Source of the DNA: a virus
Taxonomy: Duplodnaviria; Heunggongvirae; Uroviricota; Caudoviricetes
Virus record (IMG/VR): IMGVR_UViG_3300028888_000071
Span: 22,638 to 86,637 of that record
Direction: 5' to 3' (one strand)
DNA: 64,000 nucleotides
The position numbers were made by a program, and so were the translations under genes. How positions within the stretch are numbered: the first letter of the stretch is position 1; every line of letters starts with the position of its first letter. The notes beneath the pieces are model-generated. The model saw only the letters and a list, made by a program, of their open reading frames with translations. It was not told where the DNA came from and ran no database searches. This document shows, in pieces, positions 1-64,000 of this stretch.

Positions 1-461
1 GCAAGAACGACCAGGGATACTGTTCAATCGTTCACGGTGATTTCTGTTTTAGTAACATATTGTATGATTTCAAGTCAAAGTCAATCAAAGTGATAGATCC
101 TCGTGGTAGAGACACAGAAGGCAATTTGAGCATTTATGGCGACATCAGATATGAGGTGGCAAAACTCGCGCACAGTGTTTTGGGCATGTATGACTTCATA
201 ATCGCAGGCAGATACTATTATCATGAAAATGGAAAAAATGATGTTGTGCTGGAATTTGAGAATATCGAAGAACTGAAAACACTGCAGCAGTGGTTTGTCA
301 AACAGAAATTTGGAGATTTCACATTTGACGAGTTAGACACATATATCATAATGACACATCTGTTCTTGTCGATGATACCACTACATTCAGACAGGCCAGA
401 CAGGCAGAAAGCATTTTTAGCAAATGCGTTAAGACTTTATGTAGAATACAAAAACAGATAG
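1..461 (+). CDS. protein-kinase-like (aminoglycoside/choline phosphotransferase-type) protein, 3' portion; 5' end lies outside window
   Basis: Frame open from base 3 with no stop. Translation contains HGDFCFSNIL (HGDxxxxN catalytic loop of APH/choline-kinase fold), then IDPRG...GDIRYEVAKL. Stop at 459-461. The ORF track shows only the TTG-initiated tail. Confidence 0.45.
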   Translation, partial: KNDQGYCSIVHGDFCFSNILYDFKSKSIKVIDPRGRDTEGNLSIYGDIRYEVAKLAHSVLGMYDFIIAGRYYYHENGKNDVVLEFENIEELKTLQQWFVKQKFGDFTFDELDTYIIMTHLFLSMIPLHSDRPDRQKAFLANALRLYVEYKNR

Positions 462-462
462 C

Positions 463-1713
463 ATGAACATTTATATTTCAAGAGGAATGAAATCTTATTT
501 TGCCTCCGTAGACAACAAATATCGTATCTACGGTGGCAAAGACATCATAGGAGAAACGATTTTGCGATTGACCAGACTATATCCACAACATACATTCTAT
601 TACAATGGCGCAAATGATTTAGATGATTTGGACACTTGCCCGAAAAATGTTGTGAATCTAGACAAGAAGATAAAAGCTATCGCAAGAAAGAATGTAGATG
701 ACTATGATAGAGAACTTGTCGAATGCACATTCAGATATATTGAAGCTAATGGTTTGGAATTTGACATGTTCTTGATGTTCTGCTTCATAACAGAAACACC
801 TGTGGAATACTGGAAATTCAACACCAGCAAAGGCACGCCAATGAAGCCAAGAGAAATGGACAAGAGCAGCGCATACAAGTTCGCGCCATTGAAATACACT
901 GACGGGCCAATATATTATTACACCGATGACACGAGCTGCTTCAAATGGCCACGTGATGTCAGAATACCCGCAAGAATGTTCAGCCAATATCGTGGGAGCA
1001 TAACACTAAAACAGTTCAATGAAAACACGGTGCTTACTACTGACTATGAGCTTGTTGAAAAAGAAGTAGAATACCAGCCAATAGAGCTGTTCTTTTTGAG
1101 AAACAAAAACCGCGTTGACTGGAGAAACATGAACAAGACTGGAACATTTGAAATCATATGCAACCAGTCACCAGACAACAGCCTTGAACGATTCTACTAC
1201 ATAAAGAAATGGATTCTTGACTACAGGCCTGAGCAGACAATCTATGGCAAATGGACAAAGAAGAATCTTGACGCGATGAACGAAATTCACGCAAATGTCC
1301 AAGAGGTGCCAATGATAGCAATGGAAGACAAGATGTTCAACACAAAATACACTTTCGTCATTCCAGCAAACACTGCTTATACTGGATTCGTCACACAAAA
1401 AGTGTATTCTATGCTGTATTATGGCATAGTGCCGTTTTGGTGCAAGAATGACTATGACACCACAAATATATACAGCAAGTTTCCTGACTACATAAAAGTA
1501 GAGAATCCTGAAGAACTTTACAACAAGATAAACGAGTTAGAAGCAGACAATGATCTCTATCACAAGCTTCTTGAAGAACTGTATGGCTGTTTTGAAGAAT
1601 ACATGTTTTCTGATGATTTGATTTATAATATGTTTGACAGCATACTTAACCCTTGCAATGAAGCACATGCGGTTGTTGAAGAACACATAGCAGAACATAA
1701 AAAACTATTTTGA
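463..1713 (+). CDS. hypothetical protein (416 aa)
   Basis: Long ORF. ATGA overlap with upstream stop and TGATGA overlap with downstream start (operon). No motif I can name. Confidence 0.5.
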   Translation: MNIYISRGMKSYFASVDNKYRIYGGKDIIGETILRLTRLYPQHTFYYNGANDLDDLDTCPKNVVNLDKKIKAIARKNVDDYDRELVECTFRYIEANGLEFDMFLMFCFITETPVEYWKFNTSKGTPMKPREMDKSSAYKFAPLKYTDGPIYYYTDDTSCFKWPRDVRIPARMFSQYRGSITLKQFNENTVLTTDYELVEKEVEYQPIELFFLRNKNRVDWRNMNKTGTFEIICNQSPDNSLERFYYIKKWILDYRPEQTIYGKWTKKNLDAMNEIHANVQEVPMIAMEDKMFNTKYTFVIPANTAYTGFVTQKVYSMLYYGIVPFWCKNDYDTTNIYSKFPDYIKVENPEELYNKINELEADNDLYHKLLEELYGCFEEYMFSDDLIYNMFDSILNPCNEAHAVVEEHIAEHKKLF

Positions 1714-3002
1714 TGAAAAAAATAAAATGGGGCTGCATACAGCCATTGACTGGTGGAATGTACATTGGCGCGATGAATGCAATCGGACACAAAGCGGATT
1801 GGGTTCTTAGCTATCCTGGACTTGCAGCCACAAAATTTGATGATAATGGAAACATAAAAGAAGCAGGAAATGAATATAGTCTGCTTAAATGGTGTGAGAA
1901 AAGAGACGAAATTCCAGCATACCAGTTGTTTGACAGAAAACCGTTTGACAAAGTGGACATCAACAATGTCAACATCATTGACGATCCAGTATGGACAAAA
2001 GAAAAAGTAGATTTTTCTAACACTGACATTGTTGTGTCTGTCCCTGTCTGTTCGGGTTTGTCGCAAGCGACTATCGCCAAAGATGAAACAAAATCTGAAC
2101 GGAACAACAACATGATATTCAACGCGGAATTTGCTTTGAGTGTCATAAAGCCAAAAGTGTACATATTCGAGAATGCTCCAACATTATTCAGCAACGCCGG
2201 CATTCCAGTAAGAGACATGATAAACAAAATCGCGTTTGAACATGACTATTCAGTTGTCTATTACAAGACTAACACTAAGTTCCACGACAACTGCCAGAAC
2301 CGTCCGCGCACATTTGTGATGATGATAAAGAACATTGATGGCAAGTCAGGATGTCCGAGCATGAACGGAGAGCACGTGATGACGAATGTTGTAGAATATC
2401 TTTCAAGAATACCGGAAAACGCGTCACAGCAAGAACCAATTGAAATGGAGCCAATAAACAACCTCATAATGAAGTTCATATATGACATGTATGGTGATGA
2501 TTTCAGAAACGACGAAGACACTTGGTCCATAGACTGCATCATCAAAAGTGGAGACAAGTTTGACAAGTGGCTTGATGAGGTTGACTATGACAGTGAAACA
2601 AAAGAAAAGCTTAGACACAACATAGACCATATAAGAAAGAAAATTGCGATGAACAAGAACTTCTATTCCATCGCTCCCGGGTGGCTTACAGAAAAGTCTG
2701 AACTTGCTCCGGTATGCATGTTCAAAACTATATTGACCACATTGCACTACAAAGAGAACAGGATTCTGAATGCAAGAGAATGGCTTCATCTTATGGGACA
2801 TCCACATGACTATGAACTGTATGGCGACTACATGACAAACTACCCTAAAATCGGGCAGAATGTTCCGGCAAGAACTGCGCAGTTCATTGTCAGTGAAGCA
2901 GTGCGCATTGTTGAAAACTGGGAGACTTTGTCGAGAATGAATCCGAGTGTGTTCATGTTCGACAACACAAAATTTGACGAACATATAAAAAGTCTTTTTT
3001 GA
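1710..3002 (+). CDS. diverged DNA cytosine-C5 methyltransferase-like protein (copy 1)
   Basis: Ordered C5-MTase-like motifs: TGGMYIG (I-like), PVCSGLSQA (IV, PCQGFSQAG-like but Q->S), IFENAPTL (VI ENV-like), QNRPRTFV (VIII), GQNVPARTAQFIV (X, GNSV-like). Paralog of 57909-59216. Confidence 0.5.
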   Translation: MMKKIKWGCIQPLTGGMYIGAMNAIGHKADWVLSYPGLAATKFDDNGNIKEAGNEYSLLKWCEKRDEIPAYQLFDRKPFDKVDINNVNIIDDPVWTKEKVDFSNTDIVVSVPVCSGLSQATIAKDETKSERNNNMIFNAEFALSVIKPKVYIFENAPTLFSNAGIPVRDMINKIAFEHDYSVVYYKTNTKFHDNCQNRPRTFVMMIKNIDGKSGCPSMNGEHVMTNVVEYLSRIPENASQQEPIEMEPINNLIMKFIYDMYGDDFRNDEDTWSIDCIIKSGDKFDKWLDEVDYDSETKEKLRHNIDHIRKKIAMNKNFYSIAPGWLTEKSELAPVCMFKTILTTLHYKENRILNAREWLHLMGHPHDYELYGDYMTNYPKIGQNVPARTAQFIVSEAVRIVENWETLSRMNPSVFMFDNTKFDEHIKSLF

Positions 3003-3016
3003 TAAATAAAAACAAA

Positions 3017-3553
3017 ATGAAAAGAATTCTTATTGCTTTGTTCAGTTTGTTTCTGTTTGCATGCAGTCCACAAAAAACGGAAACCGATACTCCTGTGGAG
3101 GCTCAAGTGGAAGTCGTGGAAGAGACTGAAGCTCTCCCGTCTTGGATTGTCGTGGATGACAATGTTGCAGAAGGCTATGTGTCATACAGCTCGTCAAACA
3201 TCAAGTTCGACACAGTCGTTCCGCTGAATGTTTTCCCGTTTGTCGTGAAAGACACTGCTGGAAACAGTGGCTTGTTTGTGTTAGTCACTCTCAATAGATA
3301 TGACATGCTGTATGTCGGACAGTTGAGTGTGTCAGACGAGAACAATCATGCTGTCACTGCCGCATATGTGAGCAATGTTTCTGCAAAAGAGCATTCTGAG
3401 TCTCATCTGTTCATGATTGATGAGAAAGACTTGCCGTTCTTCAAAGACAAGAAAAGTCTAAGATTCAACATTTGGGGAATATACGGTTCAGTTTATATGA
3501 TACTTGACAGCGTGCAGACAGCCAATGTCATTTGGCTTGCGAATATGATATGA
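3017..3553 (+). CDS. small lipoprotein (signal peptide + lipobox)
   Basis: MKRILIALFSLFLFAC: hydrophobic h-region ending in lipobox-like LFAC, followed by CSPQKTETD. ATG at 3017 inside ORF 2999-3553. Confidence 0.5.
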   Translation: MKRILIALFSLFLFACSPQKTETDTPVEAQVEVVEETEALPSWIVVDDNVAEGYVSYSSSNIKFDTVVPLNVFPFVVKDTAGNSGLFVLVTLNRYDMLYVGQLSVSDENNHAVTAAYVSNVSAKEHSESHLFMIDEKDLPFFKDKKSLRFNIWGIYGSVYMILDSVQTANVIWLANMI

Positions 3554-3574
3554 TGATTTTTCTTTTATAAGCTA

Positions 3575-3610
3575 AAACGGACTTGTAATAAATATGAGTC
3601 CGTTTTTTAT
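3575..3610 (+). terminator. rho-independent terminator
   Basis: Stem aaacggact / agtccgttt (9 bp) with 12-nt loop, followed by tttttt. Confidence 0.55.
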
Positions 3611-3637
3611 TATTTTTATTTGTCAATTTCATTTTGT

Positions 3638-5767
3638 ATGGATATAAAAAAATTACAGCATAAAGAGCAGGAGATAGACAACTGCATAAAAGTTCTCAAA
3701 CAAGAATTCATTGGCATAGACAGCATAATCGACCAGGTGATGAACAACATAAAGCCCTGGTACATGTTCCCTGAACTGAACGAGCGTCCAGTCGTCATCA
3801 ATCTATGGGGCATGACGGGCTGTGGCAAGACAAGTCTCGTGAACCGTATATGCGAACTGCTTGACTTTTCCAGTGGAGTCATGTACTACAACTTAGCAAA
3901 ACTTGGTGAAGACAATTCAAATGACATTGAAGATGAGTTCCGCACGACAATCGGATACACTAAAAAGAATCCAGTGTTCATATTTGATGAGTTCCAGTTT
4001 GCTGCTTCACTTGACCAGAATGGCAAAGAGAAAGAAATAAAGACGTCACTCAAAACAATATGGGAGATCATTGACTGTGGAAAGATAAAACGCTCTTCAG
4101 ACATCGACACGAAAAGGACTTTTGAGAGAATAACAAATGCGATAGAAGTGTTTGACACATGTGGCGGGATAATCAAGGACGGAGTATGGGTCAATTCAGA
4201 AGAATGCATGAAAAACCTGCCCACATCAGCAAAAGCTGAACTTTACAGATTCTTCAATGTAGAAGGTGAAGTTCCAGAAGCATATTCGGACTTTGTCACT
4301 CAAAGATACTGGTCTGATTTTTTAGACAGAAGTTTCACAAATGACACTTCATTCTACATGTCATGTGAAACTGGTGTGAGGATATATGACGTTCTTGGAA
4401 CATTGGGAGACATCTCTTGCCCGTATGAAGTGTACAAGAATGATGTACTGAACAAAATGTCGATGACAGACTTGTATGACACAGTGAAAAGACTCAGCAA
4501 ACGGCTTGGCAAAGGCTACAATATAGATTACAGCCAAGCATTGGTGTTCGTGATGGGAAACATTGATGAAGCTTATGAGATGAGCTACAATGTAGACCCT
4601 GACATGGATCCAGACCAGTTCAAGATTGCTACCGAGAAACTTTCTGCCATAGATGTCAAAGAAGCGCTTCACGAAAGATTCCGCAATGAACAGATTGCAA
4701 GACTTGGCAGCATAATGATACTGTACCCGTCTTTCTCTAAAGATGAGTTCAAGAAGATTATAGAAATTGAACTGCAGAAATATGCCAAATCAGTCAAAAG
4801 CGACATAGACATAGACATCGAGTTTGATGACACAATAAAAGAACTCATATACAATGACGGCGTGTTCCCAGCTCAAGGAACAAGACCAGTGTTCACTTCC
4901 ATATATGAGATTGCTAAGACGAAGCTTGCTTATGTGATAACCGAATGCATCAACCAAAATGTGTTTGACATATCAAAAATACATATGAGATGCGAACACA
5001 ATGACATACTTATAGATGTGGACACCTCAACCGGCAAAGTCATTTCAATGAAATATGAGCAGCCATTGAGAGTAATCAGCCAGAGACAGAGGACGAACAA
5101 AGAGCAGCAGATCATCACTGCGGTGCATGAAAGCGGGCATTTCGTGATGTACAGCAAATGCACCGGGAAACTTCCAGCAAAACTGATGTCAGTGACTGCG
5201 TCATCTCACACAAACGGCTTCATGCTTCCCGACAACAGTGAAGATGAATGTTGCATGACGAGAAAAGACTATCTTGACCAGATAATGACAAGCCTTGGTG
5301 GTTATGCTGCAGAAAAGATTTTGTTTGGCGATGATGAAATCACAAGTGGCGCAAGCGAAGATCTGGTGAACGCTACAACGCTTGCGTCAAACATGGTGAG
5401 GAACTTTGGAATGGGAACTGCTGGCGCAGCAGTCACCACATATCTCAGGGATCCAATGTCCACGAACGGTGGTGCAATTGTCTTGGACACGGAAAAAGAA
5501 CTTGAACGCACTAACATGGAGATACTCAACACTATCAGTTGGTGCCTGCAGAAAGTGACACATGCATTGAAGAACGGATGCTGGAGAAAGATGTTCTCAG
5601 AATCGATGGAATATCTGTCGGAGCACCCGTCAATGCCTGTTGAAAAGATGAGAGAAATCTATGGCAAGATTCCAGATGCCGAGAAGAGTGACCGAATAAA
5701 TAAAACAACTTGGCTATCAGGCAAGCTGCAAGATTTCATAAATTATCAAGATGAGAAAGCTTTTTGA
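3638..5767 (+). CDS. FtsH-like AAA+ ATPase / M41 zinc-metalloprotease homolog, no transmembrane segment
   Basis: Walker A WGMTGCGKTS. C-terminal HESGH zincin motif followed by LGGYAAEKILFGDDEITSGASEDLVNATTLASNMVRNFGMG, which parallels the FtsH protease core (GRAAEelifG..vTTGAsnDl..AT..Ar.MV..yGMs). Real ATG at 3638. Confidence 0.6.
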   Translation: MDIKKLQHKEQEIDNCIKVLKQEFIGIDSIIDQVMNNIKPWYMFPELNERPVVINLWGMTGCGKTSLVNRICELLDFSSGVMYYNLAKLGEDNSNDIEDEFRTTIGYTKKNPVFIFDEFQFAASLDQNGKEKEIKTSLKTIWEIIDCGKIKRSSDIDTKRTFERITNAIEVFDTCGGIIKDGVWVNSEECMKNLPTSAKAELYRFFNVEGEVPEAYSDFVTQRYWSDFLDRSFTNDTSFYMSCETGVRIYDVLGTLGDISCPYEVYKNDVLNKMSMTDLYDTVKRLSKRLGKGYNIDYSQALVFVMGNIDEAYEMSYNVDPDMDPDQFKIATEKLSAIDVKEALHERFRNEQIARLGSIMILYPSFSKDEFKKIIEIELQKYAKSVKSDIDIDIEFDDTIKELIYNDGVFPAQGTRPVFTSIYEIAKTKLAYVITECINQNVFDISKIHMRCEHNDILIDVDTSTGKVISMKYEQPLRVISQRQRTNKEQQIITAVHESGHFVMYSKCTGKLPAKLMSVTASSHTNGFMLPDNSEDECCMTRKDYLDQIMTSLGGYAAEKILFGDDEITSGASEDLVNATTLASNMVRNFGMGTAGAAVTTYLRDPMSTNGGAIVLDTEKELERTNMEILNTISWCLQKVTHALKNGCWRKMFSESMEYLSEHPSMPVEKMREIYGKIPDAEKSDRINKTTWLSGKLQDFINYQDEKAF

Positions 5768-6050
5768 AAAATACAATGACAGCGACAGTATCAGTCCGTA
5801 TTATTTGGGGATATTCATGTATAATGGATATATGTTCAAACTCACATCAACTTTGAAAGATGACATGTCAGTGTGGAGAGTCGATGTGAGAACAAAAAAT
5901 GGAGAATGGACATTCGAGACGGGCAATCTGATATTTGCTAACACAGCAGCCTCATACACCATACAAGACACAAGCGTGAACATTTCATACGCATTCTCTA
6001 AAGGTGTCGAGATTGCAGAAACATATATAAAATCAGTTTACAACAATTAA
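5751..6050 (+). CDS. hypothetical protein (99 aa)
   Basis: ORF overlapping the preceding stop by a few codons (operon-like). Confidence 0.35.
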   Translation: MRKLFEKYNDSDSISPYYLGIFMYNGYMFKLTSTLKDDMSVWRVDVRTKNGEWTFETGNLIFANTAASYTIQDTSVNISYAFSKGVEIAETYIKSVYNN

Positions 6051-6065
6051 CAAAAATTTAAAGAC

Positions 6066-6236
6066 ATGAACGAAAAAGAAGCAATCAACGTTTTAATGCA
6101 AGCTGCTCTAATCGGGCAGAAAAGTGGAGTGTATGCTCTCAAAGACTCAGCTCTGATTTACCAAGCTATATGTGTTCTCAATCCAGAATATGCTAAAGAG
6201 AACATGAATGAAGAAACAGTGAAGAGTGAAGAATAA
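6066..6236 (+). CDS. small hypothetical protein (56 aa)
   Basis: ATG at 6066 (MNEKEAINVLMQAALIGQ...), below the ORF-track size cutoff. It fills an otherwise empty gap and ends 2 nt before the next start. Confidence 0.25.
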   Translation: MNEKEAINVLMQAALIGQKSGVYALKDSALIYQAICVLNPEYAKENMNEETVKSEE

Positions 6237-6237
6237 G

Positions 6238-6816
6238 ATGAAGTTCGGCATAGATGTAGATGGCGTCCTGCGGAATCTGGTAGATGGCATCATATTCCTG
6301 TACAACGTGAAGTTCGGGAAGACAATAACCAGAAAAGATTTCGTGAACTATGACGTGAGAGACACTTTCCCAGACATACCGAATGCGAACGAGTATTTCT
6401 TTACTGGCAAGAACGCAGAGATTCTTTTGAGAATGTCTGCACCGGTAGATGGCGCTGTTGATGCTTACCATCTCTTGTCGGGAATAGGGACGGTGTACAT
6501 AGTGACAAGCCAAAGCACGTATGACAACATAAGCCACACTTTGTACTGGCTTCACAAGAACGACATAGACACTGACCAGATCTGTTTTGTCAGAGACAAG
6601 TCTATGATAGCAAGTCTTGACTATATGATTGATGACAACCCAGACAAGTTCATCGGGTGCACTGCTAAGCACGCGGCTTTGATTGACATGCCATACAACA
6701 GGAACGTCGATTTAGAAAAAATAAAAGAGACTTGCAGCTGTGAGACAGTGGAACGGTATCTGAGTCTTGCCGACTTTGCTGACAGATTCATAAGACAATC
6801 ATATAAAACCAAATAA
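6238..6816 (+). CDS. HAD-superfamily 5'(3')-deoxyribonucleotidase-like protein
   Basis: N-terminus MKFGIDVDGVL is the HAD motif I (DxDGV), as in NT5C-type dNMP nucleotidases. Size about 190 aa. Confidence 0.5.
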   Translation: MKFGIDVDGVLRNLVDGIIFLYNVKFGKTITRKDFVNYDVRDTFPDIPNANEYFFTGKNAEILLRMSAPVDGAVDAYHLLSGIGTVYIVTSQSTYDNISHTLYWLHKNDIDTDQICFVRDKSMIASLDYMIDDNPDKFIGCTAKHAALIDMPYNRNVDLEKIKETCSCETVERYLSLADFADRFIRQSYKTK

Positions 6817-6823
6817 AAGAACA

Positions 6824-7003
6824 ATGGAACAAGAAGCGTTATTATGTGCTAAATTTATCCTTGAACTGAATTCGGATGGATACTATGTAGATGTAGACAC
6901 ATTAGAAGCAGCAAAAAGCATAGTGAATGACTATGTGTCAGAGAACGACTGCTCAGTTGACGAGAACTGGGAAGACGATGACAATTACAACTGGGAGAAC
7001 TAA
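6824..7003 (+). CDS. small acidic hypothetical protein (59 aa)
   Basis: ATG 6824 to TAA 7001-7003, with TAAATG junction to the next gene. Below the ORF-track cutoff. Confidence 0.25.
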   Translation: MEQEALLCAKFILELNSDGYYVDVDTLEAAKSIVNDYVSENDCSVDENWEDDDNYNWEN

Positions 7004-7474
7004 ATGGCATTCTCAAGTCCAAATTTCTACATAAAAGTATGCAGCAGAATATATGTGAACAATCTGTCCATATATGAAGTCGTTCATGAAGAGATAAAGA
7101 AAAATGGATATGACTGCTCTCTGAACCACATTGATGTGTCTTGCATCTCAAGTCTGAACGGCCTGTTCAGCGGATGCTGTTTTCCAGACGGGAAGTTCCC
7201 TGACATAAGTTCTTGGGACACTAGAAATGTGAAACACATGAAAGCCACATTCTACCACGCAAGTGTCAACTGTGACTTGTCGATGTGGGACACCAGCAAA
7301 GTGATAGACATGTCATATGCGTTCGCTTATGCAAATGTGAAGAATCTAAGGATTTCAGACTGGAACACGAAAAGCCTGTGCGATGTGGACATGATGTTCA
7401 AATACTCTAACTTTGATGAAGACATCTCGTCATGGGATCTTTCTCTGGCTAAAAACAAGAAACGAATGTTTTGA
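7004..7474 (+). CDS. DUF285/BspA-like repeat protein
   Basis: About 26-aa repeats of the form F..A..FN.DISSWD.S.V..M..MF (ISSWDTRNVKHM, LSMWDTSKVIDMSYAF, ISDWNTKSLCDVDMMF, ISSWDLS). Confidence 0.5.
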   Translation: MAFSSPNFYIKVCSRIYVNNLSIYEVVHEEIKKNGYDCSLNHIDVSCISSLNGLFSGCCFPDGKFPDISSWDTRNVKHMKATFYHASVNCDLSMWDTSKVIDMSYAFAYANVKNLRISDWNTKSLCDVDMMFKYSNFDEDISSWDLSLAKNKKRMF

Positions 7475-7489
7475 GTGTCACACAAAAAC

Positions 7490-7530
7490 AAATGCACCAG
7501 ATTTCATAGATGATTTCTGGTGCATTTTTG
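7490..7530 (+). terminator. rho-independent terminator
   Basis: Stem aaatgcaccaga / tctggtgcattt (12 bp), then tttg. Confidence 0.6.
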
Positions 7531-7571
7531 TATGATTTCAATATTGTTTATTGTCTGGATATAAAGTGTCT

Positions 7572-7584
7572 TAGATGTCATCTA
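7572..7584. promoter_or_regulatory. palindromic element TAGATGTCATCTA (copy 1)
   Basis: Odd palindrome TAGATG-T-CATCTA in a convergent intergenic gap. Shares the 20-nt context AAGTGTC.TAGATGTCATCTA with the copy at 41747. Confidence 0.4.
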
Positions 7585-7586
7585 GC

Positions 7587-8195
7587 TTATTTGGTTTGTT
7601 TTTTGTCAAACACATGTCTGATGAATTCTTCTTGGGCATTCTTGATTGTACCGTTCATGAAGTAGTTGTCGTCAGAAAGAAGCATGTAATGAATGAGGTT
7701 GTAGTTGACGCAGCAGCATTGTGTGACGAATTCTAAGTTGTATCTTTTTATGCACGGACTTATGTTGACATTGAACGGTGATTTCGTTATTATGTCAGTG
7801 TTCATTTTGAAAAGTGGTTTCTGCTTTGTAGAGTCAGCGACTGCTGGCCAGTCAGTTATCTCTTTCTCTATGTCAAAGCTGAACATCTTGTAGATGAACT
7901 CGAATATCTGGGCTCTCATCTTGTATGGAATGTGGTGCATGTCTATGCCATAGAACAAGTTTGACTTCTCTTTGTCTGGGCCGAGCGACATTATGTATGG
8001 CCGAGTGTCAATCATTTTCTTTTTGGCTGATGGCGGAAAATAGTTGAACACATAAAGCTTTCCGGGCCGTATGTCTTGCATCACAAGTGGACATTCTTTC
8101 AAAATGTCAGAAAACGCAAGACTTACTTTTGCTGCCGTCGTGCACTGATAAAGAACTTCTTTGATTTTGTCTCCTATAGAATATAAAGCTGCCAT
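7587..8195 (-). CDS. hypothetical protein (202 aa), probable virion/baseplate-cluster gene
   Basis: ORF in a leftward operon with the gp25-like gene. Confidence 0.45.
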   Translation of the reverse strand: MAALYSIGDKIKEVLYQCTTAAKVSLAFSDILKECPLVMQDIRPGKLYVFNYFPPSAKKKMIDTRPYIMSLGPDKEKSNLFYGIDMHHIPYKMRAQIFEFIYKMFSFDIEKEITDWPAVADSTKQKPLFKMNTDIITKSPFNVNISPCIKRYNLEFVTQCCCVNYNLIHYMLLSDDNYFMNGTIKNAQEEFIRHVFDKKQTK

Positions 8196-8196
8196 G

Positions 8197-8577
8197 TTAG
8201 AATGCGTATGATGTCACTACATAGTCATTTATGATGATGTCAACCACACACATGAATGAACTCTCAATTGTCCGTTCATAGAAGTTGACGTCACACAGCA
8301 CATTGTATCGAGAGTCTTCACTTGACATGACATATTTCCAGATCTGCATGTTGATTTCGTTCCGTATGAAGTCCGCGCTCACATTAGTCTCGAAAATGTA
8401 TTTCTCAAGATCCACACCGAAATCTGGCTGAGCAAGCAGGCTTCCTTTTGGCGTGTAAAGCATGATCTCGATTTTCTGAATTATGTTCACTAGCTTGTCG
8501 TGAATCTCAAGTGCCGTGTCAGAATATCTTGGCGACTCTTCTGATATGCAGAATATTTCATTTATCTGTTGTCCCAT
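8197..8577 (-). CDS. baseplate wedge protein, gp25/GPW-like
   Basis: 126 aa. LYTPKGSLLAQPDFGVDLEKYIFE matches the gp25/GPW core (T..GER...P.FG..L..llFe). Confidence 0.45.
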   Translation of the reverse strand: MGQQINEIFCISEESPRYSDTALEIHDKLVNIIQKIEIMLYTPKGSLLAQPDFGVDLEKYIFETNVSADFIRNEINMQIWKYVMSSEDSRYNVLCDVNFYERTIESSFMCVVDIIINDYVVTSYAF

Positions 8578-8580
8578 TTA

Positions 8581-8898
8581 TTAGTTAAAGTATATGGTAA
8601 CATTGCCTTCATCAATGATGATGTCTATCATGTCATTTTTTCTAATCCTGTCCGTACTAACTCCTTTTGATGGATGCCAGCTATATTCATATCCATTAAG
8701 ATTATGATAACTGCCTCTACTTGTTTCAATGAAACTTATGGCATAATCACCAAAAGCAGACAAAAGATTTGAAAGATATTCTTTCATTTTTTCAGGTGAA
8801 GTATTATAACGAAAACTAAGTTTGACTTGCGGATTAAGTTTAGCCGCTTCGTTTATCTGGTTTCTCGCAATTTCATCAACTTTCATTATTTTTGGCAT
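8581..8898 (-). CDS. hypothetical protein (105 aa)
   Basis: First gene of the leftward operon, downstream of a palindromic TATAAATA box. Confidence 0.45.
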   Translation of the reverse strand: MPKIMKVDEIARNQINEAAKLNPQVKLSFRYNTSPEKMKEYLSNLLSAFGDYAISFIETSRGSYHNLNGYEYSWHPSKGVSTDRIRKNDMIDIIIDEGNVTIYFN

Positions 8899-8916
8899 AC
8901 TGTATTTTTATTTAAA

Positions 8917-8932
8917 TTATTTATATAAATAA
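8917..8932. promoter_or_regulatory. 16-bp perfect palindrome TTATTTATATAAATAA containing T4-late-type TATAAATA in both orientations (putative bidirectional late promoter)
   Basis: The sequence is self-complementary. It lies 20 nt upstream of ATG 8951 (+) and about 20 nt upstream of the divergent gene starting at 8898 (-). Confidence 0.4.
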
Positions 8933-8950
8933 TGAAAACAATATTTAGTA

Positions 8951-9478
8951 ATGAGATACATAAAGACATTTGAAGCATACGGTTCCGGATCGTCATTAGA
9001 TGCGGTGACTACAATGTTGTCATTTATGGCGAAGCTTGGCAGTGGGATGCAGCAGAAGCTTGCTCAAGCGAAACTTGACTGCATACAAGAAGTGACATGC
9101 ACGCCGTTAGCAGAACTGTTTGACGAAGAGACGATAGAGAAGATAAAGAGAAGAGTGCATCCCGTCGTCAAAGAATGCTATGCAAATGCACTGCACACTG
9201 CAGAATGCTTGGTAGAGCAAAATGTTGAATACTGTGAAGGGTATATCATATTCCAAGGCATTCCCATTGAGCACGCATTCAACAAGATTGGAGACAAATA
9301 CTTTGACGTCACACAAGAACTTGCAATCGGTCATGATCCGTCAGAGCAGACATATGCAGTCATTGGATCTTGGGATCCAGAAACTGCTTTGATGGTGATG
9401 GCAAGCGGCCCTTACCAGTGCTATGGCGAAGTCTTCGACAAAGAGTTCATCGAGAACAACAAAGAGAATGTAAGATAA
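8951..9478 (+). CDS. hypothetical protein (175 aa)
   Basis: ORF preceded by a TATAAATA box. Confidence 0.5.
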   Translation: MRYIKTFEAYGSGSSLDAVTTMLSFMAKLGSGMQQKLAQAKLDCIQEVTCTPLAELFDEETIEKIKRRVHPVVKECYANALHTAECLVEQNVEYCEGYIIFQGIPIEHAFNKIGDKYFDVTQELAIGHDPSEQTYAVIGSWDPETALMVMASGPYQCYGEVFDKEFIENNKENVR

Positions 9479-9484
9479 ACAATT

Positions 9485-10108
9485 ATGAAAGTATTAGACA
9501 CAAACCAATTCATTTCTGAACGAATGAAAATCAGACCGGTGACTAATGCAGAACTGGACCAGATCCAGCAAGACATAGAAAACATGAAGTATGAACTCAC
9601 CGATAAAACAAAAAACATAGGAGACGGCACAACATTATATTGCATCAGAGCACTTAAAGACATCCCATCAGTAGAAGTCAAAAAAGGAGACTTAGGTGGC
9701 TGGATTGAGTCGTATGACAATCTAGACCAGAAAGGAGACTGCTGGGTTGCAGATGATGCTCGCGTGTTTGACCACGCTAGAGTGTATGGCAATGCTCAAG
9801 TGTATGGCCGTGCTGAAGTGTATGGCAATGCTAAAGTGTATGGCGATGCTAATGTATATAGTTTTGCTTATGTGTATGGTGACGCAGAAGTGTATGACAA
9901 TGCAAAAGTGTGTGGTCACACTTATGTGCACGATAAAGCTAAAGTGTATGACGCTGCCCAAGTCAATGGTTATGCTCATGTATTTGGCAACGCTAAAGTG
10001 TATAACAATGCTAAAGTGTATGGCAATACTTATGTATATGGCAATGCTCAAGTGCATGGCACTGCTGAAGTCAACTATGATGTCAAAGATAAAAGTATAG
10101 ACAAATAA
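9485..10108 (+). CDS. leader-domain + VYGNAx hexapeptide-repeat protein (family member 1)
   Basis: N-terminus MKVLDTNQFISERMKIRPVTNAELDQIQQD, then GDLGGWIESYDNLDQKGDCWVADDA, then about 50 tandem 6-aa units ((V)YGNAK/VYGDAE) encoded by 18-bp tandem repeats. Confidence 0.7.
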   Translation: MKVLDTNQFISERMKIRPVTNAELDQIQQDIENMKYELTDKTKNIGDGTTLYCIRALKDIPSVEVKKGDLGGWIESYDNLDQKGDCWVADDARVFDHARVYGNAQVYGRAEVYGNAKVYGDANVYSFAYVYGDAEVYDNAKVCGHTYVHDKAKVYDAAQVNGYAHVFGNAKVYNNAKVYGNTYVYGNAQVHGTAEVNYDVKDKSIDK

Positions 10109-10201
10109 AATATAAAATGAATAGCAAGCCGCCTGACTGACGGCTTTTTTAGTCTATAAAAAACACACATTAAATTTATTATTTATTCAAATACTGCATA
10201 C

Positions 10202-10226
10202 TTTTGTTATATTCAATTATAAATTA
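10202..10226 (+). promoter_or_regulatory. conserved promoter-like motif TTTTGTTATATTCAATTATAAATT
   Basis: Member of a family of at least 13 sites, located about 6-40 nt upstream of start codons. Confidence 0.45.
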
Positions 10227-10231
10227 TTGGA

Positions 10232-11575
10232 ATGAGAACACGAACAATAGACAATTTTCTGGACGTTGACCAAAGGCAGTTCGCCGAATCTGTAGTTGAA
10301 GACCGTGCAATACCGAGCTGCATCGATGGCTTCAAGCCAGTGCAGAGAAAAATCATATACATCGCAAACAAGATATGGAAGACTGGAAACGAGAAGCCGA
10401 TGAAAGTGTTCCAGCTTGGCGGGCATGTCTCAAGCCAAGCGATGTATGCTCACGGCGATGCTTCACTCAACAAAGCAATCTCGCTCATGGGCACCACATA
10501 CAAGAACAGCCTCCCGCTGTTAGAAGGCCACGGGCAGTATGGCTCGCTCCGTGTGCCAGCAATGGGTGCTCCAAGATACATCGGCACGAAACTGTCCAAG
10601 AACTTCAGACTTCTCTACAAAGACTTCGAACTTCTCAAGAACAAGATAGACGAAGGCGTCGAGGTCGAGCCTGACTTCTTCTTGCCCATCGTCCCGACTA
10701 TACTGCTCAATGGAAGTTCCGGCATCGCAGTCGGATATTCGACTAACATCTTGAACAGGAACCCGCTTGATGTCATTGACGCTTGCACCGACTATCTCAA
10801 AGGCAAGAAAGTGAAAGAGCTCAAGCCGTGGTTCAGAGAGTTCAGCGGCACTTGGAAAAGAGATGACGAAATCGTGAACAAGTGGAACATATCAGGCGCA
10901 TACCAAGTAGTGAACACCACGACAGTGAAAGTCACTGAACTGCCGCCTGACATCACATTCGAGAAGTATGAAGACTGGCTCGAGACACTATGCACGAAAA
11001 AGACCATATTTGACTACGACAACAACAGTTCAAGCTCAGTCAACTACACATTGAAGTTCAATCGTGCGACTCTTAAAGACCTCATCTCTTCAGGCAAGCT
11101 GGAGAATGTGCTGAAAGTGAACTCGTCTGAGACAGAGAACATCGTCGCTATCGATGAGAACGGCAAGCTCAAAGTGTTCAGTCAAGCTGAAGACATCATA
11201 CCATATTTCTGTGAGTTCAGACTAAAATGGTACGACAAGAGAAAAGAATATATCATCAACAAATTGCAGCAAGAGCTTCTCGTGCTGTCAAACAAAGCAC
11301 GGTTCATCAAGTCAATCATCGACAAGAAACTCAAAGTAAACAATGTCCCGAAAGCAGAAGTGGTAGCTTGGCTTGCAGACAACAAGTTCGACAAGATGAA
11401 CGGCAGCTTTGACTACCTGACGAACATGGCTATCTACAATCTGACAAAAGAGAAATATGAAGAACTCCTCAAACAGAAAGAAGCGAAAGCCAAAGAACTT
11501 GATGACATGAAGAAACGTGTTCCGAAAGACATGTACATGGATGATTTGAAAACCCTTAGAAAAAGTGTTGCGTGA
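10232..11575 (+). CDS. type II DNA topoisomerase, GyrA-N-terminal-like subunit (T4 gp52-like)
   Basis: FKPVQRKIIY...GHVSSQAMYAHGDASLNKAISLMG...GQYGSL...GAPRYIGTKLS parallels GyrA KPVHRR...YHPHGD...GNFGS...AMRYTEARL, including the active-site Tyr. Confidence 0.7.
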   Translation: MRTRTIDNFLDVDQRQFAESVVEDRAIPSCIDGFKPVQRKIIYIANKIWKTGNEKPMKVFQLGGHVSSQAMYAHGDASLNKAISLMGTTYKNSLPLLEGHGQYGSLRVPAMGAPRYIGTKLSKNFRLLYKDFELLKNKIDEGVEVEPDFFLPIVPTILLNGSSGIAVGYSTNILNRNPLDVIDACTDYLKGKKVKELKPWFREFSGTWKRDDEIVNKWNISGAYQVVNTTTVKVTELPPDITFEKYEDWLETLCTKKTIFDYDNNSSSSVNYTLKFNRATLKDLISSGKLENVLKVNSSETENIVAIDENGKLKVFSQAEDIIPYFCEFRLKWYDKRKEYIINKLQQELLVLSNKARFIKSIIDKKLKVNNVPKAEVVAWLADNKFDKMNGSFDYLTNMAIYNLTKEKYEELLKQKEAKAKELDDMKKRVPKDMYMDDLKTLRKSVA

Positions 11576-11985
11576 TGTTTAGCGATTCCAAAAACATAAA
11601 ATGCACTGATGACTTGAACTGCGTCATATACAACCAGAATGCTTTTCTTGGCAAAGATGCTGGGTTAGCGTATCCGACTTCTGTGCAGTTTTCTGCGTCT
11701 TTCGTTCTGGACAGAAGGCCTCCTGATGTGACGTTCAACACATTGTACATAACGACAGACAACGAAAAGGTGAATTTCTACAATTCTACAATAGCTAGGA
11801 TAAGAAGATACCAGACATGCGGCAGAACAGTCCATATTGATGTGTCATATTTCTCAAATATGCTCGACAACACTATAGCTGAAGTATTGGTGAACCACGG
11901 AAAAGATATCAAATGCATAGCAAATGTAACCGAAAACGGTGGAGTAAGAATAAAAATATTGTTAGAACATGTTCAGCGACAATGA
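11572..11985 (+). CDS. MFSDN-family small protein (137 aa)
   Basis: Starts MMFSDSKNIKC. C-terminus ...IKILLEHVQ, paralogous to 12447-12836. Confidence 0.5.
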   Translation: MMFSDSKNIKCTDDLNCVIYNQNAFLGKDAGLAYPTSVQFSASFVLDRRPPDVTFNTLYITTDNEKVNFYNSTIARIRRYQTCGRTVHIDVSYFSNMLDNTIAEVLVNHGKDIKCIANVTENGGVRIKILLEHVQRQ

Positions 11986-12211
11986 CAACCTTAAAGATTT
12001 CGTGAAAGAAGACTTCATCCCGGAAACAGAAATGGATCCTCCGAGAGCAGAGCTTTTTTTCTACAATCTCATCGACAGTGAAAACATCAGCAAACTGATG
12101 AACGACTCAGACAGTTTGCGTGTGATGCCACAGACTAGTTTCACAGAATCATTTGCAGACTATGCGAAAACATTTGACGAATTCATCGTTGACTGGGACT
12201 CTAAAATTTGA
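11969..12211 (+). CDS. MFSDN-family small protein (80 aa)
   Basis: Starts MFSDNDNLKDF. The start is embedded in the GAACATGTTCAGCGACAA junction. Confidence 0.45.
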   Translation: MFSDNDNLKDFVKEDFIPETEMDPPRAELFFYNLIDSENISKLMNDSDSLRVMPQTSFTESFADYAKTFDEFIVDWDSKI

Positions 12212-12444
12212 GAGAAATGTTCAGTGACAATCCAAAACTTATAGACAATCATTTCTTGAAAGCCGGATACACATATTTCTGCAAAAAAGACTATGATGCG
12301 ATACCGCTCATGTATACTTATTATGGAACTAAATTCCACAAAGGAGAGTCATATGTATGCTTATTTGATGGCGTGTTGATGAATAAACAAGGCGGCTTCT
12401 TTTTTGAAAAAGACGTGAAGAATCCTAAAGAATATTTTGAATAG
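12208..12444 (+). CDS. MFSDN-family small protein (78 aa)
   Basis: MREMFSDNPKLID. Overlapping start/stop. Confidence 0.45.
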   Translation: MREMFSDNPKLIDNHFLKAGYTYFCKKDYDAIPLMYTYYGTKFHKGESYVCLFDGVLMNKQGGFFFEKDVKNPKEYFE

Positions 12445-12446
12445 CC

Positions 12447-12836
12447 ATGTTTAGTGACAACGAAAATCTCAAATGCATCATAACAGACAATCTTAACTGT
12501 GTCATTTATAGTCAAAGATTCATACCAGTAACTCACAACTTGCAGTTTTCGATATCTTTTTTTCTTGGCAAAAACAAAACAGCACCGGTGCTCACATCCC
12601 AAAACATAATAATCAAGACTGATGACAATTGCATAAACCGCAAAAGCTGCACTCTTGGCAAAGTGCTGAGATACAAGACGTGTGATAACAATGCTGCTGC
12701 TGATGTTTTATATTTTGCAATAGGCAGTGAACTTACACGGATACTGTTCAACAACGGCAAAGAATTGAGATGTGAAGCATACTGCACAGAAGCTGGCGCA
12801 ATCGAACTAAAAATATTTTTAGAACATGTTCAGTGA
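12447..12836 (+). CDS. MFSDN-family small protein (129 aa)
   Basis: MFSDNENLKCIITDNLNCVIYSQRF... ends ELKIFLEHVQ. Paralog of 11572-11985. Confidence 0.5.
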   Translation: MFSDNENLKCIITDNLNCVIYSQRFIPVTHNLQFSISFFLGKNKTAPVLTSQNIIIKTDDNCINRKSCTLGKVLRYKTCDNNAAADVLYFAIGSELTRILFNNGKELRCEAYCTEAGAIELKIFLEHVQ

Positions 12837-13077
12837 CAACAAAAGTTTAGTCGGCAAGATAGACACAGTTGACCCGGAAGTATTGAAGAATCATTACAGG
12901 TTCCACAAGTGCAGAAAATGCAAACTAGTTTATGCATATGATATAGATAAGCCAGACAACTCAATCATAGACTATGATGATGACTGGCACTATGACTGTC
13001 CGTATTGTGGAGCTGTCTGGTACAGGCCAGCAAGTCTAAACTTTCTTGGCTGCATAATCAGGAATATATTTTCTTGA
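12826..13077 (+). CDS. MFSDN-family small protein (83 aa), Cys-rich C-terminus
   Basis: MFSDNKSLVGK... CRKC...CPYCG (zinc-ribbon-like). Confidence 0.45.
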   Translation: MFSDNKSLVGKIDTVDPEVLKNHYRFHKCRKCKLVYAYDIDKPDNSIIDYDDDWHYDCPYCGAVWYRPASLNFLGCIIRNIFS

Positions 13078-13080
13078 GTT

Positions 13081-13104
13081 TTTTGTTATATTCAATTATA
13101 AATA
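13081..13104 (+). promoter_or_regulatory. conserved promoter-like motif TTTTGTTATATTCAATTATAAATA (also contains TATAAATA)
   Basis: 20 nt upstream of ATG 13124. Confidence 0.45.
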
Positions 13105-13123
13105 TGACAAATAGATATGACTT

Positions 13124-16100
13124 ATGAAAATCCTCAAGTCTAATGAGTACTATTATTTCAACAGAAAAGAAATGCTGTCTGAGTCATTGTCTAATTTGTC
13201 TAAGAACGAGTCAGACTTTGGAAAATACCTCAGGACGAACACTCCCATGATATATGCGTTCATCACGAAAGACATCCCTGACGCGATAAAAGTCGGCTAC
13301 ACGAACCAGGGAGTGCAGAACCGCATCGACCAGTGGAAGAAGAAATACAACGACATAACAGTGCTCGGACAATGGACAGCGACAGAGATAAACCAGCTTG
13401 GAGAGAAAGTGTTTTTCATGGACTATCCGGTGCACGCGAAGATAGAAGGCCGTGGCTATGCTAACGTGAAGCCAGACGACAAACGGTTCCATCAGGTAGA
13501 GAACATCCATGTCAGCAAAGAGTTCTTCAACAAATACAAAGACATCACCAGAAATGAGGCTGACGCGCTTTCTGACAAGATAATCGGCGACATCATGGCT
13601 GAGTTGAAGAATGACATCAGAAACAACAAGTCAGCCATAAACCTGTACAAGTTCATCTTTGATGGAAGCAAAGCTCTTGCTGGCAAAGCAATGGGTGCTC
13701 CGAACACATTCTCACCGACACCGCTCCAGACAGACTGCATAAACGCGGCTACTAACGCGATACAACACGGCAAGACTGACTTGCTGATGGCTGCCGTGAT
13801 GAGGTTCGGCAAGACTGCAGCGACATACTGGATCATAAAGAACAACAACATCAAGTATGCTGTGGTGACTTCAGCAAAAGCTGACACCCGTGAAGCTTGG
13901 CGGAATGACATAAATCACGTCGACTTCATCGATGACTTCTGCTTCATAGAATTCGACGGCAACCACAGCCTTGCTGTCTCTGAAAAAGACGAGAACAGCG
14001 GAAGGATACACACCGAATTCTACCAAGATCCGGACCTCATCGACAAAAAGAGAAAAGAGGGCAAGACGGTCATCATATACGCGACATTGCAAGACTTGTC
14101 TGGAAAACACGACAGACTTGATGCAAGCCTTGGCGTGAAACAAGAAAAGACAGACAGGAAGATAAAAGACAAGCATAGATACATATTCGAGAACAAGCCT
14201 GAACTCATCGTCATAGACGAGACACATTACGGATCACATTCTAACATATACGGCAAAGCCACAGGACTCGCGAAAGACTATATGGACTACGATGACGTCA
14301 AGAAAGAGATGCAGAAAGAGAGCAAAGACAGGCAGAAACTTGACGAATACACAAGAAGCATCGACGCAGAAATAAGGCTGCAGTGTTCGGGAACGCCATA
14401 CTACATATTAGCAAGTGGTGAGTTCGGCGACAACTATGCTCACAAAGAAATCATTTCAGACGTGTCATTGTCTGACATGATCGAGTCTCGTGACAAATGG
14501 GTGGAAGAACATCCTGGCCAAGATGAGTCAGAATCACCATATTTCGGAATACCGAACATCTACAAGTTCGGGATGAAACTGACGAAGAAATGCATGTCAG
14601 CTATAAAGAAGTCAGACGAGAACACAGCAATGCATGTTCTGTTTGAGAACGACGGCAATGAGTTCAGACATAAAGACGCTGTCATCGACTTGATGGAGAA
14701 CATATTCGGCGCGAACAGCAAGAAGATGCCAGGGTGGTTGAACGAAGACAAGATAAAGAACGGAGAGATCTTCAAACATATGGTGATGGTGCTCCCGCAT
14801 ATCAATGACTGCAACTTGATGAGAGACTTGCTTGTTGATGAGAACATCGTCAACACAAAAGAAAGAGAAATCATCATCGCTGTCGAAAGAAGAAGCAAAC
14901 GAAGCACAGGCGGTTTCGGACTTGAAGCAGCAGCAAAAGATTCTGATGCTCTCAACACCAGACTTGAAGAACTTGAAGAGCAAGGCAAGCACAGCCTGAC
15001 AATAACAGTGAACCGTTTCTTGACGGGAGTGTCGATACCGCTGTGGGATTCTATGCTGTACATGAAAGACACGAGAAGCCCGCAAGAATATGACCAGAAC
15101 ATAATGAGACTCTGCACGAGATGTGTCGGCAAAGCTAAAGACAGTTCCGGCAAAGAAATCAAGATGTGCAAGAAAGCGAATGTCTATGTGGTGGACTTCA
15201 AGATAGACAGGATGTTCGAAATGGTGAACAGCACGGCGAATGCTCAGATTCTGGCATCAAAGAAAGAATGGTCAAAAGACTTGTTTGAGAAAATAGTCAA
15301 ACGGATGCTGAAGACGACGCCTCTCTATTCAGTCCCGAAAGACAGTGTCTACACAACTAACACAGACACCATCGTTTCTGGAATGCATGAGCTTTCTGTT
15401 GATGACTTGCTGAAGAAATACATCAACTACAACAGGACGAAATCTATTGAAGAGACAATCAACATAAATGACTTCAGTCATTTCTACAGCAACGTTGGCA
15501 ATGCTGCTTTGCTGAAAAGCTTCTCTGCAAACGAACTCAACTCAGCAAAAGAGATAATGAACGTTGAGGGAGAAGACTCGCCAGAACTGCAGCTCACGAA
15601 AAGCGGGACTCAGAAAAACACAGCCAGTGACAGCGGAAACAAACCAGGCAAGAACCCGGTTGCTGAAGACAACAAAGCAAGGCTGGCTAACATGATAAAG
15701 AGAATCTTGTATTCAGCGATGTGCATGGGAATGGAAAATGAAATAAACACCATACATGACTATCTTGACTTGGTGAAGAATGACAAGGAATGCAAGAAAA
15801 CATTCACAAGCTTCAAGATGAATGAGAAGACAGTGAACGACATCGTGAGCACAATGACAAGTGGAGAGCGGAGAATGCTGAGCTTCTATCTTTCTCAACT
15901 GAACTACATAACGAAAGACAAGACGATGAGTCCTGCCGAAAGAGTCCAGACATGCATGGCGAAACTTGGCAAGCTTGACAAAAGCGAGGTAATCACACCG
16001 AAGACAATCGTGAAGAAGATGATTGCCAAACTGGACAGAAGTGATTTCGAGAAAGCAGACAGCATTTTAGAGGTGAACTCAAAGAATGGTGAGTTCGTGA

Positions 16101-17200
16101 CAGAGATATATGAGCAATATGGCAAAAAAGTCGCGAACAAAGTGAAGATTGTGGCAAGCTCATCAATGACGAAGCAGTTCATCAGACTTGTATTGAGGAC
16201 ACTTGGACTGGATGAGAAGAATTTGATTGAGATTGATAACACGGACAATTACAACATAAAAGATTTTTTAGACACAGATATGACAAAAGAGAACAAAGGA
16301 AAGAAATTCGACATCTGCTTGATGAACCCGCCGTATGGTGGAACCCTTCATTTGAAATTTTTGGAAAAAGTCATTGACATAAGCAAAAATGTCATATCAA
16401 TACAGCCTATTATTTGGTTGTTTGGTCAAAATGATTTATCAAAACAATTGGACAAAATCAACACAATTAAAGAAAACATCAATACATATGAATCATCTAT
16501 TGAAAAAATAAACCAACAACATTTTGGGGATGCAGCAATAGGCCAAGACACTGGCATTATACATATAAACAAAGAAGTTAAGAATACAAAGACTGATGTC
16601 ACGTACAATGATAAAAAATATACAACAGATAATATATATGACATAAAAAAGTATGGTGATGACAAACTGTTGCACGAATTAGAAAAAACGCTGAAGCCTA
16701 TTTATGAAAAAGACAATTTTTTCAATCATTTAGTGTTTGGTCCTCGTTCAAAAGGGCATTTAGGCAAAAAGAAAAATGAAGAAAGAATTGATTTCAATCC
16801 AAATGTAGAAAATTTTATTGTAAACATGCCCCAAATGCGAGGACATGTAAACAGTGATGATTTTTACACCGCATGTGAAAAACAACTAAAACCTGTCAAA
16901 TATAAAGATTATTATAAAGGAAAAAAGACACCGTGGAGTTATATTGTTTGTGACAATAAAACTTATTGTGAACATATTATAAATTATCTGAAAACAGATT
17001 TTGTTAGAAGTTGTCTATATTTTAATAAATTTTCAACATTTTTTATCACACATGTAATTCCTTGGTTTGATTTCACTGACGAGCATTTTTCAAAGTCTCC
17101 AAGAGAGATTGATGACTGGTTGTTCAAAAAGTATGGCATAAGTGATGAGATTAGAAAACATATAGAAGAGATATTGCCAGATTATTATGGTATTAGATAA
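13124..17200 (+). CDS. large fusion protein: N-terminal SF2 helicase (DExH) + C-terminal gamma-class N6-adenine DNA methyltransferase
   Basis: Walker A MRFGKTAAT and LIVIDETHYGSH (DExH box). Later ITPKTIVKKMI (motif X), ILEVNSKNGEFV (motif I), FDICLMNPPYGG (motif IV NPPY), then about 290 aa of putative target-recognition region. Confidence 0.65.
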   Translation: MKILKSNEYYYFNRKEMLSESLSNLSKNESDFGKYLRTNTPMIYAFITKDIPDAIKVGYTNQGVQNRIDQWKKKYNDITVLGQWTATEINQLGEKVFFMDYPVHAKIEGRGYANVKPDDKRFHQVENIHVSKEFFNKYKDITRNEADALSDKIIGDIMAELKNDIRNNKSAINLYKFIFDGSKALAGKAMGAPNTFSPTPLQTDCINAATNAIQHGKTDLLMAAVMRFGKTAATYWIIKNNNIKYAVVTSAKADTREAWRNDINHVDFIDDFCFIEFDGNHSLAVSEKDENSGRIHTEFYQDPDLIDKKRKEGKTVIIYATLQDLSGKHDRLDASLGVKQEKTDRKIKDKHRYIFENKPELIVIDETHYGSHSNIYGKATGLAKDYMDYDDVKKEMQKESKDRQKLDEYTRSIDAEIRLQCSGTPYYILASGEFGDNYAHKEIISDVSLSDMIESRDKWVEEHPGQDESESPYFGIPNIYKFGMKLTKKCMSAIKKSDENTAMHVLFENDGNEFRHKDAVIDLMENIFGANSKKMPGWLNEDKIKNGEIFKHMVMVLPHINDCNLMRDLLVDENIVNTKEREIIIAVERRSKRSTGGFGLEAAAKDSDALNTRLEELEEQGKHSLTITVNRFLTGVSIPLWDSMLYMKDTRSPQEYDQNIMRLCTRCVGKAKDSSGKEIKMCKKANVYVVDFKIDRMFEMVNSTANAQILASKKEWSKDLFEKIVKRMLKTTPLYSVPKDSVYTTNTDTIVSGMHELSVDDLLKKYINYNRTKSIEETININDFSHFYSNVGNAALLKSFSANELNSAKEIMNVEGEDSPELQLTKSGTQKNTASDSGNKPGKNPVAEDNKARLANMIKRILYSAMCMGMENEINTIHDYLDLVKNDKECKKTFTSFKMNEKTVNDIVSTMTSGERRMLSFYLSQLNYITKDKTMSPAERVQTCMAKLGKLDKSEVITPKTIVKKMIAKLDRSDFEKADSILEVNSKNGEFVTEIYEQYGKKVANKVKIVASSSMTKQFIRLVLRTLGLDEKNLIEIDNTDNYNIKDFLDTDMTKENKGKKFDICLMNPPYGGTLHLKFLEKVIDISKNVISIQPIIWLFGQNDLSKQLDKINTIKENINTYESSIEKINQQHFGDAAIGQDTGIIHINKEVKNTKTDVTYNDKKYTTDNIYDIKKYGDDKLLHELEKTLKPIYEKDNFFNHLVFGPRSKGHLGKKKNEERIDFNPNVENFIVNMPQMRGHVNSDDFYTACEKQLKPVKYKDYYKGKKTPWSYIVCDNKTYCEHIINYLKTDFVRSCLYFNKFSTFFITHVIPWFDFTDEHFSKSPREIDDWLFKKYGISDEIRKHIEEILPDYYGIR
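16307..16336 (+). repeat. 30-nt exact direct repeat (copy A) spanning the NPPY motif
   Basis: ttcgacatctgcttgatgaacccgccgtat, identical to 17217-17246. Confidence 0.8.
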
Positions 17201-17936
17201 TGTTAATGTGATTAAGTTCGACATCTGCTTGATGAACCCGCCGTATAACAAGAATATGCATCTGAAGTTCTTAGCAAAAATGATAAAGACTGCTGGAACT
17301 GTCGTCAGTGTGCAGCCTGCTGGCTATCTGCTTGACTTGCCTGCTGTGTTTGGCTGGAAAACTACAACTTACCAGAAATTCGAACACAGTGTCTCATCAC
17401 ATATAAACACCATCGATTTGTTGTCAGCAAAAGAAATGAATGACATGTTCCGCATCGGCACTTTTGAAAAGCTCGGGATCTACCAATGTGACTTCAAGAA
17501 GTACGATATCTACAAGACAGTGTTCAAGTCAGATGAACGGAAAAATCTCTCTATTTTCCTCAAGACTATACAGCTTGTCTATGACGGAAAAGTCGACAAC
17601 ATAAAAAACCATATAAACATCTCAACTATACACGGACATCCTGACAGCGAAGACGAGTTTGACATCATAACGCCGCAGTACGAAATCGCAAAGAAAGTGA
17701 AGCCTGATGACATGACTGAACAGGAGTTCATCAACTGGCATGAAAGCTGCAGCACAAAGTTCATGAAATACTGCAACTTATTGACAAGACAAGGCCAGCA
17801 CCTGCAGCCACAATGGCTCCCATACATGAATGACTATACTAGAAAGTGGAATGACAAAGACTTTTACGATTTCTTCAATTTGACTGAAGAAGAACGGAAT
17901 CATATTGAACAGACAATGAAAAAGCACGTGTTATGA
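17187..17936 (+). CDS. N6-adenine DNA methyltransferase fragment/module (motif IV NPPY + divergent target-recognition region)
   Basis: Begins VIKFDICLMNPPYNKNMHLKFLAK, paralogous to aa about 1060-1090 of the upstream fusion protein. The downstream 230 aa are unrelated to the upstream copy. Confidence 0.55.
   Translation: MVLDNVNVIKFDICLMNPPYNKNMHLKFLAKMIKTAGTVVSVQPAGYLLDLPAVFGWKTTTYQKFEHSVSSHINTIDLLSAKEMNDMFRIGTFEKLGIYQCDFKKYDIYKTVFKSDERKNLSIFLKTIQLVYDGKVDNIKNHINISTIHGHPDSEDEFDIITPQYEIAKKVKPDDMTEQEFINWHESCSTKFMKYCNLLTRQGQHLQPQWLPYMNDYTRKWNDKDFYDFFNLTEEERNHIEQTMKKHVL
17217..17246 (+). repeat. 30-nt exact direct repeat (copy B)
   Basis: Identical to 16307-16336. Confidence 0.8.
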
Positions 17937-18394
17937 AAAATTTCTCCATAGAACAGTTTTTGAGTTTAGACAACTACACTACAGACGCTCGTCTTTCAAG
18001 ACGCAAAGGTTCTGGCGGCTCACAAGAGTTCTTCACGCCATATTCCATAGTGAAACGCATGGCAGACAAAATCTCAGATGAAGACTGGGCAAATCCAGAA
18101 AAGACATTCTTAGAACCTGCAGCCGGAAACGGGCAGTTCGTCTGCTACATAGTCTACAGGAGAATTATTTCTGGTGTAGATCCTGTCACAGTGTTCAAGA
18201 CACTTTACGCAACTGAACTGATGCAAGACAATGTCGATGAGATGAAGGCACGCTGTCTGGATCTCCTTGACGAAATGGAAGTCACTTATGACAAAGACGA
18301 AATCATTTCTATAATGGACCACAATTTCGTCTGCACTGACTTCTTCAACTGGGACTACATCAACTGGAAACCAGAAAAGAAAGCATTGTTCTAA
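17933..18394 (+). CDS. N6-adenine DNA methyltransferase module carrying motifs X and I (SAM-binding)
   Basis: FFTPYSIVKRMADKI (motif X) and FLEPAAGNGQFV (motif I, FxGxG). ATGA overlap with the preceding NPPY-containing ORF. Order IV-then-X/I is permuted relative to the upstream fused copy. Confidence 0.55.
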   Translation: MKNFSIEQFLSLDNYTTDARLSRRKGSGGSQEFFTPYSIVKRMADKISDEDWANPEKTFLEPAAGNGQFVCYIVYRRIISGVDPVTVFKTLYATELMQDNVDEMKARCLDLLDEMEVTYDKDEIISIMDHNFVCTDFFNWDYINWKPEKKALF

Positions 18395-18424
18395 ACCTAT
18401 AAATATTAAAACATAAAAACATAA

Positions 18425-19378
18425 ATGAAAATAAAGACATTATCAGAATATTCATTATCAATGTCAGTGAATGAAAACGCGAACTATAGTGGAAACATTC
18501 CCGCAAATGTCGCACGGTGTTTTGACAAGCTTTATTTTAGTGCATTTGACAACACAGAAAATGTGCAGATCTCGGCAAATGATAGAAACAGCACTTTGCT
18601 TGTCCGCAACTGCAAAGAACTTTATATGACAGTCAACGCAGCGTGCCGACTTGCTGACACTGATTGGTTCATATATTTCGAAGAACCTGTAGACTTGACA
18701 CTTGGTTCAGGGACACGCGGTTCTGACAAGATGTGGTTTGGCAATGAAGATGTCAGCAAAGTCCTGACTTGGCTTGCTTCAAATAAAGGCAACACATTCA
18801 ACAAGTTCACGGTGTACCGGTTTGACCTTGATGGTTATGATGGATTCACTGATGGCTTTCTTGATATGATTTACACGAACGAGCTTTGTTTCAAACAGTG
18901 TTCTCATTTGTTGAGTATGCAACTTCCTGACAAGACTGCGTTCAAGAACAAAGGACTTAAGTTCAATTCAGACGCGCCAAGAGCAAACACATTTTTCGCA
19001 GAAAATGGTTTGCTTACAGGCACAGCAGATGAAGTGAAGAGACATATGAGAAAAAGCTTCTTGAAAGATTTCGAGCATAAACAAGCCATAGAAAGTGAGG
19101 AGAGAGAACTAATTGAACAGTCAAGACTGCATCCACACAACATATATACATATAACTCTGATGAAACACATTACTGTGACTTGCGTGGAACCACACTTGA
19201 TTGGCGCTTTTCATCAGTAGATGACTACAAACGAAACTGGCCAAAAGACCTTGATATTGTAGATGGAATGTACATCAATGTTGATGATGAAACATTCAAG
19301 ATAACTAGTCATGATGTGATGGCAGGACCATTTGTCGATGGAGGAGTGTTGGTTGAACTTTCTTTAGAAAGAGCATAA
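18425..19378 (+). CDS. hypothetical protein (317 aa)
   Basis: ORF with no motif I can name. Confidence 0.5.
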   Translation: MKIKTLSEYSLSMSVNENANYSGNIPANVARCFDKLYFSAFDNTENVQISANDRNSTLLVRNCKELYMTVNAACRLADTDWFIYFEEPVDLTLGSGTRGSDKMWFGNEDVSKVLTWLASNKGNTFNKFTVYRFDLDGYDGFTDGFLDMIYTNELCFKQCSHLLSMQLPDKTAFKNKGLKFNSDAPRANTFFAENGLLTGTADEVKRHMRKSFLKDFEHKQAIESEERELIEQSRLHPHNIYTYNSDETHYCDLRGTTLDWRFSSVDDYKRNWPKDLDIVDGMYINVDDETFKITSHDVMAGPFVDGGVLVELSLERA

Positions 19379-19650
19379 TTCTTTGTTTCATTAAAACAAA
19401 ACTAGAATTTCATCTAATGACATCTATGACACTTTCTTGTCTTAAATATATAATTATATTAAATGATTTATAAATTCACTAGATGTCATCTAGATTGCTT
19501 TAAGTTCTAGAGTTCTCCAAAATCTAAAGTCATTCTAAAGTCATCTAAAAAGAAAAATCCTCCATTATTTAGATATAATCCAGATTTTGAATGTTTTTCA
19601 TATAATGAATTATATAATAACAAGTTACGATGAAAAAACTTTTAAAACAA
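19379..19650. promoter_or_regulatory. AT-rich noncoding region with iteron-like (A)GTCATCTA repeats and palindromes (candidate origin/regulatory hub)
   Basis: About 270 nt without a credible ORF between convergent genes. Contains tttcatctaatgacatcta, ctagatgtcatctag, agtcattctaaagtcatcta, and two cctccatt hairpin cores. Confidence 0.35.
19479..19493. promoter_or_regulatory. palindromic element CTAGATGTCATCTAG (copy 2)
   Basis: 15-nt palindrome. Same core as 7572 and 41747. Confidence 0.4.
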
Positions 19651-19653
19651 AAA

Positions 19654-19672
19654 AGCCTCCATTGTGGAGGCT
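19654..19672 (-). terminator. rho-independent terminator for the leftward gene 19697-20374
   Basis: Hairpin agcctcca-ttg-tggaggct, preceded on the + strand by aaaaaa (a U-run on the minus transcript). Confidence 0.5.
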
Positions 19673-19696
19673 TCTTCATATGTTGTGTAGTGTGTC

Positions 19697-20374
19697 TTAC
19701 ACTTCAGGCTCAGGCATTGACAGATCCATTTCAGACACTTTTGCCAGTCCGTTGATGAACAGTCCAGCTTTCTCATATTCGTCGTGGACTTTGTCGTTGA
19801 TGTCTTTGCCTTCAAGTTTCTTCACCGCAAGCTGGATGATCTGCTTGTATTTGTTCTTGGGCGACAAGTCAACAGCTTCAGCTTGCTCAGCCAGCACCTC
19901 AGTCATGTAGTCGTTCTGTTCACAGATGCTGCATTGGAACGTCTCCATCGCTTGCAGATATCTGTCTGCAGTCTCGACAGTCTCTTCATCTGGGTGCGAG
20001 AACTTTGTCTCATCAATCACCAGTTTGATTCCGGCATCCTCTAAGGCATTTATGTACTCAGTCAGCAAATCCTCCTTGCCGAGAGCATAGCAGTTCGAGA
20101 CGATGTCCAGAAGCCTTCTAAAAGTTGGTGACACTCTGTCAGGATATTTGTCTTTCTCTTCTGATTTTGTAAGACAAGTGTCTCCCCATCCTCTGCCTTT
20201 GTAGTGGATATAGTCCTTGACCATCATGATGGCACGACGGTCAATGCCAGTCTCCTCTGAACAAAGTTTTGCAGACTCATTCATTTCTTTTGAATAGTAC
20301 TTTTTCTCATTGTGACAGTCAATCCCGTTAGCGATGACGTCATCTTTTGTCAATTCATTTGTTTCTTCTGACAT
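19697..20374 (-). CDS. hypothetical acidic protein (225 aa), downstream of the terminase C-piece
   Basis: ORF with no motif I can name. Confidence 0.5.
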   Translation of the reverse strand: MSEETNELTKDDVIANGIDCHNEKKYYSKEMNESAKLCSEETGIDRRAIMMVKDYIHYKGRGWGDTCLTKSEEKDKYPDRVSPTFRRLLDIVSNCYALGKEDLLTEYINALEDAGIKLVIDETKFSHPDEETVETADRYLQAMETFQCSICEQNDYMTEVLAEQAEAVDLSPKNKYKQIIQLAVKKLEGKDINDKVHDEYEKAGLFINGLAKVSEMDLSMPEPEV

Positions 20375-20387
20375 AGCATTTATTTTT

Positions 20388-20412
20388 ATTGTTTATTGAC
20401 AATATAATAAAA
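20388..20412 (-). promoter_or_regulatory. promoter-like motif (minus strand) TTTTATTATATTGTCAATAAAC
   Basis: The reverse complement of 20388-20412 resembles the TTTGTTATATT..ATTGTAAA family. It lies upstream of the start at 20374. Confidence 0.3.
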
Positions 20413-20425
20413 TGCTAAAAGCTTT

Positions 20426-22372
20426 TTACAGTTTTGCGTTGAACATGTTCATTCCGCCGATGTTTCCAGCTCCGACAGCATACAGGCTTTTGTAGTCTGT
20501 GTTCTGGTCACCCTGCTCTCCGATTATCGTTATGATTTCGTGGAATGCATTTTCATCTTTCTCCAATTCAAAATCAGCCATCCATTCGAACTCCCTCGTG
20601 TCAAAGAACGCGTTTGCGTCGACACACGTCATCACTCTGTCGTCGTGGTCAGTGATTGCTGCCCAGCTGTTGCCGTTCCGTCCGAACAAGTTGAACTCTT
20701 GTATGGTGTTCTCTTCGTGGATCACCATGCGCCCATTGCCGATGTTCTTTTTCGCGTTCTGGCAATATATCAGCTTGTTGTCCCTGTTGAGTCTCAGTCC
20801 GGGCTCCAGTTTCTGGCTGTCTATGCTTCTCTTGAATCTCAATATAGTCGACACATCAAAGTCATTCCTGTCTCCAAACACTGTCTTGAGGCAGTTGAGG
20901 ACTTCGCCGCCAAAAGCATTCCATTCAAGAAGAATCTTCACGTTTTCTGGATTGAACACATTGTGTGAAAGTATGTAAAGCATTTTCGCGAACTGCATCA
21001 GGTGAATCCTGTTGTAAGCGAACATTCCGACTTGCTCCAGTCCGACGAAGTCTCTCGGATTGTTCGGAGCTTTTATGTTCTCCCAGTCTTTCTTGTCCAT
21101 CACTCTCATCTTGAACACATTGAGAACGGTGTTGTCACCCCCGTTGCCTTCTGACAAGTCGACGCTGAACAAGAACATGTCATCAGAATGCTTCGCCTCT
21201 TCTGGCTCGAAGTCTTGTTTCCATCTCAACAATGCAGCTTCATCAATCTCAGCATCTTCAAAGTCTGCGATCGGCTTTTCTACAAATATTTCTTTGTCTT
21301 CTTCAAGTCGTTTCAATGCATTCGGGCCAAGTAATAAACTACCTGTACTTAAGAATGAGTTGCCATATTGAGCGCCAAACCGTTCACGTCCAAGTTCTTC
21401 GTCGCCATTGCCAAGCTGAGCAATCTGGGTGTCCATCCAGTCGGGGCCTCTAAGTTTCCAGCATTTGTTCACTTTGTCCCAGTCAGGCACTTGCCACCAG
21501 TCTATGCGGAACGGCACGAATGAGTTTATGCCTTTTGTCGCAGCATCATATATCTTGTAGAAACGGTTCATTCCGTTTGGCGTCGAGGTGACTATGATTT
21601 TGCTGTCAGGCAGAGATGACACTGTCGGGTAGATGTTGTCGAAGAACTCGTCGATGATTCCCTTGTCCACATGCGCGAACTCATCCAAATACAAGCAGTG
21701 TATCGTGAAGCCGATGCCAGCTCTTTTAGTCGTCGCAGCGCCCATAAGTCTGCAGCCATTGTCGAACTTCCATTCAAGTGACGAGCCCTTTATGACTCCG
21801 GGCTTCATGTAGAACGGGACATTCTTTATCACATCAACAACCTTTCCGAGAATGTCGACTGCAGTCTTCTCGATGTTGCCGCACAAGAAGCAAGTCTTGT
21901 CGTAATTGAATAGAAGATACCAAGCGAGATATATAGATGAAGATATGGTGTTGTGGCTCAATATGCCGTTTGTGTAGTACCTGTGGTTCTCGTCATTCAC
22001 CATCAAGTCGTACATGCAGTGCTTGTATGGAAGCTGCTCAACTGATTTTACTGCGACTGCGCCATTGTCTGTGAACAACGTGTCTCCTGGCGTCAAGTCT
22101 CTAGTGAACTTTTCTCGCAAGTCTGATGTGAAGAAGACATGATCATCGGCACATTCTATCTCAATGCCATTCTCAAGAGTCACTCTCCACACCTGGTAGG
22201 GCACTGTACGGTGGACAAACATTGCTGCAGAATGTCCTTCATCTGTCGAAACCTCATCTTCAACTGGTTCTACACGAATGAACTTGTTGTCTATGACTGG
22301 ACAGTCCTTCCACATCAAGTATTCTATTTTCTCTATAAGTTTTCCGATTATGTTCTTTATAAATTTTCTCAT
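20426..22372 (-). CDS. terminase large subunit, C-terminal piece (P-loop Thr onward: ATPase remainder + nuclease), preceded by a 141-aa intein C-terminal segment
   Basis: After ...YDLMVNDENHRYYTNGILSHN|T the protein aligns with T4 gp17 from the P-loop Thr. LYLDEFAHV (Walker B) and IIVTSTPNGMNRFYKIY (gp17 IIITTTPNGLNHFYDIW) are present. There is no Walker A in this ORF, and three in-frame stops lie immediately upstream. Confidence 0.7.
   Translation of the reverse strand: MRKFIKNIIGKLIEKIEYLMWKDCPVIDNKFIRVEPVEDEVSTDEGHSAAMFVHRTVPYQVWRVTLENGIEIECADDHVFFTSDLREKFTRDLTPGDTLFTDNGAVAVKSVEQLPYKHCMYDLMVNDENHRYYTNGILSHNTISSSIYLAWYLLFNYDKTCFLCGNIEKTAVDILGKVVDVIKNVPFYMKPGVIKGSSLEWKFDNGCRLMGAATTKRAGIGFTIHCLYLDEFAHVDKGIIDEFFDNIYPTVSSLPDSKIIVTSTPNGMNRFYKIYDAATKGINSFVPFRIDWWQVPDWDKVNKCWKLRGPDWMDTQIAQLGNGDEELGRERFGAQYGNSFLSTGSLLLGPNALKRLEEDKEIFVEKPIADFEDAEIDEAALLRWKQDFEPEEAKHSDDMFLFSVDLSEGNGGDNTVLNVFKMRVMDKKDWENIKAPNNPRDFVGLEQVGMFAYNRIHLMQFAKMLYILSHNVFNPENVKILLEWNAFGGEVLNCLKTVFGDRNDFDVSTILRFKRSIDSQKLEPGLRLNRDNKLIYCQNAKKNIGNGRMVIHEENTIQEFNLFGRNGNSWAAITDHDDRVMTCVDANAFFDTREFEWMADFELEKDENAFHEIITIIGEQGDQNTDYKSLYAVGAGNIGGMNMFNAKL
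21950..22372 (-). mobile_element. intein (Hint domain) C-terminal portion: blocks B, F, G ending His-Asn, +1 Thr
   Basis: VWRVTLENGIEIECADDHVFFT (block B T..H motif), LTPGDTL, MYDLMVNDENHRYYTNGILSHN (blocks F/G) immediately before the extein Thr. Confidence 0.6.
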
Positions 22373-22384
22373 ATAGTATTATTA

Positions 22385-23380
22385 TCAACGGTTACGTGTG
22401 CTTTGTGGCTCATTGAATCCAGGAACCTTCACTGTGTAGTCGATGTCTTTGTCTTGGTTAGACATGATGTTCGTCTTCGGGAACATCTTGTCAAACGTGA
22501 TGTCGCTGTGCACTTCACCGCCTTTGATTTGCTCATCAAGCTCGGTGATGTTGTGTTCAGTCCCGTCACCGACATGAAATTTCGTGAGAAGGCCGCCAGG
22601 ATAGATTCCGACATTTCCATACTCGTCAGAGCGGAATGTCATTATCGTGCCTTCGTTCTTCTTCACCATGTCGTATATCTCATCGAATATGATTCCATGC
22701 TCAAACACTGGCATGAAGCTTTTCACCTCTATGGCGAAAGACACTTTGTATTCTTTCTGCCCGTCCATCGCGAACTCAAGCGGCCGTTCTTGTGAGTAGT
22801 CGACTGGAAGCTGGTAAGAAGCCTGGACATGCATCATTCCCAAGTCAACATAGAACACATTGACTGCATACAGCTTTGACATGACTGATTCTGTCACCTT
22901 CAGCATTTCAAGCTGAGACGAGCAGACCATGTCACAAGTGAACGAAAGGTTGAGCGGCAAGAAGCAAGTGCGGAGATAGAATGTCTTCAGCATCCCGTCT
23001 ACTTCATGCACGAATCTCGCTTGTATGAACTTGTTCATCTGGCTGCCAGAATCTATAGATATGGACTGTATGTTGAGGACGCCTCTCGGCACTTTCTCAT
23101 AGTCGCCGATTGCTTTGCCGTTGTCGATTGAGTCATACATGAACTCGTCTTTCAAGAATCTCTCACTGCCTGTGATCGAGTGCATGAAAGGGATGTCCAC
23201 TCTCTCAGAAGTGCCGTCTGCAAGATGCTGGTATATGTATATCTTGTCTCTCAATTCAGCAAGCAAAGCTACGATTATGTATCTCACTACTGAATTGTCA
23301 TAGTTCTTCGTCTGGTTGTAAGTGTTAGCTGACATATAAACATATATAAAATATTTATATTCCAGTATATAAATAAACAA
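22385..23380 (-). CDS. hypothetical protein (331 aa), possibly a virion structural protein
   Basis: Same strand and frame as the terminase C-piece but separated by TGA-TAA-TAA. No terminase motifs. Confidence 0.5.
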   Translation of the reverse strand: MFIYILEYKYFIYVYMSANTYNQTKNYDNSVVRYIIVALLAELRDKIYIYQHLADGTSERVDIPFMHSITGSERFLKDEFMYDSIDNGKAIGDYEKVPRGVLNIQSISIDSGSQMNKFIQARFVHEVDGMLKTFYLRTCFLPLNLSFTCDMVCSSQLEMLKVTESVMSKLYAVNVFYVDLGMMHVQASYQLPVDYSQERPLEFAMDGQKEYKVSFAIEVKSFMPVFEHGIIFDEIYDMVKKNEGTIMTFRSDEYGNVGIYPGGLLTKFHVGDGTEHNITELDEQIKGGEVHSDITFDKMFPKTNIMSNQDKDIDYTVKVPGFNEPQSTRNR

Positions 23381-23395
23381 ACAAGCATAACAATT

Positions 23396-24034
23396 ATGAA
23401 AATATTAGACGCCAGCCAGTTTGTTTCAGAACGAATGAAAATCAGACCAGTGACTAATGCAGAACTGGATCAGATCCAGCAAGACATGAATAGTGACAAG
23501 TATGAACTCACTAATGAAACGATATCGTACGAGGGACATGTTTTGTATCGTATCAAAGCTTTGAAAGCCATTCCATCAATGAAAGTGAAGAAAGGAGATC
23601 TGGGTGGTTTTGTAGAGTCATATGACAATTTAGATCAGAAAGGAAACTGCTGGGTGTGTGGAAACGCTTGGGTGTATGGAAATGCTTTTGTACATGGAAA
23701 TGTTAAAATATATGGCAATGCTGAAGTGTTTGGCAATGCTGAAGTGTTTGACAATGCTAAAGTGTACAGAAATGCTACAGTATGTGATTATGCTAGAGTG
23801 TATGGCAATGCTGAAGTGTATGATTATGCTTATGTGCGTGATAATGCTAAAGTGTATGGCACTGCTAAAGTGTATGACAATGCTATAGTGAATGGTTATG
23901 CTAAAGTGTATGACAATGCGGAAGCGTATGGCAGTGCTCATGTATATGATTGTGCTTACGTGTATGGCAATGCTGAAGTGTGCGGTTATGCTGAAGTCAA
24001 TTATGATGTAAATAAAGGAAAAATTGATAAATGA
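23396..24034 (+). CDS. leader-domain + VYGNAx hexapeptide-repeat protein (family member 2)
   Basis: MKILDASQFVSERMKIRPVTNAELDQIQQDM plus repeats. Upstream ...tatataaataaacaaacaag contains TATAAATA. Confidence 0.7.
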   Translation: MKILDASQFVSERMKIRPVTNAELDQIQQDMNSDKYELTNETISYEGHVLYRIKALKAIPSMKVKKGDLGGFVESYDNLDQKGNCWVCGNAWVYGNAFVHGNVKIYGNAEVFGNAEVFDNAKVYRNATVCDYARVYGNAEVYDYAYVRDNAKVYGTAKVYDNAIVNGYAKVYDNAEAYGSAHVYDCAYVYGNAEVCGYAEVNYDVNKGKIDK

Positions 24035-24855
24035 AAATATTGGACACAAGTCAGTTTGTTTCTGAACGCATGAAGATCAGGCCAGTGACTAATGCTGAAC
24101 TGGACCAGATTCGGCAAGACATGAATGGCGACAAGTATGAGCTCACTGACAAAACAATTAAAATAATACGTGATGGAAAAACATTACACTGCATCAAAGC
24201 ATTGAAAGACATTCCATCTAAAGGAGTCAAAAAAGGAGACTTAGGTGGCTGGATTGAGTCATATGACAATCTTGACCAAATGGGAGACTGCTGGATTGCA
24301 GACAATGCTTGGGTCTGGAACAATGCTAAAGTGTCTGGCAATGCTAAAGTGTATGACACTGCTTGGGTGCACGATAATGTTGAAGTTTATGGCAATGCTG
24401 AAGTGTATGGTGACACTAATATGTGGGGCAATGCTAAAATATATGGCAATGCTAAAATACACGGCAATGCTAAAATACACAGCAATGCTGAAGTGTATGA
24501 CGATGCTAGGGTGTTTGACAATGCTGATGTGTTCGGCCTAACTCGAGTGTATGAAAATGCTAAAGTGTATGGTGATGTTGAAGTGTATGGGAATGCTAAA
24601 GTGTATGGTGATGTTGAAGTGTATGGGAATGCTAAAGTGTACGGAAAAACTTTTGTGCACGATAATGCAAAAGTGTATGGCAATGCTGAAGTGTGTGGTG
24701 CAAGTGAAATATATGGGAATGCTAAAGTGTACGGAAAAACTTTTGTGCACGATAATGCAAAAGTGTATGGCAATGCTGAAGTGTGTGGCGCAAGTGAAAT
24801 ATATGGAAATGTTAAAGTAGATTATGAGGTCAAAGATAAACTTATAAATAAATAA
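24031..24855 (+). CDS. leader-domain + VYGNAx hexapeptide-repeat protein (family member 3)
   Basis: ATGA overlap with member 2. The N-domain and first repeats are nearly identical to member 6 (33572-34291). Confidence 0.7.
   Translation: MKILDTSQFVSERMKIRPVTNAELDQIRQDMNGDKYELTDKTIKIIRDGKTLHCIKALKDIPSKGVKKGDLGGWIESYDNLDQMGDCWIADNAWVWNNAKVSGNAKVYDTAWVHDNVEVYGNAEVYGDTNMWGNAKIYGNAKIHGNAKIHSNAEVYDDARVFDNADVFGLTRVYENAKVYGDVEVYGNAKVYGDVEVYGNAKVYGKTFVHDNAKVYGNAEVCGASEIYGNAKVYGKTFVHDNAKVYGNAEVCGASEIYGNVKVDYEVKDKLINK
24631..24810 (+). repeat. 2 x 90-nt near-perfect tandem duplication inside the repeat array
   Basis: 24631-24720 versus 24721-24810 differ at 2 positions. Both encode AKVYGKTFVHDNAKVYGNAEVCGASEIYGN. 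Confidence 0.8.
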
Positions 24856-24872
24856 ATAAACATTGCATAAAT

Positions 24873-25403
24873 ATGAAAATAAAGAACTTTAGTGATTATG
24901 TCAGCCAGATGAATCTCAATGAGAAACTTGAATTAGAAGGCGACGAAAAGAATGTCTTGAAGCCAATCAGTCACGCAGAACAGAAAATTTATTCAAAAAT
25001 GCGTGCGGGAAAGAATTTCTGCATTGAAACGAAAAACCAGACATCAGCAATAACTCTTGTCGAGTATTATGCAAAACAGATGGGAGCAGAACCCGTTGAG
25101 CTTTTTGCTGGAAAAGACATAAAAAGCGAAGAAGATGTCAGTGGCGTGCCGACGACAGGCGGGAAAATCGCAATCCCGAAATGGGCGCTCACTATCAAAG
25201 ACAACCAGAACAAAAACTACATTGTCCTGCTCGTTGGCGAATTTGAACAAAAACTGCAGACAGCATTGATGACAACAGTAAAAGGCCAGATTGGCGGCTA
25301 TGACATCAGCAAGAACTGCAAGTTTGTGCTAATATGCGAAAACGCAAAATCACTTGGAAAACCGCTGCTAGCAATTCTTAACCAAAGAGTGATTGAACTA
25401 TAA
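24873..25403 (+). CDS. hypothetical protein (176 aa)
   Basis: ORF followed by a terminator. Confidence 0.5.
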   Translation: MKIKNFSDYVSQMNLNEKLELEGDEKNVLKPISHAEQKIYSKMRAGKNFCIETKNQTSAITLVEYYAKQMGAEPVELFAGKDIKSEEDVSGVPTTGGKIAIPKWALTIKDNQNKNYIVLLVGEFEQKLQTALMTTVKGQIGGYDISKNCKFVLICENAKSLGKPLLAILNQRVIEL

Positions 25404-25430
25404 TGGTTCGATGATTCGGAACACTACAAA

Positions 25431-25461
25431 AGAAGGAGATTCTAAGTCTCCTTCTTTTTTT
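25431..25461 (+). terminator. rho-independent terminator
   Basis: agaaggaga-ttctaag-tctccttct, then ttttttt. Confidence 0.6.
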
Positions 25462-25477
25462 ATGTAAAGCTGCTTGA

Positions 25478-25504
25478 TTTTTTATTATATTAAATTGTAT
25501 TCAT
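25478..25504 (+). promoter_or_regulatory. promoter-like motif variant TTTTATTATATTAAATTGTATTCAT
   Basis: 13 nt upstream of ATG 25517. Confidence 0.4.
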
Positions 25505-25516
25505 AAAATTACAGTT

Positions 25517-25750
25517 ATGACTTTATACAGAATTGTTTATTATCTGGATGCAGGGCAGACCAAAAAAGCGACGACAAAAGAGTTCGACGATTTTTCTGAA
25601 ATGAAAAAGAAAGCGAAAGAACTCTATGAACTTACAAAAAGGCCGTTATATGTAGAATGGTGCTATTCTATAACCACTTACGGGATATGGTCTCTGCTGA
25701 AATACTGCACGTCTAAAAATGACATAAGTGGCATCAAAGAAAAGAAATAG
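25517..25750 (+). CDS. hypothetical protein (77 aa)
   Basis: ORF. Confidence 0.4.
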   Translation: MTLYRIVYYLDAGQTKKATTKEFDDFSEMKKKAKELYELTKRPLYVEWCYSITTYGIWSLLKYCTSKNDISGIKEKK

Positions 25751-25752
25751 TC

Positions 25753-26208
25753 ATGTGGGTGCTTTCATTGATAGAGTCAAACTGGTTCGCAAACGGCTTG
25801 CAGGTTTACCAGAAAAGCAAAACTGGTCTGAAGAAGCCAGAATACAAATATCATTATGGCAGTCATTTGGCATTCATAGACCCGCTTTATGAGATACCAC
25901 TTGATGATCTCAAACTGGAATGGGTTGAGATCAAGCAGAAAAGAATCCCGACATTCTGGGAAAAGCTAAAACACAAATTGCTGGGCCTTGATTACAATGA
26001 ATATGAATATGTGAGGCCACAGTCTGGAGAAATCGTGATAGTTGACTATGGGCATGACTTTTATGAAGTCGCTGAGTTCTCTGCTTACAAAGACTCATAC
26101 CACTGGGTGACTGAACTGAACACATGCATGCTTCCTGTGAGATGGGCGAGAATCCCGGCGCTGGTTCTTGACATGTCAAAAAACAAATCTAAAAAACAAC
26201 AGGCTTAG
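25753..26208 (+). CDS. hypothetical protein (151 aa)
   Basis: ORF. Confidence 0.45.
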   Translation: MWVLSLIESNWFANGLQVYQKSKTGLKKPEYKYHYGSHLAFIDPLYEIPLDDLKLEWVEIKQKRIPTFWEKLKHKLLGLDYNEYEYVRPQSGEIVIVDYGHDFYEVAEFSAYKDSYHWVTELNTCMLPVRWARIPALVLDMSKNKSKKQQA

Positions 26209-26213
26209 TGATT

Positions 26214-27071
26214 TTAATTGTCCAGACGTTTGTTGTCTTTTATGTCATATGTCACCTTGCTTGAACCGTTGATGGTAGAGTTTCCTGATATTTCAGCATA
26301 TCCATACACTTGAGCATTTCCATACACTTCAGCGTTGTCATACACTTCAGCATTGTCAAAGACTTGAGCATTTCCATACACTTTAACATGTCCATATAGT
26401 TTGCATTTGCCATGCACATAAGTTTTGCCGTACACTATCGCATCGCCGCGTATGGTAGCATATCCATATATTTCTGCATTATCTTTAATACATGCGTTCT
26501 CACACACATAGCACTTGCCATGCACATTAGCATTTTCTAGTAATTTAGCATTGTCATACACTTCTGCGCTTCCCCACACTCTTGCGTGATCATTGACTTT
26601 GGCTTCGCCATACACTTTAGCTTCGCCAAACACGTTAGCATAAGAACTGATGATAGCATCATCAAACACTTGAGCATCACTATACACTTTAGCATTGTCA
26701 GATATATGAGCTTCACCATACACTTGAGCGCGGTCACATACTGTCGCATTTCCAGACACTAAAGCGTTGCCATACACTTTAGCATCATCATACACGCAAG
26801 CTTTATCTGCAACCCAGCAGTCTCCTTTCTGGTCTAGATTGTCATACGACTCAATCCAGCCACCTAAGTCTCCTTTTTTTACTCCTTTAGATGGAATGTC
26901 TTTCAATGCTTGAATACGATGCAAAACGTGTCCAACATAATATTGCATTCCATCAGTGAATTCATACTTGTCGGCATTCATGTCTTGCCGAATCTGGTCC
27001 AGTTCTGCATTAGTAACTGGTCTGATTTTCATGCGTTCTGAAACAAACTGGCTAGCACCCAATATTTTCAT
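26214..27071 (-). CDS. leader-domain + hexapeptide-repeat protein (family member 4)
   Basis: MKILGASQFVSERMKIRPVTNAELDQIRQDMNADKYEF... plus repeats. The upstream reverse complement reads tttataaataaacaaatattgatcattATG (TATAAATA box). Confidence 0.7.
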   Translation of the reverse strand: MKILGASQFVSERMKIRPVTNAELDQIRQDMNADKYEFTDGMQYYVGHVLHRIQALKDIPSKGVKKGDLGGWIESYDNLDQKGDCWVADKACVYDDAKVYGNALVSGNATVCDRAQVYGEAHISDNAKVYSDAQVFDDAIISSYANVFGEAKVYGEAKVNDHARVWGSAEVYDNAKLLENANVHGKCYVCENACIKDNAEIYGYATIRGDAIVYGKTYVHGKCKLYGHVKVYGNAQVFDNAEVYDNAEVYGNAQVYGYAEISGNSTINGSSKVTYDIKDNKRLDN

Positions 27072-27103
27072 GTAATGATCAATATTTGTTTATTTATAAA
27101 AAA

Positions 27104-27130
27104 AGAATCCGGATATTTTATCCGGATTCT
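27104..27130. terminator. hairpin terminator (mainly for the leftward gene 27133-27465)
   Basis: agaatccggata-ttt-tatccggattct, with A-run on the + side (U-run on the minus transcript). Confidence 0.5.
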
Positions 27131-27132
27131 TC

Positions 27133-27465
27133 TTACAGGTGCGGCATTGAGATGTTTGGCATGCTTGGCATCTTGAAACTGTTTTGAGCTTGTCTCATCA
27201 TGTTCGAGCCCATCTTGCTTATGTCAGACATTCCGGGCTGGCTGCCTTGCTGCTCATCTTGCTGCTCTTTTCTTTCTTTGAGGATTTTCTGGTATTCTTC
27301 GATAGATATCTCGTATTCCCAGTACTGCATGTTGTCGATTTCACTTGGCTGTATGTGCCAGTTCTCCATCAGCAGCACACGAGTCTTAAGAAAGTTCGTC
27401 AAGTCTATCTGAAAGAGACGAAACAAATAGAGATTTAAATCCTCCTCTGACTTCTTTTCCATCAT
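27133..27465 (-). CDS. hypothetical protein (up to 110 aa; start may be internal because of an 80-nt overlap)
   Basis: ORF overlaps the 5' end of the following leftward ORF. Confidence 0.35.
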   Translation of the reverse strand: MMEKKSEEDLNLYLFRLFQIDLTNFLKTRVLLMENWHIQPSEIDNMQYWEYEISIEEYQKILKERKEQQDEQQGSQPGMSDISKMGSNMMRQAQNSFKMPSMPNISMPHL

Positions 27466-28477
27466 CGCTGATGTCTTGAAACATGACAGGAACCTCTATG
27501 TCCCCTCCACAAGACTCACATCTTACGTGAATGTTTGGACTCATGCCAACGCTCGTGTTCATTTTCTCGATAAGCCTGTAGATGAGAGTGTACTTGTCGA
27601 TGTCCCAGTTCTCGAATTCTGTCGCCATGTCAAAGACGTCTTTGTCTCTGAACTGACGCCATTCTCTTCTGAAGAACGGGATCATCTGCACAAGTGACTG
27701 GTCCCAGTGTTTCTGGTTCTGTGCTCTGTTGACTGCCCAGTCTCTCACGATGCTTGTGACACCAATCGTCGGCGGTGCCATCTGGATGACGCCATAGTGT
27801 TTGGTCTTGATGCTGTAGCACTTGTTCACCTCATCATAGTATTTTTCAAGTGTCTCGTCAAGTTCGGCGCGTTCAATCATGTCGCTCGTCAGCTTGACTG
27901 TCGCTTGTGGCTTGCAGCCCGGGGTCTTGCATGCTCCGTCAGGGACTGGGATGTTGATTGCAGCCTCGCCATTCTTGAACGTGAGCTCTTGGAGTCTCTT
28001 TATGAGATAGAACCTGTCATGGTCAAGGATGTCCTTGTAGCTTCCGGGCATGTTGCCGAACATCACTTTCGTGCAGCTTGCCAGCATGTAGTTCATCTTG
28101 TCAATGATGTCGTTCGGATTGCTTTCGTCCATCATCGAGTACTCACGGATTTCTCCGACACGTGCTGCTCTGATATGCACACTGAAATCATCAGAATAGA
28201 ACCGTCCCATTGAGGGGAATGACTCGATAGGGATTCTGACGAAGTTCACCAGAGCATTCATTCTCTGGATGTCAGGATCATTCTCGAGCTCCTCTTTAGA
28301 AATGTTGTTGAACCTTCCTGTGGGGTTCTTGACTTTGCCAAGATCCTTCACTGGTTCATGCTCAATCTGTTTGGGGTAAACATTAAGTGTCGGTGACTCA
28401 GATGCTCCAAGGTCACCTGTCGCGTTGAATTCTCTCATCAAGTCTTCTTCGTACTGTTTGTCTTTGTCGTTGCTCAT
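27386..28477 (-). CDS. hypothetical protein (363 aa) with C-terminal CxxC...CGG motif
   Basis: Long ORF. CKTPGCK and CESCGG may form a zinc site. Confidence 0.5.
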   Translation of the reverse strand: MSNDKDKQYEEDLMREFNATGDLGASESPTLNVYPKQIEHEPVKDLGKVKNPTGRFNNISKEELENDPDIQRMNALVNFVRIPIESFPSMGRFYSDDFSVHIRAARVGEIREYSMMDESNPNDIIDKMNYMLASCTKVMFGNMPGSYKDILDHDRFYLIKRLQELTFKNGEAAINIPVPDGACKTPGCKPQATVKLTSDMIERAELDETLEKYYDEVNKCYSIKTKHYGVIQMAPPTIGVTSIVRDWAVNRAQNQKHWDQSLVQMIPFFRREWRQFRDKDVFDMATEFENWDIDKYTLIYRLIEKMNTSVGMSPNIHVRCESCGGDIEVPVMFQDISDDGKEVRGGFKSLFVSSLSDRLDELS

Positions 28478-28502
28478 ATATTATATAATTAAATTGTTAT
28501 AG

Positions 28503-28712
28503 TTATAGTAACATCGTTTTCTTGTAGTTGGTGTCAAGACTTTCTTTGAGATAAGATGACATGACTTTGCCATTGTTGACTATGCTTTCGTAAATGTCCT
28601 TTGGAACATTGACATATTTCTCGACTGAGCCATCGTTGTATTTGACGATGAGGTCACGTGTTATCTCTGAATAGATGACACTTGTTATCTGCGGGGTTGA
28701 ATCCATTAACAT
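28503..28712 (-). CDS. hypothetical protein (69 aa)
   Basis: Small ORF, overlapping start of the upstream gene (operon). Confidence 0.4.
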   Translation of the reverse strand: MLMDSTPQITSVIYSEITRDLIVKYNDGSVEKYVNVPKDIYESIVNNGKVMSSYLKESLDTNYKKTMLL

Positions 28713-29845
28713 AGCGTTAGTTTTATTTTTCTATTTTCAATATCCATCGAGGAAATCTTTACATTGACGTGGTCGCCTGTTCGCACTGCGACTGTCATCG
28801 GCAAGATTCCAATCACATTGTATTTCAGCTGGACAAGAATGAACTTCTTGCTTGAGCCGAGAACGACGCCATCCATCGTCATTCCAACTTTGAACTCTTT
28901 GGACACATTCTCTCTCCACAGTTCTCTCGTCTTCCAAGTCTGAGTCAGCAGCAACTGCCCGTTCTGCTCGTCATCGATCTTGAACTTCAGTTCTGTCTTT
29001 TCGATTTCAATTTTGTCATTGTTGAATAGTTCTTTAGTCTCATCGTCCATGTCAGTATATACCAGTTTGCCAGCGAGGCATTCGTTGAAAGTGATGAGCA
29101 CATAGTCGTGTTTCTTCAATGTGACTACGCCAGTGTATTCGGTTTCTCTGTCATCAGTCATGACACTGTTCAACACGGTGGGCTTGATTGCTTCCAAGAA
29201 AGCGACGTGTGACACGACAACCATGTCTCTTTTCGCGTTGTACATGGTCGGGATCACCATGATGTTAGAGCCGACGATTGACTCGAAGTCAGACAATCTG
29301 TAGAGACTTGCAGTCGAACCTGGCATGAAGCAGCGGACGCCCTGTATAGAAACATAGTATCCGCCATTTATGCATTCATCTATGTGCGCGGTGTATGCAG
29401 ATGAGGTGTTGTGTGATACAGCAGCAGCACGAAGCTCGTTCTTTATGGCAAGCTTCATGGAGTCTTTGATAGACACATTGATGCCATTCTTGACGCAAGC
29501 TGCAATCGGCACTTTGTAAGTGACGCCTTCATCAAATGACTCTCTCACATCATCGGGCTCTTTGTCCACTGGAATCGTGCAGTCGTACTTGCTGTTGATG
29601 TTCACGATGAACTTGTCGTCTTGCTTGCAGATTCCAACATTGTTTATTAGAGTGTTCTTGTTTGCAGTCTCGAAACTGACGATGTCGTCAATTTCAGAGC
29701 CGCCCATTGTGGACCGGTAAGCATTGATGACGTCAAGAATATAAGGCTGGTTTGAAATGATTTTCTCGCCGTTGTCTAACGGCACGTTGACTGTCTCCTG
29801 AACAAGCGGATCATCGCCAACGATTCTCACTTTTTGAATGTACAT
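28706..29845 (-). CDS. protein with several S1/OB-fold-like repeats (putative RNA-binding)
   Basis: Three segments with S1-like pattern (G..V.G.V...... V.L. .GV.G.LP ... G..V.VKV...D....I.LS): YYVSIQGVRCFMPGS, YTGVVTLKKHDYVLITFNE.LAGKL, GVVLGSSKKFILVQLKYNVIGILP...GDHVNVKISSMDIENRKIKLT. Confidence 0.3.
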   Translation of the reverse strand: MYIQKVRIVGDDPLVQETVNVPLDNGEKIISNQPYILDVINAYRSTMGGSEIDDIVSFETANKNTLINNVGICKQDDKFIVNINSKYDCTIPVDKEPDDVRESFDEGVTYKVPIAACVKNGINVSIKDSMKLAIKNELRAAAVSHNTSSAYTAHIDECINGGYYVSIQGVRCFMPGSTASLYRLSDFESIVGSNIMVIPTMYNAKRDMVVVSHVAFLEAIKPTVLNSVMTDDRETEYTGVVTLKKHDYVLITFNECLAGKLVYTDMDDETKELFNNDKIEIEKTELKFKIDDEQNGQLLLTQTWKTRELWRENVSKEFKVGMTMDGVVLGSSKKFILVQLKYNVIGILPMTVAVRTGDHVNVKISSMDIENRKIKLTLC

Positions 29846-29914
29846 TAAGCAAAAGTTTTAAGGTTAGTAATTCAGTTAATTGTTTTTTTATTTATACAAG
29901 TGAAATCTGAGAAG

Positions 29915-29940
29915 TTTTTTGTTATATTCAATTTGTAAAC
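29915..29940 (+). promoter_or_regulatory. conserved promoter-like motif TTTTTTGTTATATTCAATTTGTAAAC
   Basis: 20 nt upstream of ATG 29961. Confidence 0.45.
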
Positions 29941-29960
29941 ATAAATCTTTAACTTAAAAA

Positions 29961-30260
29961 ATGAATATGGAAAATCTTATTGAAAAACTGAACCGCTTGT
30001 CAGACAAAGCAAAATTTGTTGAAGAACTTACTTGGGACACACAAAAAAAATATCCCGAAGCAACACTGGAAAATGTTGTCCTCAGCAAAATCTATTACGA
30101 AGCATCTTGCGTCAAGAGAGGCTTGGCTGGCATTATTGAACAACTGAAGCAGGAAGCCGCCGATGAAGAGCAAGCCGTCATTGAGATTGCTCAAGAATCA
30201 CACGACAGAGAGCAGCAAGCACTTGCTGATCTTGAGCCCGCCGACGACCTGCCGTTTTAA
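29961..30260 (+). CDS. hypothetical acidic protein (99 aa)
   Basis: ORF followed by a strong terminator. Confidence 0.45.
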   Translation: MNMENLIEKLNRLSDKAKFVEELTWDTQKKYPEATLENVVLSKIYYEASCVKRGLAGIIEQLKQEAADEEQAVIEIAQESHDREQQALADLEPADDLPF

Positions 30261-30302
30261 GACCGACTGGTTCTTTCATTTCTTTTTATATTTTGTTTAT
30301 CA

Positions 30303-30335
30303 AAACCACCGCGAATCCAGCGGTGGTTTTTGTTT
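30303..30335 (+). terminator. rho-independent terminator
   Basis: aaccaccgc-gaatcca-gcggtggtt, then tttttg. Confidence 0.65.
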
Positions 30336-30534
30336 CTGCAGAATTCAGGTTTTTGAAGCACTCTTGCAAAATTTTTCCATTTTTTGTGAACTTTTCCGGA
30401 ACAAAATGAAAAATTTTTTCTAACTTATTGAAAACCAATGAGAAAAAAATTTCACAAAATGTACAACGTATTATATTTTTTATTACTTTTGTCTTGTATT
30501 AAAAAACTGATTGTCAAACCAAAACCTGAAAGAA

Positions 30535-31131
30535 ATGGAAAAGATCAAAACCACAGCCGCAACCCTGAACATTGAGGAGCTTCTCTCCTCTAAGGAGTTC
30601 ACGAACATCGTCAACCAAATCGCTTCTGAGTTCCGCGTCCTCTACACTGAGGAACTCAAGAATGACGTTCGCCAAGTCTGCAGCATTGCTGCTTGGGAAG
30701 CACTGCAGAAGTACAATGCCGAAAAGTGCGGCGGAAACTTCTGGGGATACGCTTACCTGAGAATGCGCGAGATGGCAAAGCGTGAAGTGTTCGAACAAAG
30801 AAACATCGTCCACATCCCGATGAACCACATCGCTGACAATGCTAAATATGACGGTGTCACCCACACTTACGAGGGACTGACCTGGGAGGATGGCCACGAC
30901 AAATGTGGTGAAGTTGCTCACAGTGAAGCAATCAACATCGACATTGAGAAGGCACTTGAACTTCTCAACAAAGAAGACCGCTACATCTTCGAGGTTCATG
31001 CCGAGCTGAAGCCCGGTAAAACGGATAAATCCGACTTCGGAAGCCTCTCGCTTGAACTTGGAATTCCCGCCCATGCTGTTCGCAGAAGATTCATTGCCGC
31101 CCAGAAGACTCTTGCTGATTTCCTCAGATAA
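30535..31131 (+). CDS. RNA polymerase sigma-factor-like protein (sigma-70 regions 2 and 4-like)
   Basis: GGNFWGYAYLRMREMAKRE resembles sigma region 2.2-2.4. C-terminal LSLELGIPAHAVRRRFIAAQKTL resembles a region-4 HTH. ATG at 30535 inside a TTG-initiated ORF. Confidence 0.45.
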   Translation: MEKIKTTAATLNIEELLSSKEFTNIVNQIASEFRVLYTEELKNDVRQVCSIAAWEALQKYNAEKCGGNFWGYAYLRMREMAKREVFEQRNIVHIPMNHIADNAKYDGVTHTYEGLTWEDGHDKCGEVAHSEAINIDIEKALELLNKEDRYIFEVHAELKPGKTDKSDFGSLSLELGIPAHAVRRRFIAAQKTLADFLR

Positions 31132-31155
31132 ACCTTTCATAGAATTATTTTTTTG

Positions 31156-31192
31156 AAGAAAGCCGTTTTCATGTAAAGCGGCTTTCTTTTTT
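31156..31192 (+). terminator. rho-independent terminator
   Basis: gaagaaagccg-(12-nt loop)-cggctttctt, then tttttg. Confidence 0.6.
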
Positions 31193-31214
31193 GTTATATT
31201 CAAATTGTATTAAC
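31188..31214 (+). promoter_or_regulatory. conserved promoter-like motif TTTTTGTTATATTCAAATTGTATTAAC
   Basis: Overlaps the terminator U-run. 30 nt upstream of ATG 31244. Confidence 0.45.
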
Positions 31215-31243
31215 AATAAGTATCAACAAAAAGTATTAAAATT

Positions 31244-32785
31244 ATGGCAACACCAACAATTTTCATCATCGTCGCAGCAGTATTGCTCGTCCTCGCAGTC
31301 TTAATCGCAATCTGTTATGTGAAGGCTCCGCCCAAAGACGCTTTCATCATCTCAGGCCTTTCGCGCCAGCCGAGAATCCTCATCGGCAAAGGCGGGTTCA
31401 GAATCCCTGGCCTTGAACGAGTCGACAAAGTGTTTCTCGGGCAGACATCAGTCGACATCAAGACATCAACGCCAGTCCCGACAAATGATTTCATCTCTGT
31501 CATGGTTGACGCTGTCGCAAAGATCAGAGTAATCAACACGCCTGACGGGATCCGCCTTGCAGCCAAGAACTTCCTGAACATGACGGAACGTGACATTGCT
31601 GTGCAGATCCAAGATTCATTAGAAGGCAACATGCGTGAGATCATCGGCACACTTGACCTGAAGTCGCTCAACATCGACCGTGACGGTTTCTCCGACCAAA
31701 TCGCGAAGAAAGCAGCGCCTGATATGGAGAAGCTTGGCATCGAGGTGATTTCATGCAACATCCAGAACATCACTGACAATGAAGGCCTCATCAAGAACCT
31801 TGGTGCTGACAATACCTACAAGATCCGCAAGGAAGCTTCCATCACCAAGGCACAAGCTGAGCGTGACATCGCAATCGCAGAATCTGAAGCTGCTAAGGAA
31901 GCAAATGACGCACGAGTCTACAATGAGACAATCATCGCCGAGAAGAACAACGAACTTGCTGTCAAAAAAGCAAACCTCAAAGTGATTGAAGACACTCAGA
32001 AAGCAAAGGCTGATGCTGCTTACGAAATCCAGAAGCAAGAGCAGCAGAAGACAGTGAACGAGAAGACGGTCGATGCTGAAGCGACAAAGATGCTGCTGCA
32101 GCAAGAACGCCAGAAGGAAATCAACTCTGCTGCAGTTGAAGCTGAAACGGAAAAAGCCAGAAAAGAGCAAGAACTGACTCAAGAGCAAGTCAAGATCCAG
32201 AAAAACAGACTTGAGGCTGAAATCCAGAAGAAAGCCGATGCTGACAAATACCAGAAAGAAATCACCGCTTCTGCTGAACTCGAGCAACGCAAACGCAAGG
32301 CTGAAGCTGAAGCATATGAAGCTGAACAGCGTGCCCGTGCAGTGAAAGCTCAAGCAGAAGCAGAACAATATAGGATGGAGCAAGAGGCTCTCGGCAAGAA
32401 GAAACTCGCCGATGCTGCTGCTTATGAAATCGAGCAGAAAGGCCTTGCTGAAGCTGCAGCAATCGAAAAGAAAGGCCTTGCAGAAGCAGAAGCAATGGAG
32501 AAGAAAGCCCTCGCGTTCCAGAAATATGGTGATGCAGCAAAGGCTCAGATGGTTATCGAGAAGCTCCCGCAGATTGCTGAATCTGTCGCCAAACCGATCT
32601 CCGCTATCAAAGACGTGAGAATCTACGGCGCAGACGGAAACGGCATCAACGCAATCTCAGGCAATGTGCCGACTGTCATCAAGCAGACAATGGACACTGT
32701 TGCTGACGCTACCGGAGTTGACATGCAGAAAATCGTCTCTCAATCAACACTTGAAGGCGCAGTGAAACGCACTGCTAAAGAGTAA
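31244..32785 (+). CDS. SPFH/band-7 (flotillin-like) membrane protein with long coiled-coil
   Basis: N-terminal transmembrane segment IFIIVAAVLLVLAVLIAICYV. SPFH-like core (IISGLSRQPRILIGKGGFRIPGLE...DFISVMVDAVAKIRV). Long Ala/Glu/Lys/Gln-rich coiled coil (AEAEAYEAEQRARAVKAQAEAEQYR). Confidence 0.6.
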   Translation: MATPTIFIIVAAVLLVLAVLIAICYVKAPPKDAFIISGLSRQPRILIGKGGFRIPGLERVDKVFLGQTSVDIKTSTPVPTNDFISVMVDAVAKIRVINTPDGIRLAAKNFLNMTERDIAVQIQDSLEGNMREIIGTLDLKSLNIDRDGFSDQIAKKAAPDMEKLGIEVISCNIQNITDNEGLIKNLGADNTYKIRKEASITKAQAERDIAIAESEAAKEANDARVYNETIIAEKNNELAVKKANLKVIEDTQKAKADAAYEIQKQEQQKTVNEKTVDAEATKMLLQQERQKEINSAAVEAETEKARKEQELTQEQVKIQKNRLEAEIQKKADADKYQKEITASAELEQRKRKAEAEAYEAEQRARAVKAQAEAEQYRMEQEALGKKKLADAAAYEIEQKGLAEAAAIEKKGLAEAEAMEKKALAFQKYGDAAKAQMVIEKLPQIAESVAKPISAIKDVRIYGADGNGINAISGNVPTVIKQTMDTVADATGVDMQKIVSQSTLEGAVKRTAKE

Positions 32786-32812
32786 GTGCATTTGATTCCA
32801 TACTAACGGTGA

Positions 32813-32846
32813 GAACGGTCTGTCATTGGCAGACCGTTCTTTTTTT
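32813..32846 (+). terminator. rho-independent terminator
   Basis: gaacggtctg-tcattgg-cagaccgttc, then ttttttt. Confidence 0.65.
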
Positions 32847-32873
32847 ATAAATAAACAAATGAATATATGCAAT

Positions 32874-33566
32874 ATGAGAATATTAGACACTGACCAATTC
32901 ATTTCTGAACGAATGAAAATCAGACCTGTCACGAATGCTGAATTGGATCAGATCCAGCAAGACATGAAAGACATGAAGTATATGCTCACAAGTGAAACAC
33001 AGAATCATAGTGGCCATGTTTTGTATCGTATAAAAGCTTTGCAAGACATTCCATCAATGGACGTCAAGGAAGGAGATCTTGGTGGCTGGGTTGAGTCATA
33101 TGACAATCTAGACCAGAAAGGAGACTGCTGGATTGCAGATGAAGCTAAAGTGTATGGCAATGCTAAAGTGTATGACAGTGCTTTAGTATATGGCAATGCT
33201 GAGGTATATGACAATGCTCAAGTGTATGACAAAGCTGAAGTGTATGGCTACGCTTATGTGTGGGGCAGTGCTAAAGTATATGAAGATGCTAAAGTGTATG
33301 GTAAAGCTTCAGTGTATGGCAATGCTGAAGTGTATGGCAGTGCTCAAGTGTATAACAAGGGTCATGCATATGGCAATGCTAAAGTGTTTGGCAATGCTTG
33401 TGTGTATGGCAAAGCTAAAGTGTATGACAATGCTGAAATGCATGGCAATGCTTGTGTGTTTGGTGATGCTCAAGTGTATGGCTACGCTTATGTGTGGGGC
33501 AGTGCTAAAGTGTATGGAGATGCTAAAATAGATTATGAGGTCAAAGATAGGAATATAGACAAATAA
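32874..33566 (+). CDS. leader-domain + hexapeptide-repeat protein (family member 5)
   Basis: MRILDTDQFISERMKIRPVTNAELDQIQQDM... Upstream tttttttataaataaacaaatg contains TATAAATA. Start taken at 32874 (the ORF track extends to 32826). Confidence 0.65.
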   Translation: MRILDTDQFISERMKIRPVTNAELDQIQQDMKDMKYMLTSETQNHSGHVLYRIKALQDIPSMDVKEGDLGGWVESYDNLDQKGDCWIADEAKVYGNAKVYDSALVYGNAEVYDNAQVYDKAEVYGYAYVWGSAKVYEDAKVYGKASVYGNAEVYGSAQVYNKGHAYGNAKVFGNACVYGKAKVYDNAEMHGNACVFGDAQVYGYAYVWGSAKVYGDAKIDYEVKDRNIDK

Positions 33567-33571
33567 AAAAT

Positions 33572-34291
33572 ATGAAAGTATTAGATATAAACCAATTTGT
33601 TTCTGAACGAATGAAAATCAGACCTGTCACGAATGCAGAACTGGACAAGATCCAGCAAGACATGAAAGACAAGATCCAGCAAGACATAAAAGACATGAAG
33701 TATGAGCTCACTGATGAAACAACAAAAACAATAGATGGTGTAACATTATATCGCATCAAAGCTTTGAAAGACATTCCATCTAAAGGAGTCAAAAAAGGAG
33801 ACTTAGGTGGCTGGATTGAGTCATATGACAATCTTGACCAAATGGGAGACTGCTGGATTGCAGATAATGCTTGGGTCTGGAACAATGCTAAAGTGTCTGG
33901 CAATGCTAAAGTGTATGACACTACTTGGGTGCACGATAATGTTGAAGTTTATGGCAATGCTGAAGTGTATGGTGACACTAATATGTGGGGCAGTGCTAAA
34001 GTATATGAAGATGCTAAAATACACGGCAATGCTAAAGTGGGCGGGAATGCTAAAGTGTTTGGAAATGCTCAAGTGTATGGATATGCTGAAGTATATGGTG
34101 ATGCTTTAGTGTATGGTGATGCTTGTGCATATGGCAAAGCTAAAGTGTATGGCAAAGCTGAGGTGGGTGGAAACTCTAAAGTGTATGACAACGCTATAGT
34201 ACGTGGCAATGCTCATGTATATGGCACTACTGAGGTGCACGGCAATGCTAAAGTCAATTATGTAGTTAAAGATATAGATGTAAACAAATAA
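33572..34291 (+). CDS. leader-domain + hexapeptide-repeat protein (family member 6)
   Basis: Leader carries an internal IQQDMKDKIQQDIKD duplication. The C-terminal 45 aa are identical to member 7. Confidence 0.7.
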   Translation: MKVLDINQFVSERMKIRPVTNAELDKIQQDMKDKIQQDIKDMKYELTDETTKTIDGVTLYRIKALKDIPSKGVKKGDLGGWIESYDNLDQMGDCWIADNAWVWNNAKVSGNAKVYDTTWVHDNVEVYGNAEVYGDTNMWGSAKVYEDAKIHGNAKVGGNAKVFGNAQVYGYAEVYGDALVYGDACAYGKAKVYGKAEVGGNSKVYDNAIVRGNAHVYGTTEVHGNAKVNYVVKDIDVNK

Positions 34292-34295
34292 AAAT

Positions 34296-34994
34296 ATGAG
34301 AATATTAGACACTAGTCAATTTGTTTCTGAACGAATGAAAATCAGACCTGTCACGAATGCTGAACTGGACCAGATCCAGCAAGACATGAAAGACATGAAG
34401 TCATACATGCCCAAAACGAAGTATGAGCTCACTGATGAAACAACAAAAACAATAGATGGTGTAACATTATATCGCATCAAAGCTTTGAAAGACATTCCAT
34501 CTAAAGGGGTCAAGAAAGGAGATCTGGGTGGCTGGGTTGAGTCTTATGACAATCTAGACCAGATGGGAGACTGCTGGGTTGCAGATGAAGCTTTGGTACG
34601 TGACAATGCTCAAGTGTATGGCAATGCTTTTGTGAGTGCAAAAGCATTTATATGTGACAATGCTAAAGTGTATGGGAATGCTAAAGCATACGATAAGGCT
34701 GAAGTGTATATCAATGCTGAAGTGTATGGCAATGCTAAAGTATATGGACATGCTGAGGTGGGTGGAAACTCTAAAGTGTATGACAATGCTGAAGTATATG
34801 GTGATGCTACAGTGCATAGTAATGCTTGTGCATATGGCAATGCTAAAGTGTATGGCAAAGCTGAGGTGGGTGGAAACTCTAAAGTGTATGACAACGCTAT
34901 AGTACGTGGCAATGCTCATGTATATGGCACTACTGAGGTGCACGGCAATGCTAAAGTCAATTATGTAGTTAAAGATACAGATATAGACAAATAA
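34296..34994 (+). CDS. leader-domain + hexapeptide-repeat protein (family member 7)
   Basis: Leader plus repeats. The block GKAEVGGNSKVYDNAIVRGNAHVYGTTEVHGNAKVNYVVKD occurs twice internally and also ends member 6. Confidence 0.7.
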   Translation: MRILDTSQFVSERMKIRPVTNAELDQIQQDMKDMKSYMPKTKYELTDETTKTIDGVTLYRIKALKDIPSKGVKKGDLGGWVESYDNLDQMGDCWVADEALVRDNAQVYGNAFVSAKAFICDNAKVYGNAKAYDKAEVYINAEVYGNAKVYGHAEVGGNSKVYDNAEVYGDATVHSNACAYGNAKVYGKAEVGGNSKVYDNAIVRGNAHVYGTTEVHGNAKVNYVVKDTDIDK

Positions 34995-34998
34995 AAAC

Positions 34999-35490
34999 AT
35001 GAAAGTATTAGATACAAACCAGTTTGTTTCTGAACGAATGAAGCTCAAGCCTGTCACAAATGCAGAATGGGAACATGTGACAGACAATATGATAAAGGCA
35101 AGAACCGCCGTAGACATAGTAAAGCCTGGAGACAATCTTGAAGCAGGTGATATGATTCTTGTCGTGTGCAAAGGTTTGGACAATGATTTCTTCAGAGCAA
35201 GATATGGCGTATATTCAACTAGTTCTAATGGGTTTATTGAATATGTTGACATGGCAGGACTTGACTATCCAAGTATAAGAGACACTTTTGAATTCATATA
35301 TTACAATGCAGACAAAAAGAAAAGATACGGACATTACATAGTGGAGATATTCAGACACGAAAACGGGAAACGGAAGTTGAAATTGACAAATGATCGTTAT
35401 GAGAATATAAGAGAAACATTAATCAACAGTACAGCATACGAGTGTGTGTACCGGAATGCTGAACTTATGAAAAAATTCAACATGATATAA
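34999..35490 (+). CDS. leader-only family member 8 with unrelated globular C-terminus (163 aa)
   Basis: MKVLDTNQFVSERMKLKPVTNAEWEHV, then a non-repeat sequence. Confidence 0.6.
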   Translation: MKVLDTNQFVSERMKLKPVTNAEWEHVTDNMIKARTAVDIVKPGDNLEAGDMILVVCKGLDNDFFRARYGVYSTSSNGFIEYVDMAGLDYPSIRDTFEFIYYNADKKKRYGHYIVEIFRHENGKRKLKLTNDRYENIRETLINSTAYECVYRNAELMKKFNMI

Positions 35491-35491
35491 T

Positions 35492-35986
35492 ATGGACAAT
35501 CCTTCACTCACAAAGAAAAGAAAGATAAGCACGCCTGATGGCGACATTCTTGACTTGTCAGCACCCACTGTACGAGCAAAAGACTTCTTGTCTCTTGTGG
35601 AGAACATGCATTTCGTCGCTCCCGAAGAGGCGATGAGACTCGACAAGATCGCGTACAAGTATTATGGCTGGGCTGACAAGATAGACGCGATATTGTGGGC
35701 TAACAACTTGTACAACCCGTTTGCTGTTGATGAGGGCGAATGGCTCATCATACCAAGAGTGAAAGACCTGAACCAGTGGGCAGTCGACCCAGAACAGTCT
35801 ATAATGCCTGGTGTAGAAGAGCAGACAACCTCATCAAAGATAACTTCAGCTGCGAACAAGCTGAATGCGTCTGCGACAGCAGCAAAAGAAGAAAGAGAAT
35901 CGAAACGCAACAAGAGAAAAACAAACGAGATGGCTCCTGGCGAATCATCAAGAAAATACAGGGGAGCTGAAGTTCTACTTGGATAA
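35492..35986 (+). CDS. LysM-like domain protein (putative tail/baseplate component)
   Basis: MRLDKIAYKYYGWADKIDAILWANNLYNPFAVDEGEWLIIP resembles the LysM consensus (D.L..IA..Yg.....i...N.l....l..G..l.iP). Basic, Lys/Arg-rich C-tail. Confidence 0.45.
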   Translation: MDNPSLTKKRKISTPDGDILDLSAPTVRAKDFLSLVENMHFVAPEEAMRLDKIAYKYYGWADKIDAILWANNLYNPFAVDEGEWLIIPRVKDLNQWAVDPEQSIMPGVEEQTTSSKITSAANKLNASATAAKEERESKRNKRKTNEMAPGESSRKYRGAEVLLG

Positions 35987-35997
35987 AACATACTTTC

Positions 35998-37722
35998 ATG
36001 AAACAATACAGACTTGAAGACTTGAAGACAGTGCCTGTTGTCAAACCGACAATAAAGCCTGATCCGATCTCGTTCCCGAATGACGAGAAAGGAGACAAGA
36101 AGATTGCCCAAGAATACACGGACTACATGGGGGACACTACGAAGATGTTCGCGTTCATGCCGCTTGTCGAAATCAACAAAGGGTATCGTGTGAACCCGTC
36201 CAACTTGATGGGCTTCAAGCTAAGCTTCAACAGTTTCATGCCAACGGTATGGGTGAAAGTCGCAGATCCGAACAATGAGCTCAAGAGCAAATACTATCCG
36301 ACTGACGGATCTATAATGAGTGTCTATATCGCGCCTGTCGGGGACGACGGCACATACAAGCCAGTCAGGATGGACTTCATCATAACATCCGTGTCAGAGA
36401 CTTCATCTATCCCGGGGACTGTCCTGTCTCAGACAGCAAGTGAGTTCACCATTTCTGGACAGATAAACGTGCCTGAACTTTTCTACAACAAGAACTCTTA
36501 TGAAAGCGGCACTTCTTGGGAAGCGATAAAGTCCATTGCTGAACAGACTGGAATGGGCTTCGCTTCAAATGTAGAAAACACGAAAGACAGCCAAGTGTGG
36601 CTGAACAACTATGACTCGATACGCAACTTCATCGAATACATCGCTGAGCATTCATACCTTGATGACGAGTCATTCTTCGTCTCATACATAGACCCATATT
36701 ACAACATAAACTTAGTCGAGGTGTCGCGACTGTTCTCGCAGATACCAGAAAACGAGACTTGCTGGGCGTTCACTACTGCTTCATATGAGGAGTCTGACTC
36801 TGACGCGATGGCAGAAATGGACACTGTGCCTGAAGACGAGCAAGTGATGTCAGAATGGAACGGGCGCAAGCACAAATGGTGGTATGAGCTGAACAACAGC
36901 AAGTACCTGTCAGGATGGACACCCTATTTCGACAACTACTATGAACGGAACTCCAGTTCTACAAGTATATTTGACGGTTATGTGAAGCACATCATCTCGT
37001 GGGACTGGATGAATCGAGAGAATGTAGAATGCCCGTTGTCAATAGACAACCCGGGCACAGAGGGAATGCTTCCCTTGAACAAAGGGCACATCATAGATGG
37101 CGAGCCCTCAGAACTCAGCAAGAACATGGCAAGCTGGGACTTTGTCGGGATAACTAATGACCACATGAATCCGGAATACTATTTCGCCGAAGCTCACAAC
37201 AAGATGAACTTGTCTGACATGGAGAAATTCGGGCTTGACATAGAAATGTCATCAGTGAATCCAGCAGTCACTTTGTTCTCAAGAATAAAAGTGATTGTGT
37301 TTGAGAAGAATGACATCGCGCAAGCAGGACTGGTAGAGAACCCAGACATGACTGCTGACTCTGAAATCACTAATGCAGAAGGCGACACTGCCAAACTTTC
37401 AGATTTCCCCGAACTGCAGAGTGACGTGACGCCGCGGTTTGACTTGACGACTGAGGCGGGGATAAAGCAAGCGAAAGAAGCTGGCGTCTATTCTGAACTC
37501 GCTACAAGTGGCGCGATGTCAAGAGACAACAAAGCGGGAGAGACTATAAATGAGTCGCTGTCAGGCTGGTATGTAGTGACTGGATTTGAGATTTACATGA
37601 ATGACTATGACGATGAAGGCGGCACCACAATGCTAAAGCAGAAGATACATCTCTCAAGACGAGAATACAAGCCAGCATTGAAGAAAGACTACGAGAAGAC
37701 AACAAGTGAAAATAAAGGATAA
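35998..37722 (+). CDS. hypothetical protein (574 aa), probable virion/baseplate protein
   Basis: Long ORF immediately after the LysM-like gene. No named motif. Confidence 0.5.
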   Translation: MKQYRLEDLKTVPVVKPTIKPDPISFPNDEKGDKKIAQEYTDYMGDTTKMFAFMPLVEINKGYRVNPSNLMGFKLSFNSFMPTVWVKVADPNNELKSKYYPTDGSIMSVYIAPVGDDGTYKPVRMDFIITSVSETSSIPGTVLSQTASEFTISGQINVPELFYNKNSYESGTSWEAIKSIAEQTGMGFASNVENTKDSQVWLNNYDSIRNFIEYIAEHSYLDDESFFVSYIDPYYNINLVEVSRLFSQIPENETCWAFTTASYEESDSDAMAEMDTVPEDEQVMSEWNGRKHKWWYELNNSKYLSGWTPYFDNYYERNSSSTSIFDGYVKHIISWDWMNRENVECPLSIDNPGTEGMLPLNKGHIIDGEPSELSKNMASWDFVGITNDHMNPEYYFAEAHNKMNLSDMEKFGLDIEMSSVNPAVTLFSRIKVIVFEKNDIAQAGLVENPDMTADSEITNAEGDTAKLSDFPELQSDVTPRFDLTTEAGIKQAKEAGVYSELATSGAMSRDNKAGETINESLSGWYVVTGFEIYMNDYDDEGGTTMLKQKIHLSRREYKPALKKDYEKTTSENKG

Positions 37723-37725
37723 ACG

Positions 37726-38193
37726 ATGAGAATATTAAACACTGACATTTTTGTTTCTGAGCGAATGAAATTCAGGCCAGTCACGAATGCTGAACTGGAC
37801 AAAATAAAAATATACACAGAATTGCATGAACATAAGCTGAAGCAAGGAGACATAGTATATTATCGTGACATGCCGCATCTTGTCATAATGGAAGAACATT
37901 TATACAAACAAGTTTTGCTAGCAAGCAGCCTATCATATTATGATTTCACAGATGGAGTCATGGCATGTAAACGCAATATTGGTTCCAGCACTAATTTCAT
38001 GTTAGTTTCTGATTATCATAGTGAGTCACTTAAAACCAAAACGTCAGATGTTAATTTTGACATACAAAAAATCTATCGCGGGTCTATAGACATGACCAGG
38101 TCAACCGACATGAGAAAACTCATATGCGTAGATAATCTGAAACAACTACAAAAAGACTTCACTCTTATATTTGACAATGGCAAGTGGCTGTGA
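37726..38193 (+). CDS. divergent leader-family member 9 (155 aa)
   Basis: MRILNTDIFVSERMKFRPVTNAELDKIKI..., then unrelated sequence. Confidence 0.55.
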   Translation: MRILNTDIFVSERMKFRPVTNAELDKIKIYTELHEHKLKQGDIVYYRDMPHLVIMEEHLYKQVLLASSLSYYDFTDGVMACKRNIGSSTNFMLVSDYHSESLKTKTSDVNFDIQKIYRGSIDMTRSTDMRKLICVDNLKQLQKDFTLIFDNGKWL

Positions 38194-38210
38194 TGTGCAA
38201 AATCCCAGAA

Positions 38211-38237
38211 TTATTTGTTATATCAAATTACAAATAG
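38211..38237 (+). promoter_or_regulatory. promoter-like motif variant TTATTTGTTATATCAAATTACAAATAG
   Basis: Lies within the last codons of the preceding ORF, 9 nt upstream of ATG 38246. Confidence 0.35.
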
Positions 38238-38245
38238 CAAATAAA

Positions 38246-39544
38246 ATGAAAGGGACTTTACATTTCAGCTTGGGAGAGAATTTCGGGATATTGTTGCAGA
38301 ACATCGCGCATGAACACTTGTTCTGCTCACTTGATCCAGAAAAAGCAGTCGACACTCTTGTCGGCAGTGGCTGCCCGGAGGAACATGTCTTGAAGATTCT
38401 CAAAAACAAACTTTATCTCACTTCTAAAGATGATGAGGTTTTCATCGTTCCAGAAGACAGACTCCCTGAAGGACATCTTGAGGAATACCACAAGTTCAAC
38501 CCGAATTTCATTTTCGACAAACTGAACGGCTTTGGCAGCAGTCCTCTCATTGAACAGGGATATTATTTCCAGAAACATCTGTATGAGTTTTTCGCAAATC
38601 ATCTGCTGTATTACATCAATGTCGATGCTGCGCAGACAATGATGAACTTGCCGGAAGGCTATGACTGGGAACTCAAGACTAAACTGTCGCCACTTGACAT
38701 CGCCCACATCTGGCTTGACAACAAGTCTGGAATGAAAGAGATTTTGGAGAATGCTGAGATCACAAAGTGCTTCTCACAGAGAGTGAGTGACATTTTCAAC
38801 GAGCTTGAGGGACTCAGGAAATTCGTCACTGATGGCTACAGACTTATCCACCTGAAAAACTGGTGGATTGAAAACCGCATGGGAGCTGCGCCAAGCGAGT
38901 TCCCGAGATTTGAAGAAACTGTATGCCAGCTTGCTGGCTTGCTTGATGTCCTGCAAGAACTTGATGATGACAAGATTCATGCTTGGGTGGAGTCTCACAA
39001 GTATCTTGAAGAATCTAATTCTGTAGTAGACAAAGGCATGGTAAACAAAGATGTGGACACTCCTATGGACGATTTGCTCAACCGCAGATTTGGTGGCGTC
39101 ACTGATGAAAGAGACATCATCGAACCAGTTGAATGGGATCATGAATGGACGGCAGGCTTCATCGACAGAGAAGGCCACGTCTATGCTATGGATGAACACG
39201 AATCCAGGCTTGCTCATGTCGAACTTGCTGACGCTTATTATGAAAAATATCCAGACACACCGGTGTTTGAGAAAAACAGAGACTGGTCGCTTGACAGGCT
39301 TGGCTGGGTCAGGTTCCATGACGGCAAGATCCGCTATCACGGGTATTGCCTCGTCGACTGCGGGCATGCGATGAGAGACCTTCCGCTCACATCAAGGCAG
39401 AAAGAGAGACTTGCCCAGTATGCTGAACAGTTCTATCCAAACGGACTTCGCAATGAAGGCATCGGTGATGAAGATGTGAGAATCACAGCTGAAGACTGGA
39501 GAACGATGACTGATGATGAGTTTAGAAAAATTTTTGAAATATAA
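38246..39544 (+). CDS. hypothetical protein (432 aa)
   Basis: ATG at 38246 (MKGTLHFS...) is the first ATG after the motif. The ORF track extends to 38171. Confidence 0.5.
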   Translation: MKGTLHFSLGENFGILLQNIAHEHLFCSLDPEKAVDTLVGSGCPEEHVLKILKNKLYLTSKDDEVFIVPEDRLPEGHLEEYHKFNPNFIFDKLNGFGSSPLIEQGYYFQKHLYEFFANHLLYYINVDAAQTMMNLPEGYDWELKTKLSPLDIAHIWLDNKSGMKEILENAEITKCFSQRVSDIFNELEGLRKFVTDGYRLIHLKNWWIENRMGAAPSEFPRFEETVCQLAGLLDVLQELDDDKIHAWVESHKYLEESNSVVDKGMVNKDVDTPMDDLLNRRFGGVTDERDIIEPVEWDHEWTAGFIDREGHVYAMDEHESRLAHVELADAYYEKYPDTPVFEKNRDWSLDRLGWVRFHDGKIRYHGYCLVDCGHAMRDLPLTSRQKERLAQYAEQFYPNGLRNEGIGDEDVRITAEDWRTMTDDEFRKIFEI

Positions 39545-39554
39545 TTATGAGTAG

Positions 39555-41135
39555 TCATTTCACTCGTATGATTGTGCCGTCATCTAGCTTTATTATGTCT
39601 CCTGATGCAGCAAGGTAGTCTATAGTTATAGTCCTGCCGTCAGAAAGACTAAGCAAAGTAGTGTCGGTGTCGGGATCGTAGTCAGTGCCGAGGTCGATGT
39701 CATAGTCTTCGCCATCATCGAACGTGAAGTCGCTTTCGTCTAAATCGGTCGCACCGGCAATCTCATCAGCAGGCATGTAGTAATATCTTTTGCCAGCTGA
39801 ATCTGTGAACGGGCCAGAATCCTTGCGATATCCGCCGATCCAGTAGCTTTTCTTCAACTGCCCGTCTTCCATGTATGTCCTTGCATAGTCTTTCCTGCAG
39901 TAGCACTTGAAGCCATTTATCTTTATTTCATGGTTAGCCCAGTCTACTTCAGCATCAGCATACATGTATCCGGCAAGCTTTGTCTCGTCTTTGTTGTCTT
40001 CGTCTTTTGGCTTCTCGTGTTTGAGATACCATTTCTGCCTTTTGCGCAAAGCTTTGACTGCTTGGCGGAATGCTTTTTCAGAGTCGGCTTGCTTTGCTTC
40101 AAACATCTCGCATAGTTTCTTGAATGCGGGTATGAAGTCTTTTATGGCAAAGCCAAGTGCTGTCGCTATAGCAATTATCTCTTTTATGTAGTTGACTATT
40201 TTCTTTGTGTCAGTGAGGACTTTCTTCATGTTCTCCATGAACACCATCACTTTCTGTGCTGGATTCGGGACGCCTGTCGCTGCGCCAGCGACAATCACAT
40301 CAGGGTTCGGTATCTTAGCAACCAGTGTGCTTATGTCTGTGCTGAGTTCTGTGAATGACTCTTTGAAGTTTTCGAATATCCTGTCTATCTTGTCGCATTC
40401 TTCTTCGACGAAAGCATCACCCGGGCCGCCGTCTTGGAAATACTTTTTCGCTTCTTTCTTCACTGACTTGAACAGTTCGACAGTGTCGTTGTATGCGTCT
40501 TCAGTCTCTTTGACGAGCCTGTCCATTTTCTCTTTCTCTTTGTCTGCCCAGTCAGCATATGAGCTAAGCAGCATTTTCTTGACTACTTCCAGTGATTCTT
40601 TCTTTGCCGTGCTTTTCTTTGCTTCAGTCTCTTTTTCAGCAGCTTCATTCGCTTTCTTCTTTTCTTTCCCTGATATTTTCTTGAACTTCGTTATGATGTC
40701 AATCTTCGTCTCCTTCTTTATTTTCTCAATGTCTGCAAAATAAGTGTCCCACACTTCATCTTGCTTTCTGCCGTATTCATTGTTCGTGATGCCAAGCGCT
40801 TGCTTTCTGACAGACTGCGCTTCATTGTCTTCATATTCTTGCTTCAATCGTGACAGTTCTGACTCTCTTTTCTTCGCAGCTTGCTCTACAAGTTCATTGT
40901 ACAGCTTTGCTGCTTTGAGGTATTCTTCTGTGTATATTGAATTTCCATCAAGGTTTTTAGCAGACTCTTTCAGTTTGTCTATCTGCTCATTCAGCATGTC
41001 CATGCTTGGCATCGGCGGCGGCGTGAAATTGGGTATATGGGGAGCGCTCGGCATCTTTATGCCGCATTGGTCTATGTATTTGCTTATCAGAAAAACTTTT
41101 ATCGCTTTGCGCATCGGCGCAGTCACTATGCCCAT
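39555..41135 (-). CDS. coiled-coil-rich protein (526 aa), possibly an internal virion / tail-assembly protein
   Basis: Long Lys/Glu-rich helical segments (ESELSRLKQEYEDNEAQ..., KKANEAAEKETEAKKSTAKKE). A hydrophobic central segment. C-terminal Asp/Thr/Tyr-rich beta-like region. Confidence 0.45.
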   Translation of the reverse strand: MGIVTAPMRKAIKVFLISKYIDQCGIKMPSAPHIPNFTPPPMPSMDMLNEQIDKLKESAKNLDGNSIYTEEYLKAAKLYNELVEQAAKKRESELSRLKQEYEDNEAQSVRKQALGITNNEYGRKQDEVWDTYFADIEKIKKETKIDIITKFKKISGKEKKKANEAAEKETEAKKSTAKKESLEVVKKMLLSSYADWADKEKEKMDRLVKETEDAYNDTVELFKSVKKEAKKYFQDGGPGDAFVEEECDKIDRIFENFKESFTELSTDISTLVAKIPNPDVIVAGAATGVPNPAQKVMVFMENMKKVLTDTKKIVNYIKEIIAIATALGFAIKDFIPAFKKLCEMFEAKQADSEKAFRQAVKALRKRQKWYLKHEKPKDEDNKDETKLAGYMYADAEVDWANHEIKINGFKCYCRKDYARTYMEDGQLKKSYWIGGYRKDSGPFTDSAGKRYYYMPADEIAGATDLDESDFTFDDGEDYDIDLGTDYDPDTDTTLLSLSDGRTITIDYLAASGDIIKLDDGTIIRVK

Positions 41136-41176
41136 AAATACAACATTAAAAATTCAAGATATTTATAAATAATTCC

Positions 41177-41200
41177 GTTTTGTTATATTAAAATTGTAAT
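41177..41200 (+). promoter_or_regulatory. conserved promoter-like motif GTTTTGTTATATTAAAATTGTAAT
   Basis: 21 nt upstream of ATG 41222. Confidence 0.45.
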
Positions 41201-41221
41201 GAAAAACATAATTTGTAGAAT

Positions 41222-41647
41222 ATGAAGATAAAGCCTGTCACAAACACCGAATTTGATGAACTGAAGAAGAAATACAGTGTGGACACTGAAAAGCTGAAGC
41301 CTGTAGATCCGGCGTTGAAGAACTGGGGGCCTGATGACTTCGTCAACTGGGATGAAGTCCAGAATTTCGTCTACCATAGTCACGAGTTTGTAGATAGAAA
41401 CATCGAAAAATGCAATAGAGAGCGTGTGCCCGAAAACTGGCGCTGCTCAATCTGCCAGAAAGAACTCAAACATGGCTACAAGACACTTTACTGGAAATCA
41501 CCCACTGAAGAAGAATGTCTTGCAGACAACCGCGGATCGTCTTCAAGATGGTATGCTGTTCCAGCTAATGACCGTGAAGAAGTCAAAGTCGGAAACACTT
41601 GCTTCAAAGCATTCGCTAAAGCACACAAGAAAATCTACGGAAAATAA
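41222..41647 (+). CDS. short-leader family member 12 (IKPVTN motif) with Cys-rich putative zinc-binding region
   Basis: MKIKPVTNTEFDELKKKY. CNRERVPENWRCSICQKELKHGY and C...C later in the sequence. Confidence 0.45.
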   Translation: MKIKPVTNTEFDELKKKYSVDTEKLKPVDPALKNWGPDDFVNWDEVQNFVYHSHEFVDRNIEKCNRERVPENWRCSICQKELKHGYKTLYWKSPTEEECLADNRGSSSRWYAVPANDREEVKVGNTCFKAFAKAHKKIYGK

Positions 41648-41674
41648 TAGAACCTCACATAATTGTAAATGAAA

Positions 41675-41704
41675 TCAACTAGATGATGTCTAGTTGATTT
41701 TTTT
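41675..41704 (+). terminator. rho-independent terminator
   Basis: tcaactaga-tgatg-tctagttga, then ttttttt. The stem sequence is related to the TAGATG..CATCTA palindrome. Confidence 0.6.
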
Positions 41705-41746
41705 ATCTTTGTAATTAAATTATATATCAGCATAGCAAAAGTGTCA

Positions 41747-41759
41747 TAGATGTCATCTA
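41747..41759. promoter_or_regulatory. palindromic element TAGATGTCATCTA (copy 3)
   Basis: The context aagtgtcaTAGATGTCATCTAat matches 7565-7585 at 19 of 20 positions. Confidence 0.4.
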
Positions 41760-41813
41760 ATGAATTTCTTGTATGCAGAATAATGTTTATGAACTTTGTA
41801 AAATTCCAGAAAT

Positions 41814-41844
41814 GTTTGTTATATTCAAATATTAAATTACAAAC
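41814..41844 (+). promoter_or_regulatory. conserved promoter-like motif GTTTGTTATATTCAAATATTAAATTACAAAC
   Basis: 16 nt upstream of ATG 41861. Confidence 0.45.
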
Positions 41845-41860
41845 TTAAATTTTTATAACT

Positions 41861-42343
41861 ATGAATCTGTATGAAATCAATCAGCAACAAGAAGAACTCA
41901 ATGCTTTGTTAGAAGAAAACTGTGGTGAACTCACTCCGGAACTGGAAGCCGCGCTCGAGATGAACATGGACAATTTCCAGTTAAAGGCTGAAAGCTATGT
42001 GAAAGCCATGAAGAACTACAAAGCCGAAGCAGATGCAATCAGTGAAGAAATCAAGCGTCTCCAAGACAAGAAGAAAGTCTGTGAGACTGCAGTGAGTAGA
42101 ATGAAGACTGCTCTCTGTGAGTCAATGGGCACATTCGGACTTCCGAAAATCCAAGCAGGGCTGTTCAAGGTTTCTCGCACGAGCAACACTTCGGTGAAGA
42201 TTATCAATGAAGACGAGATTCCTGAAGAATACAAGAAAGTGAAGTATGAAGTCAGCAAGACTGCCATCAAGAATGCCATCAACGAGGGCAAGACTGTAGC
42301 AGGCGCTGAACTTGAAGAGACGCACAGTATCACTATCAGATAG
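41861..42343 (+). CDS. Gp157-like phage protein (N-terminal coiled coil, conserved C-terminal domain)
   Basis: The architecture and C-terminal segment GLFKVSRTSNTSVKIINEDEIPEEYKK...SKTAIKNAINEGKTVAGAELEETHSITIR resemble the siphovirus Gp157 family as I recall it. Confidence 0.4.
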   Translation: MNLYEINQQQEELNALLEENCGELTPELEAALEMNMDNFQLKAESYVKAMKNYKAEADAISEEIKRLQDKKKVCETAVSRMKTALCESMGTFGLPKIQAGLFKVSRTSNTSVKIINEDEIPEEYKKVKYEVSKTAIKNAINEGKTVAGAELEETHSITIR

Positions 42344-42384
42344 TGGTTCTGCGAATAGTGTTTTGTTTTGTTTTTTTCATCGAA

Positions 42385-42413
42385 AAAGACCCGCAGAATC
42401 TACGGGTCTTTTT
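42385..42413. terminator. bidirectional rho-independent terminator
   Basis: aagacccg-cagaatcta-cgggtctt, flanked by A-run and T-run. Lies between convergent genes. Confidence 0.6.
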
Positions 42414-42435
42414 TGTTTCATAAGTCAATTTTTCT

Positions 42436-43560
42436 TTATTCGTCTATTTTTTTGTCTTTGACTTCATAATCGACTCTAGCATTGCCACACACTTCAGCCT
42501 TGCCACACACTTCAGCCTTGCCATACACTTGAGCGTTGTCATACAACATAGCCTTGTCATACACATAAGCACGTCCATACACTTTAGAATATCCAAACAC
42601 ATAAGCACGTCCATACACTTGAATGCTGCCATACATTTCAGCATTCCCGCCCACACGAGCATCGCCGTACACTTTAGCTTTGCCATACACTTTAGCATTG
42701 TCAAACACTTCAGCTTCTTCATATATGTCAGCATTCCCGCGCGCTTCAGCATTCCCGCCCACTTTAGCACTTGCATGCACTTTAGCATTCCCATACACCT
42801 TAGCACTCCCACGCACACAAGACATGCCGTACACTTGAGCATCCCCAAACACTTTAGCATCACCATACACTTCAGCATCACCTTTCACTCTAGCATTGCC
42901 ATACACTTGAGCGTTCCCATATACTTTAGCATATCCATACACTTCAGCAGCGTCATGCACTTTAGCGTTTCCGTACACTTGAGAACATCCATACACTTCA
43001 GCATATTCATACACTTTAGCAACGCCATACACCTCAACAGTCTCATGCACTTTAGCATTGCCATACACCTCAGCATATCTGAACACTTTAGCATTGTCAT
43101 GCACTTCAGCATAACCATACACTTGAGCGCCGTCATACACTTGAGCTCTACCATGCACTTGAGCATGGCCAAACACTAAAGCATTGCCATACACTTTAGC
43201 ACTGCCATACACTTGAGCACTGTCACACACTTGAGCATTCTTATACACACAAGCATTTTCAGACACTTTAGCTTCATCATACACAAAAGCTTCATCTGCA
43301 ACCCAGCAGTCTCCTTTCTGGTCTAGATTGTCATATGACTCAACCCAGCCACCCAAGTCTCCTGCATTCACTTTCCTTGACGGGATGTCTTTCAAAGCTT
43401 TTATACGATGCAAAACATGGCCACTATGATTCTGCGTTTCAGCGGTGAGCTCATACTTCAGATCTTTCATGTCTTGCTGGATCTGGTCCAGTTCAGCATT
43501 CGTGACTGGCCTGATCTTCATGCGTTCTGAAACAAATTGCTCAGTGTCAAGTATTTTCAT
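42436..43560 (-). CDS. leader-domain + hexapeptide-repeat protein (family member 10, longest: 374 aa)
   Basis: MKILDTEQFVSERMKIRPVTNAELDQIQQDMKDLKYEL..., then about 45 six-residue units. Confidence 0.7.
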   Translation of the reverse strand: MKILDTEQFVSERMKIRPVTNAELDQIQQDMKDLKYELTAETQNHSGHVLHRIKALKDIPSRKVNAGDLGGWVESYDNLDQKGDCWVADEAFVYDEAKVSENACVYKNAQVCDSAQVYGSAKVYGNALVFGHAQVHGRAQVYDGAQVYGYAEVHDNAKVFRYAEVYGNAKVHETVEVYGVAKVYEYAEVYGCSQVYGNAKVHDAAEVYGYAKVYGNAQVYGNARVKGDAEVYGDAKVFGDAQVYGMSCVRGSAKVYGNAKVHASAKVGGNAEARGNADIYEEAEVFDNAKVYGKAKVYGDARVGGNAEMYGSIQVYGRAYVFGYSKVYGRAYVYDKAMLYDNAQVYGKAEVCGKAEVCGNARVDYEVKDKKIDE

Positions 43561-43569
43561 TATGATGGC

Positions 43570-44295
43570 TTATATTATGTCTTCGGGAAACAGCGAGCGA
43601 ATGAATTCGATCCAGATTTTGACTACTTTGTCTGCTAATGCTTCGAGCACTTGCTTGTTTCCAGACACTCTGTTCCAGTCACATATGATTATGCCGAAAT
43701 TGTTGTCATTGTTTTCGCCATCGCCATCTACATCATCATAAGCAACTATGAACTCGTGCGTGTTCATTTCTTCAGCATAGTTCTTTTTGACAAAGTCAGA
43801 AAAGCGTCTGTACAGTTCTTTGTCCACATTGAGCTTGAAAGAATTCTCGTCATACACCTCTATTTCTTTCATGCTCTTGACAGCATTCCACTGCTCATCT
43901 CCAAACTGTCCAGAAGGCAAGTTCAAATCTTCAAACGGTATCTTTGGGGTGTTCACTACTTTGTGACGGTCGACATTGTATGAGTGCTCTTCATGTCTTG
44001 TCACATGTTCTGAACTATAATAGATGTAAAGCACACGGTCAAACGACAGCCACTTCTTGTCAGTTATCGTGTTGTCACGGTTTATCCCGTAGGTGAGCCA
44101 TCTGTATCTGGAAGCAATCTGCTCGCCGATCTCTTCAAGCATCTTCTCTTTCTTGTCTCTCTGCTTGCGCAAGACTTCACCACCGCGCTTGTGCTTGAAC
44201 TCAAACGTGTCGAAGCGGTCCACCATCCTCTGGTCCAACGCGCCCGCTGCTTGAGCTTCAGCCAAAAAATTGTCTATATTGAATATGTATTTCAT
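43570..44295 (-). CDS. hypothetical protein (241 aa)
   Basis: ORF. Confidence 0.5.
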   Translation of the reverse strand: MKYIFNIDNFLAEAQAAGALDQRMVDRFDTFEFKHKRGGEVLRKQRDKKEKMLEEIGEQIASRYRWLTYGINRDNTITDKKWLSFDRVLYIYYSSEHVTRHEEHSYNVDRHKVVNTPKIPFEDLNLPSGQFGDEQWNAVKSMKEIEVYDENSFKLNVDKELYRRFSDFVKKNYAEEMNTHEFIVAYDDVDGDGENNDNNFGIIICDWNRVSGNKQVLEALADKVVKIWIEFIRSLFPEDII

Positions 44296-44301
44296 ATGTT
44301 G

Positions 44302-45828
44302 TTATTTGTTTATCACATCTGTCTTTGCTTCAGAATGCTTGCTGTTCACGTGCTTCTTTGATGTGTCCACGACTGCGTTCATTTTTTTGAGAAGATCTCT
44401 ACACACATTCATCGACTTGTTCACGTTGTGCTTGTCGCCGATGTCGCTCAACTTCACTCTGATGTTCTTGTATGTCACGCCATTGTGAGTGATGTCAATC
44501 CTTGTCGTCGGCTGCTCGACTCGCTCGCCTGCTGATGAGCGGAAGCCCACCATGCCGTCGTACTTAGTCTTGAACTTCTTGCCGAACAGCGTCCATTCTA
44601 CAGTGCCTTCTTCTTTGTCGACTTTGACGTCATTTGCTAATATAGAAGTCAACGATCCGTTGCCTGTGTCAAGCAATGCGGTCAGAGGCTTGTCGAAGTC
44701 ATTTATGTAGAATATTTCCCTGTATCCGAGAACCATCTTTTCTGGCTCATTGCTGGTCTCATCATTCTTCCCGAATGCTTCTTTCATGTTGCGTATGAAC
44801 TCCGTTGCCGGGTCTTTGTCAGACACTGCGGTTATGCCTTTCAGTGATGGAGTAGAGTTCACTTCAATCACATACATCTTTCCAGTGTTCTTGTCTTTCA
44901 TTATGTCCACGCCGCACCAAGCGCATCTAACTGACTTCGCAGCTTCAATCGCAAGTTTCTTCTCTTCTTCAGTCGCTTCATAGTATTCATAGTCTGCGCC
45001 AAGTGAAGCGTTTGAGCGGTAGTCATTGTCGAGTTTTTTTCTCTTCATAGCAGCAAACACCACATATTTGTCGCCTGAGCGGTAAACGGGATCACTTTCT
45101 TTTCTGAGGACATGCAAGCGCAAGTCATAGTCAGCATCGATTCTCTCTTGGACGATTATGTCTGTGCAGTCGAGAACATCAGAATTGGAAAGTATGTATT
45201 GCGCGACTCCTTTCAGGCTTTTCGGGCCATCAAACAGAAAGACTCCATTGCCCTGGCTGCCCTTGTTCACTTTGGCAATCACCGGAAAATCAAAATCGAT
45301 AGTTTTTATGACAGCATCAAAGTCATCAATGTTCCTGCTGTTCAAGATCAGAGACTTTGGCTGCGGCACTTTGTCTATATTGAATTTCTCTATAGTGAGA
45401 GCTTTGTCTCCACTTGTCTTTATCGAAGATGGAGTGTTTATCACTAGAAAGTCGTTGCTGCTTAGAATCTTGCAGTTCTTCTTCACACTCGGGACTGCCA
45501 TTCTTGCATGCCGCTTTATCACAAGCGTGTTGTTTTTCTCTAACTTGTACATGCGGTCTCCCATGCACAGCACGCAAGAGCCGTCTATGACTTTTATGAA
45601 ATTGTCCTCTTTCGCGAAATTGACATATATGAACCGTGCATTGCATTTTGCGCACGCGTTCTTCAGATACTGTATCTCATACATGCGTTCACTGTTTCCG
45701 GAAACGCAAAGCACGACAAACTGGTCAGAACTCATATTAAAATCTACATTTTCTATATCTTGGTCAAATGACTGCTCAAAAACACGATTTCCGCCAACGA
45801 CAGTTTCATATGATTTGATATAATTCAT
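44302..45828 (-). CDS. fusion of RimK-like ATP-grasp ligase (N-terminal) and retropepsin-like (RimB/DUF785-type) domain (C-terminal)
   Basis: ATP-grasp signatures: IIVQERIDADYDLRLHVL...RSNASLGAD...WCGVDIMKDKNTGKMYVIEVNSTPS. C-terminal LTALLDTGNGSLTSILA is an aspartic-protease DTG motif. The upstream reverse complement carries TATAAATA. Confidence 0.5.
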   Translation of the reverse strand: MNYIKSYETVVGGNRVFEQSFDQDIENVDFNMSSDQFVVLCVSGNSERMYEIQYLKNACAKCNARFIYVNFAKEDNFIKVIDGSCVLCMGDRMYKLEKNNTLVIKRHARMAVPSVKKNCKILSSNDFLVINTPSSIKTSGDKALTIEKFNIDKVPQPKSLILNSRNIDDFDAVIKTIDFDFPVIAKVNKGSQGNGVFLFDGPKSLKGVAQYILSNSDVLDCTDIIVQERIDADYDLRLHVLRKESDPVYRSGDKYVVFAAMKRKKLDNDYRSNASLGADYEYYEATEEEKKLAIEAAKSVRCAWCGVDIMKDKNTGKMYVIEVNSTPSLKGITAVSDKDPATEFIRNMKEAFGKNDETSNEPEKMVLGYREIFYINDFDKPLTALLDTGNGSLTSILANDVKVDKEEGTVEWTLFGKKFKTKYDGMVGFRSSAGERVEQPTTRIDITHNGVTYKNIRVKLSDIGDKHNVNKSMNVCRDLLKKMNAVVDTSKKHVNSKHSEAKTDVINK

Positions 45829-45910
45829 TTCAAGTATACTTTCTTTTTATATTTATAAAAACAGTAAAATAACGAATGGTTTTTATTATTTGTTATAAAA
45901 CAAATAGAAT

Positions 45911-46408
45911 ATGAAAAAGTTTGATGACAAGTATATGCAAATCGCAAAACTGTGGGCGTTGAATTCTCACGCAATCCGTTCTAAGGTCGGGGCTCTCATC
46001 GTGAAAGACAACATGATAATCAGTGACGGTTTCAACGGCACTCCAACGGGCATGTCAAATGTATGTGAGAAGGTGACTTGCATAATGCACGAAAACCGAG
46101 AAGAATGCGCGTCATACAAGCTTGATGACTTGGCTTGCGTGCAGTGCCAGAACGCGAAGCTTGAGACTCTCCCGACAGTGATACACGCGGAATGCAATGC
46201 AATAACCAAATTAGCAAGAAGCACTCAGTCAAGTGAAGGATCTACTTTGTTTGTCACATTGAGTCCTTGCGTCGAATGCGCGAAAATGATCATACAGTCT
46301 GGAATAAAACGAGTAGTGTATGAGCAGAAATACAGGAAAGACGACGGCTTGGAACTTTTAAAAGAAGCCGGAATCGAAGTAGAACAGTTCAATCAATTAA
46401 ATTTATAA
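45911..46408 (+). CDS. dCMP (deoxycytidylate) deaminase
   Basis: Zinc-binding HAECNAI and PCVECAKMI motifs of the cytidine/dCMP deaminase family. 165 aa. Confidence 0.7.
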   Translation: MKKFDDKYMQIAKLWALNSHAIRSKVGALIVKDNMIISDGFNGTPTGMSNVCEKVTCIMHENREECASYKLDDLACVQCQNAKLETLPTVIHAECNAITKLARSTQSSEGSTLFVTLSPCVECAKMIIQSGIKRVVYEQKYRKDDGLELLKEAGIEVEQFNQLNL

Positions 46409-46419
46409 ATTTAAGAAAA

Positions 46420-47217
46420 ATGAAAAAAAGTTTTAAAATGAAAGACTGCAACAAACAGATGTTGCAAACCATTATCAAACAGATGGTCGTTGTGGACAAG
46501 TATGTCAATCTGCGCATTGGCCCAGAATACACCGACTCATCTTCTTATCTGCCTGCTCACGATGTAGTGAAGTATATGCGTATCGAGAACAGTGCGATGT
46601 TCAGCAACGAGTACACTCTGGACAAGCCCATCAGAATGTCATTCATCATGGGGACGAAACTCTTGCTTCTCCTCAACCAGTTCGAGAACGACAACGAAAT
46701 CGATCTCGAAATCGTCTATGACGCTTCTTCTGAGGAAGACGAGTACTATGCACTGAAAGTCATCATGTCAGGACAGAACCTTGACATCACTGAAGTGTGT
46801 GCTGACCAGAGATTCGACACAATCAACATCAAGCCCATTTCTGATGAGGTGATGGTGAGCCTCTTGAACACAGATGATTCTGTGATGTGCTTTGACATCA
46901 CGAAAGACGACATGCGTGCTATCAAGTCTCTCGGCAACATCGACAGAGAGTGCAAGAGATTCGAGTATGTCGTGAAGAACAACACACTTTCAATCAGAGA
47001 AAGAAGCAACGATGAAGATGAAGACAGCGAAATCTACAACAAAGTGATTTCGACAGTCGAGGCTGGCGACAATGTGTATATGTGCAGCAAGAATGTTTTC
47101 TCTGTCATCAACAACGTCACCGACTACAATGTGTGCATCTGTGACGGCGACATGAGCAAAGTAGTCTACACACACGAAGAAGACGGCATCTGCTTGAATG
47201 TAATCGCAAGTATCTAA
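46420..47217 (+). CDS. hypothetical protein (265 aa); weak resemblance to a sliding-clamp (gp45-like) segment
   Basis: TKLLLLLNQFENDNEIDLEIVYDA faintly resembles gp45 GFLGILSLVNDDAEISQSEDG. Position is near replication/nucleotide genes. Very tentative. Confidence 0.3.
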   Translation: MKKSFKMKDCNKQMLQTIIKQMVVVDKYVNLRIGPEYTDSSSYLPAHDVVKYMRIENSAMFSNEYTLDKPIRMSFIMGTKLLLLLNQFENDNEIDLEIVYDASSEEDEYYALKVIMSGQNLDITEVCADQRFDTINIKPISDEVMVSLLNTDDSVMCFDITKDDMRAIKSLGNIDRECKRFEYVVKNNTLSIRERSNDEDEDSEIYNKVISTVEAGDNVYMCSKNVFSVINNVTDYNVCICDGDMSKVVYTHEEDGICLNVIASI

Positions 47218-47219
47218 TC

Positions 47220-47501
47220 ATGATTGCAGTCAATGACTATGTCATAGTGAGAAAAGACCGACCGGAGTCTTCACACAACGGGATCATTCTTCCGTATATG
47301 AAAGATCTGGTGAACAATGAGATTGGCGCACCGTTCACTGGCACCGTAGAATCTGCCGGTGAACTGGTGAAGCTAGTCAAAGAAAAAGACAAAGTAGTGT
47401 TCAATGACTTGTGCCGGCCGTGGATAATAGCAGACAAAGAAGACTTGATACTGGTAATGAAAGAAACCGACATAATAGGAATATTGTCTAATGGAAACTA
47501 A
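47220..47501 (+). CDS. GroES-like co-chaperonin (T4 gp31 functional analog)
   Basis: 93 aa. DYVIVRKDRPESSHNGIILP...FTGTVESAG...KDKVVFNDLC parallels the GroES layout (gDrVlVkr.e.e.kT.gGIvLP...GtVvAvG...GD.V.f). Confidence 0.55.
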   Translation: MIAVNDYVIVRKDRPESSHNGIILPYMKDLVNNEIGAPFTGTVESAGELVKLVKEKDKVVFNDLCRPWIIADKEDLILVMKETDIIGILSNGN

Positions 47502-49074
47502 TTTTAGCAAATACATCCTGTCTCACGGTGGCTACATAAAGCCGCTTGAGCTACCCGTAGAAATGTCAGAAGGATTGGGACAATGCAATCCTTCTGTCTT
47601 TATAGATACAGACGGGAAAATATTGTGCAACATCAGGAGAGTGAACTACATGTTCCATCTGTCTCTCACACATCACTGGGACTCTTCGTATGGCCCGACG
47701 AACTACCATCACCCCGACAATGACGTGAACTTGCGCACAGAAAACTACATGTGTGAACTGGATGAGAATCTTGACATAAGAGAAGGCACGATAAAACACG
47801 TCAACTACCAGCCATACGAGCCAAAATGGGGATTTGTCGGCGAAGAAGACGTGAGGATAGTCCGGTGGGACGGCAAACTGTATCTGACAGGCTGCCGTAG
47901 AGACACTGAGACTACTGGCATATCAAGAATGGAGCTTTCTGAAGTGGATTCAGAAATGAACGAGATCTGCAGGACGAGAATACCGGCTCCAGACAAGAAT
48001 GACACCTATTGTGAGAAAAACTGGATGGCTATACTTGACAAGCCATACCAGTATGTCAAATGGTGCAACCCGCTCCAGATTGTGAAATATGATCCAGAGA
48101 CTGGAGTGACTAAAGAAGTCTTGTTAAAAGAGCAGAACCTGCAGTCAGATGATCCCCTGTGCGACATCAGAGGGAACAGCCAAGTGATAAAAGTAGACAA
48201 CTACCATATAGCGCTCGTTCATGAGGTGAATCTTTGGACAAACCGCTACAATGAGAGAAGTGCGATATATTACAACAGGTTCATCGTGTGGGACGAAGAC
48301 TGGAACACTGTCAAGTTGAGCAGCCGTTTCTGGTTCATGAACTTTCCGATTGAGTTCACGAATGGACTTGCGTTTGATGGCAAAGACTTCATCATACCGT
48401 TTTCTGTATATGACAACGCAGCATATGTCGCAAGACTGAGCAAAGATGCATTGTTTGAATATCTTGGCCTTGGCGAGTTTCATGTTCCAGAAAACGAGAC
48501 ACATCCAATTAACAAGATATACGATTATGTGATTGACATATTCAATCCAGAAAAAGCATACTTGCTTGCTATGGATTATTTCAACAGAAAACAGTACGCA
48601 AGCGCTTACGCATTCTTCTTGAAAGCAGCAGAGCAGTGCGTCCCAGACAAAGTAAGACACAAGCGGCTCGGATATGACGCATACTACATGTGCCAGAAAT
48701 GCCTGCAAGAAGTCGGTGGAAGAATTGACAAGCTTTTCAAGCAGTATTCCATACTTATACAGTGGGATCCCACGAGATATGAAGCGTATTATGAATTGTC
48801 AAGACTCTACTATGGCGCTATGGAGAACACGAACAGTCACGTCATGGCGCTTGGCATGGCATCAACAGCAGTGTCTCTGCTGTATGACGCGAAACCAGTG
48901 TCGTGTTCTAACATGGACGTGAAATACATGTTAGACAGAGTGTGGATGCAATATGCGATATGCTGTTACCGCTGTGCTAAAGACTATGAAGCTGTGCCGA
49001 TACTGAAAGACTTGTTAGAAAACGGAAATGACAGAGTCAAAGAATATATAAAATCATTAAGTTTGAGTCTGTGA
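47491..49074 (+). CDS. hypothetical protein (527 aa), paralog A of a pair
   Basis: Shares the EKNWMAILDKPYQYVKW and PIEFTNGLAFDGKDFIIPFS blocks with the next ORF. C-terminal helical-repeat region. Confidence 0.5.
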   Translation: METNFSKYILSHGGYIKPLELPVEMSEGLGQCNPSVFIDTDGKILCNIRRVNYMFHLSLTHHWDSSYGPTNYHHPDNDVNLRTENYMCELDENLDIREGTIKHVNYQPYEPKWGFVGEEDVRIVRWDGKLYLTGCRRDTETTGISRMELSEVDSEMNEICRTRIPAPDKNDTYCEKNWMAILDKPYQYVKWCNPLQIVKYDPETGVTKEVLLKEQNLQSDDPLCDIRGNSQVIKVDNYHIALVHEVNLWTNRYNERSAIYYNRFIVWDEDWNTVKLSSRFWFMNFPIEFTNGLAFDGKDFIIPFSVYDNAAYVARLSKDALFEYLGLGEFHVPENETHPINKIYDYVIDIFNPEKAYLLAMDYFNRKQYASAYAFFLKAAEQCVPDKVRHKRLGYDAYYMCQKCLQEVGGRIDKLFKQYSILIQWDPTRYEAYYELSRLYYGAMENTNSHVMALGMASTAVSLLYDAKPVSCSNMDVKYMLDRVWMQYAICCYRCAKDYEAVPILKDLLENGNDRVKEYIKSLSLSL

Positions 49075-50312
49075 TGGAATTTTTAAAATATGTATTGTCA
49101 AACGGATCACGAGTCTATTTCATAGACGGGAAATTCGCAGAACCTCTTGGCATAACGAACCCTTCTATAATAAGACACAATGGAAAACTGATGATGACAG
49201 TCAGGACGTGCGAGTACACTTTCTTCAATTACAGGAAAAACAGCCAGTACAGCAACATGGGCATGTCTTGGTACCCTCTCAACATCGGAAGCAATCTGCC
49301 TGTCAACTATTATTCCAAAAACCACATATGTGTGTTGAACGAATCGTTTTGTGTAGAAAAAGTCACTGAACTGTTCCCGGGCAAGTTTGAGAGAAAACTT
49401 GTCTACAATGGAGCAGAAGACATGAGACTTGCAGAATCAGAAAACGGCAGTTTAGTGCTGTCTTATTCGACACTTGATGAAGGCCGTTCAATCAGCATGA
49501 ACATCGCTGAACTAGATGACTCATTAGAAACTAAATCTGTCTGCAAATATTCTAGCAACTCATATGAAAAGAACTGGATGCCGATTATGGACAAGCCAAT
49601 GAACTATGTCCGTATGGCATTCGGCAACATCGTTGAAGTGAAGGACGGATCATTCATCCATCACGGCGATGAGAATGCCCCGTTAGAATATCGTGGTTCT
49701 TCTCAGATGATACCGTACGGAGACACTTATATCTGCATTGTCCACAGAGGAGACATGTACAGCGACGAGAATGGAGTGTTCAAGATGAGTTACAAGCACA
49801 TGTTCATCCAGACAGACAAGAACTACAACATCATCGCGAAATCAAGATGGTTCACCTTCTGCGACATGCCAATCGAGTTCACTTGCGGAATGATGATAGA
49901 GGGAGACAGAGTGATCATCCCGTTCAGCATACTTGATTCTATAACACTGGTGCTTGACACAAAGATAGACTTGATACTGAAATTCATGAACAATGATTTC
50001 TCAACAAACGAAGAGTATGTTCCGGCATATGATGAGTTTCATGACATTGTGCTGAACAAGAGTGGACTTGACGCAGTGCTTTCACTTGACAAGTATTTCA
50101 TTTCGAGATATCCCAACAACGCAGCAATCAGAATCGCTTGTTTGACGCATATTGGTTCATACGAGAAAAACAAGAACGCAGCTATTGACTATTATGTGAG
50201 AGCGTTATGTGAAGTGAAGAAGTTCACAACAGGAATGCACAACAATTACATGCATGCACTGCTCGGACAAGACTTTTTGAGAGACACCATAAACGATTTG
50301 TTATATTGCTAA
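49071..50312 (+). CDS. hypothetical protein (413 aa), paralog B of a pair
   Basis: EKNWMPIMDKPMNYVRM and PIEFTCGMMIEGDRVIIPFS. ATGA overlap with paralog A. Confidence 0.5.
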   Translation: MMEFLKYVLSNGSRVYFIDGKFAEPLGITNPSIIRHNGKLMMTVRTCEYTFFNYRKNSQYSNMGMSWYPLNIGSNLPVNYYSKNHICVLNESFCVEKVTELFPGKFERKLVYNGAEDMRLAESENGSLVLSYSTLDEGRSISMNIAELDDSLETKSVCKYSSNSYEKNWMPIMDKPMNYVRMAFGNIVEVKDGSFIHHGDENAPLEYRGSSQMIPYGDTYICIVHRGDMYSDENGVFKMSYKHMFIQTDKNYNIIAKSRWFTFCDMPIEFTCGMMIEGDRVIIPFSILDSITLVLDTKIDLILKFMNNDFSTNEEYVPAYDEFHDIVLNKSGLDAVLSLDKYFISRYPNNAAIRIACLTHIGSYEKNKNAAIDYYVRALCEVKKFTTGMHNNYMHALLGQDFLRDTINDLLYC

Positions 50313-50314
50313 AA

Positions 50315-50337
50315 TTTTTGTTATATTAAATAAATAC
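50315..50337 (+). promoter_or_regulatory. conserved promoter-like motif TTTTTGTTATATTAAATAAATAC; a second partial core TTTGTTATATTG lies at 50297-50308
   Basis: 10 nt upstream of ATG 50347. The tandem core duplication straddles the stop of the preceding gene. Confidence 0.4.
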
Positions 50338-50346
50338 TTATTTGTT

Positions 50347-50895
50347 ATGAAAGAAAAGATAAAGACAGCAAAAGAGTTCATCAGCAAGCCTGAGCACAAG
50401 CCAAACTTCCAAGTGACCGCGACTGATGGCAACACATACTGGATAAGCCGTTCAGTCGCAGTGCTTGCTATAGTTCTGGCAAAAAGCGCTGACGGGTGGA
50501 GAATATTAGTCAACAAGAGAGGAGACGGCACTCCTGACTACCAGGGATGCTGGAACATTCCTTGCGGCTATGTAGATTTCGGAGAGACATGTGAAGAAGC
50601 AGCATCACGCGAAGTGCTAGAAGAATGTGGAGTGAAAATCGATCCATCGGCATTCAAACTGTTTGCCGTAGAAAGCAATCCAATGACATCTAGCAAACAG
50701 AACATCACGATAAGGTATATCACCTATATGCCGCCTGAGTTTTTGTCTATGACCCTCTCTTCATCAAATTCAGAATACCACGAAGTCGACGACATCAGAT
50801 GGGTGAGCCTGAATGAGATAGATGACTATGAATGGGCGTTCAACCACAAAAGCCTTTTGACTGACGTGATTATGCCTGAGGTGAAAAACATGTAA
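50347..50895 (+). CDS. NUDIX hydrolase
   Basis: Nudix box GYVDFGETCEEAASREVLEECGV (Gx5Ex7REUxEExGU). Confidence 0.7.
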   Translation: MKEKIKTAKEFISKPEHKPNFQVTATDGNTYWISRSVAVLAIVLAKSADGWRILVNKRGDGTPDYQGCWNIPCGYVDFGETCEEAASREVLEECGVKIDPSAFKLFAVESNPMTSSKQNITIRYITYMPPEFLSMTLSSSNSEYHEVDDIRWVSLNEIDDYEWAFNHKSLLTDVIMPEVKNM

Positions 50896-50932
50896 AGTTG
50901 CAAAAACCCATAAATGATTAAAATAAACAAAT

Positions 50933-51694
50933 ATGGAAAGAACAAAAACATTTGGTCAATTCAATGAAACTGTCTATTACAGTCTTTACGTGAAAAATGA
51001 AGGACTGTATATGATAATCAGTTCAGACGGCAAGACAGCTTCAACTGATGAAAGCTTCAACGAAAAGGCCATTGAATTTGCAGCACAAAGCATTTCAAGC
51101 AACGCAAACTATGACGTTTCATTTACGAAAAAAGACGAAGGCATTTATGAAATCACTCCAATGCCATCGACTGTTTTTGAATTTATGAAACTTCTTGAAG
51201 CAATCATTAAAAAAGCACTTGCTGATTGGTCACACAACAATACATTACATGATGTTCTTGAAAAAACTCTGAATCATGTTGTTCCCCAATTTAGACTTGT
51301 GGCGAAACCGCTGCCGAAAACAGCAATGCCAGATGAGGAATATGAAGAAGAACCGCGGCGTGATCCAAGTGTAAAGTTGGATCCAAATGATTATGAAGTA
51401 TATTGGAATGTCATTTTTGATTGGGACGAAAAAGCATGGTATCTGCTTATCGGTGAAGATGAAGAATCAATGTCAGATGATTCCGATTGGTATAGTGATG
51501 TATATGATATGATCGATGAAGCAATCCCATCATATGAACTTCGTGAAGATATGGAAAGTTATTTTTCAATTTACCACAGAGGAGACAAATACGATGGCAA
51601 ACAAGTGAAATTCAAACCTGAAGCACAGGACTTCATAAAGAAGATGGAAGCTGCTTTTCCAATGTGGGGAAGAAGCAATATCAAACATCTTTAA
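50933..51694 (+). CDS. hypothetical acidic protein (253 aa)
   Basis: ORF. Confidence 0.5.
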   Translation: MERTKTFGQFNETVYYSLYVKNEGLYMIISSDGKTASTDESFNEKAIEFAAQSISSNANYDVSFTKKDEGIYEITPMPSTVFEFMKLLEAIIKKALADWSHNNTLHDVLEKTLNHVVPQFRLVAKPLPKTAMPDEEYEEEPRRDPSVKLDPNDYEVYWNVIFDWDEKAWYLLIGEDEESMSDDSDWYSDVYDMIDEAIPSYELREDMESYFSIYHRGDKYDGKQVKFKPEAQDFIKKMEAAFPMWGRSNIKHL

Positions 51695-51733
51695 AAATAC
51701 AAAAAAATTCATAGTTGTGTAAAAATGCCAAAG

Positions 51734-51757
51734 TTTTTATTATATTAAATTGTAAAG
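51734..51757 (+). promoter_or_regulatory. promoter-like motif variant TTTTTATTATATTAAATTGTAAAG
   Basis: Family member. About 135 nt upstream of ATG 51893, a longer spacing than at other copies. Confidence 0.3.
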
Positions 51758-51892
51758 TTATTAATCCAAAAGAAACAGCGGAAAGAATATTACTCTGCAG
51801 ACTTACAAAACAAGATCAGTAAATTTTCCATAATCAGGTTATTTTAATACATAGAAGATTCTTGTGCTGTTTCTTTTTTAATTGAAAAAAAC

Positions 51893-52141
51893 ATGAAAGA
51901 TTTAGAATTAGGCAACCAACTATCACAGACAACACCAATCAAATGCGAAAAATGCGGCTGTGAGGTGTTTTTTCCGGCGTATGTGTTGCGCCATGTCTCA
52001 AAACTATTGATTGGAGCATCAGAAGACGGTGTCATTCCATTGAACACATTTGCTTGCGCGAAGTGCGGACATGTGAATCCTGAGTTTCTTCCAGAAGGTT
52101 TAGATTCTCCAAAAGAAGAAAGTCCGCTTATAATGCAGTAA
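51893..52141 (+). CDS. small zinc-ribbon protein (82 aa)
   Basis: CEKCGCEV...CAKCGHV, two CxxC pairs. Confidence 0.45.
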   Translation: MKDLELGNQLSQTTPIKCEKCGCEVFFPAYVLRHVSKLLIGASEDGVIPLNTFACAKCGHVNPEFLPEGLDSPKEESPLIMQ

Positions 52142-52245
52142 TCCCAATACCCCCTCCCTTTCATACATATTCCATAATCTATTTGTTCAATGCCTCTTTG
52201 TTATGAAGAGGCATTTTTATTTTGTGTTTTTGCAAAGCAACTCAA

Positions 52246-52270
52246 TTTTTTGTTATATTCAATTGTAAAC
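52246..52270 (+). promoter_or_regulatory. conserved promoter-like motif TTTTTGTTATATTCAATTGTAAAC
   Basis: 17 nt upstream of ATG 52288. Confidence 0.45.
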
Positions 52271-52287
52271 ATTAAAATTTATCAATT

Positions 52288-53007
52288 ATGGATTTAAACA
52301 CTTTGTTAGCAGTGCCTGCACCCCAACCCACCAACACATATGCGCCGATCTCTCACGGAGAGATTCATGAAGCAATCTTGTCCGAAGCAAAGGACAACGC
52401 ATTCGACATCCGAGACATTTCGGTGAAGACGAAGAACGGCAAGAACTGCATTGTCATGTACAGTCTTGTCGACGGGCTTTCATCTTATGTGGATCCTGAG
52501 ATTGGAATCCGTGTCGGCTTCAAGAACAGCTATGACCGCTCGATGAGCTTCGGCTTTGCCCTTGGCTCAGAAGTGTTCATCTGCAGCAACGGCATGGTGT
52601 CCGGTGAATACACTATCAAGAAACAGCACAGAATGAGAGACGTGAACATCTACGCGAAAGACCTCATTCACGAGTATTTCAAACAAGTGAGACCTGAGCA
52701 CATGCGCAATCTCGTCTTCGCTAAAGAGTTGAAGAAAATCGACGTGAATGAGAAACTTGCTGCTGAAATCGTCGGCGAACTGTTCATCGATGGCAAAATC
52801 ATCAACCAGGGCCAGTTGAGAAAGATGACGAACGAAATGTACAAGTCAGAAAAGTTCAGCACTTTCAAAGAAAGAGAAACGATTACTGCCTGGGATCTGT
52901 ACAACCACGGCACTGAGGCCCTCAAATCTTCTGCCAACTTCAACTTGTTCAACCGTCATGTCACATACAATGACTATTTCAGAGAAAAATTTGGAATCAA
53001 TAATTAA
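52288..53007 (+). CDS. hypothetical protein (239 aa)
   Basis: ORF. Confidence 0.5.
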   Translation: MDLNTLLAVPAPQPTNTYAPISHGEIHEAILSEAKDNAFDIRDISVKTKNGKNCIVMYSLVDGLSSYVDPEIGIRVGFKNSYDRSMSFGFALGSEVFICSNGMVSGEYTIKKQHRMRDVNIYAKDLIHEYFKQVRPEHMRNLVFAKELKKIDVNEKLAAEIVGELFIDGKIINQGQLRKMTNEMYKSEKFSTFKERETITAWDLYNHGTEALKSSANFNLFNRHVTYNDYFREKFGINN

Positions 53008-53164
53008 CGACACAGTCGACAAACTAGAACAAGAACGCACTGGGGAGCACTTGAAGCTCCTCAGTGACGATTTGTTTGAGCTTGATGTTGACACGGACTA
53101 TGAAGTCGACTTTGAAATAAAAGACCCGCCGAAAAAAGAACCTCCAAAAGTTGAATACGTATGA
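52958..53164 (+). CDS. small hypothetical protein (68 aa), overlaps the previous gene by 50 nt
   Basis: ORF in another frame. Acidic/Lys-rich. Confidence 0.25.
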   Translation: MSHTMTISEKNLESIINDTVDKLEQERTGEHLKLLSDDLFELDVDTDYEVDFEIKDPPKKEPPKVEYV

Positions 53165-53433
53165 CAGAACAAGAAATCGCCACCAGTATTAGAATCTATT
53201 CAACTAAATATAGTGTGCAACCAGATGACATCTATGTGATTCCTAAGGATGAATTGGTAATTGGTGAGACATATTCTGGAGTATGTCGCAACGCAAGTGA
53301 AGCTGTATGGGATGGAAAAACATTCACCTATGACAGACACAAGTTCGGGAGTTGCTTCAAAGAAAACATAAATCATTTTGAAGATGATGACGGTTATGAT
53401 GTGTTTGTGCCAATGCGGATAATCAAATCATAA
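53161..53433 (+). CDS. hypothetical protein (90 aa)
   Basis: ORF followed by a bidirectional terminator. Confidence 0.4.
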   Translation: MTEQEIATSIRIYSTKYSVQPDDIYVIPKDELVIGETYSGVCRNASEAVWDGKTFTYDRHKFGSCFKENINHFEDDDGYDVFVPMRIIKS

Positions 53434-53435
53434 AA

Positions 53436-53464
53436 AAACGGGTTTCAGAAGAAACCCGTTTTTC
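53436..53464. terminator. bidirectional rho-independent terminator
   Basis: aaacgggtttc-agaa-gaaacccgttt, flanked by A-run and T-run. Lies between convergent genes. Confidence 0.65.
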
Positions 53465-53481
53465 TTTAAAATTGTTCTTTA

Positions 53482-54162
53482 TTAGTATTGTTCTTGTGGC
53501 GCTTGTTTCTTGAAGAAAGGTTTCAAGAACGGATACAAGAAAGTGTATGTGTTGGGACAGCTTTGGCCACCGCCATTCAGCATATAAATCTTGTTCACAT
53601 AAAGCATCTTGTATGTTACAGGAATGCCAGTACTTGGTTTCGGTGGTTTCATATAAGGTTGCACAGTCTCATAGTCAACTGGAACATAGTTTCCAGTCTC
53701 GTCAACCATCACATATTGAGTCCAAGTAGTCTTAGAATCAACGACAGGAAGTGCGATTTCTCCATTCTTTTTGTTTTTCTGGCAAGGTTTGCCACCAGGA
53801 GGAAGAGGTTCCCAAGGACGGTTCGGCTGTTTTTCTTGGTTAACAGGAGAATTCGGATCATACATATATCCAGGGAACAGCTTTTCAAGCTGTGCATAAT
53901 ACTCTTTTCCTGCTTGGAACCTGTATGTGCTCAGCTTGTATAAACGGTTCAGCATCGGATTAGGTTCTTTTGTGCCATCTTCGTGTTTGATGAACTTCGG
54001 AAGATATGGCGTGAAATCATTAGCATAATACACATAAACTATCGTTCCTTTTTTGAGCTTTTCAAGGGCAGCAAAGAAATCATGAATCACAGTGACTGTC
54101 TTGTCAGTTGCAGCCATCTCCTGCAAATGCTGGGTATAAGCGGATATATTTAAAATTTTCAT
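53482..54162 (-). CDS. hypothetical protein (226 aa)
   Basis: ORF. Confidence 0.5.
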   Translation of the reverse strand: MKILNISAYTQHLQEMAATDKTVTVIHDFFAALEKLKKGTIVYVYYANDFTPYLPKFIKHEDGTKEPNPMLNRLYKLSTYRFQAGKEYYAQLEKLFPGYMYDPNSPVNQEKQPNRPWEPLPPGGKPCQKNKKNGEIALPVVDSKTTWTQYVMVDETGNYVPVDYETVQPYMKPPKPSTGIPVTYKMLYVNKIYMLNGGGQSCPNTYTFLYPFLKPFFKKQAPQEQY

Positions 54163-54181
54163 ATTATTGTTTTATTTTTAT

Positions 54182-54814
54182 TTAACGACGAATATTCATA
54201 GTGTTTTCTGCAGATATTCTTGCAGCGATAAAATCTTCAACACTATATTCTGATGCAGCAAAATCATTATACACTTGCTCATTGTCTATGCCTGACACTG
54301 CTGTCGCATAAGGAGCATATTTTCTGTAAGACGGGTTAGAACGAATCATGGTGTCATAATCATCACCATCATTTGCATATTCTCCCCAGTCACTTGCTAT
54401 ACTTTCAAATGCAAAACTATTCGTGTCGACAATGTCTTTGACAACATCTTCCGGCAACACACTTGCAAGTTTACACATATAATAGTCTCTTACGACAAAG
54501 TCCCATTCAAATGTTTGTCCAGCCAGTGCTTGTTTCACGTATCTATCCCAAGACTTGAATGTGTAGTTGATACGGTGTGTGCGTCCGCCTTCATAATATT
54601 CTTGCCCATCAATCACACATACTGCGTCATTCACCCATTTCCAATGATCGTACGGACGACTGTTCTCGTATTTGCCATCAGAAATCTGGCCACTGTATTC
54701 ACAATTGAACAAAACATATGAATATATGTCTTTGAAATGCAAAATCTGGCTGCCTGCTGCCTCATTCACAGTCTCACAGTTCTCTAGCCATTCATTTATT
54801 TTAAGTATATTCAT
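54182..54814 (-). CDS. hypothetical protein (210 aa)
   Basis: ORF. Confidence 0.5.
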   Translation of the reverse strand: MNILKINEWLENCETVNEAAGSQILHFKDIYSYVLFNCEYSGQISDGKYENSRPYDHWKWVNDAVCVIDGQEYYEGGRTHRINYTFKSWDRYVKQALAGQTFEWDFVVRDYYMCKLASVLPEDVVKDIVDTNSFAFESIASDWGEYANDGDDYDTMIRSNPSYRKYAPYATAVSGIDNEQVYNDFAASEYSVEDFIAARISAENTMNIRR

Positions 54815-54826
54815 ATTGCCGTTTAA

Positions 54827-62702: not shown

Positions 62703-63613
62703 AATTCATAATGCTAATCGGGCTTCCGGGAAGCGGCAAAAGCACTTGGACTCAGTACGAACAGTACACGACAGTTTCATCCGATGAACTGAGAAATGAA
62801 CTGTATGGTGATGTGAACGACCAGAACAACCCATCGCTCATTTTCGATGAAGCAAGAAGACGGATCATCCATTCGCTGAACTGCGGGAAAGACACTGTGC
62901 TTGACGCGACAAACATCAACCGCAAGTATAGAATGCAGTTCATCAAAGATGTGAAAGCTCAAATGAAGAAAAACGTCAGTTTAGAAATTGTCGCAGTGTG
63001 GATTGCTGTGCCTTATCTGGAATGTGTGAGCCGCAACTTCAAAAGAGAACGAACAGTTCCAGAAGAAGTAATCAAAAAAATGTACAAGAACTTCTGCCCT
63101 CCCGGGTATGAAGAAGGCTTTGACAAGATAGAACTTTACTTTGGCGATGCTGATTATAGCCAATACCACTTAGAAGACTATCTTGACTATGCTGACACAT
63201 TTGACCAAGAGAACCCGCATCACACGCTGACACTTGGCGGGCACAGCAGGAAATGTGCTGAATATGTCAAAGAACATTCCGAATCCCCACTTCTATATGA
63301 TGTCGCTCTACTGCATGACTGCGGCAAGCCATTCACGGCGTCTTACTACAACGGCAAGGGCGTCAAGGGAGACATCCTGCATTTCTACCAGCATCATTGC
63401 GTTGGGGCATATGACATCGTGTTCTATCTGAAGAACTTGGGCTACAGTGACGAAGAAGCCATTCGTGGCGCAAGACTTGTGTGGTGGCACATGCGCCCGT
63501 TCATGGAATGGAGAAACAACGACAAAGCTAAAGAAAAAGATTTAGCTAGTCTTGAACCAGATTTCGCGAAAGACTTTGAAACGCTGCACGAAGGTGATGT
63601 GCTTGCGCATTAG
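62696..63613 (+). CDS. P-loop kinase fused to HD-domain phosphohydrolase (putative polynucleotide kinase/phosphatase-type end-processing enzyme)
   Basis: IMLIGLPGSGKST (Walker A, polynucleotide-kinase-like) near the N-terminus. C-terminal ...LLHDCGKP...HHCVGAYD are HD-domain His/Asp motifs. Confidence 0.5.
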   Translation: MVKFIMLIGLPGSGKSTWTQYEQYTTVSSDELRNELYGDVNDQNNPSLIFDEARRRIIHSLNCGKDTVLDATNINRKYRMQFIKDVKAQMKKNVSLEIVAVWIAVPYLECVSRNFKRERTVPEEVIKKMYKNFCPPGYEEGFDKIELYFGDADYSQYHLEDYLDYADTFDQENPHHTLTLGGHSRKCAEYVKEHSESPLLYDVALLHDCGKPFTASYYNGKGVKGDILHFYQHHCVGAYDIVFYLKNLGYSDEEAIRGARLVWWHMRPFMEWRNNDKAKEKDLASLEPDFAKDFETLHEGDVLAH

Positions 63614-63666
63614 GACATAAATTCACAAGTAATTTTTATTATTTTACGATAAAATACTTGTGCGAA

Positions 63667-63912
63667 ATGTTCAGTGACAACAAATTCCTAAAGGCAAGTG
63701 TCATAAACAAAGGCGAAAATTTAGAATATGTGATAGAAAAAATCGACAGGACAGCTATTGCGCCAATAATAACAGTTTATTGGGTGTCAAAAGATTTCAA
63801 GTTGTACACGACAGTAATATCAAAAAAAGTATTGCCAAACGGTGTCCGTTCATTCGCGGAAGGGTTGACACGTATAGCATATTCAGACAACTTCAAACGG
63901 TTTCTACTATAA
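63667..63912 (+). CDS. MFSDN-family small protein (distant copy of the 11.6-13.1 kb array)
   Basis: MFSDNKFLKASV. The DNA start cgaaATGTTCAGTGACAACAAA matches the array junction sequence. Confidence 0.45.
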   Translation: MFSDNKFLKASVINKGENLEYVIEKIDRTAIAPIITVYWVSKDFKLYTTVISKKVLPNGVRSFAEGLTRIAYSDNFKRFLL

Positions 63913-64000
63913 TGGACAAGACGATAAAAAACAGCATAATCGAAAATGTGTCTGCCATACTCAATGAGACATTCTCTCAAAAAGAAAAGCAGAAGATATC
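63912..64000 (+). CDS. 5' end of a further ORF running out of the window
   Basis: TAATG overlap at 63910-63914. Open to the end of the window. Confidence 0.25.
   Translation, partial: MDKTIKNSIIENVSAILNETFSQKEKQKI

What the first reader, a model, noticed from the sequence alone, without database searches (positions are those of the whole stretch)
7565..41759. Recurrent palindrome TAGATGTCATCTA at operon boundaries and an iteron-like noncoding hub
The odd palindrome TAGATG-T-CATCTA occurs at 7572-7584, 19479-19493 (as CTAGATGTCATCTAG) and 41747-41759. The copies at 7565 and 41740 share the longer context AAGTGTC(T/A)TAGATGTCATCTA. All three lie in noncoding gaps where transcription direction changes. 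A related hairpin (tcaactaga..tctagttga) forms the terminator at 41675. The 19379-19650 gap additionally contains four or five (A)GTCATCTA half-site repeats in 150 bp and no credible gene. The pattern suggests a site-specific DNA-binding protein target (regulator, partition or origin-binding), or sites for a nicking/recombination enzyme.
Basis: seen in the sequence. Interest (0 to 1): 0.55.

Follow-up and report, generated by a model that had tools for sequence, protein, structure and literature searches.

The report
Paired-box boundary cassettes in a megaphage
The recurring palindrome is real, but it is only part of a conserved cassette of about 100 bp (terminator hairpin, AT-rich spacer, invariant 19-bp box) found three times at operon ends of a Lak-related huge phage; it is most likely a docking site for a sequence-specific DNA-binding protein, and its exact job is unproven.

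Summary
The conserved unit is larger and asymmetric. It is a 90-110 bp cassette made of box 1 (TAGATGAnnTCTRG), a ~45-nt AT-rich spacer, and box 2 (the 19-mer AAAGTGTCWTAGATGTCAT). In cassettes A and C, box 1 sits inside the intrinsic terminator of the upstream gene. There are three cassettes: A at 7490-7589 (+), B at 19402-19493 (-) and C at 41671-41771 (+). All 11 noncoding TAGATG hexamers in the window fall in these three gaps. In orthologous gaps of relatives the 19-mer is 19/19 identical while flanks diverge, the palindrome half decays, and one terminator loop is flipped. Box spacing is 65-68 bp in 10 of 11 copies, including an unrelated ~45-kb phage group. There is no Rfam hit, no covariation and no coding signal. 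The palindromes are weak RNA hairpins. Best reading: paired recognition boxes for a DNA-binding protein in a portable, PeSL-like boundary cassette. B and C also carry a sigma-70-like promoter. An origin, a domesticated MITE and a small RNA remain live rivals.

The parts
7490..7527 (+). Cassette A: hairpin that terminates the upstream + gene (DUF285, 7004-7474). It is followed by T-runs on both strands, so it can terminate in both directions.
   Evidence: RNA fold -21.1 (+) and -19.4 (-) kcal/mol, z -4.6 and -4.9. The stem ATGCACCAGA/TCTGGTGCAT is conserved in orthologs, with one G-U-compatible change for each strand.
7507..7520 (+). Cassette A box 1, TAGATGATTTCTGG. It covers the loop and 3' arm of the terminator.
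   Evidence: Invariant columns TAGATGA..TCT.G in alignment A1. The loop is inverted in ortholog L188.
7563..7581 (+). Cassette A box 2, the 19-mer AAAGTGTCTTAGATGTCAT. The palindrome 7572-7584 overlaps it. It ends 5 nt before the stop codon of the convergent gp2-like late gene (7587-8195, -).
   Evidence: It is 19/19 identical in L187, L188 and L190-192, whose gp2-like proteins are 85-75% identical to the window's.
19479..19493 (-). Cassette B box 1, CTAGATGACATCTAG.
   Evidence: As an RNA hairpin it is weak (-4.4 kcal/mol, z -0.8). TAGATGACATCTA is conserved in L201 and L167.
19436..19478 (-). Cassette B AT-rich spacer. On the + strand, 19426-19454 reads ATGACA-17-TATAAT.
   Evidence: 11 of 12 match to the sigma-70 consensus. 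The same hexamers and spacing occur in L201 and L167.
19417..19435 (-). Cassette B box 2, the 19-mer AAAGTGTCATAGATGTCAT.
   Evidence: L201 has AAAATGTCATAGATGTCAT and L167 is identical.
19402..19416 (-). Cassette B tail, TAGATGAAATTCTAG, a second box-1-like motif. Homology with other phages ends here or within 25 nt of it.
19494..19645 (-). Conserved noncoding segment upstream of cassette B. It holds further TAGATG-type sites, an 11-nt tandem repeat (19523-19544) and a promoter-like TTGTTATTATATAAT.
   Evidence: It is 93-95% identical to two tandem copies in L167 but only 73% identical to the close relative L201. Repeats. No covariation.
19650..19676 (-). Terminator hairpin of the late terminase operon (genes 23335 to 19697, - strand). 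It is the border of the gap and not part of the cassette.
   Evidence: Inverted repeat I11. Conserved in L201.
41671..41701 (+). Cassette C: terminator of the upstream gene 41222-41647. It contains box 1, TAGATGATGTCTAG (41680-41693).
   Evidence: Terminator scan. Fold -16.5 kcal/mol, z -5.6. Alignment A1.
41694..41737 (+). Cassette C AT-rich spacer. On the - strand, 41747 to 41719 reads ATGACA-17-TATAAT.
   Evidence: 11 of 12 match. Together with the site in B, these are the only noncoding sites in the window with at least 11 of 12 matches.
41738..41771 (+). Cassette C box 2, the 19-mer AAAGTGTCATAGATGTCAT (41738-41756), with the overlapping palindrome 41747-41759 and the tail CTAATGAATTTCTTG.
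   Evidence: The nhmmer profile hit spans 41670-41771, E 1.9e-17.

Best explanation
Each of the three sites is one copy of a portable intergenic cassette of about 100 bp. The cassette is built around two boxes that are inverted, partly degenerate copies of one recognition sequence, (GTGTCW)TAGATGWCATCTA. The boxes are held 65-68 bp apart by an AT-rich spacer. I propose that a sequence-specific DNA-binding protein, probably phage-encoded and oligomeric, binds both boxes and bridges or wraps the spacer. In this megaphage the cassette sits at operon ends. Box 1 has merged with the intrinsic terminator of the upstream unit (A, C) or follows a short conserved noncoding unit (B). Box 2 faces the 3' end of the next gene. 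In B and C the spacer also holds a sigma-70-like promoter, whose -35 hexamer lies inside the 19-mer and which reads back towards box 1. There the bound protein would act as an operator-type switch on a short antisense or noncoding transcript. The cassette would also insulate neighbouring operons and serve as a patch of homology where gene modules are swapped, as PeSL cassettes do in T4-type phages. What is shown: the anatomy, non-randomness, invariance, fixed spacing, patchy distribution, sequence exchange between phages, and absence of RNA or coding signals. What is inferred: that a protein binds, that the promoter fires, and the regulatory or insulating role.
For: The two-box pattern has 3 matches in the window against 0.00 expected. 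All noncoding TAGATG hexamers lie in these gaps. A profile built from 9 cassettes finds exactly three copies in the window, with E between 1e-17 and 1e-20. The 19-mer is identical in four lineages whose neighbouring protein is 75-85% identical, while spacer and flanks diverge. AGATGA-to-AGATGT spacing is 65-68 bp in 10 of 11 copies. Of 145 contexts fished with the 16-mer, only L001 and L082 (a different ~45-kb phage group) and the B-type cassettes have a second box at -59 to -61. Several results point to DNA rather than RNA recognition. The palindromes fold weakly as RNA (-2.4 to -4.4 kcal/mol, z not significant). There is no covariation and no Rfam family. The terminator loop carrying box 1 is flipped in L188 while the 19-mer stays intact. 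The promoter ATGACA-17-TATAAT scores 11 of 12 in B, C and L201 and 10 of 12 in L148. The B and C sites are the only noncoding sites in the window with at least 11 of 12 matches. The -10 hexamer and the spacing are kept between the window and L201, although the adjacent 26 nt diverge. For the linker role, three different genes abut box 2 of cassette B in the window, L201 and L167. Block B is 94.9% identical to L167 but only 77.1% identical to the close relative L201.
Against: No candidate binding protein was found; Pfam and PHROG scans of 40 window proteins show no obvious regulator or sigma factor. The sigma-70-like promoter is absent from the whole A lineage, which nevertheless keeps the 19-mer perfectly. 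It is also absent from L082, and in L001 a weak promoter points the other way. The phage lacks Shine-Dalgarno sites (4 of 78 genes) and is related to Prevotella Lak phages. This points to a Bacteroidota host, whose main sigma factor is not known to use TTGACA/TATAAT (established knowledge). The phage's own promoter-like classes are different (TGTTATATT and TATAAATA). In 4 of 5 contexts no gene lies downstream of the putative promoter. Relatives at 73-79% (B locus) or at 54% and below (A locus) have plain terminators instead, and about 130 kb from relatives with 80% MCP identity has no copy. The cassette is therefore accessory.
Confidence: 0.4

Rival explanations
1. The sites are replication origins of a multi-origin T4-like genome. 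Initiator-binding boxes flank an AT-rich unwinding element, with a promoter supplying a primer or activating transcript. Gap B, which has extra TAGATG sites and an 11-nt tandem repeat, would be the main origin, and A and C minor ones.
For: Two inverted boxes sit at a fixed distance around a very AT-rich spacer. Gap B has clustered same-orientation TAGATG-type sites at an 11-nt period. Promoter-like sequence lies inside the spacer. The phage has T4-type structural genes and TATAAATA late promoters. From established knowledge, T4 uses several origins that combine a promoter with an unwinding element, and oriE has iterons. In L001 the pair lies in a RecA/glycosylase DNA-metabolism module.
Against: Cumulative GC skew shows only the changes that follow gene orientation. 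There are no long phased iterons, only 2.5 copies of an 11-mer. No initiator gene is recognisable nearby. Cassette B is missing at the same locus in relatives at 79% and 73%, and cassette A is missing at 54% and below.
Confidence: 0.2
2. The cassettes are copies of a miniature inverted-repeat mobile element of about 100-110 bp. Its terminal repeats are the boxes. It has spread among co-occurring phages and has been partly domesticated in the megaphage as a terminator or boundary.
For: L001 and L082 carry 28-31-bp near-perfect terminal inverted repeats around a ~46-nt interior. The ends and the overall length are conserved while the interior varies. Distribution among relatives is patchy. Block B is more similar to a phage with unrelated flanks than to the close relative. 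In L148 the 19-mer part looks inserted inside an A-type hairpin and is flanked by AATTCTA/TAGAATT. An IS605-type TnpB gene exists in a relative.
Against: No target-site duplication was seen. Copies within the genome are old: B and C are 77% identical, and A is more distant. There is at most one exact copy in a 128-kb relative contig. The 19-mer is under strong purifying selection at an orthologous position while the other 'end' decays or flips, which a dead element would not show. No TAGATG lies near the TnpB element.
Confidence: 0.18
3. The functional product is RNA. Gap B encodes one or two small noncoding RNAs: a ~125-nt minus-strand RNA ending at the box 1 hairpin, and/or a plus-strand antisense RNA. 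The boxes would be RNA motifs or processing sites, and A and C would be 3'-UTR copies.
For: Gap B is the largest noncoding gap. It holds a 150-nt block that is 93-95% conserved and tandemly duplicated in L167. A long hairpin has conserved arms and a variable apex, and is better paired on the minus strand because of its G-U pairs. Both strands fold better than shuffles, z -2.5 and -3.3. [quoted passage not shown]
Against: No pair supports the structure by covariation; the covariation term is +1.38. There is no Rfam family. A and C lack the 150-nt block. Sequence, not structure, is what is conserved in box 1: TAGATGA is in the loop in A, in the stem in C, and flipped in L188. The 19-mer is invariant although its palindrome half is not.
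Confidence: 0.12
4. The sites are chance repeats, or simply the stems of ordinary terminators.
For: Box 1 of A and C does lie in genuine terminator hairpins. Short versions of the motif also occur inside genes.
Against: Shuffle controls never reach the observed counts. The palindromes themselves are poor hairpins. Other terminators in the window (for example in gaps 10109-10231, 25404-25516, 42344-42435 and 53434-53481) contain no TAGATG. Box 2 is conserved across lineages.
Confidence: 0.02

Closest known systems
PeSL (promoter-early stem-loop) cassettes of T4-type phages (Arbiol et al. 2010, PMC2839356; Comeau et al. 2014, PMC4122927)
   Same: Both are composite intergenic cassettes conserved over about 100 bp. 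Both combine a terminator stem-loop, an AT-rich stretch and a promoter-like element. Both lie between genes of a T4-related phage and coincide with insertions, deletions and replacements of neighbouring genes between related phages (searches compared).
   Different: PeSLs number about 50 per genome, cluster in hyperplastic regions and sit directly upstream of small ORFs, ending in a Shine-Dalgarno site and ATG. Their conserved core is a strong host sigma-70 promoter. Here there are 3 copies in 64 kb and mostly no downstream ORF. The promoter-like element points back into the terminator and is missing in one lineage. The conserved core is a pair of inverted boxes at fixed spacing.
Paired operators flanking a promoter (repressor looping modules such as gal OE/OI or deo operators)
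   Same: Both have two dyad-symmetric sites at a fixed distance on either side of a promoter-like AT-rich segment, with the sequence of the sites rather than the interval conserved.
   Different: No cognate regulator gene is adjacent. One box is strongly asymmetric and extended (19 bp). The promoter is not constant across the family. The location is at 3' ends of operons rather than upstream of regulated genes, except in L001 and L082.
Iteron-type and promoter-plus-unwinding-element phage origins (lambda ori; T4 oriE, oriF, oriG)
   Same: Both have repeated protein-binding sites next to an AT-rich segment and a promoter. T4-type genomes can carry several per genome.
   Different: There are no long phased iterons, no adjacent initiator gene and no skew signal. 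The cassettes are dispensable at orthologous loci of close relatives.
Correia-type MITEs (Neisseria) and other miniature inverted-repeat elements
   Same: The size is 100-150 bp, with terminal inverted repeats of about 26-31 bp. Both are intergenic, can carry promoter and terminator activity, and have a patchy distribution.
   Different: No target-site duplication was seen. Copies are few and old. There is orthologous purifying selection on one end only.

Membership tests
PeSL cassettes | Conserved composite intergenic motif of about 100 bp | tested here: met
   Alignment A1 and the nhmmer profile define 100-105-nt units.
PeSL cassettes | Strong sigma-70-like promoter as the conserved core, reading into a downstream ORF that has an SD and ATG | tested here: not met
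   ATGACA-17-TATAAT is present in B, C, L201 and L148, but it reads towards the terminator with no ORF downstream in 4 of 5 contexts. It is absent in the A lineage and L082. The phage does not use SD sites.
PeSL cassettes | Stem-loop with terminator or attenuator potential | tested here: met
   A and C hairpins fold at -21.1 and -16.5 kcal/mol with z below -4.5 and have T-runs. The B hairpin is weak.
PeSL cassettes | Tens of copies per genome, clustered in hyperplastic regions | tested here: not met
   There are 3 copies in 64 kb, 1 exact copy in a 128-kb relative contig, and none in about 130 kb of relatives with 80% MCP identity.
PeSL cassettes | Coincide with gene insertions, deletions or replacements between related phages | tested here: met
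   A 1-kb insertion carrying the 317-aa gene lies next to cassette B relative to L201. A different gene lies there in L167.
PeSL cassettes | Formation of mini-circles by recombination between copies | not testable with these tools
   This needs inverse PCR or long reads from infected cultures.
Iteron-type replication origin | Three or more phased direct repeats of about 17-22 bp next to an AT-rich unwinding element | tested here: inconclusive
   The AT-rich spacer is present. The only direct repeats are an 11-nt unit in 2.5 copies plus scattered TAGATG sites.
Iteron-type replication origin | Compositional skew inflection at the site | tested here: not met
   Cumulative GC skew changes only in step with gene-strand blocks.
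Iteron-type replication origin | Adjacent initiator gene; origin activity | not testable with these tools
   Neighbouring genes have no informative family. Activity needs an experiment.
MITE / Correia-like element | Terminal inverted repeats and a total length of 100-150 bp | tested here: met
   L001 and L082 have 28-31-bp arms. The window copies are imperfect: arms of 27 nt are 74% complementary in C, and there is a 10-bp perfect core in B.
MITE / Correia-like element | Target-site duplication and clean empty sites in relatives | tested here: inconclusive
   No flanking duplication was seen. Relatives lacking the cassette are too diverged to define an empty site.
MITE / Correia-like element | Many near-identical copies within a genome | tested here: not met
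   B and C are 77% identical over 87 nt, and A is more distant.
Ordinary intrinsic terminator | Stable G+C-containing hairpin followed by a U-run | tested here: not met
   This holds for the palindromes at 7572, 19480 and 41747, which fold at -2.4 to -4.4 kcal/mol with z not significant. The feature is met only by the separate hairpins that contain box 1 in A and C.
Known RNA family (Rfam 15) | Score at or above the family gathering threshold | tested here: not met
   There are no hits in the whole window. In the gap there are only sub-threshold hits driven by the terminator.
Dimeric-repressor operator | Conserved dyad symmetry of the site | tested here: inconclusive
   There is a perfect 13-bp dyad in A box 2, C box 2 and B box 1, and an 11-bp dyad in L001 and L082. 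The right half is lost in B, L148, L167 and L188 box 2.

The most novel reading that the evidence does not exclude
The paired boxes, 67 bp apart, are the cis-site of a previously undescribed, horizontally mobile DNA-protein module. Unrelated phages of one habitat share it: Lak-related megaphages and a ~45-kb phage group. It could be a new family of phage MITE-like elements whose ends have been co-opted. Alternatively, it could be a polar boundary or loading site, analogous to Ter/Tus or to a clamp-loading nick site, that organises replication and late transcription at the junctions of convergent operons in huge phage genomes.
Probability: 0.15. Interest if true: 0.75.

Novelty: new variant of a known kind. 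Interest (0 to 1): 0.5.

Why it matters
Huge Lak-type phages are uncultured, and almost nothing is known about how their genomes of several hundred kilobases are transcribed, replicated or partitioned into modules. This work defines a short, invariant cis-element with fixed geometry, alongside two candidate promoter classes for the same genome. That gives a concrete handle. A 19-bp or two-box probe could be used to pull down the cognate protein from metagenome-derived expression libraries. Mapping public metatranscriptome reads could test promoter, terminator or small-RNA activity. The element could also serve as a marker for tracing module exchange between phages in rumen and gut communities. 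If the element proves mobile or acts as an origin, it would add a new kind of non-coding functional element to megaphage biology.

Tried and rejected
1. tRNA or tmRNA: none.
2. Rfam families: none.
3. DNA similarity to 50,697 annotated phage records: only chance-level short hits.
4. Host or bacterial copies: the two-box pattern is absent from 185,579 genomes. The 18-mer gives 19 hits in unrelated taxa with no second box and no similarity to the window, which is about the number expected by chance (my own estimate).
5. Micro-ORF on the reverse strand: MTS(M/K)TL... is 18 aa in the window, L201 and L167 at B, but length and frame are not kept in the A lineage or in C (sequence inspection). Rejected.
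6. The 43-aa ORF starting at 19630: it spans the terminator and overlaps the 225-aa gene on the other strand, and in L167 copy 2 it stops after 5 codons. Rejected.
7. Site-specific inversion between the oppositely oriented 19-mers (A+/B-, B-/C+): six independent contigs of the same phage cross A, B or C only in the window's arrangement. No support.
8. Relic of a DUF285 repeat: AAAGTGACCGAGATGTCAT codes KVTEMS in DUF285 genes of L200. The resemblance is 3-4 mismatches and the orientation relative to DUF285 genes is not constant. Dropped.
9. Relation to the IS605/TnpB element of relative L200: no TAGATG near it.
10. Host Bacteroidota -7 motif TAnnTTTG: not systematically present upstream of genes or in the cassettes.
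11. Shared protein between the megaphage and the L001/L082 group as a candidate binder: none in the fragments held.

Full report
CONTEXT. The window is part of a huge phage. Its gp23-type major capsid protein (59322-61094, minus strand) is 44% identical to that of a 462-kb uncultured phage and 33% identical to Prevotella Lak megaphages. Closer relatives with 80% identity include a 413-kb IMG/VR genome. The window carries T4-type genes: large terminase with an intein-like hit, gp2-, gp25- and gp15-like proteins. A greedy ORF call gives 78 genes and only 3,491 noncoding bases. Just 4 of 78 genes have a Shine-Dalgarno-like 4-mer, which fits a Bacteroidota-type host. Two promoter-like classes are visible upstream of genes. 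One is a T-run followed by TGTTATATT, seen before 9 start codons. The other is the T4-late-like TATAAATA, 24-32 nt before at least 15 start codons, including those of structural genes. Near-identical pieces of the same phage occur in several rumen and gut type assemblies.

OBSERVATION. TAGATGTCATCTA is exact at 7572, 19480 and 41747. With one mismatch allowed there are 7 hits against 0.12 expected, and no shuffle reaches that number. The half-site GTCATCTA occurs 11 times against 2.6 expected. All 11 noncoding TAGATG hexamers of the window lie in three gaps, 7475-7586, 19379-19696 and 41648-41860; none lie in the other roughly 27 gaps. Gaps B (318 bp) and C (213 bp) are the two largest noncoding gaps. 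Three corrections apply. First, site C lies between two plus-strand genes, not at a change of direction.

ANATOMY. I aligned the three window sites with two copies from other contigs (alignment A1). This shows one oriented unit made of four parts:
- Box 1, TAGATGAnnTCTRG.
- An AT-rich spacer of about 45 nt (consensus TAATATAATTATATAT).
- Box 2, the 19-mer AAAGTGTCWTAGATGTCAT.
- A tail resembling box 1 (TAGATGAAATTCTAG in B).
The two-box pattern matches three times in the window against 0.00 expected. The cassettes are A (plus strand, 7490-7589), B (minus strand, 19493-19402) and C (plus strand, 41671-41771). The palindromes at 7572 and 41747 are the 3' part of box 2, whereas the palindrome at 19480 is box 1 of cassette B. 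In A and C, box 1 lies inside the intrinsic terminator of the upstream gene. These hairpins fold at -21.1 and -16.5 kcal/mol with z of -4.6 and -5.6, and the A hairpin is equally good on the other strand with T-runs on both sides. The palindromes themselves are poor RNA hairpins, at -2.4 to -4.4 kcal/mol with z not significant, so they are not ordinary terminator stems. Box 1 and box 2 are partial inverted copies of each other. An nhmmer profile of nine cassettes finds exactly three copies in the window, with E between 1e-17 and 1e-20.

COMPARATIVE EVIDENCE.
Site A. The gap between the gp2-like and DUF285 genes was recovered from relatives whose gp2-like protein is 85%, 77% and 75% identical. 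The 19-mer is 19/19 identical in all of them, while the spacer and flanks have diverged. In L188 the right half of the palindrome is lost (GTCATTTAG). The terminator stem is kept, but in L188 its loop, which carries TAGATGA, is inverted. In relatives at 54% identity and below, the same gap is a plain bidirectional terminator with no cassette.
Site B. L201 is the closest relative: its neighbouring protein is 96% identical and its flanks are 86-94% identical in DNA. It has the cassette with one change in the 19-mer (AAAATGTC...). It lacks the 317-aa gene 18425-19378. Relative to L201, the window therefore carries a 1-kb insertion with its own TATAAATA promoter, beginning 10-25 nt beyond the cassette tail. 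Relatives at 79% and 73% have no cassette at that locus. A 128.6-kb contig (L004/L167) has the B block at 94.9% identity, with its first 150 nt tandemly duplicated, between genes unrelated to those in the window. The close relative L201 is only 77.1% identical over the same columns. This incongruence indicates exchange of the block between phages.
Other copies. A 43.5-kb contig (L003/L148), whose terminase N-terminus is only 42% identical, has an A-type copy that looks rearranged.
Searches. Exhaustive pattern scans found no further copies in IMG/VR, JGI metagenome contigs or 185,579 genomes. The exceptions below came out of the chance background. About 130 kb from relatives with 80% MCP identity has none.
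Second phage group. Two loci from a different group of ~45-kb phages (L001 and L082, both from IMG/VR sample 3300045988, G+C 47-48%, genes with Shine-Dalgarno sites) carry two inverted copies of CTTAGATGTCATCTGG with 28-31-bp arms around a ~46-nt spacer, upstream of a gene. Among 145 contexts fished with the 16-mer, only these two and the B-type cassettes have the second box at -59 to -61.
Spacing. Across all lineages the AGATGA-to-AGATGT distance is 65-68 bp in 10 of 11 copies. The exception is the flipped loop of L188.

WHAT IT IS NOT. There are no tRNA or tmRNA genes and no Rfam families. RNAalifold on four versions of the conserved part of gap B gives a long hairpin whose arms never vary. 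The covariation term is unfavourable at +1.38. Small ORFs on either strand are not kept in frame or length across lineages. Cumulative GC skew follows the gene-strand blocks and shows no special inflection at 19.4 kb. Six independent contigs cross the cassettes only in the window's arrangement, so there is no sign of inversion between the oppositely oriented 19-mers.

MECHANISM. The constant features are two sequence-specific boxes and the distance between them. The interior, the RNA-folding potential and the neighbouring genes all vary. The simplest explanation is a protein, or protein complex, that reads the DNA sequence of both boxes. This step is an inference; no binding protein could be named.

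Read from box 2 towards box 1, cassettes B and C contain ATGACA-17-TATAAT, an 11 of 12 match to the sigma-70 consensus, with the -35 hexamer inside the 19-mer. The same hexamers and spacing occur in L201 and L167, and L148 has AAGACA-16-TATAAT. The B and C sites are the only noncoding sites in the window with at least 11 of 12 matches; 4 sites in total were found, with about 2 expected. Between the window and L201 the -35 to -10 interval is better conserved than the 26 nt that follow. This suggests an operator-flanked promoter that fires into the preceding terminator. In gap B it would fire across the conserved 150-nt block, giving short antisense or noncoding RNA.

This promoter reading is weakened on several counts. 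The whole A lineage lacks the -10 hexamer yet keeps the 19-mer perfectly. L082 has no such promoter, and L001 has only a weak one pointing the other way. A Bacteroidota host sigma factor is not expected to use this consensus (established knowledge). I therefore put 0.4 on the general claim, a protein-recognised paired-box boundary cassette with a regulatory or insulating and recombination-linker role, and less on the promoter detail.

The rivals are as follows:
- Replication origins (0.2). The architecture and the T4 precedent fit. The skew, the dispensability in relatives and the lack of long iterons do not.
- A domesticated MITE-like element (0.18). The terminal repeats, size, patchiness and exchange between phages fit. 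No target duplication was found, the copies are few and old, and one end is under purifying selection.
- Small RNA genes, especially in gap B (0.12). This is supported by the precedent of highly expressed intergenic regions in Lak phages, but not by covariation.
- Chance or ordinary terminators (0.02).

COMPARISON WITH KNOWN SYSTEMS. The closest described objects are the PeSL cassettes of T4-type phages. These are conserved terminator-plus-promoter units of about 100 bp that mediate modular shuffling (PMC2839356, PMC4122927). The cassettes here share the size, the composite nature, the terminator and the association with gene indels. They fail the defining features of a host sigma-70 promoter reading into a downstream ORF and of high copy number in hyperplastic regions. 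The element works like a PeSL in some respects but is not a member of that family. It also resembles operator pairs, iteron or promoter-type origins, and Correia-type MITEs; the membership tests give the result for each defining feature.

VERDICT. Its kind, a conserved composite intergenic cassette and probable protein-binding site, is known. This variant is not described: paired inverted boxes at fixed 65-68-bp spacing, fused to terminators at operon ends of a Lak-related megaphage and shared with an unrelated phage group. The function remains unproven. Interest is 0.5.

Noticed in passing
window genes starting at 9485, 23396, 24031, 27071(-), 32859, 33572, 34296, 34999, 37726, 43560(-), 57812(-); also L167 608-790 and 1096-1300: At least 11 proteins of otherwise different length and content share a ~35-aa N-terminus, MKILDTSQFVSERMKIRPVTNAELDQIQQDM, with up to 80% DNA identity between copies. 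Several continue into beta-solenoid or bactofilin-like repeats. Assemblies of this phage break at one such gene (about 9.5-9.8 kb). This may be a targeting or assembly signal of a large paralogous family.
   Followed up: partly
window-wide, e.g. 10203-10211, 13084-13092, 29920-29928, 41817-41825 (TGTTATATT); 8924-8931, 18398-18405, 23355-23380 region (TATAAATA): There are two sharply defined promoter-like classes. One is a T-run plus TGTTATATT(C/A)AAT, 27-52 nt upstream of 9 genes. The other is the T4-late-like TATAAATA(A/T), about 24-32 nt upstream of at least 15 genes, including capsid, baseplate and terminase operons. Neither matches the Bacteroidota -33/-7 consensus.
   Followed up: partly
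window 18397-19401: A 1-kb insertion carries a 317-aa ORF of unknown family with its own TATAAATA promoter. It is absent from the 96%-related contig L201 and behaves like a moron cassette placed next to cassette B.
   Followed up: yes
whole window (78 called genes): Only 4 of 78 genes have a Shine-Dalgarno-like 4-mer upstream, and the upstream regions are A-rich. Stop codons are TAA 51, TGA 20 and TAG 7, so standard code 11 gives dense coding here, unlike the TAG-recoded Lak phages.
   Followed up: partly
window 20426-22372 (-): The large terminase has an intein-splicing-domain hit (residues 51-100) ahead of the T4-type terminase N-domain. The closest relative, L179, aligns only from residue 139.
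   Followed up: no
window 3638-5767, 31244-32785, 44302-45828, 45911-46408, 1713-3002: The window has several auxiliary genes that are unusual for a phage: an FtsH-like AAA+/M41 protease, a flotillin/SPFH protein, a RimK-type ATP-grasp enzyme, a dCMP/cytidine deaminase and a C5 cytosine methylase.
   Followed up: no
L200 4754-6365: An IS605-type HTH plus TnpB (OrfB_IS605, Cas12f-like TNB) pair sits in a related huge-phage contig. No TAGATG sites lie near it.
   Followed up: partly
L033 ~9995, L090 ~682, L100 ~4065: In the ~45-kb phage group the same 16-mer also lies inside a homologous ~150-aa ORF, where it reads QMTSKTL. In L001 and L082 of the same group it forms a noncoding inverted pair. 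The relation between the coding and noncoding copies is unexplained.
   Followed up: partly
L167 3483-3909 (= L004 2724-3150): The conserved noncoding block of gap B is tandemly duplicated (two ~190-nt units). Only the second unit ends in a complete cassette. L201 has one fewer 11-nt repeat. The region is length-dynamic.
   Followed up: yes
window 53222-53234: The one-mismatch palindrome CAGATGACATCTA lies inside ORF 53161-53433. This is the variant used by the L001/L082 group. It is probably chance.
   Followed up: partly

Follow-up and report, generated by a model that had tools for sequence, protein, structure and literature searches.

The locus examined here, which is encoded by a giant gut phage and whose product is an adenine DNA methyltransferase (MTase) made of exchangeable halves, raises the question of why a large helicase-MTase fusion should be followed by a second MTase that is permuted and divided over two genes, and what the 30-nt repeat shared by the two signifies. 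The three open reading frames, the named motifs, the ATGA overlap of ORF2 with ORF3, and the exact repeat described in the original prediction were all present upon re-examination of the window, i.e., the entire 64,000-nucleotide stretch that was analysed (Table 1); the overlap of ORF1 with ORF2 is 14 nt. The motifs and domains of ORF1 supported its description as a helicase fused to an N6-adenine MTase and a target-recognition domain (TRD), and the order of the second MTase (motif IV, then motifs X and I, in two polypeptides) was likewise supported. Two independent assemblies (L009 and L010) are 99.96 to 100% identical to the window, and the arrangement is, therefore, not an assembly artefact.

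Table 1. Features of the MTase locus (positions in the window)
Feature	Position	Strand	Description
ORF1	13124..17200	+	1358 aa; T5orf172-like, SF2 helicase-like ATPase, helical linker, A*, module B allele a
T5orf172 (GIY-YIG clan) nuclease-like domain	13250..13531	+	aa 43-136; IYAF, KVGYT, R67, H104, SKEFF
SF2 helicase-like ATPase core	13709..15133	+	Walker A, DETH, SGTP, motif VI
Walker A MRFGKT	13799-13825	+	ORF1 helicase core
DETH	14216-14233	+	ORF1 aa 365-368
SGTP	14387-14404	+	ORF1 helicase core
Motif VI QEYDQxxxRLCTR	15083-15121	+	ORF1 helicase core
Variant N-half A*	15992..16273	+	motif X, motif I*, KIVASSSM, motif III IKDFLD
In-frame ATG, Met1053	16280..16282	+	9 codons before FDICLMNPPY; homologous to start codons of stand-alone IV-TRD genes
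NPPY box, copy 1	16307..16336	+	FDICLMNPPY, motif IV; 30-nt exact direct repeat, cassette junction
Variable part of module B(a)	16338..17059	+	ORF1 C-half remainder and TRD; replaced in L011, stand-alone in L048-L050
Conserved C-terminal tail of module B	17060..17200	+	PWFDF..DDWLFKKYGISDEIRKHIEEILPDYYGIR; 3' boundary of swapped cassette
ORF2	17187..17936	+	249 aa; stand-alone module B(b): MTase catalytic C-half from motif IV, plus TRD
NPPY box, copy 2	17217..17246	+	30-nt exact match to copy 1
ORF3	17933..18394	+	153 aa; stand-alone module A, canonical MTase N-half

We propose, with a probability of roughly 65%, that the locus combines a modular split N6-adenine MTase with a Type ISP-like ORF1, and that B modules are exchanged between phages at the NPPY box. 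The MTase system would be of the Eco57I/TaqI (gamma) type, with a catalytic Rossmann fold that is predicted to come naturally in two exchangeable modules, the cut lying between motifs III and IV. Module A would represent the AdoMet-binding N-terminal half (motifs X-I-II-III) and module B the C-terminal half from motif IV together with the TRD.

The products of ORF2 and ORF3 conform to this division. ORF3 harbors RRK, motif X (EFFTP), motif I (FLEPAAGNGQF), motif II (ELMQDN), motif III (CTDFFNW), and EFFTPYSIVKRM, and matches phrog_21201, annotated as ‘DNA methyltransferase’ (E = 1e-19), while phrog_11371 (383 positions) is covered by ORF2 at positions 2 to 102 and by ORF3 at positions 288 to 372. 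The fused form, IV-TRD-X-I, occurs in Aeromonas phages, as in ORF0215 of phage phiAS5 (417 aa, with Pfam N6_Mtase at aa 290 to 361). The predicted model of ORF2 (pLDDT 90) aligns with CamA and M.BseCI over 189 to 192 residues; M.TaqI and LlaBIII are further matches. All AdoMet motif residues are invariant in the ORF3 family, for which 565 matches were obtained, the best 120 of the 565 all being stand-alone proteins of 144 to 195 aa. ORF3-like genes are located 3' of IV-TRD genes in L006, L008, L013, L020, and L028, among others, the stop codon of one gene often overlapping the start codon of the next, and both ORF2 and ORF3 are under purifying selection, with dN/dS values relative to L011 of 0.098 and 0.077, respectively. 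It is very improbable, in our view, that the two ORFs are what remains of one permuted MTase gene decaying after a frameshift, as might be suggested by the fused proteins of Aeromonas phages and by the fact that ORF2 and ORF3 overlap by 4 nt and are read in different frames: each part has hundreds of stand-alone homologues, unrelated phages and plasmids share the same conserved split, the catalytic motifs are all intact, and the dN/dS of 0.08 to 0.10 was obtained at a dS of approximately 0.3. Judged by their homologues, ORF2 and ORF3 are members of a widespread two-gene split MTase rather than debris, and a two-subunit methyltransferase is the better of the two readings originally offered for them, given the 565 ORF3-like matches and the adjoining IV-TRD genes. 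Free module A (ORF3) and free module B allele b (ORF2), which would be translationally coupled via the ATGA overlap, most likely assemble non-covalently to form an MTase of specificity b.

The 30-nt repeat encodes FDICLMNPPY at aa 1062 to 1071 of ORF1 and aa 11 to 20 of ORF2, and 32 of 33 nt are identical when it is extended. Based on the codon usage of the window, the probability that all 10 codons coincide, the amino acids being identical, is approximately 3e-4, and just 3' of the boxes the same codon is used at only 5 of 12 shared residues; the codon identity of the repeat is beyond chance. The regions following NPPY, previously considered unrelated, proved to be homologous: the first 29 residues are 41% identical between ORF1 and ORF2, BLASTP aligned the two proteins with 58% identity over 40 aa from one residue before the box, and the corresponding family profiles aligned over 240 columns (HHalign probability of 99.95%, E = 2e-38).

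Comparison with other phages located the boundaries of module B. The nucleotide identity between the window and L011 is 94% up to position 16337 and 93% again from position 17060, with no nucleotide similarity and an amino acid identity of approximately 25% across 16338 to 17059; the similarity of ORF1 thus stops precisely where the NPPY box ends, and the L011 TRD differs. In L048 to L050, representing three samples, B(a) is encoded by a stand-alone gene (299 aa) downstream of an ORF3-like gene, with 96.96% identity to window positions 16303 to 17319 over 1018 nt and no similarity upstream of 16303; here the similarity sets in exactly where the box begins. Many ORF1 homologues align over only approximately 78% of the query, that is, as far as NPPY, and the module B tail is common to L006, Lak-B6, and L011. 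The break at the end of the box in L011 and the start at the box in L048 therefore define the box as a cassette-exchange junction between phages. At this repeated NPPY-coding box, the predicted DNA-recognition half has undergone a recent cassette exchange, and the recombination originally proposed to exchange TRDs is, accordingly, borne out by L011 and L048. The box would constitute the 5' joint of module B, and B modules would pass between phages by homologous recombination, one crossover falling at or near the box and the other either in the conserved 3' tail or in the core, likewise conserved, of the B gene that follows. Such exchange would move module B from a stand-alone to a helicase-fused context or back, and specificity would change as a result.

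Recombination between the two repeats within a population, which would generate two specificities through a 910-bp deletion fusing the helicase-A* part of ORF1 to the TRD of ORF2, is considered unlikely. The repeats are exact, the deletion product would be in frame (1300 aa), ORF2-type B modules are fused to ResIII helicases elsewhere (P0334 and P0354, 1076 to 1122 aa), and genuine inverted-repeat shufflons occur at the same gene in Lak relatives. However, because the repeats are direct, their recombination would only delete 910 bp, irreversibly and without a switch, and 30 nt is a short recombination substrate. No evidence was obtained for the intragenomic switching that had been envisaged, as all three assemblies (the window, L009, and L010) and the 94% identical relative L011 retain the full arrangement. 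A word search for ORF2 homologues yielded 52, not one of them a large protein, and no ORF2-type module was found on close ORF1 homologues. Furthermore, other phages conserve the box equally well (29 of 30 nt in L006 and 27 of 30 in L012), so that its identity is not specific to the ORF1/ORF2 pair.

The fused context is provided by ORF1, which is predicted to join a T5orf172 nuclease-like domain and an SF2 translocase-type ATPase to a conserved variant of module A (A*) and to allele a of module B. Its Pfam matches are ResIII and T5orf172, the latter correcting the earlier statement that no nuclease domain was seen. This N-terminal domain is nuclease-like by a Pfam score at the threshold (PF10544, E = 8e-4, 20.2 bits where the cutoff is 20), a level that one of seven homologues tested also attains, and by the invariance of I43, Y44, K56, G58, R67, and H104 from phage to bacterial plasmid homologues in an alignment (A5) that includes Arthrobacter and Lactococcus plasmid proteins. 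A PDB sequence search with the domain returned no match and thus no solved relative, and to our knowledge T5orf172 domains are not proven nucleases. The helicase motifs, including Walker A (MRFGKTAAT, aa 226 to 234), are invariant among aligned homologues. No A-like gene was present within 5 kb of three distant helicase relatives (L063 to L065).

In A*, motif X (ITPKTIVKKMI, aa 957 to 967) is followed by a motif I-like sequence (ILEVNSKNGEF, aa 981 to 991) in which Lys replaces the first Gly of GxG. This non-canonical motif (ILxVNxKxxEF) spans the whole ORF1 family, invariant N, K, and E replacing P and GxG in 50 of 50 aligned homologues as well as in the plasmid proteins, where the NSK.G signature recurs (ILEINSKTGLY and VLDINSKTGLY). 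The MTase of ORF1 itself may therefore be inactive or may work differently. In an AF2 model, A* and B fold as one complete MTase domain, 257 residues of which align with M.TaqI, and ORF1 may thus be self-sufficient.

Plasmid homologues of ORF1 consist of the same parts and are adjoined by a small ‘N-6 DNA methylase’ gene homologous to ORF3. It immediately precedes the gene for the helicase protein, which it overlaps or abuts, in four of six plasmid loci examined (Lactococcus, S. equorum, B. cereus, and Arthrobacter) and lies downstream with two intervening genes in L. amylolyticus; none was found in the Treponema locus, the record of which breaks off 23 nt before the B gene. In Arthrobacter, A, C-A*, and B each have a gene of their own, as do B and C-A* in Treponema, and the B proteins of the two (344 to 346 aa) start MSKKFD../MKFD..NPPY. 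In most relatives ORF3 directly follows the large gene and ORF2 is absent, so that ORF3 may pair primarily with ORF1 and not with ORF2. In addition, positions 83 to 169 of L006 are 93% identical to window positions 16250 to 16337, the L006 ATG aligning with that of Met1053, and of 68 distinct junctions, 60 have a Met among the 10 aa preceding FD..NPPY, where approximately 25% would be expected to; Met1053 is, therefore, a possible internal start.

These observations lend some weight to a tentative, less probable alternative, in which module B would serve two enzymes as a shared specificity subunit: A and B would form a free methyltransferase, and T5orf172-helicase-A* with B would form a translocating nuclease for the same site, unable to methylate because A* is a pseudo-half. 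The conserved Met would then start a free B(a) in fused genes, and ORF3 would serve both B(a) and the B(b) of ORF2. Consistent with this are the canonical A gene found beside the large protein from Firmicute/Actinobacterial plasmids to megaphages despite its own A* and B, the invariantly altered motif I, the separate B genes of Arthrobacter and Treponema, the same B(a) cassette working in both contexts (the window and L048), and the frequency of the upstream Met, to which MKFD before NPPY in Lactococcus, S. equorum, and L. amylolyticus may be added, with a weak AAAGGA 9 nt upstream in Lactococcus. However, the AF2 model yields a complete MTase from A* and B, the Met could persist by descent because the sequences are related rather than independent, B. 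cereus has NLKFD without a Met, and no SD-like signal precedes the internal ATG of the window, although genuine starts in the window also lack one.

A further, rather unlikely alternative holds that ORF1 acts in the manner of DarB, as a protein that is injected or made early, and that ORF2/ORF3 form an orphan MTase; the two would merely methylate phage DNA or shield it from host restriction, without a nuclease function. Orphan MTases are common in phages, hypervariable TRDs could follow host restriction-modification (R-M) specificities, and the nuclease activity of T5orf172 is unproven. The DnmA-YeeB-YeeC system of B. subtilis, which has the same three domain types as this locus, exhibited no restriction or anti-phage activity under the conditions tested (PMC9973331). 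The DarB comparison made in the original prediction was nevertheless not supported, as a tblastn search of ORF1 against 50,697 phage records returned no P1-type record and the domain order of P1 DarB is opposite to that of ORF1. Strong conservation (dN/dS of 0.06) is, moreover, seen both in the GIY-YIG-like core residues and in every ATPase motif, and the closest bacterial relatives of ORF1 are located on plasmids in R-M-like gene pairs, modelled in REBASE/PADLOC as Type IIG R-M enzymes. The PADLOC match of ORF1 itself is REase_MTase_IIG PDLC03626 (E = 7e-78).

In the main proposal, ORF1 resembles the Type ISP enzymes, a comparison that holds as a good functional analogy for its helicase, MTase, and TRD, whereas the defining Mrr nuclease appears to be substituted by the GIY-YIG-clan T5orf172 domain. 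By this analogy, ORF1 most likely reads an asymmetric site via TRD a and translocates with ATP, its target presumably being DNA without the phage's own methylation, i.e., that of the host or a competing phage. A precedent for the cassette exchange is provided by LlaGI and LlaBIII, whose nuclease, helicase, and MTase domains are >95% identical and whose recognition sites differ (PMC3553950).

The arrangement of the locus is real, as two independent metagenome assemblies, L009 (JGI) and L010 (ENA), are 99.96 to 100% identical across its whole length; the three ORFs, the overlaps between them, and the motifs quoted in the original prediction were all recovered. Under code 11, 86% of the densely coding window lies in open frames of at least 150 codons, which, together with the differing frames of ORF2 and ORF3, eliminated an alternative genetic code as the cause of the ORF boundaries. 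TAG is a sense codon in four contigs carrying the same gene family (L001, L004, L013, and L022, with 12 to 29 in-frame TAG codons in their ORF1 homologs); Lak-type relatives, including L001 and L004, decode it as Gln, and the window phage employs the standard code. A megablast search of the 5.3-kb region against phage records returned no match, no terminator was found on the + strand between the three ORFs, and a promoter scan produced uninformative consensus matches. The topoisomerase subunit encoded beside the locus shares 50 to 53% identity with those of uncultured phages of 460 to 640 kb and 35% identity with those of Lak megaphages. A 317-aa ORF (18425 to 19378) was dismissed as a component of the system, as it has no family match and is missing from L011, a 94% identical relative. 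The segment 3' of ORF3 which holds this ORF (18397 to 19401) constitutes an indel between these two close relatives.

Elsewhere in the window, five tandem overlapping small ORFs (78 to 137 aa) occupy positions 11572 to 13077, each with MFSDN or MFSDS at most three residues from the start; those of 137 and 129 aa are clear paralogs. A 648-aa terminase-like ORF on the - strand (20426 to 22372) contains an apparent insert of ~100 aa which starts with Cys (CPVIDNKF..), ends in ..NGILSHN immediately before a T, and resembles a mini-intein. The ORF at 9485 to 10108 encodes short YG(N/D)AxV-type repeats, and its periodic composition explains why this stretch is open on both strands and in two frames.

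Searches of ORF2 and ORF3 against Pfam and NCBIfam returned nothing significant (no Pfam match at an E value of ≤0.1), nor was ORF2 matched in PADLOC. ORF2 possesses the NPPY motif and no motif I, and ORF3 possesses a canonical motif I (FLEPAAGNGQF) and no NPPY, such that the full gamma-class set is present only jointly, on two chains. The former corresponds to a methyltransferase from motif IV onward with its TRD (the B module) and the latter to a free N-half (motifs X, I, II, and III). All of the best 120 of 565 ORF3 homologs are stand-alone proteins of 144 to 195 aa, and the family invariants comprise RRK, EFFTP (motif X), FLEPxxGxGxF (motif I), ELxxDN (motif II), and CxDFFxW (motif III). 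For ORF2, 52 close homologs of 240 to 365 aa were identified, and a B-module profile search returned 2,422 cluster representatives; among the best 150 of these matches, approximately half begin within a few residues of FD..NPPY. Approximately 40% of these 150 (e.g., P0250, P0259, and P0276) were observed to carry an extra ~100 to 160 aa at the N terminus, for a total of 340 to 436 aa, with a Met still located 2 to 3 residues before FD..NPPY (..NMPKFD.. or ..NDMKFD..).

The two small proteins match opposite ends of a single family, phrog_11371 (ORF2, E value of 1.2e-9, positions 2 to 102; ORF3, E value of 2e-14, positions 288 to 372), ORF3 also matches phrog_21201 (E value of 1e-19), and the C terminus of ORF1 matches positions 3 to 243 of phrog_11371 (E value of 3e-12). 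As both the IV-TRD and X-I parts are matched, the locus is assigned to the phage split methyltransferase family phrog_11371/phrog_21201. In Aeromonas phage phiAS5, ORF0215 represents one fused protein in the order IV-TRD-X-I, and in five relatives (L006, L008, L013, L020, and L028) the gene for a 241- to 309-aa protein starting at NPPY precedes an ORF3-like gene, with stop and start codons that often overlap. Given such natural fusions and this conserved linkage, the ORF2 and ORF3 products would be expected to assemble, and the two-subunit methyltransferase, which had been offered as an alternative in the original prediction, draws sequence-based support from a conserved two-gene family, its fused forms, and purifying selection. 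Relative to L011, ORF2 has a dN/dS of 0.098 and ORF3 one of 0.077, at a dS of ~0.3; these values, the many stand-alone homologs, and the invariant motifs exclude pseudogene decay. The view that ORF2 serves ORF1 as a silent donor cassette was likewise rejected, since the gene is complete, has many stand-alone homologs, and is under purifying selection. In the AF2 model of ORF2 (pLDDT of 90.4), 189 to 192 residues align with CamA and M.BseCI, and M.TaqI and LlaBIII were also matched; ORF2 therefore encodes a gamma-class catalytic C-half plus TRD. These modeled gamma-class neighbors, along with the lack of a Pfam match, argue against assignment of ORF2/ORF3 to the permuted beta-class methyltransferases.

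ORF1 belongs to a family of 2,587 members, mostly of 1350 to 1450 aa and many encoded on contigs of 250 to 715 kb. The original prediction had seen no nuclease domain in this protein; residues 43 to 136, however, match T5orf172 (GIY-YIG clan; Pfam match at threshold, reached likewise by one of seven homologs scanned from alignment A2), the core residues being invariant in phage and plasmid homologs. No Mrr or PD-(D/E)xK match was obtained for ORF1 in Pfam, NCBIfam, or PADLOC, phmmer returned no PDB sequence at an E value of ≤1, solved Type ISP chains included, and a profile of the N-terminal domain retrieved only noise from the PDB sequences. The helicase Walker A, DExH, SGTP, and VI motifs are invariant in the family. 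Residues 40 to 1035 match the REBASE-derived Type IIG model of PADLOC, REase_MTase_IIG PDLC03626 (E value of 7.4e-78), over profile positions 21 to 961 of 1359, leaving the C-terminal methyltransferase-TRD part of the profile unmatched, from which it follows that the B module of ORF1 is of a different, phage-type lineage. ORF1 possesses NPPY, and its motif I is noncanonical (ILEVNSKNGEF); the family consensus, ILLVNEKxGEF, has invariant N, K, and E where canonical enzymes have P and GxG, and the half which contains it is here termed the variant N-half. In the dominant megaphage layout (L004, L019, and L024), an ORF3-like gene directly follows the large gene and ORF2 is absent; the window and L011 are unusual in harboring an extra free B module between the two.

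The 30-nt repeat encoding FDICLMNPPY (the NPPY box) is exact, as had been claimed, and extends to 32/33 nt. All ten positions of the peptide use the same codon in both copies (P of ~3e-4 given the peptide and the codon usage of the window), whereas just 3' of the box an identical codon is used at 5 of 12 shared residues, and the identity of the repeat therefore represents a nucleotide-level discontinuity rather than motif conservation alone. The regions which follow NPPY are not, in contrast to the earlier description, unrelated: they share 58% identity over a 40-aa alignment starting one residue before the box, and HHalign, applied to an alignment of 48 ORF2 relatives and one of eight proteins of the ORF1 C-terminus type, returned a probability of 99.95% (E value of 2e-38) over 240 columns. 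The box recurs in other phages, with 29 of 30 positions identical in L006 and 27 of 30 in L012, while the AT-rich L004 encodes the same peptide with six synonymous differences, indicating that nucleotide identity in the box reflects a shared gene pool and not coding constraint.

Exchange at this box is apparent from comparison with relatives. Identity between the window and L011 is 94% up to position 16337, one base beyond the box; nucleotide similarity is then undetectable from 16338 to 17059 (where amino acid identity is ~25%), and identity of 93% resumes at 17060. The protein cluster of ORF1 includes 299- to 300-aa proteins representing stand-alone copies of its B module, and in contigs from three samples (L048 to L050) such a copy starts MKFDICLMNPPY, with an ORF3-like gene before it and another B gene after it. 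Positions 369 to 1385 of L048 are 96.96% identical to window positions 16303 to 17319 with no similarity upstream, and so this cassette has moved recently between stand-alone and helicase-fused contexts. The alignments place one crossover at the 5' edge of the NPPY box and a second within the conserved core of the B gene that follows. In L006, the sequence leading up to the start codon of B shares 93% identity with the motif III region of ORF1 and ends in a stop codon overlapping the ATG, which makes this the ORF1 junction in an unfused state. A 988-nt contig, L051 (Logan SRR8925820), contains solely a stand-alone gene for the same B allele (92.7% identity to window positions 16313 to 17199); its first and last 25 nt are identical, which suggests a circular or tandem unit or an assembly artifact.

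Recombination between the two boxes, which are direct repeats, would delete 910 bp and create an in-frame chimera of 1300 aa (computed), an architecture found elsewhere in P0334 and P0354, where ResIII is fused to an ORF2-type B module. The deletion form was present in no assembly, and a tblastn search of the ORF1 C terminus, ORF2, and ORF3 against the six frames of the 64 kb identified the known pair only, with no silent TRD cassettes. The predicted TRD swap by recombination at NPPY is thus upheld between genomes (L011 and L048) and not inside this one, where there is no evidence of switching; the observed exchange is not a reversible switch. An invertible TRD shufflon was also discounted for the window, which contains a direct repeat only, a complete second gene, and no inverted partial copies. 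In Lak relatives, by comparison, the same methyltransferase gene is followed by partial TRD copies in convergent orientation, located within inverted repeats (see the table). The repeat-enclosed segment of Lak-C1 matches Lak-B6 best when inverted (80% versus 65%), and ..PDYYNIRKGRD and ..NIKVEN, the C-terminal tails, are exchanged between strands. This structure, of which no mention was found in the Lak papers searched, resembles a phage-borne, invertible specificity shufflon.

Coordinates of the genes, the NPPY box, and the inverted repeats (nucleotide positions on the contig named)
Feature	Contig	Position	Details
ORF1	window	13124-17200 (+)	1358 aa
ORF2	window	17187-17936 (+)	249 aa
ORF3	window	17933-18394 (+)	153 aa
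NPPY box, ORF1 copy	window	16307-16336	30 nt
NPPY box, ORF2 copy	window	17217-17246	30 nt
Inverted repeat	L002 (Lak-B6; same in L016)	6432-6519 / 7668-7755	88 nt, 96.6%
Inverted repeat	L036	4822-4907 / 5848-5933	86 nt, 100%
Inverted repeat	L001	9388-9456 / 10662-10730	69 nt, 84%

Relatives of the system are also present on bacterial plasmids. Lactococcus cremoris pUC047G harbors a gene pair annotated as a small "N-6 DNA methylase" and an [quoted passage not shown] The small proteins of the Lactococcus, S. equorum, and B. cereus plasmids (230 to 253 aa) possess canonical FLEPAAGxGxF and no NPPY, are homologous to ORF3 (E values of 1e-9 to 6e-6), and are encoded directly 5' of, and overlapping or abutting, the gene for a 1437- to 1461-aa protein with a ResIII/SNF2-type helicase, xLExNSKTGLY, and (N)MKFD..NPPY plus TRD; one of the plasmid proteins, Lc_1461, has an extra DUF4145 domain. 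Although these pairs share only ~22% identity with the window system, T5orf172 (a segment aligned for Lactococcus and Arthrobacter only), the helicase, the variant N-half (xLExNSKxG), the B module with its MKFD..NPPY junction, and the adjacent small canonical N-half gene are all homologous. The small gene is directly upstream in four of the five plasmid loci having one and downstream, like ORF3, in L. amylolyticus. Arthrobacter pJ349-116 possesses three genes, encoding a small N-half, a T5orf172-helicase ending in a variant N-half, and a 346-aa MSKKFDVVIGNPPY..TRD protein, and in Treponema the B gene and the helicase-variant N-half gene are separate. Because these loci share the module set, the small canonical N-half is a conserved companion of the motor protein; the co-occurrence count with independently found helicase relatives is only partly informative, as 5 of its 10 loci were contigs already seen. 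We know of no characterized member of the plasmid pairs or of the PDLC03626 family.

We favor, with a probability of roughly 0.65, a model in which ORF2 and ORF3 form a two-subunit methyltransferase, ORF1 is a translocating, Type ISP-like enzyme possessing a TRD of its own, and B modules are exchanged at the NPPY box. A bolder and rather doubtful proposal treats the break in the methyltransferase fold as a functional point of restriction-modification design, with B as a shared specificity subunit: paired with the small canonical N-half (ORF3) it would methylate, and paired with a cofactor-blind pseudo N-half on the T5orf172-helicase motor it would read the same site, finding and destroying unmethylated DNA. 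Free B would come from the fused genes by way of a conserved internal start codon at the NPPY junction; of 68 distinct junctions, 60 have a Met no more than 10 residues before FD..NPPY, although this Met may be inherited, and B. cereus is without it. The variant motif I with its invariant Lys, the universal companion N-half gene, and the three-gene layout of Arthrobacter accord with a shared subunit, whereas the structural model of ORF1, in which the variant N-half and B fold into one complete domain, speaks against it. Were B shared, a single cassette swap would retarget modification and restriction together, in giant phages and plasmids, and the system would constitute a new organizational class of restriction-modification enzyme and a template for engineering methyltransferase specificity by swapping halves. 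The breakpoints at the NPPY box provide a concrete and testable account of the way in which DNA methylation, and possibly restriction, is retargeted by phages.

Permuted motif order, helicase-methyltransferase fusions, TRD swapping, and predicted T5orf172-helicase-methyltransferase proteins are already known or cataloged, and helicase-methyltransferase-TRD fusions and TRD swapping are features of Type ISP, IIG, and I systems. To our knowledge, a natural and stable split between motifs III and IV has not been described for the Rossmann fold of an N6-adenine methyltransferase. This stable split is new, as are the behavior of its halves as exchangeable genes (free, fused in either order, or motor fused), the pairing with a variant N-half on a motor protein, the mapped recombination joints, and the prevalence in megaphages, the system being near-universal in Lak-like megaphages. 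No description of a consistent pairing of a T5orf172-helicase plus variant N-half with a small canonical N-half was found, nor did the Lak megaphage papers searched mention methyltransferases.

The naturally split M.AquI and M.EcoHK31I, whose catalytic domain is put together from two polypeptides, resemble ORF2/ORF3 in this respect, but are C5-cytosine methyltransferases. The gamma-class M.TaqI, CamA, and M.BseCI, with a C-terminal TRD, are one polypeptide each, whereas ORF2 comprises motif IV onward only. Beta-class N6/N4 enzymes share the order IV..TRD..X-I, but they are single chains of another lineage, and ORF2/ORF3 adopt this order only at the gene level, spread over two chains. Jumbo phages have been noted to encode a circularly permuted M.EcoKI-like adenine methyltransferase (PMC7824862). 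As in the exchange at the NPPY box, phase-variable Type I hsdS invertons and TRD movement between restriction-modification genes exchange TRD segments at conserved flanks, with bacterial precedents for inversion and movement (PMC7672463, PMC3467074). The DarB likeness proposed for ORF1 was not borne out, as no similarity to DarB was detected by tblastn against 50,697 phage records, among which only Lak, Aeromonas, and uncultured phages matched ORF1, and P1 DarB, which is packaged into the virion, has the reverse domain order (N-terminal methyltransferase, C-terminal helicase). The conserved ATPase and GIY-YIG-like residues and the restriction-modification-like plasmid relatives suggest that ORF1 may be a phage weapon and not only a protective methyltransferase. 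Against this, the conserved DnmA-YeeB-YeeC cluster of B. subtilis, with an MmeI-related gamma N6-adenine methyltransferase, an SF2 helicase, and a T5orf172 protein, has no restriction phenotype in that host (PMC9973331); it and its Vibrio homologs are likened to ORF1 by described domain types, but comprise three separate genes with a complete, unsplit methyltransferase.

A close parallel to ORF1 is that with Type ISP enzymes, which holds for one chain that combines a nuclease-type domain at the N terminus, an SF2 helicase-like ATPase whose motifs are intact, an N6-adenine methyltransferase in gamma order, and a C-terminal TRD; the helicase-methyltransferase-TRD part of the predicted likeness thus stands, while the nuclease part does not, being Mrr (PD-(D/E)xK) in Type ISP and T5orf172 in ORF1. 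ORF1 further differs in its noncanonical motif I, in being phage encoded rather than part of a plasmid defense locus, and in that its close relatives are always accompanied by a separate small canonical N-half gene. Type ISP enzymes translocate in an ATP-driven manner, methylate one strand, and require two head-to-head unmodified sites for cleavage, and uncharacterized relatives with helicase domains and GIY-YIG nucleases have already been mentioned (PMC3553950). LlaGI and LlaBIII are >95% identical outside the TRD (PMC3553950), and the replacement of a TRD between such near-identical enzymes is mirrored by that between the window and L011.

Follow-up and report, generated by a model that had tools for sequence, protein, structure and literature searches.

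Does a large tailed phage carry, in one gene, an enzyme that would build glutamate tails on host ribosomal protein S6 together with an enzyme that would trim them, and if so, what would such a protein act on? The question is raised by one open reading frame in a 64,000-nucleotide stretch of a Caudoviricetes record (IMG/VR record IMGVR_UViG_3300028888_000071, positions 22,638 to 86,637), which as a whole is called the window hereafter. The initial annotation, made from the sequence alone, read this frame as a RimK-like ATP-grasp ligase fused to a retropepsin-like domain, i.e., as a possible phage-encoded module for ribosomal protein glutamylation. Here, we report that the fusion of a RimK-type ligase and a retropepsin-like protease in one phage protein is confirmed, that both domain identities are almost certainly correct, and that the protein may both add and trim glutamate chains.

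Domain architecture of the fusion protein

The RimK-then-RimB-like (RimKB) fusion gene occupies 44302..45828 on the minus strand of the window, exactly as first annotated, and encodes 508 amino acids, the stop codon being included in the coordinates; all elements of the gene given below are on the same strand. The start codon is supported by the N-terminus MNYIK(S/P)Y, which is kept in close homologues, and a protein of 100% identity is present on several metagenomic contigs of up to 121.6 kb. The full-length AF2 model has a pLDDT of 82.5. Two parts of the chain are modelled with low confidence. The N-terminal ~31 residues (45736..45828) are clade-specific and predicted to be disordered, with pLDDT <50 in the AF2 model for residues 1-31 and a variable, gapped family alignment. 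The inter-domain linker at aa ~352-364 (44737..44775) has a pLDDT that falls to 58-69, and to <50 at aa 357-362 (AF2), and its length differs among aligned relatives.

The ligase module is placed at aa ~51-346 (44791..45678) by TIGR00768, Pfam RimK, Foldseek and invariant residues, and it consists of pre-ATP-grasp, central and C-terminal subdomains that together extend over about aa 36-350. Profile, fold and catalytic motifs all agree with a RimK-like ATP-grasp identity for this N-terminal half. Pfam RimK (PF08443) matches aa 141-346 with E = 9.4e-27 and 94.3 bits against a cutoff of 21, whereas the TIGR00768 model (rimK_fam) gives 122.2 bits over aa 51-346, under its cutoff of 143.4; judged by these profile scores, the protein is a member at the Pfam domain level and not at the curated NCBIfam subfamily level. 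The RimK family also takes in the cofactor ligases MptN and CofF, and LysX. The S6--L-glutamate ligase equivalog (NF007764) reaches 50.7 bits on the fusion protein, far under its cutoff of 331, and the other NCBIfam models, all far under their own cutoffs as well, give 90 bits (MptN), 74 (LysX) and 51 (CofF), i.e., MptN and LysX outscore the S6-ligase equivalog.

The fold comparison is more specific. With the AF2 model as query, the top 25 Foldseek matches are RimK structures (5zct, 7qys, 7qyr, 4iwx and 5zk6) and ArgX, and the RimK matches have TM scores of 0.82-0.86 normalised to the target over ~315 columns, with 5zct at 0.86. The substrates of the closest solved relatives are all protein or peptide C-termini: that of RpsF for RimK (5zk6), and that of LysW for ArgX/LysX. 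Thirteen residues are invariant in 31 sequences (K142, K186, G193, G195, Q227, D235, R237, R263, R271, N273, D308, E322 and N324), and they line up with the corresponding motifs of Pseudomonas RimK (7qys/7qyr). The ATP/Mg and catalytic set is complete, with two Lys, a Gly-rich loop, D-x-R, FRSN, D and E-x-N. Both motifs quoted in the initial annotation are found in the translation: E322-V-N324, the 'EVN' Mg/ATP-binding motif of ATP-grasp, is encoded at 44857..44865 and is invariant in 31/31 family members, and D387-T-G-N390, the predicted catalytic Asp motif of the second domain, is encoded at 44659..44670 and aligns with the DTG of RloA structures.

This second domain, at aa 365-490 (44359..44736), is all-beta and retropepsin-like, of the DUF785/PF05618 (RimB/RloA) type, as supported by profile, AF2 and Foldseek. 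We checked whether it belongs elsewhere, and neither profile nor fold searches place it elsewhere. The DUF785 profile search suggested at the outset had a mixed result: Pfam PF05618 is silent on the fusion protein, but a profile of the family matches DUF785 structures. Specifically, PF05618 gave no match with the threshold relaxed to E≤10, whether the full-length protein or just its C-terminal region was searched, and FCSD_central, the lone Pfam match of the C-terminal region alone at E≤10, was judged spurious. The NCBIfam models RloA1 and RloA2 match weakly and in part (1.8e-6 and 2e-3), far under cutoff. PF05618 is found in 11 of 17 aligned relatives, the best at 1.6e-13, and the family profile searched against the PDB matches 9g59 (2.8e-15), 9g58 (1.4e-12) and 2pma (2.1e-12) at profile positions 2-130 of 134. 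Modelled by AF2, the domain reaches a pLDDT of 85, and Foldseek lists 2pma and the RloA/RloA2 structures 9g58 and 9g59 first (E 2e-8 to 5e-7; TM 0.68-0.79), with FIV protease and pepsins coming next. The region at ~365-490 is a divergent DUF785/PF05618 retropepsin-like domain.

The putative active site of this domain is strongly conserved. The catalytic Asp is kept in 171 of 173 relatives; the D, G and N of DTGN are invariant in the family alignment, and in the query clade, where the motif reads D-T/S-G-N, each of the three is found in 13/13 members. The Asn after DTG is present in all phage-type relatives, whereas RloA and RloA2 have DTGA, and Ala occupies the DTG+1 position in all characterised members. 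The surrounding positions, compared with the poly-Glu contacts of RloA, are less uniform. The equivalent of RloA R114 is Gln in 13/13 query-clade members vs Arg in 97/99 other fused members; the equivalent of R137 is K in the fusion protein and K or R among relatives; and the equivalent of K46 is G, i.e., non-basic. The domain as a whole is basic (pI 9.2), as RloA is. Judging from these residues (DTGN, Gln for R114 and a non-basic K46 equivalent), the poly-Glu specificity could be altered in the query clade.

Distribution of the fusion in viruses and cells

At least 580 viral loci in IMG/VR carry the family, which is frequent among large phages from ocean, gut and soil, and the order RimK domain then RimB-like domain (K-then-B) is seen in 77 of the best 80. 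The same architecture is present in 112/217 retrieved proteins, and the protease domain falls into 3,720 clusters at 50% identity. The fusion architecture is under selection. The query clade has 27-36% identity to the mainstream phage family, and no match to the locus was found by megablast in 50,697 phage genomes. Two cultured phages have homologues in which both domains are covered, Yersinia phage YerA41 (gp066, g112) and Pelagibacter phage Mosig, at 28-30% identity over aa 37-490 and aa 121-499.

A single-protein search with one family member found no relatives in GTDB genomes; the GTDB assemblies were searched instead with a tighter family alignment, which gave matches. The idea that the K-then-B order is strictly phage-specific was rejected, as 13 GTDB assemblies carry it and the order was also reported from Halobacteria (PMC2530865). 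Several of the GTDB contigs are small MAG fragments, and one contig of 410 kb has phage-type neighbours. Domain order correlates with the active-site motif. In cellular assemblies, DTGN is found in 13/13 K-then-B fusions, and DTGA is found in B-then-K fusions, including examples from Saccharibacteria, and in those stand-alone RimK-adjacent copies that carry the motif.

When the neighbours of 78 viral loci were clustered, replication-module genes and clade-specific small ORFs were obtained, and no universal partner or substrate gene was found among them. In many viral loci the fusion gene is adjoined by gp43, regA and clamp loader genes.

Promoter-like boxes and gene neighbourhood

The phage setting of the gene is well supported: terminase, major capsid, topoisomerase II, dCMP deaminase, GroES and Mu Gam genes are in the window, the capsid is of the gp23 type, and TATAAATA boxes are present. 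No tRNA genes were found within the window. The host is probably in the Bacteroidota, based on SD-less A-rich leaders and Lak-type capsid relatives.

One TATAAATA box, a T4-late-type promoter-like motif, is located at 45850..45857 on the minus strand; it ends 21 nt before the ATG and sits in an 82-bp divergent intergenic region common to the fusion gene and the dCMP deaminase gene. A late-type box had been noted before the gene, and it is there; moreover, the motif is enriched in the window (21 copies vs 1.37 expected, 15-fold; 0/100 shuffles reach 21), and its copies are almost always spaced 16-24 nt 5' of a start codon, with four of them preceding the major capsid gene. It is a genuine promoter-like motif, from which we infer promoter function and late timing.

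On the downstream side, a 241-aa gene (43570..44295, minus strand) begins 6 nt after the stop of the fusion gene. The interval between the two contains neither a terminator-like site nor a TATAAATA box, no convincing intrinsic terminators were found on either flank of the fusion gene, and the two genes are probably co-transcribed. The 241-aa protein has no Pfam or PHROG match, and its gene is present in three independent contigs that bear the identical fusion protein. Another neighbour, a clamp-like gene at 46420-47217, clusters with neighbours of 10 other viral loci.

Proposed function and alternative explanations

Bacterial RimK is indeed often encoded beside a small retropepsin-like protein, as the initial annotation stated, and this protein is RimB (PMC11957791). 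DUF785, without known function in 2008, was identified in 2025 as RimB, an aspartic endopeptidase specific for poly-Glu that activates RimK as well (Little et al. 2025, PMC11957791). D31 of RimB is essential, and both poly-Glu tails and internal E8 stretches are cleaved; RimB boosts the RimK ATPase and poly-α-Glu synthesis, a RimK-stimulating function that is separable, and RimK with RimB yields free poly-α-Glu in vitro and in vivo (PMC11957791). A natural RimBK hybrid of Desulfotalea psychrophila is proteolytically active (PMC11957791), and RloA, which has the same fold, cleaves RpsF-8E (PMC12239564).

We consider that the data are best explained, with a probability of roughly 0.5, by a bifunctional RimKB that would add and trim poly-α-glutamate, host bS6 being the most likely target. 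The two parts of this reading differ in strength: by analogy with the bacterial enzymes, a Glu ligase combined with a poly-Glu peptidase is the somewhat favoured chemistry, and bS6 as the target is a tentative choice on the same analogy. Glu as the added residue, the poly-Glu specificity of the protease, dimerisation, ligase activation, the timing of expression and, above all, the substrate are taken from homology. RimKB would be a cytoplasmic, self-contained enzyme with both activities. Its RimK half would use ATP to activate a C-terminal α-carboxylate as an acyl-phosphate and would add L-glutamate stepwise, the acceptor being either a protein that ends in Glu or free glutamate, which would give poly-α-L-glutamate. 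Two subunits would pair through their RimB-type domains, giving an active site with two aspartates. The RimB-type domain would cut within poly-Glu stretches so that the length of the tail or polymer is set, and may also stimulate the ligase, as RimB does. The fusion would provide 1:1 stoichiometry and independence from host regulators. Expression would be driven by the T4-late-type promoter in a large T4-related phage with a probable Bacteroidota host, and glutamylation of the bS6 C-terminus would remodel the 30S platform and translation in infection. What speaks against this reading is that the neighbours of the family are replication and nucleotide-metabolism genes, with no consistent linkage to a ribosomal or acidic-tail partner.

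The initial annotation had also connected the fusion with a multi-S1-repeat protein encoded at 28706-29845. The S1 likeness is borne out in part: this protein aligns to bS1 over residues 64-350 (E~3e-6), and its Pfam S1 matches are sub-threshold. In Bacteroidota, bS6 has a C-terminal helix specific to this phylum, which contacts the final 16S rRNA nucleotides and helps to conceal the anti-Shine-Dalgarno sequence (PMC7797042). One could imagine that RimKB and the bS1-like protein together rebuild the 30S platform, with a poly-Glu tail lengthened and trimmed on bS6 next to the hidden 16S 3' end, start-site choice altered as a result, and DTGN and the clade-only Arg-to-Gln change reflecting a specificity for such a target instead of generic poly-Glu; we regard this elaboration as very improbable.

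Among the alternatives, the one that survives best keeps the same poly-α-glutamate chemistry and changes the target, i.e., a phage protein (virion, scaffold or internal), a different host protein that ends in Glu, or else free poly-α-glutamate. We consider it possible, if rather unlikely. The score far under the S6-ligase equivalog cutoff is in line with this alternative, as is the free poly-α-Glu that RimK makes with RimB, both in vivo and in vitro (PMC11957791), and the fusion gene and the capsid gene are behind the same late-type box. The YerA41 homologue is middle-expressed and, after its detection by LC-MS/MS in purified virions, was annotated as a virion-associated protein (PMC7354516); carry-over is likely, however, since the virion proteome also holds ribonucleotide reductase and many replication enzymes. 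Candidate acceptors can be pointed out as well: late proteins of the window whose C-termini are acidic (...CDDCEEE in one of 676 aa, ...KSEE in one of 56 aa), and a small acidic protein that contains a run of EEEEE and is encoded two genes downstream in nine viral loci. These acidic-tail candidates are anecdotal, though, and no partner is conserved across the family; acidic C-termini are found in three proteins only in the window, none with a run of ≥4 Glu. A LysW-type carrier was considered too, as the LysW-like YerA41_074 is encoded near the YerA41 homologue, and was dropped because the protein ends ...QEYVVL and has no acidic C-terminus.

A second alternative concerns the protease half in the query clade, where the retropepsin-like domain might no longer cleave poly-Glu and would act solely on the ligase, as its allosteric activator or as an oligomerisation module, leaving an enzyme that ligates but does not trim. 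The clade-wide loss of the R114-equivalent Arg, which nearly all other fused members keep, the failure of PF05618 to detect the domain in this clade, and the separable RimK-stimulating function of RimB (PMC11957791) could all be read in this way. A dead protease, however, is not expected to keep D-T/S-G-N as strictly as this clade does; the R137 equivalent has stayed basic, the predicted fold is of high confidence, and we consider the loss of cleavage improbable.

The weakest alternative, that the ATP-grasp half ligates glutamate or another amino acid to a small-molecule or nucleotide-linked acceptor (either a cofactor tail, the MptN and CofF case, or a precursor in the hypermodification of DNA bases) with the retropepsin-like domain as a regulatory or scaffolding appendage, is very unlikely in our view: the MptN (90 bits) and CofF (51 bits) models do score in the range of the S6-ligase model, and nucleotide- and replication-related genes are nearby (dCMP deaminase and the clamp-like gene in the window; RNR and dUTPase in YerA41, the thymidine of which is hypermodified; thymidylate-synthase-like and T4 gp1-type dNMP kinase genes in one related locus; gp43, regA and clamp loader genes in many), but location in a phage replication module carries little weight as evidence, the substrates of the nearest structural relatives are protein C-termini, an invariant catalytic Asp in a peptidase fold across ~170 relatives argues for a peptide substrate, and a role in DNA hypermodification is judged unlikely because the modification in YerA41 appears to be an oligosaccharide and because this Asp is invariant. 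No ATP-grasp enzyme is known to take part in thymidine hypermodification pathways.

If the preferred reading, a RimKB that modifies bS6, is true, the action of this phage protein would be a conceptual parallel to that of the T7 kinase, which phosphorylates S6 and S1. The gene family entered the literature in 2008, and its bacterial halves were worked out biochemically in 2016-2025; because of the latter, assays now exist, i.e., RpsF-E8 cleavage, poly-α-Glu synthesis and coupled ATPase, and cultured carriers (YerA41 and Mosig) exist too. For the window itself, the result is a sound annotation rather than a discovery.

Comparison with known systems

The closest structural matches to the C-terminal domain are RloA/RloA2 (9g58, 9g59) and the Legionella DUF785 protein Lpg0085 (2pma), with which it has the DTG position in common. 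The Rlo proteins are secreted, periplasmic, stand-alone proteins with signal peptides, whereas the phage domain is internal to a predicted cytoplasmic fusion; and RloA has DTGA with K46 and R114 as poly-Glu contacts, whereas the phage protein has DTGN and keeps neither contact. Like Pseudomonas RimK/RimB (rimABK operon) and the RimBK hybrid, the phage protein combines a glutamate ligase with a DTG retropepsin-like peptidase. It differs from rimABK in that the phage gene has no RimA (EAL) partner or c-di-GMP context, and from the hybrid in that the RimB domain is N-terminal in RimBK and C-terminal in the phage protein.

Among cultured phages, 'ribosomal protein modification protein' is the annotation of the YerA41 homologue and 'glutathione synthetase' that of the Mosig homologue; both are distant in sequence and come from phages of other hosts.

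The nearest precedent is the phage RimK with a C-terminal DUF785 described in marine GOS metagenomes by Monier, Claverie & Ogata 2008 (Genome Biol 9:R106; PMC2530865), who found the fusion beside T4-type replication genes and proposed S6/translation modification. The novelty implied by the initial annotation was overstated in this respect, as both the fusion and the S6/translation idea were published in 2008, and the fusion is common in viral contigs. Our IMG/VR scan recovers this family and its regA/gp43/clamp neighbourhood. The window protein has the same layout, RimK then PF05618/DUF785, on a T4-related phage contig, the neighbours in the 2008 contigs being regA, polB and clamp loader genes. 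Unlike the mainstream of that family, it belongs to a divergent clade that escapes Pfam PF05618 and bears the R-to-Q change, and the window phage is related to Lak-type Bacteroidota huge phages and not to cyano- or pelagimyophages. The window protein is a new, divergent member of the known phage RimK-DUF785 family.

Fusion gene and neighboring genes

The fusion gene is an ATG-initiated ORF of 508 aa at window 44302..45828 (-), exactly where the initial annotation had placed it, and the two motifs quoted there, EVN (44857-44865, minus strand) and DTGN (44659-44670, minus strand), are recovered by translation. A protein with 100% identity to the query (P0001) is encoded on several metagenomic contigs that are independent of one another, reach 121.6 kb, and have a neighbor set in common: upstream and divergent, genes for a dCMP deaminase, a 252-265-aa protein and a GroES-like protein; downstream, a gene for a 241-aa protein. 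Neither a terminator nor an extra copy of the T4-late-type promoter-like box TATAAATA was found between the fusion gene and the two genes downstream of it.

The 265-aa neighbor (window 46420-47217 (+)) is without Pfam or PHROG match and clusters with ~255-aa fusion-gene neighbors from 10 other viral loci. Judged by its position adjoining clamp-loader and polymerase genes, it resembles a sliding clamp of the T4 gp45 type.

RimK-type N-terminal module

A complete ATP-grasp of the RimK family makes up the N-terminal module, in line with the RimK-like ligase proposed initially. Pfam RimK matches aa 141-346 (E=9.4e-27), TIGR00768 (rimK_fam) matches aa 51-346 with 122 bits, slightly below its 143-bit cutoff, and the only PHROG match of the query is PHROG 2599, "ribosomal protein S6 glutaminyl transferase". 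The full-length AlphaFold2 model (31 aligned sequences as input, mean pLDDT 82.5) superimposes on RimK structures 5zct, 7qys, 7qyr, 4iwx, and 5zk6 with target-normalized TM scores of 0.82-0.86, followed by ArgX/LysX; by sequence, too, the nearest solved proteins are the RimK of Pseudomonas and that of E. coli, with ArgX/LysX after them. Every catalytic and nucleotide-binding position is invariant in the 31 relatives (K142, K186, the Gly-rich loop, D235-x-R237, R271-x-N273, D308, and E322-x-N324).

Retropepsin-like C-terminal module

PF05618 was not detected by Pfam search of the query, including its C-terminal region in isolation, and NCBIfam RloA matches are weak and partial. The assignment of this module as a divergent DUF785/PF05618 retropepsin-like domain is nevertheless secure, because homologs, profiles, predicted fold, and conserved residues all point to it. 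Homologs at 27-36% identity, with equal length and identical architecture, carry precomputed PF05618, and 11 of the 17 members of the C-terminal alignment match it individually. The profile of this alignment covers the full domain of RloA2 (9g59, 2.8e-15), RloA (9g58, 1.4e-12), and Legionella DUF785 (2pma, 2.1e-12), aligning the family DTG with theirs. An AF2 model of the isolated domain (pLDDT 85) finds 2pma, RloA, and RloA2 as best Foldseek matches (E about 1e-8, TM 0.68-0.79), then FIV protease and pepsin-family lobes; D387, G389, and N390 are invariant across the 31-sequence alignment. The retropepsin fold, whose absence the initial annotation had named as counter-evidence, is thus present by both profile and Foldseek.

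In the representative search, P0088, P0139-P0141, P0154, P0162, P0163, P0169, P0179, and P0192 have 2-5 tandem retropepsin-like domains, with DTGA usually kept in the last copy only and the remaining copies degenerate; this arrangement recalls, by analogy, the duplication behind two-lobed pepsins.

Distribution and genomic settings

Run against 1.84 billion representatives, the C-terminal-domain profile matches 3,720 clusters (50% identity) at E<=1e-3, and 112 of 217 retrieved proteins have the RimK-then-retropepsin order. At least 580 IMG/VR stretches encode relatives, with a single-ORF fusion in 77 of the best 80 loci, on contigs of up to 430 kb. The contexts checked are phage-like: the 290-kb contig that encodes P0013 also has a gene for a Gp23 capsid, and P0018 adjoins family-B DNA polymerase, DnaB, UDG, and ClpP genes. 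Neighbor clustering of 78 viral loci makes the T4 replication module a frequent setting (gp43 in 29, RegA in 13, clamp loader in 9, and clamp in 11, the window among them), and no universal partner gene was found across these loci.

Homologs also occur in cultured phages, namely Yersinia phages YerA41 and GN1 and Pelagibacter phage Mosig. The YerA41 homolog, g112, is annotated as "ribosomal protein modification protein"; it is a middle-expressed gene whose product was found in purified particles (PMC7354516); packaging is uncertain, since the same proteome includes RNR and many replication enzymes (PMC7354516).

On the 290-kb phage contig of P0013 (ERZ27274643:k141_843774, locus L001, 8785-12855), IS605-type OrfB/TnpB (Cas12f-like) genes lie on both sides of the fusion gene, which suggests its local mobility within a jumbo phage. 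A K-then-B fusion gene (RimK N-terminal) also occurs within the stretch 3159-8453 of locus L096 (ONIZ01000001.1, a 410-kb contig of the "uncultured Firmicutes bacterium RUG343" MAG), next to a divergent thymidylate-synthase-like gene and a T4 gp1-type dNMP kinase; this supposedly bacterial contig may belong to a huge phage or prophage that binning assigned to a bacterium.

Host, initiation, and late-type box

The window encodes terminase, gp23-type capsid, topoisomerase II, Mu Gam, dCMP deaminase, and GroES. The capsid is closest to those of an uncultured 462-kb phage (44%), of Prevotella Lak megaphages (33%), and of Tenacibaculum, Chryseobacterium, and Flavobacterium phages. An SD core precedes 4 of 76 window genes, equal to background, and leaders are 48% A, which is the Bacteroidia style of initiation; together with the capsid relatives, this makes a Bacteroidota host likely.

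The late-type box of the initial annotation is sound: TATAAATA occurs 21 times window-wide against 1.37 expected (e.g., 8918-8931, 23352-23375, 41160-41171, and 61187-61547), typically with 16-24 nt between its end and a start codon, and lies 21 nt upstream of the fusion gene, from which we infer late expression. Four copies precede the major capsid gene, and divergent intergenic regions hold back-to-back copies.

A 379-aa bS1-like protein (window 28706-29845 (-)), with a TATAAATA box 43 nt upstream, had been described as a multi-S1-repeat protein; a bS1 match among PDB sequences (E about 3e-6), covering residues ~20-305 of S1 (several S1 domains), partly bears this out, but Pfam S1 is sub-threshold. 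It is of interest because an SD-less system may depend on S1.

Other genes of the window

A large paralogous family has at least nine copies in 64 kb (9485-10108, 23396-24034, 24031-24855, 26214-27071(-), 32859-33566, 33572-34291, 37726-38193, 42436-43560(-), and 57396-57812(-)), all opening with MKILDTxQFVSERMKIRPVTNAELD, after which come beta-solenoid repeats (Pfam YdcK beta-solenoid, bactofilin, hexapeptide); the PHROGs they match, 5070/7964, are functionally unassigned. Several members come with a TATAAATA box of their own. One member, the second gene downstream of the RimK fusion gene, probably shares its transcript. A small family at 11575-13077 and 63667-63912 comprises six ORFs of 75-136 aa, consecutive or dispersed, all starting MFSDN. 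The ~430-aa paralogues at 1713-3002 (+) and 57909-59216 (-) have the N-terminus MKKIKW(G/A)CIQPLTGGMY in common, and the first, the one scanned, matches a PHROG DNA methyltransferase family. The 709-aa product of 3638-5767 (+), in which an AAA+ ATPase region is combined with a Peptidase_M41 (FtsH-type) domain (E=5e-24), is a predicted FtsH-like protease. The 676-aa product of 54827-56857 (-), with a late-type box 20 nt upstream and no family match, looks coiled-coil-like in its middle, and its C-terminus (...CDNNNCDDCEEE at the end) is rich in Cys and extremely acidic; the protein could be scaffold-like and is formally a candidate RimK-type acceptor.

Proposed function

The best-supported reading is that the fusion protein is a self-contained module adding and trimming glutamate. 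The ATP-grasp would join alpha-linked Glu onto a C-terminal Glu, or polymerize free Glu; the retropepsin-like domain would dimerize inside the RimK oligomer, trim poly-Glu, and probably activate the ligase. By homology, host bS6 would be the default target. Equivalog-level models all score far short of their cutoffs (S6 ligase 50.7/331, MptN 90/350, LysX 74/276, CofF 51/300), and because of this the sequence gives family and chemistry, not substrate. Rival readings are that the module acts on other protein targets or makes free poly-Glu, that its acceptor is a small molecule or nucleotide, or that the protease domain is an activator only.

If bS6 is the target of the glutamate module, an effect on initiation is conceivable. 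Bacteroidia bS6 has a phylum-specific C-terminal helix touching the last 16S nucleotides and belonging to the anti-SD-sequestering pocket (PMC7797042), and the window has its own bS1-like gene as well. A poly-Glu tail at the bS6 helix could plausibly alter initiation. We consider this of low probability: freeing the anti-SD sequence brings the phage no obvious benefit, since its own genes are SD-less.

Comparison with known systems

RimB comprises DUF785 proteins encoded adjoining rimK; it strips poly-Glu tails off RpsF (bS6) and also cuts internal E8 stretches (Little et al. 2025, PMC11957791). RloA proteins have the same fold and cleave poly-Glu via a basic channel of K46, R92, R114, and R137 (PMC12239564). 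The domain order of the phage protein is opposite to that of bacterial RimBK. Among GTDB genome assemblies, DTGN is present in 13/13 K-then-B fusions, and DTGA in both B-then-K fusions and in motif-bearing stand-alone RimK-adjacent copies; every phage-type relative, fused or single-domain, has Asn after DTG. The motif thus tracks domain order in these data. When RloA contacts were mapped by HMM alignment, R114 ("RPV" motif) is Arg in 97/99 other fused members, whereas it is Gln in all 13 proteins of the query clade (P0001-P0013); R137 ("DR" motif) is Arg in 93/99 versus Lys (11) or Arg (2); and K46 is not basic in either group (Gly/Ser in the others, Gly in the query). The catalytic machinery is thus kept; what differs, on this mapping, is the set of substrate contacts.

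Phage RimK-DUF785 proteins are a kind already known from bioinformatics. Monier, Claverie and Ogata (2008) found RimK on over 100 phage-like contigs from marine samples, with regA, polB, clamp-loader, gp17, and gp18 genes as its flanking neighbors. Several of these proteins have DUF785 at the carboxy-terminal side (N-terminal in Synechococcus, C-terminal in Halobacteria), and the authors suggested a function comparable to that of T7 kinase on S6 and S1 (PMC2530865); the RimK assignment recurs in cyanophage and YerA41 annotations. To these, the window adds a divergent RimK-DUF785 clade from a huge-phage lineage of Bacteroidota type and a clade-specific R-to-Q change. Further additions are that DUF785 can, post-2025, be read as RimB and that DTGN/DTGA correlates with domain order.
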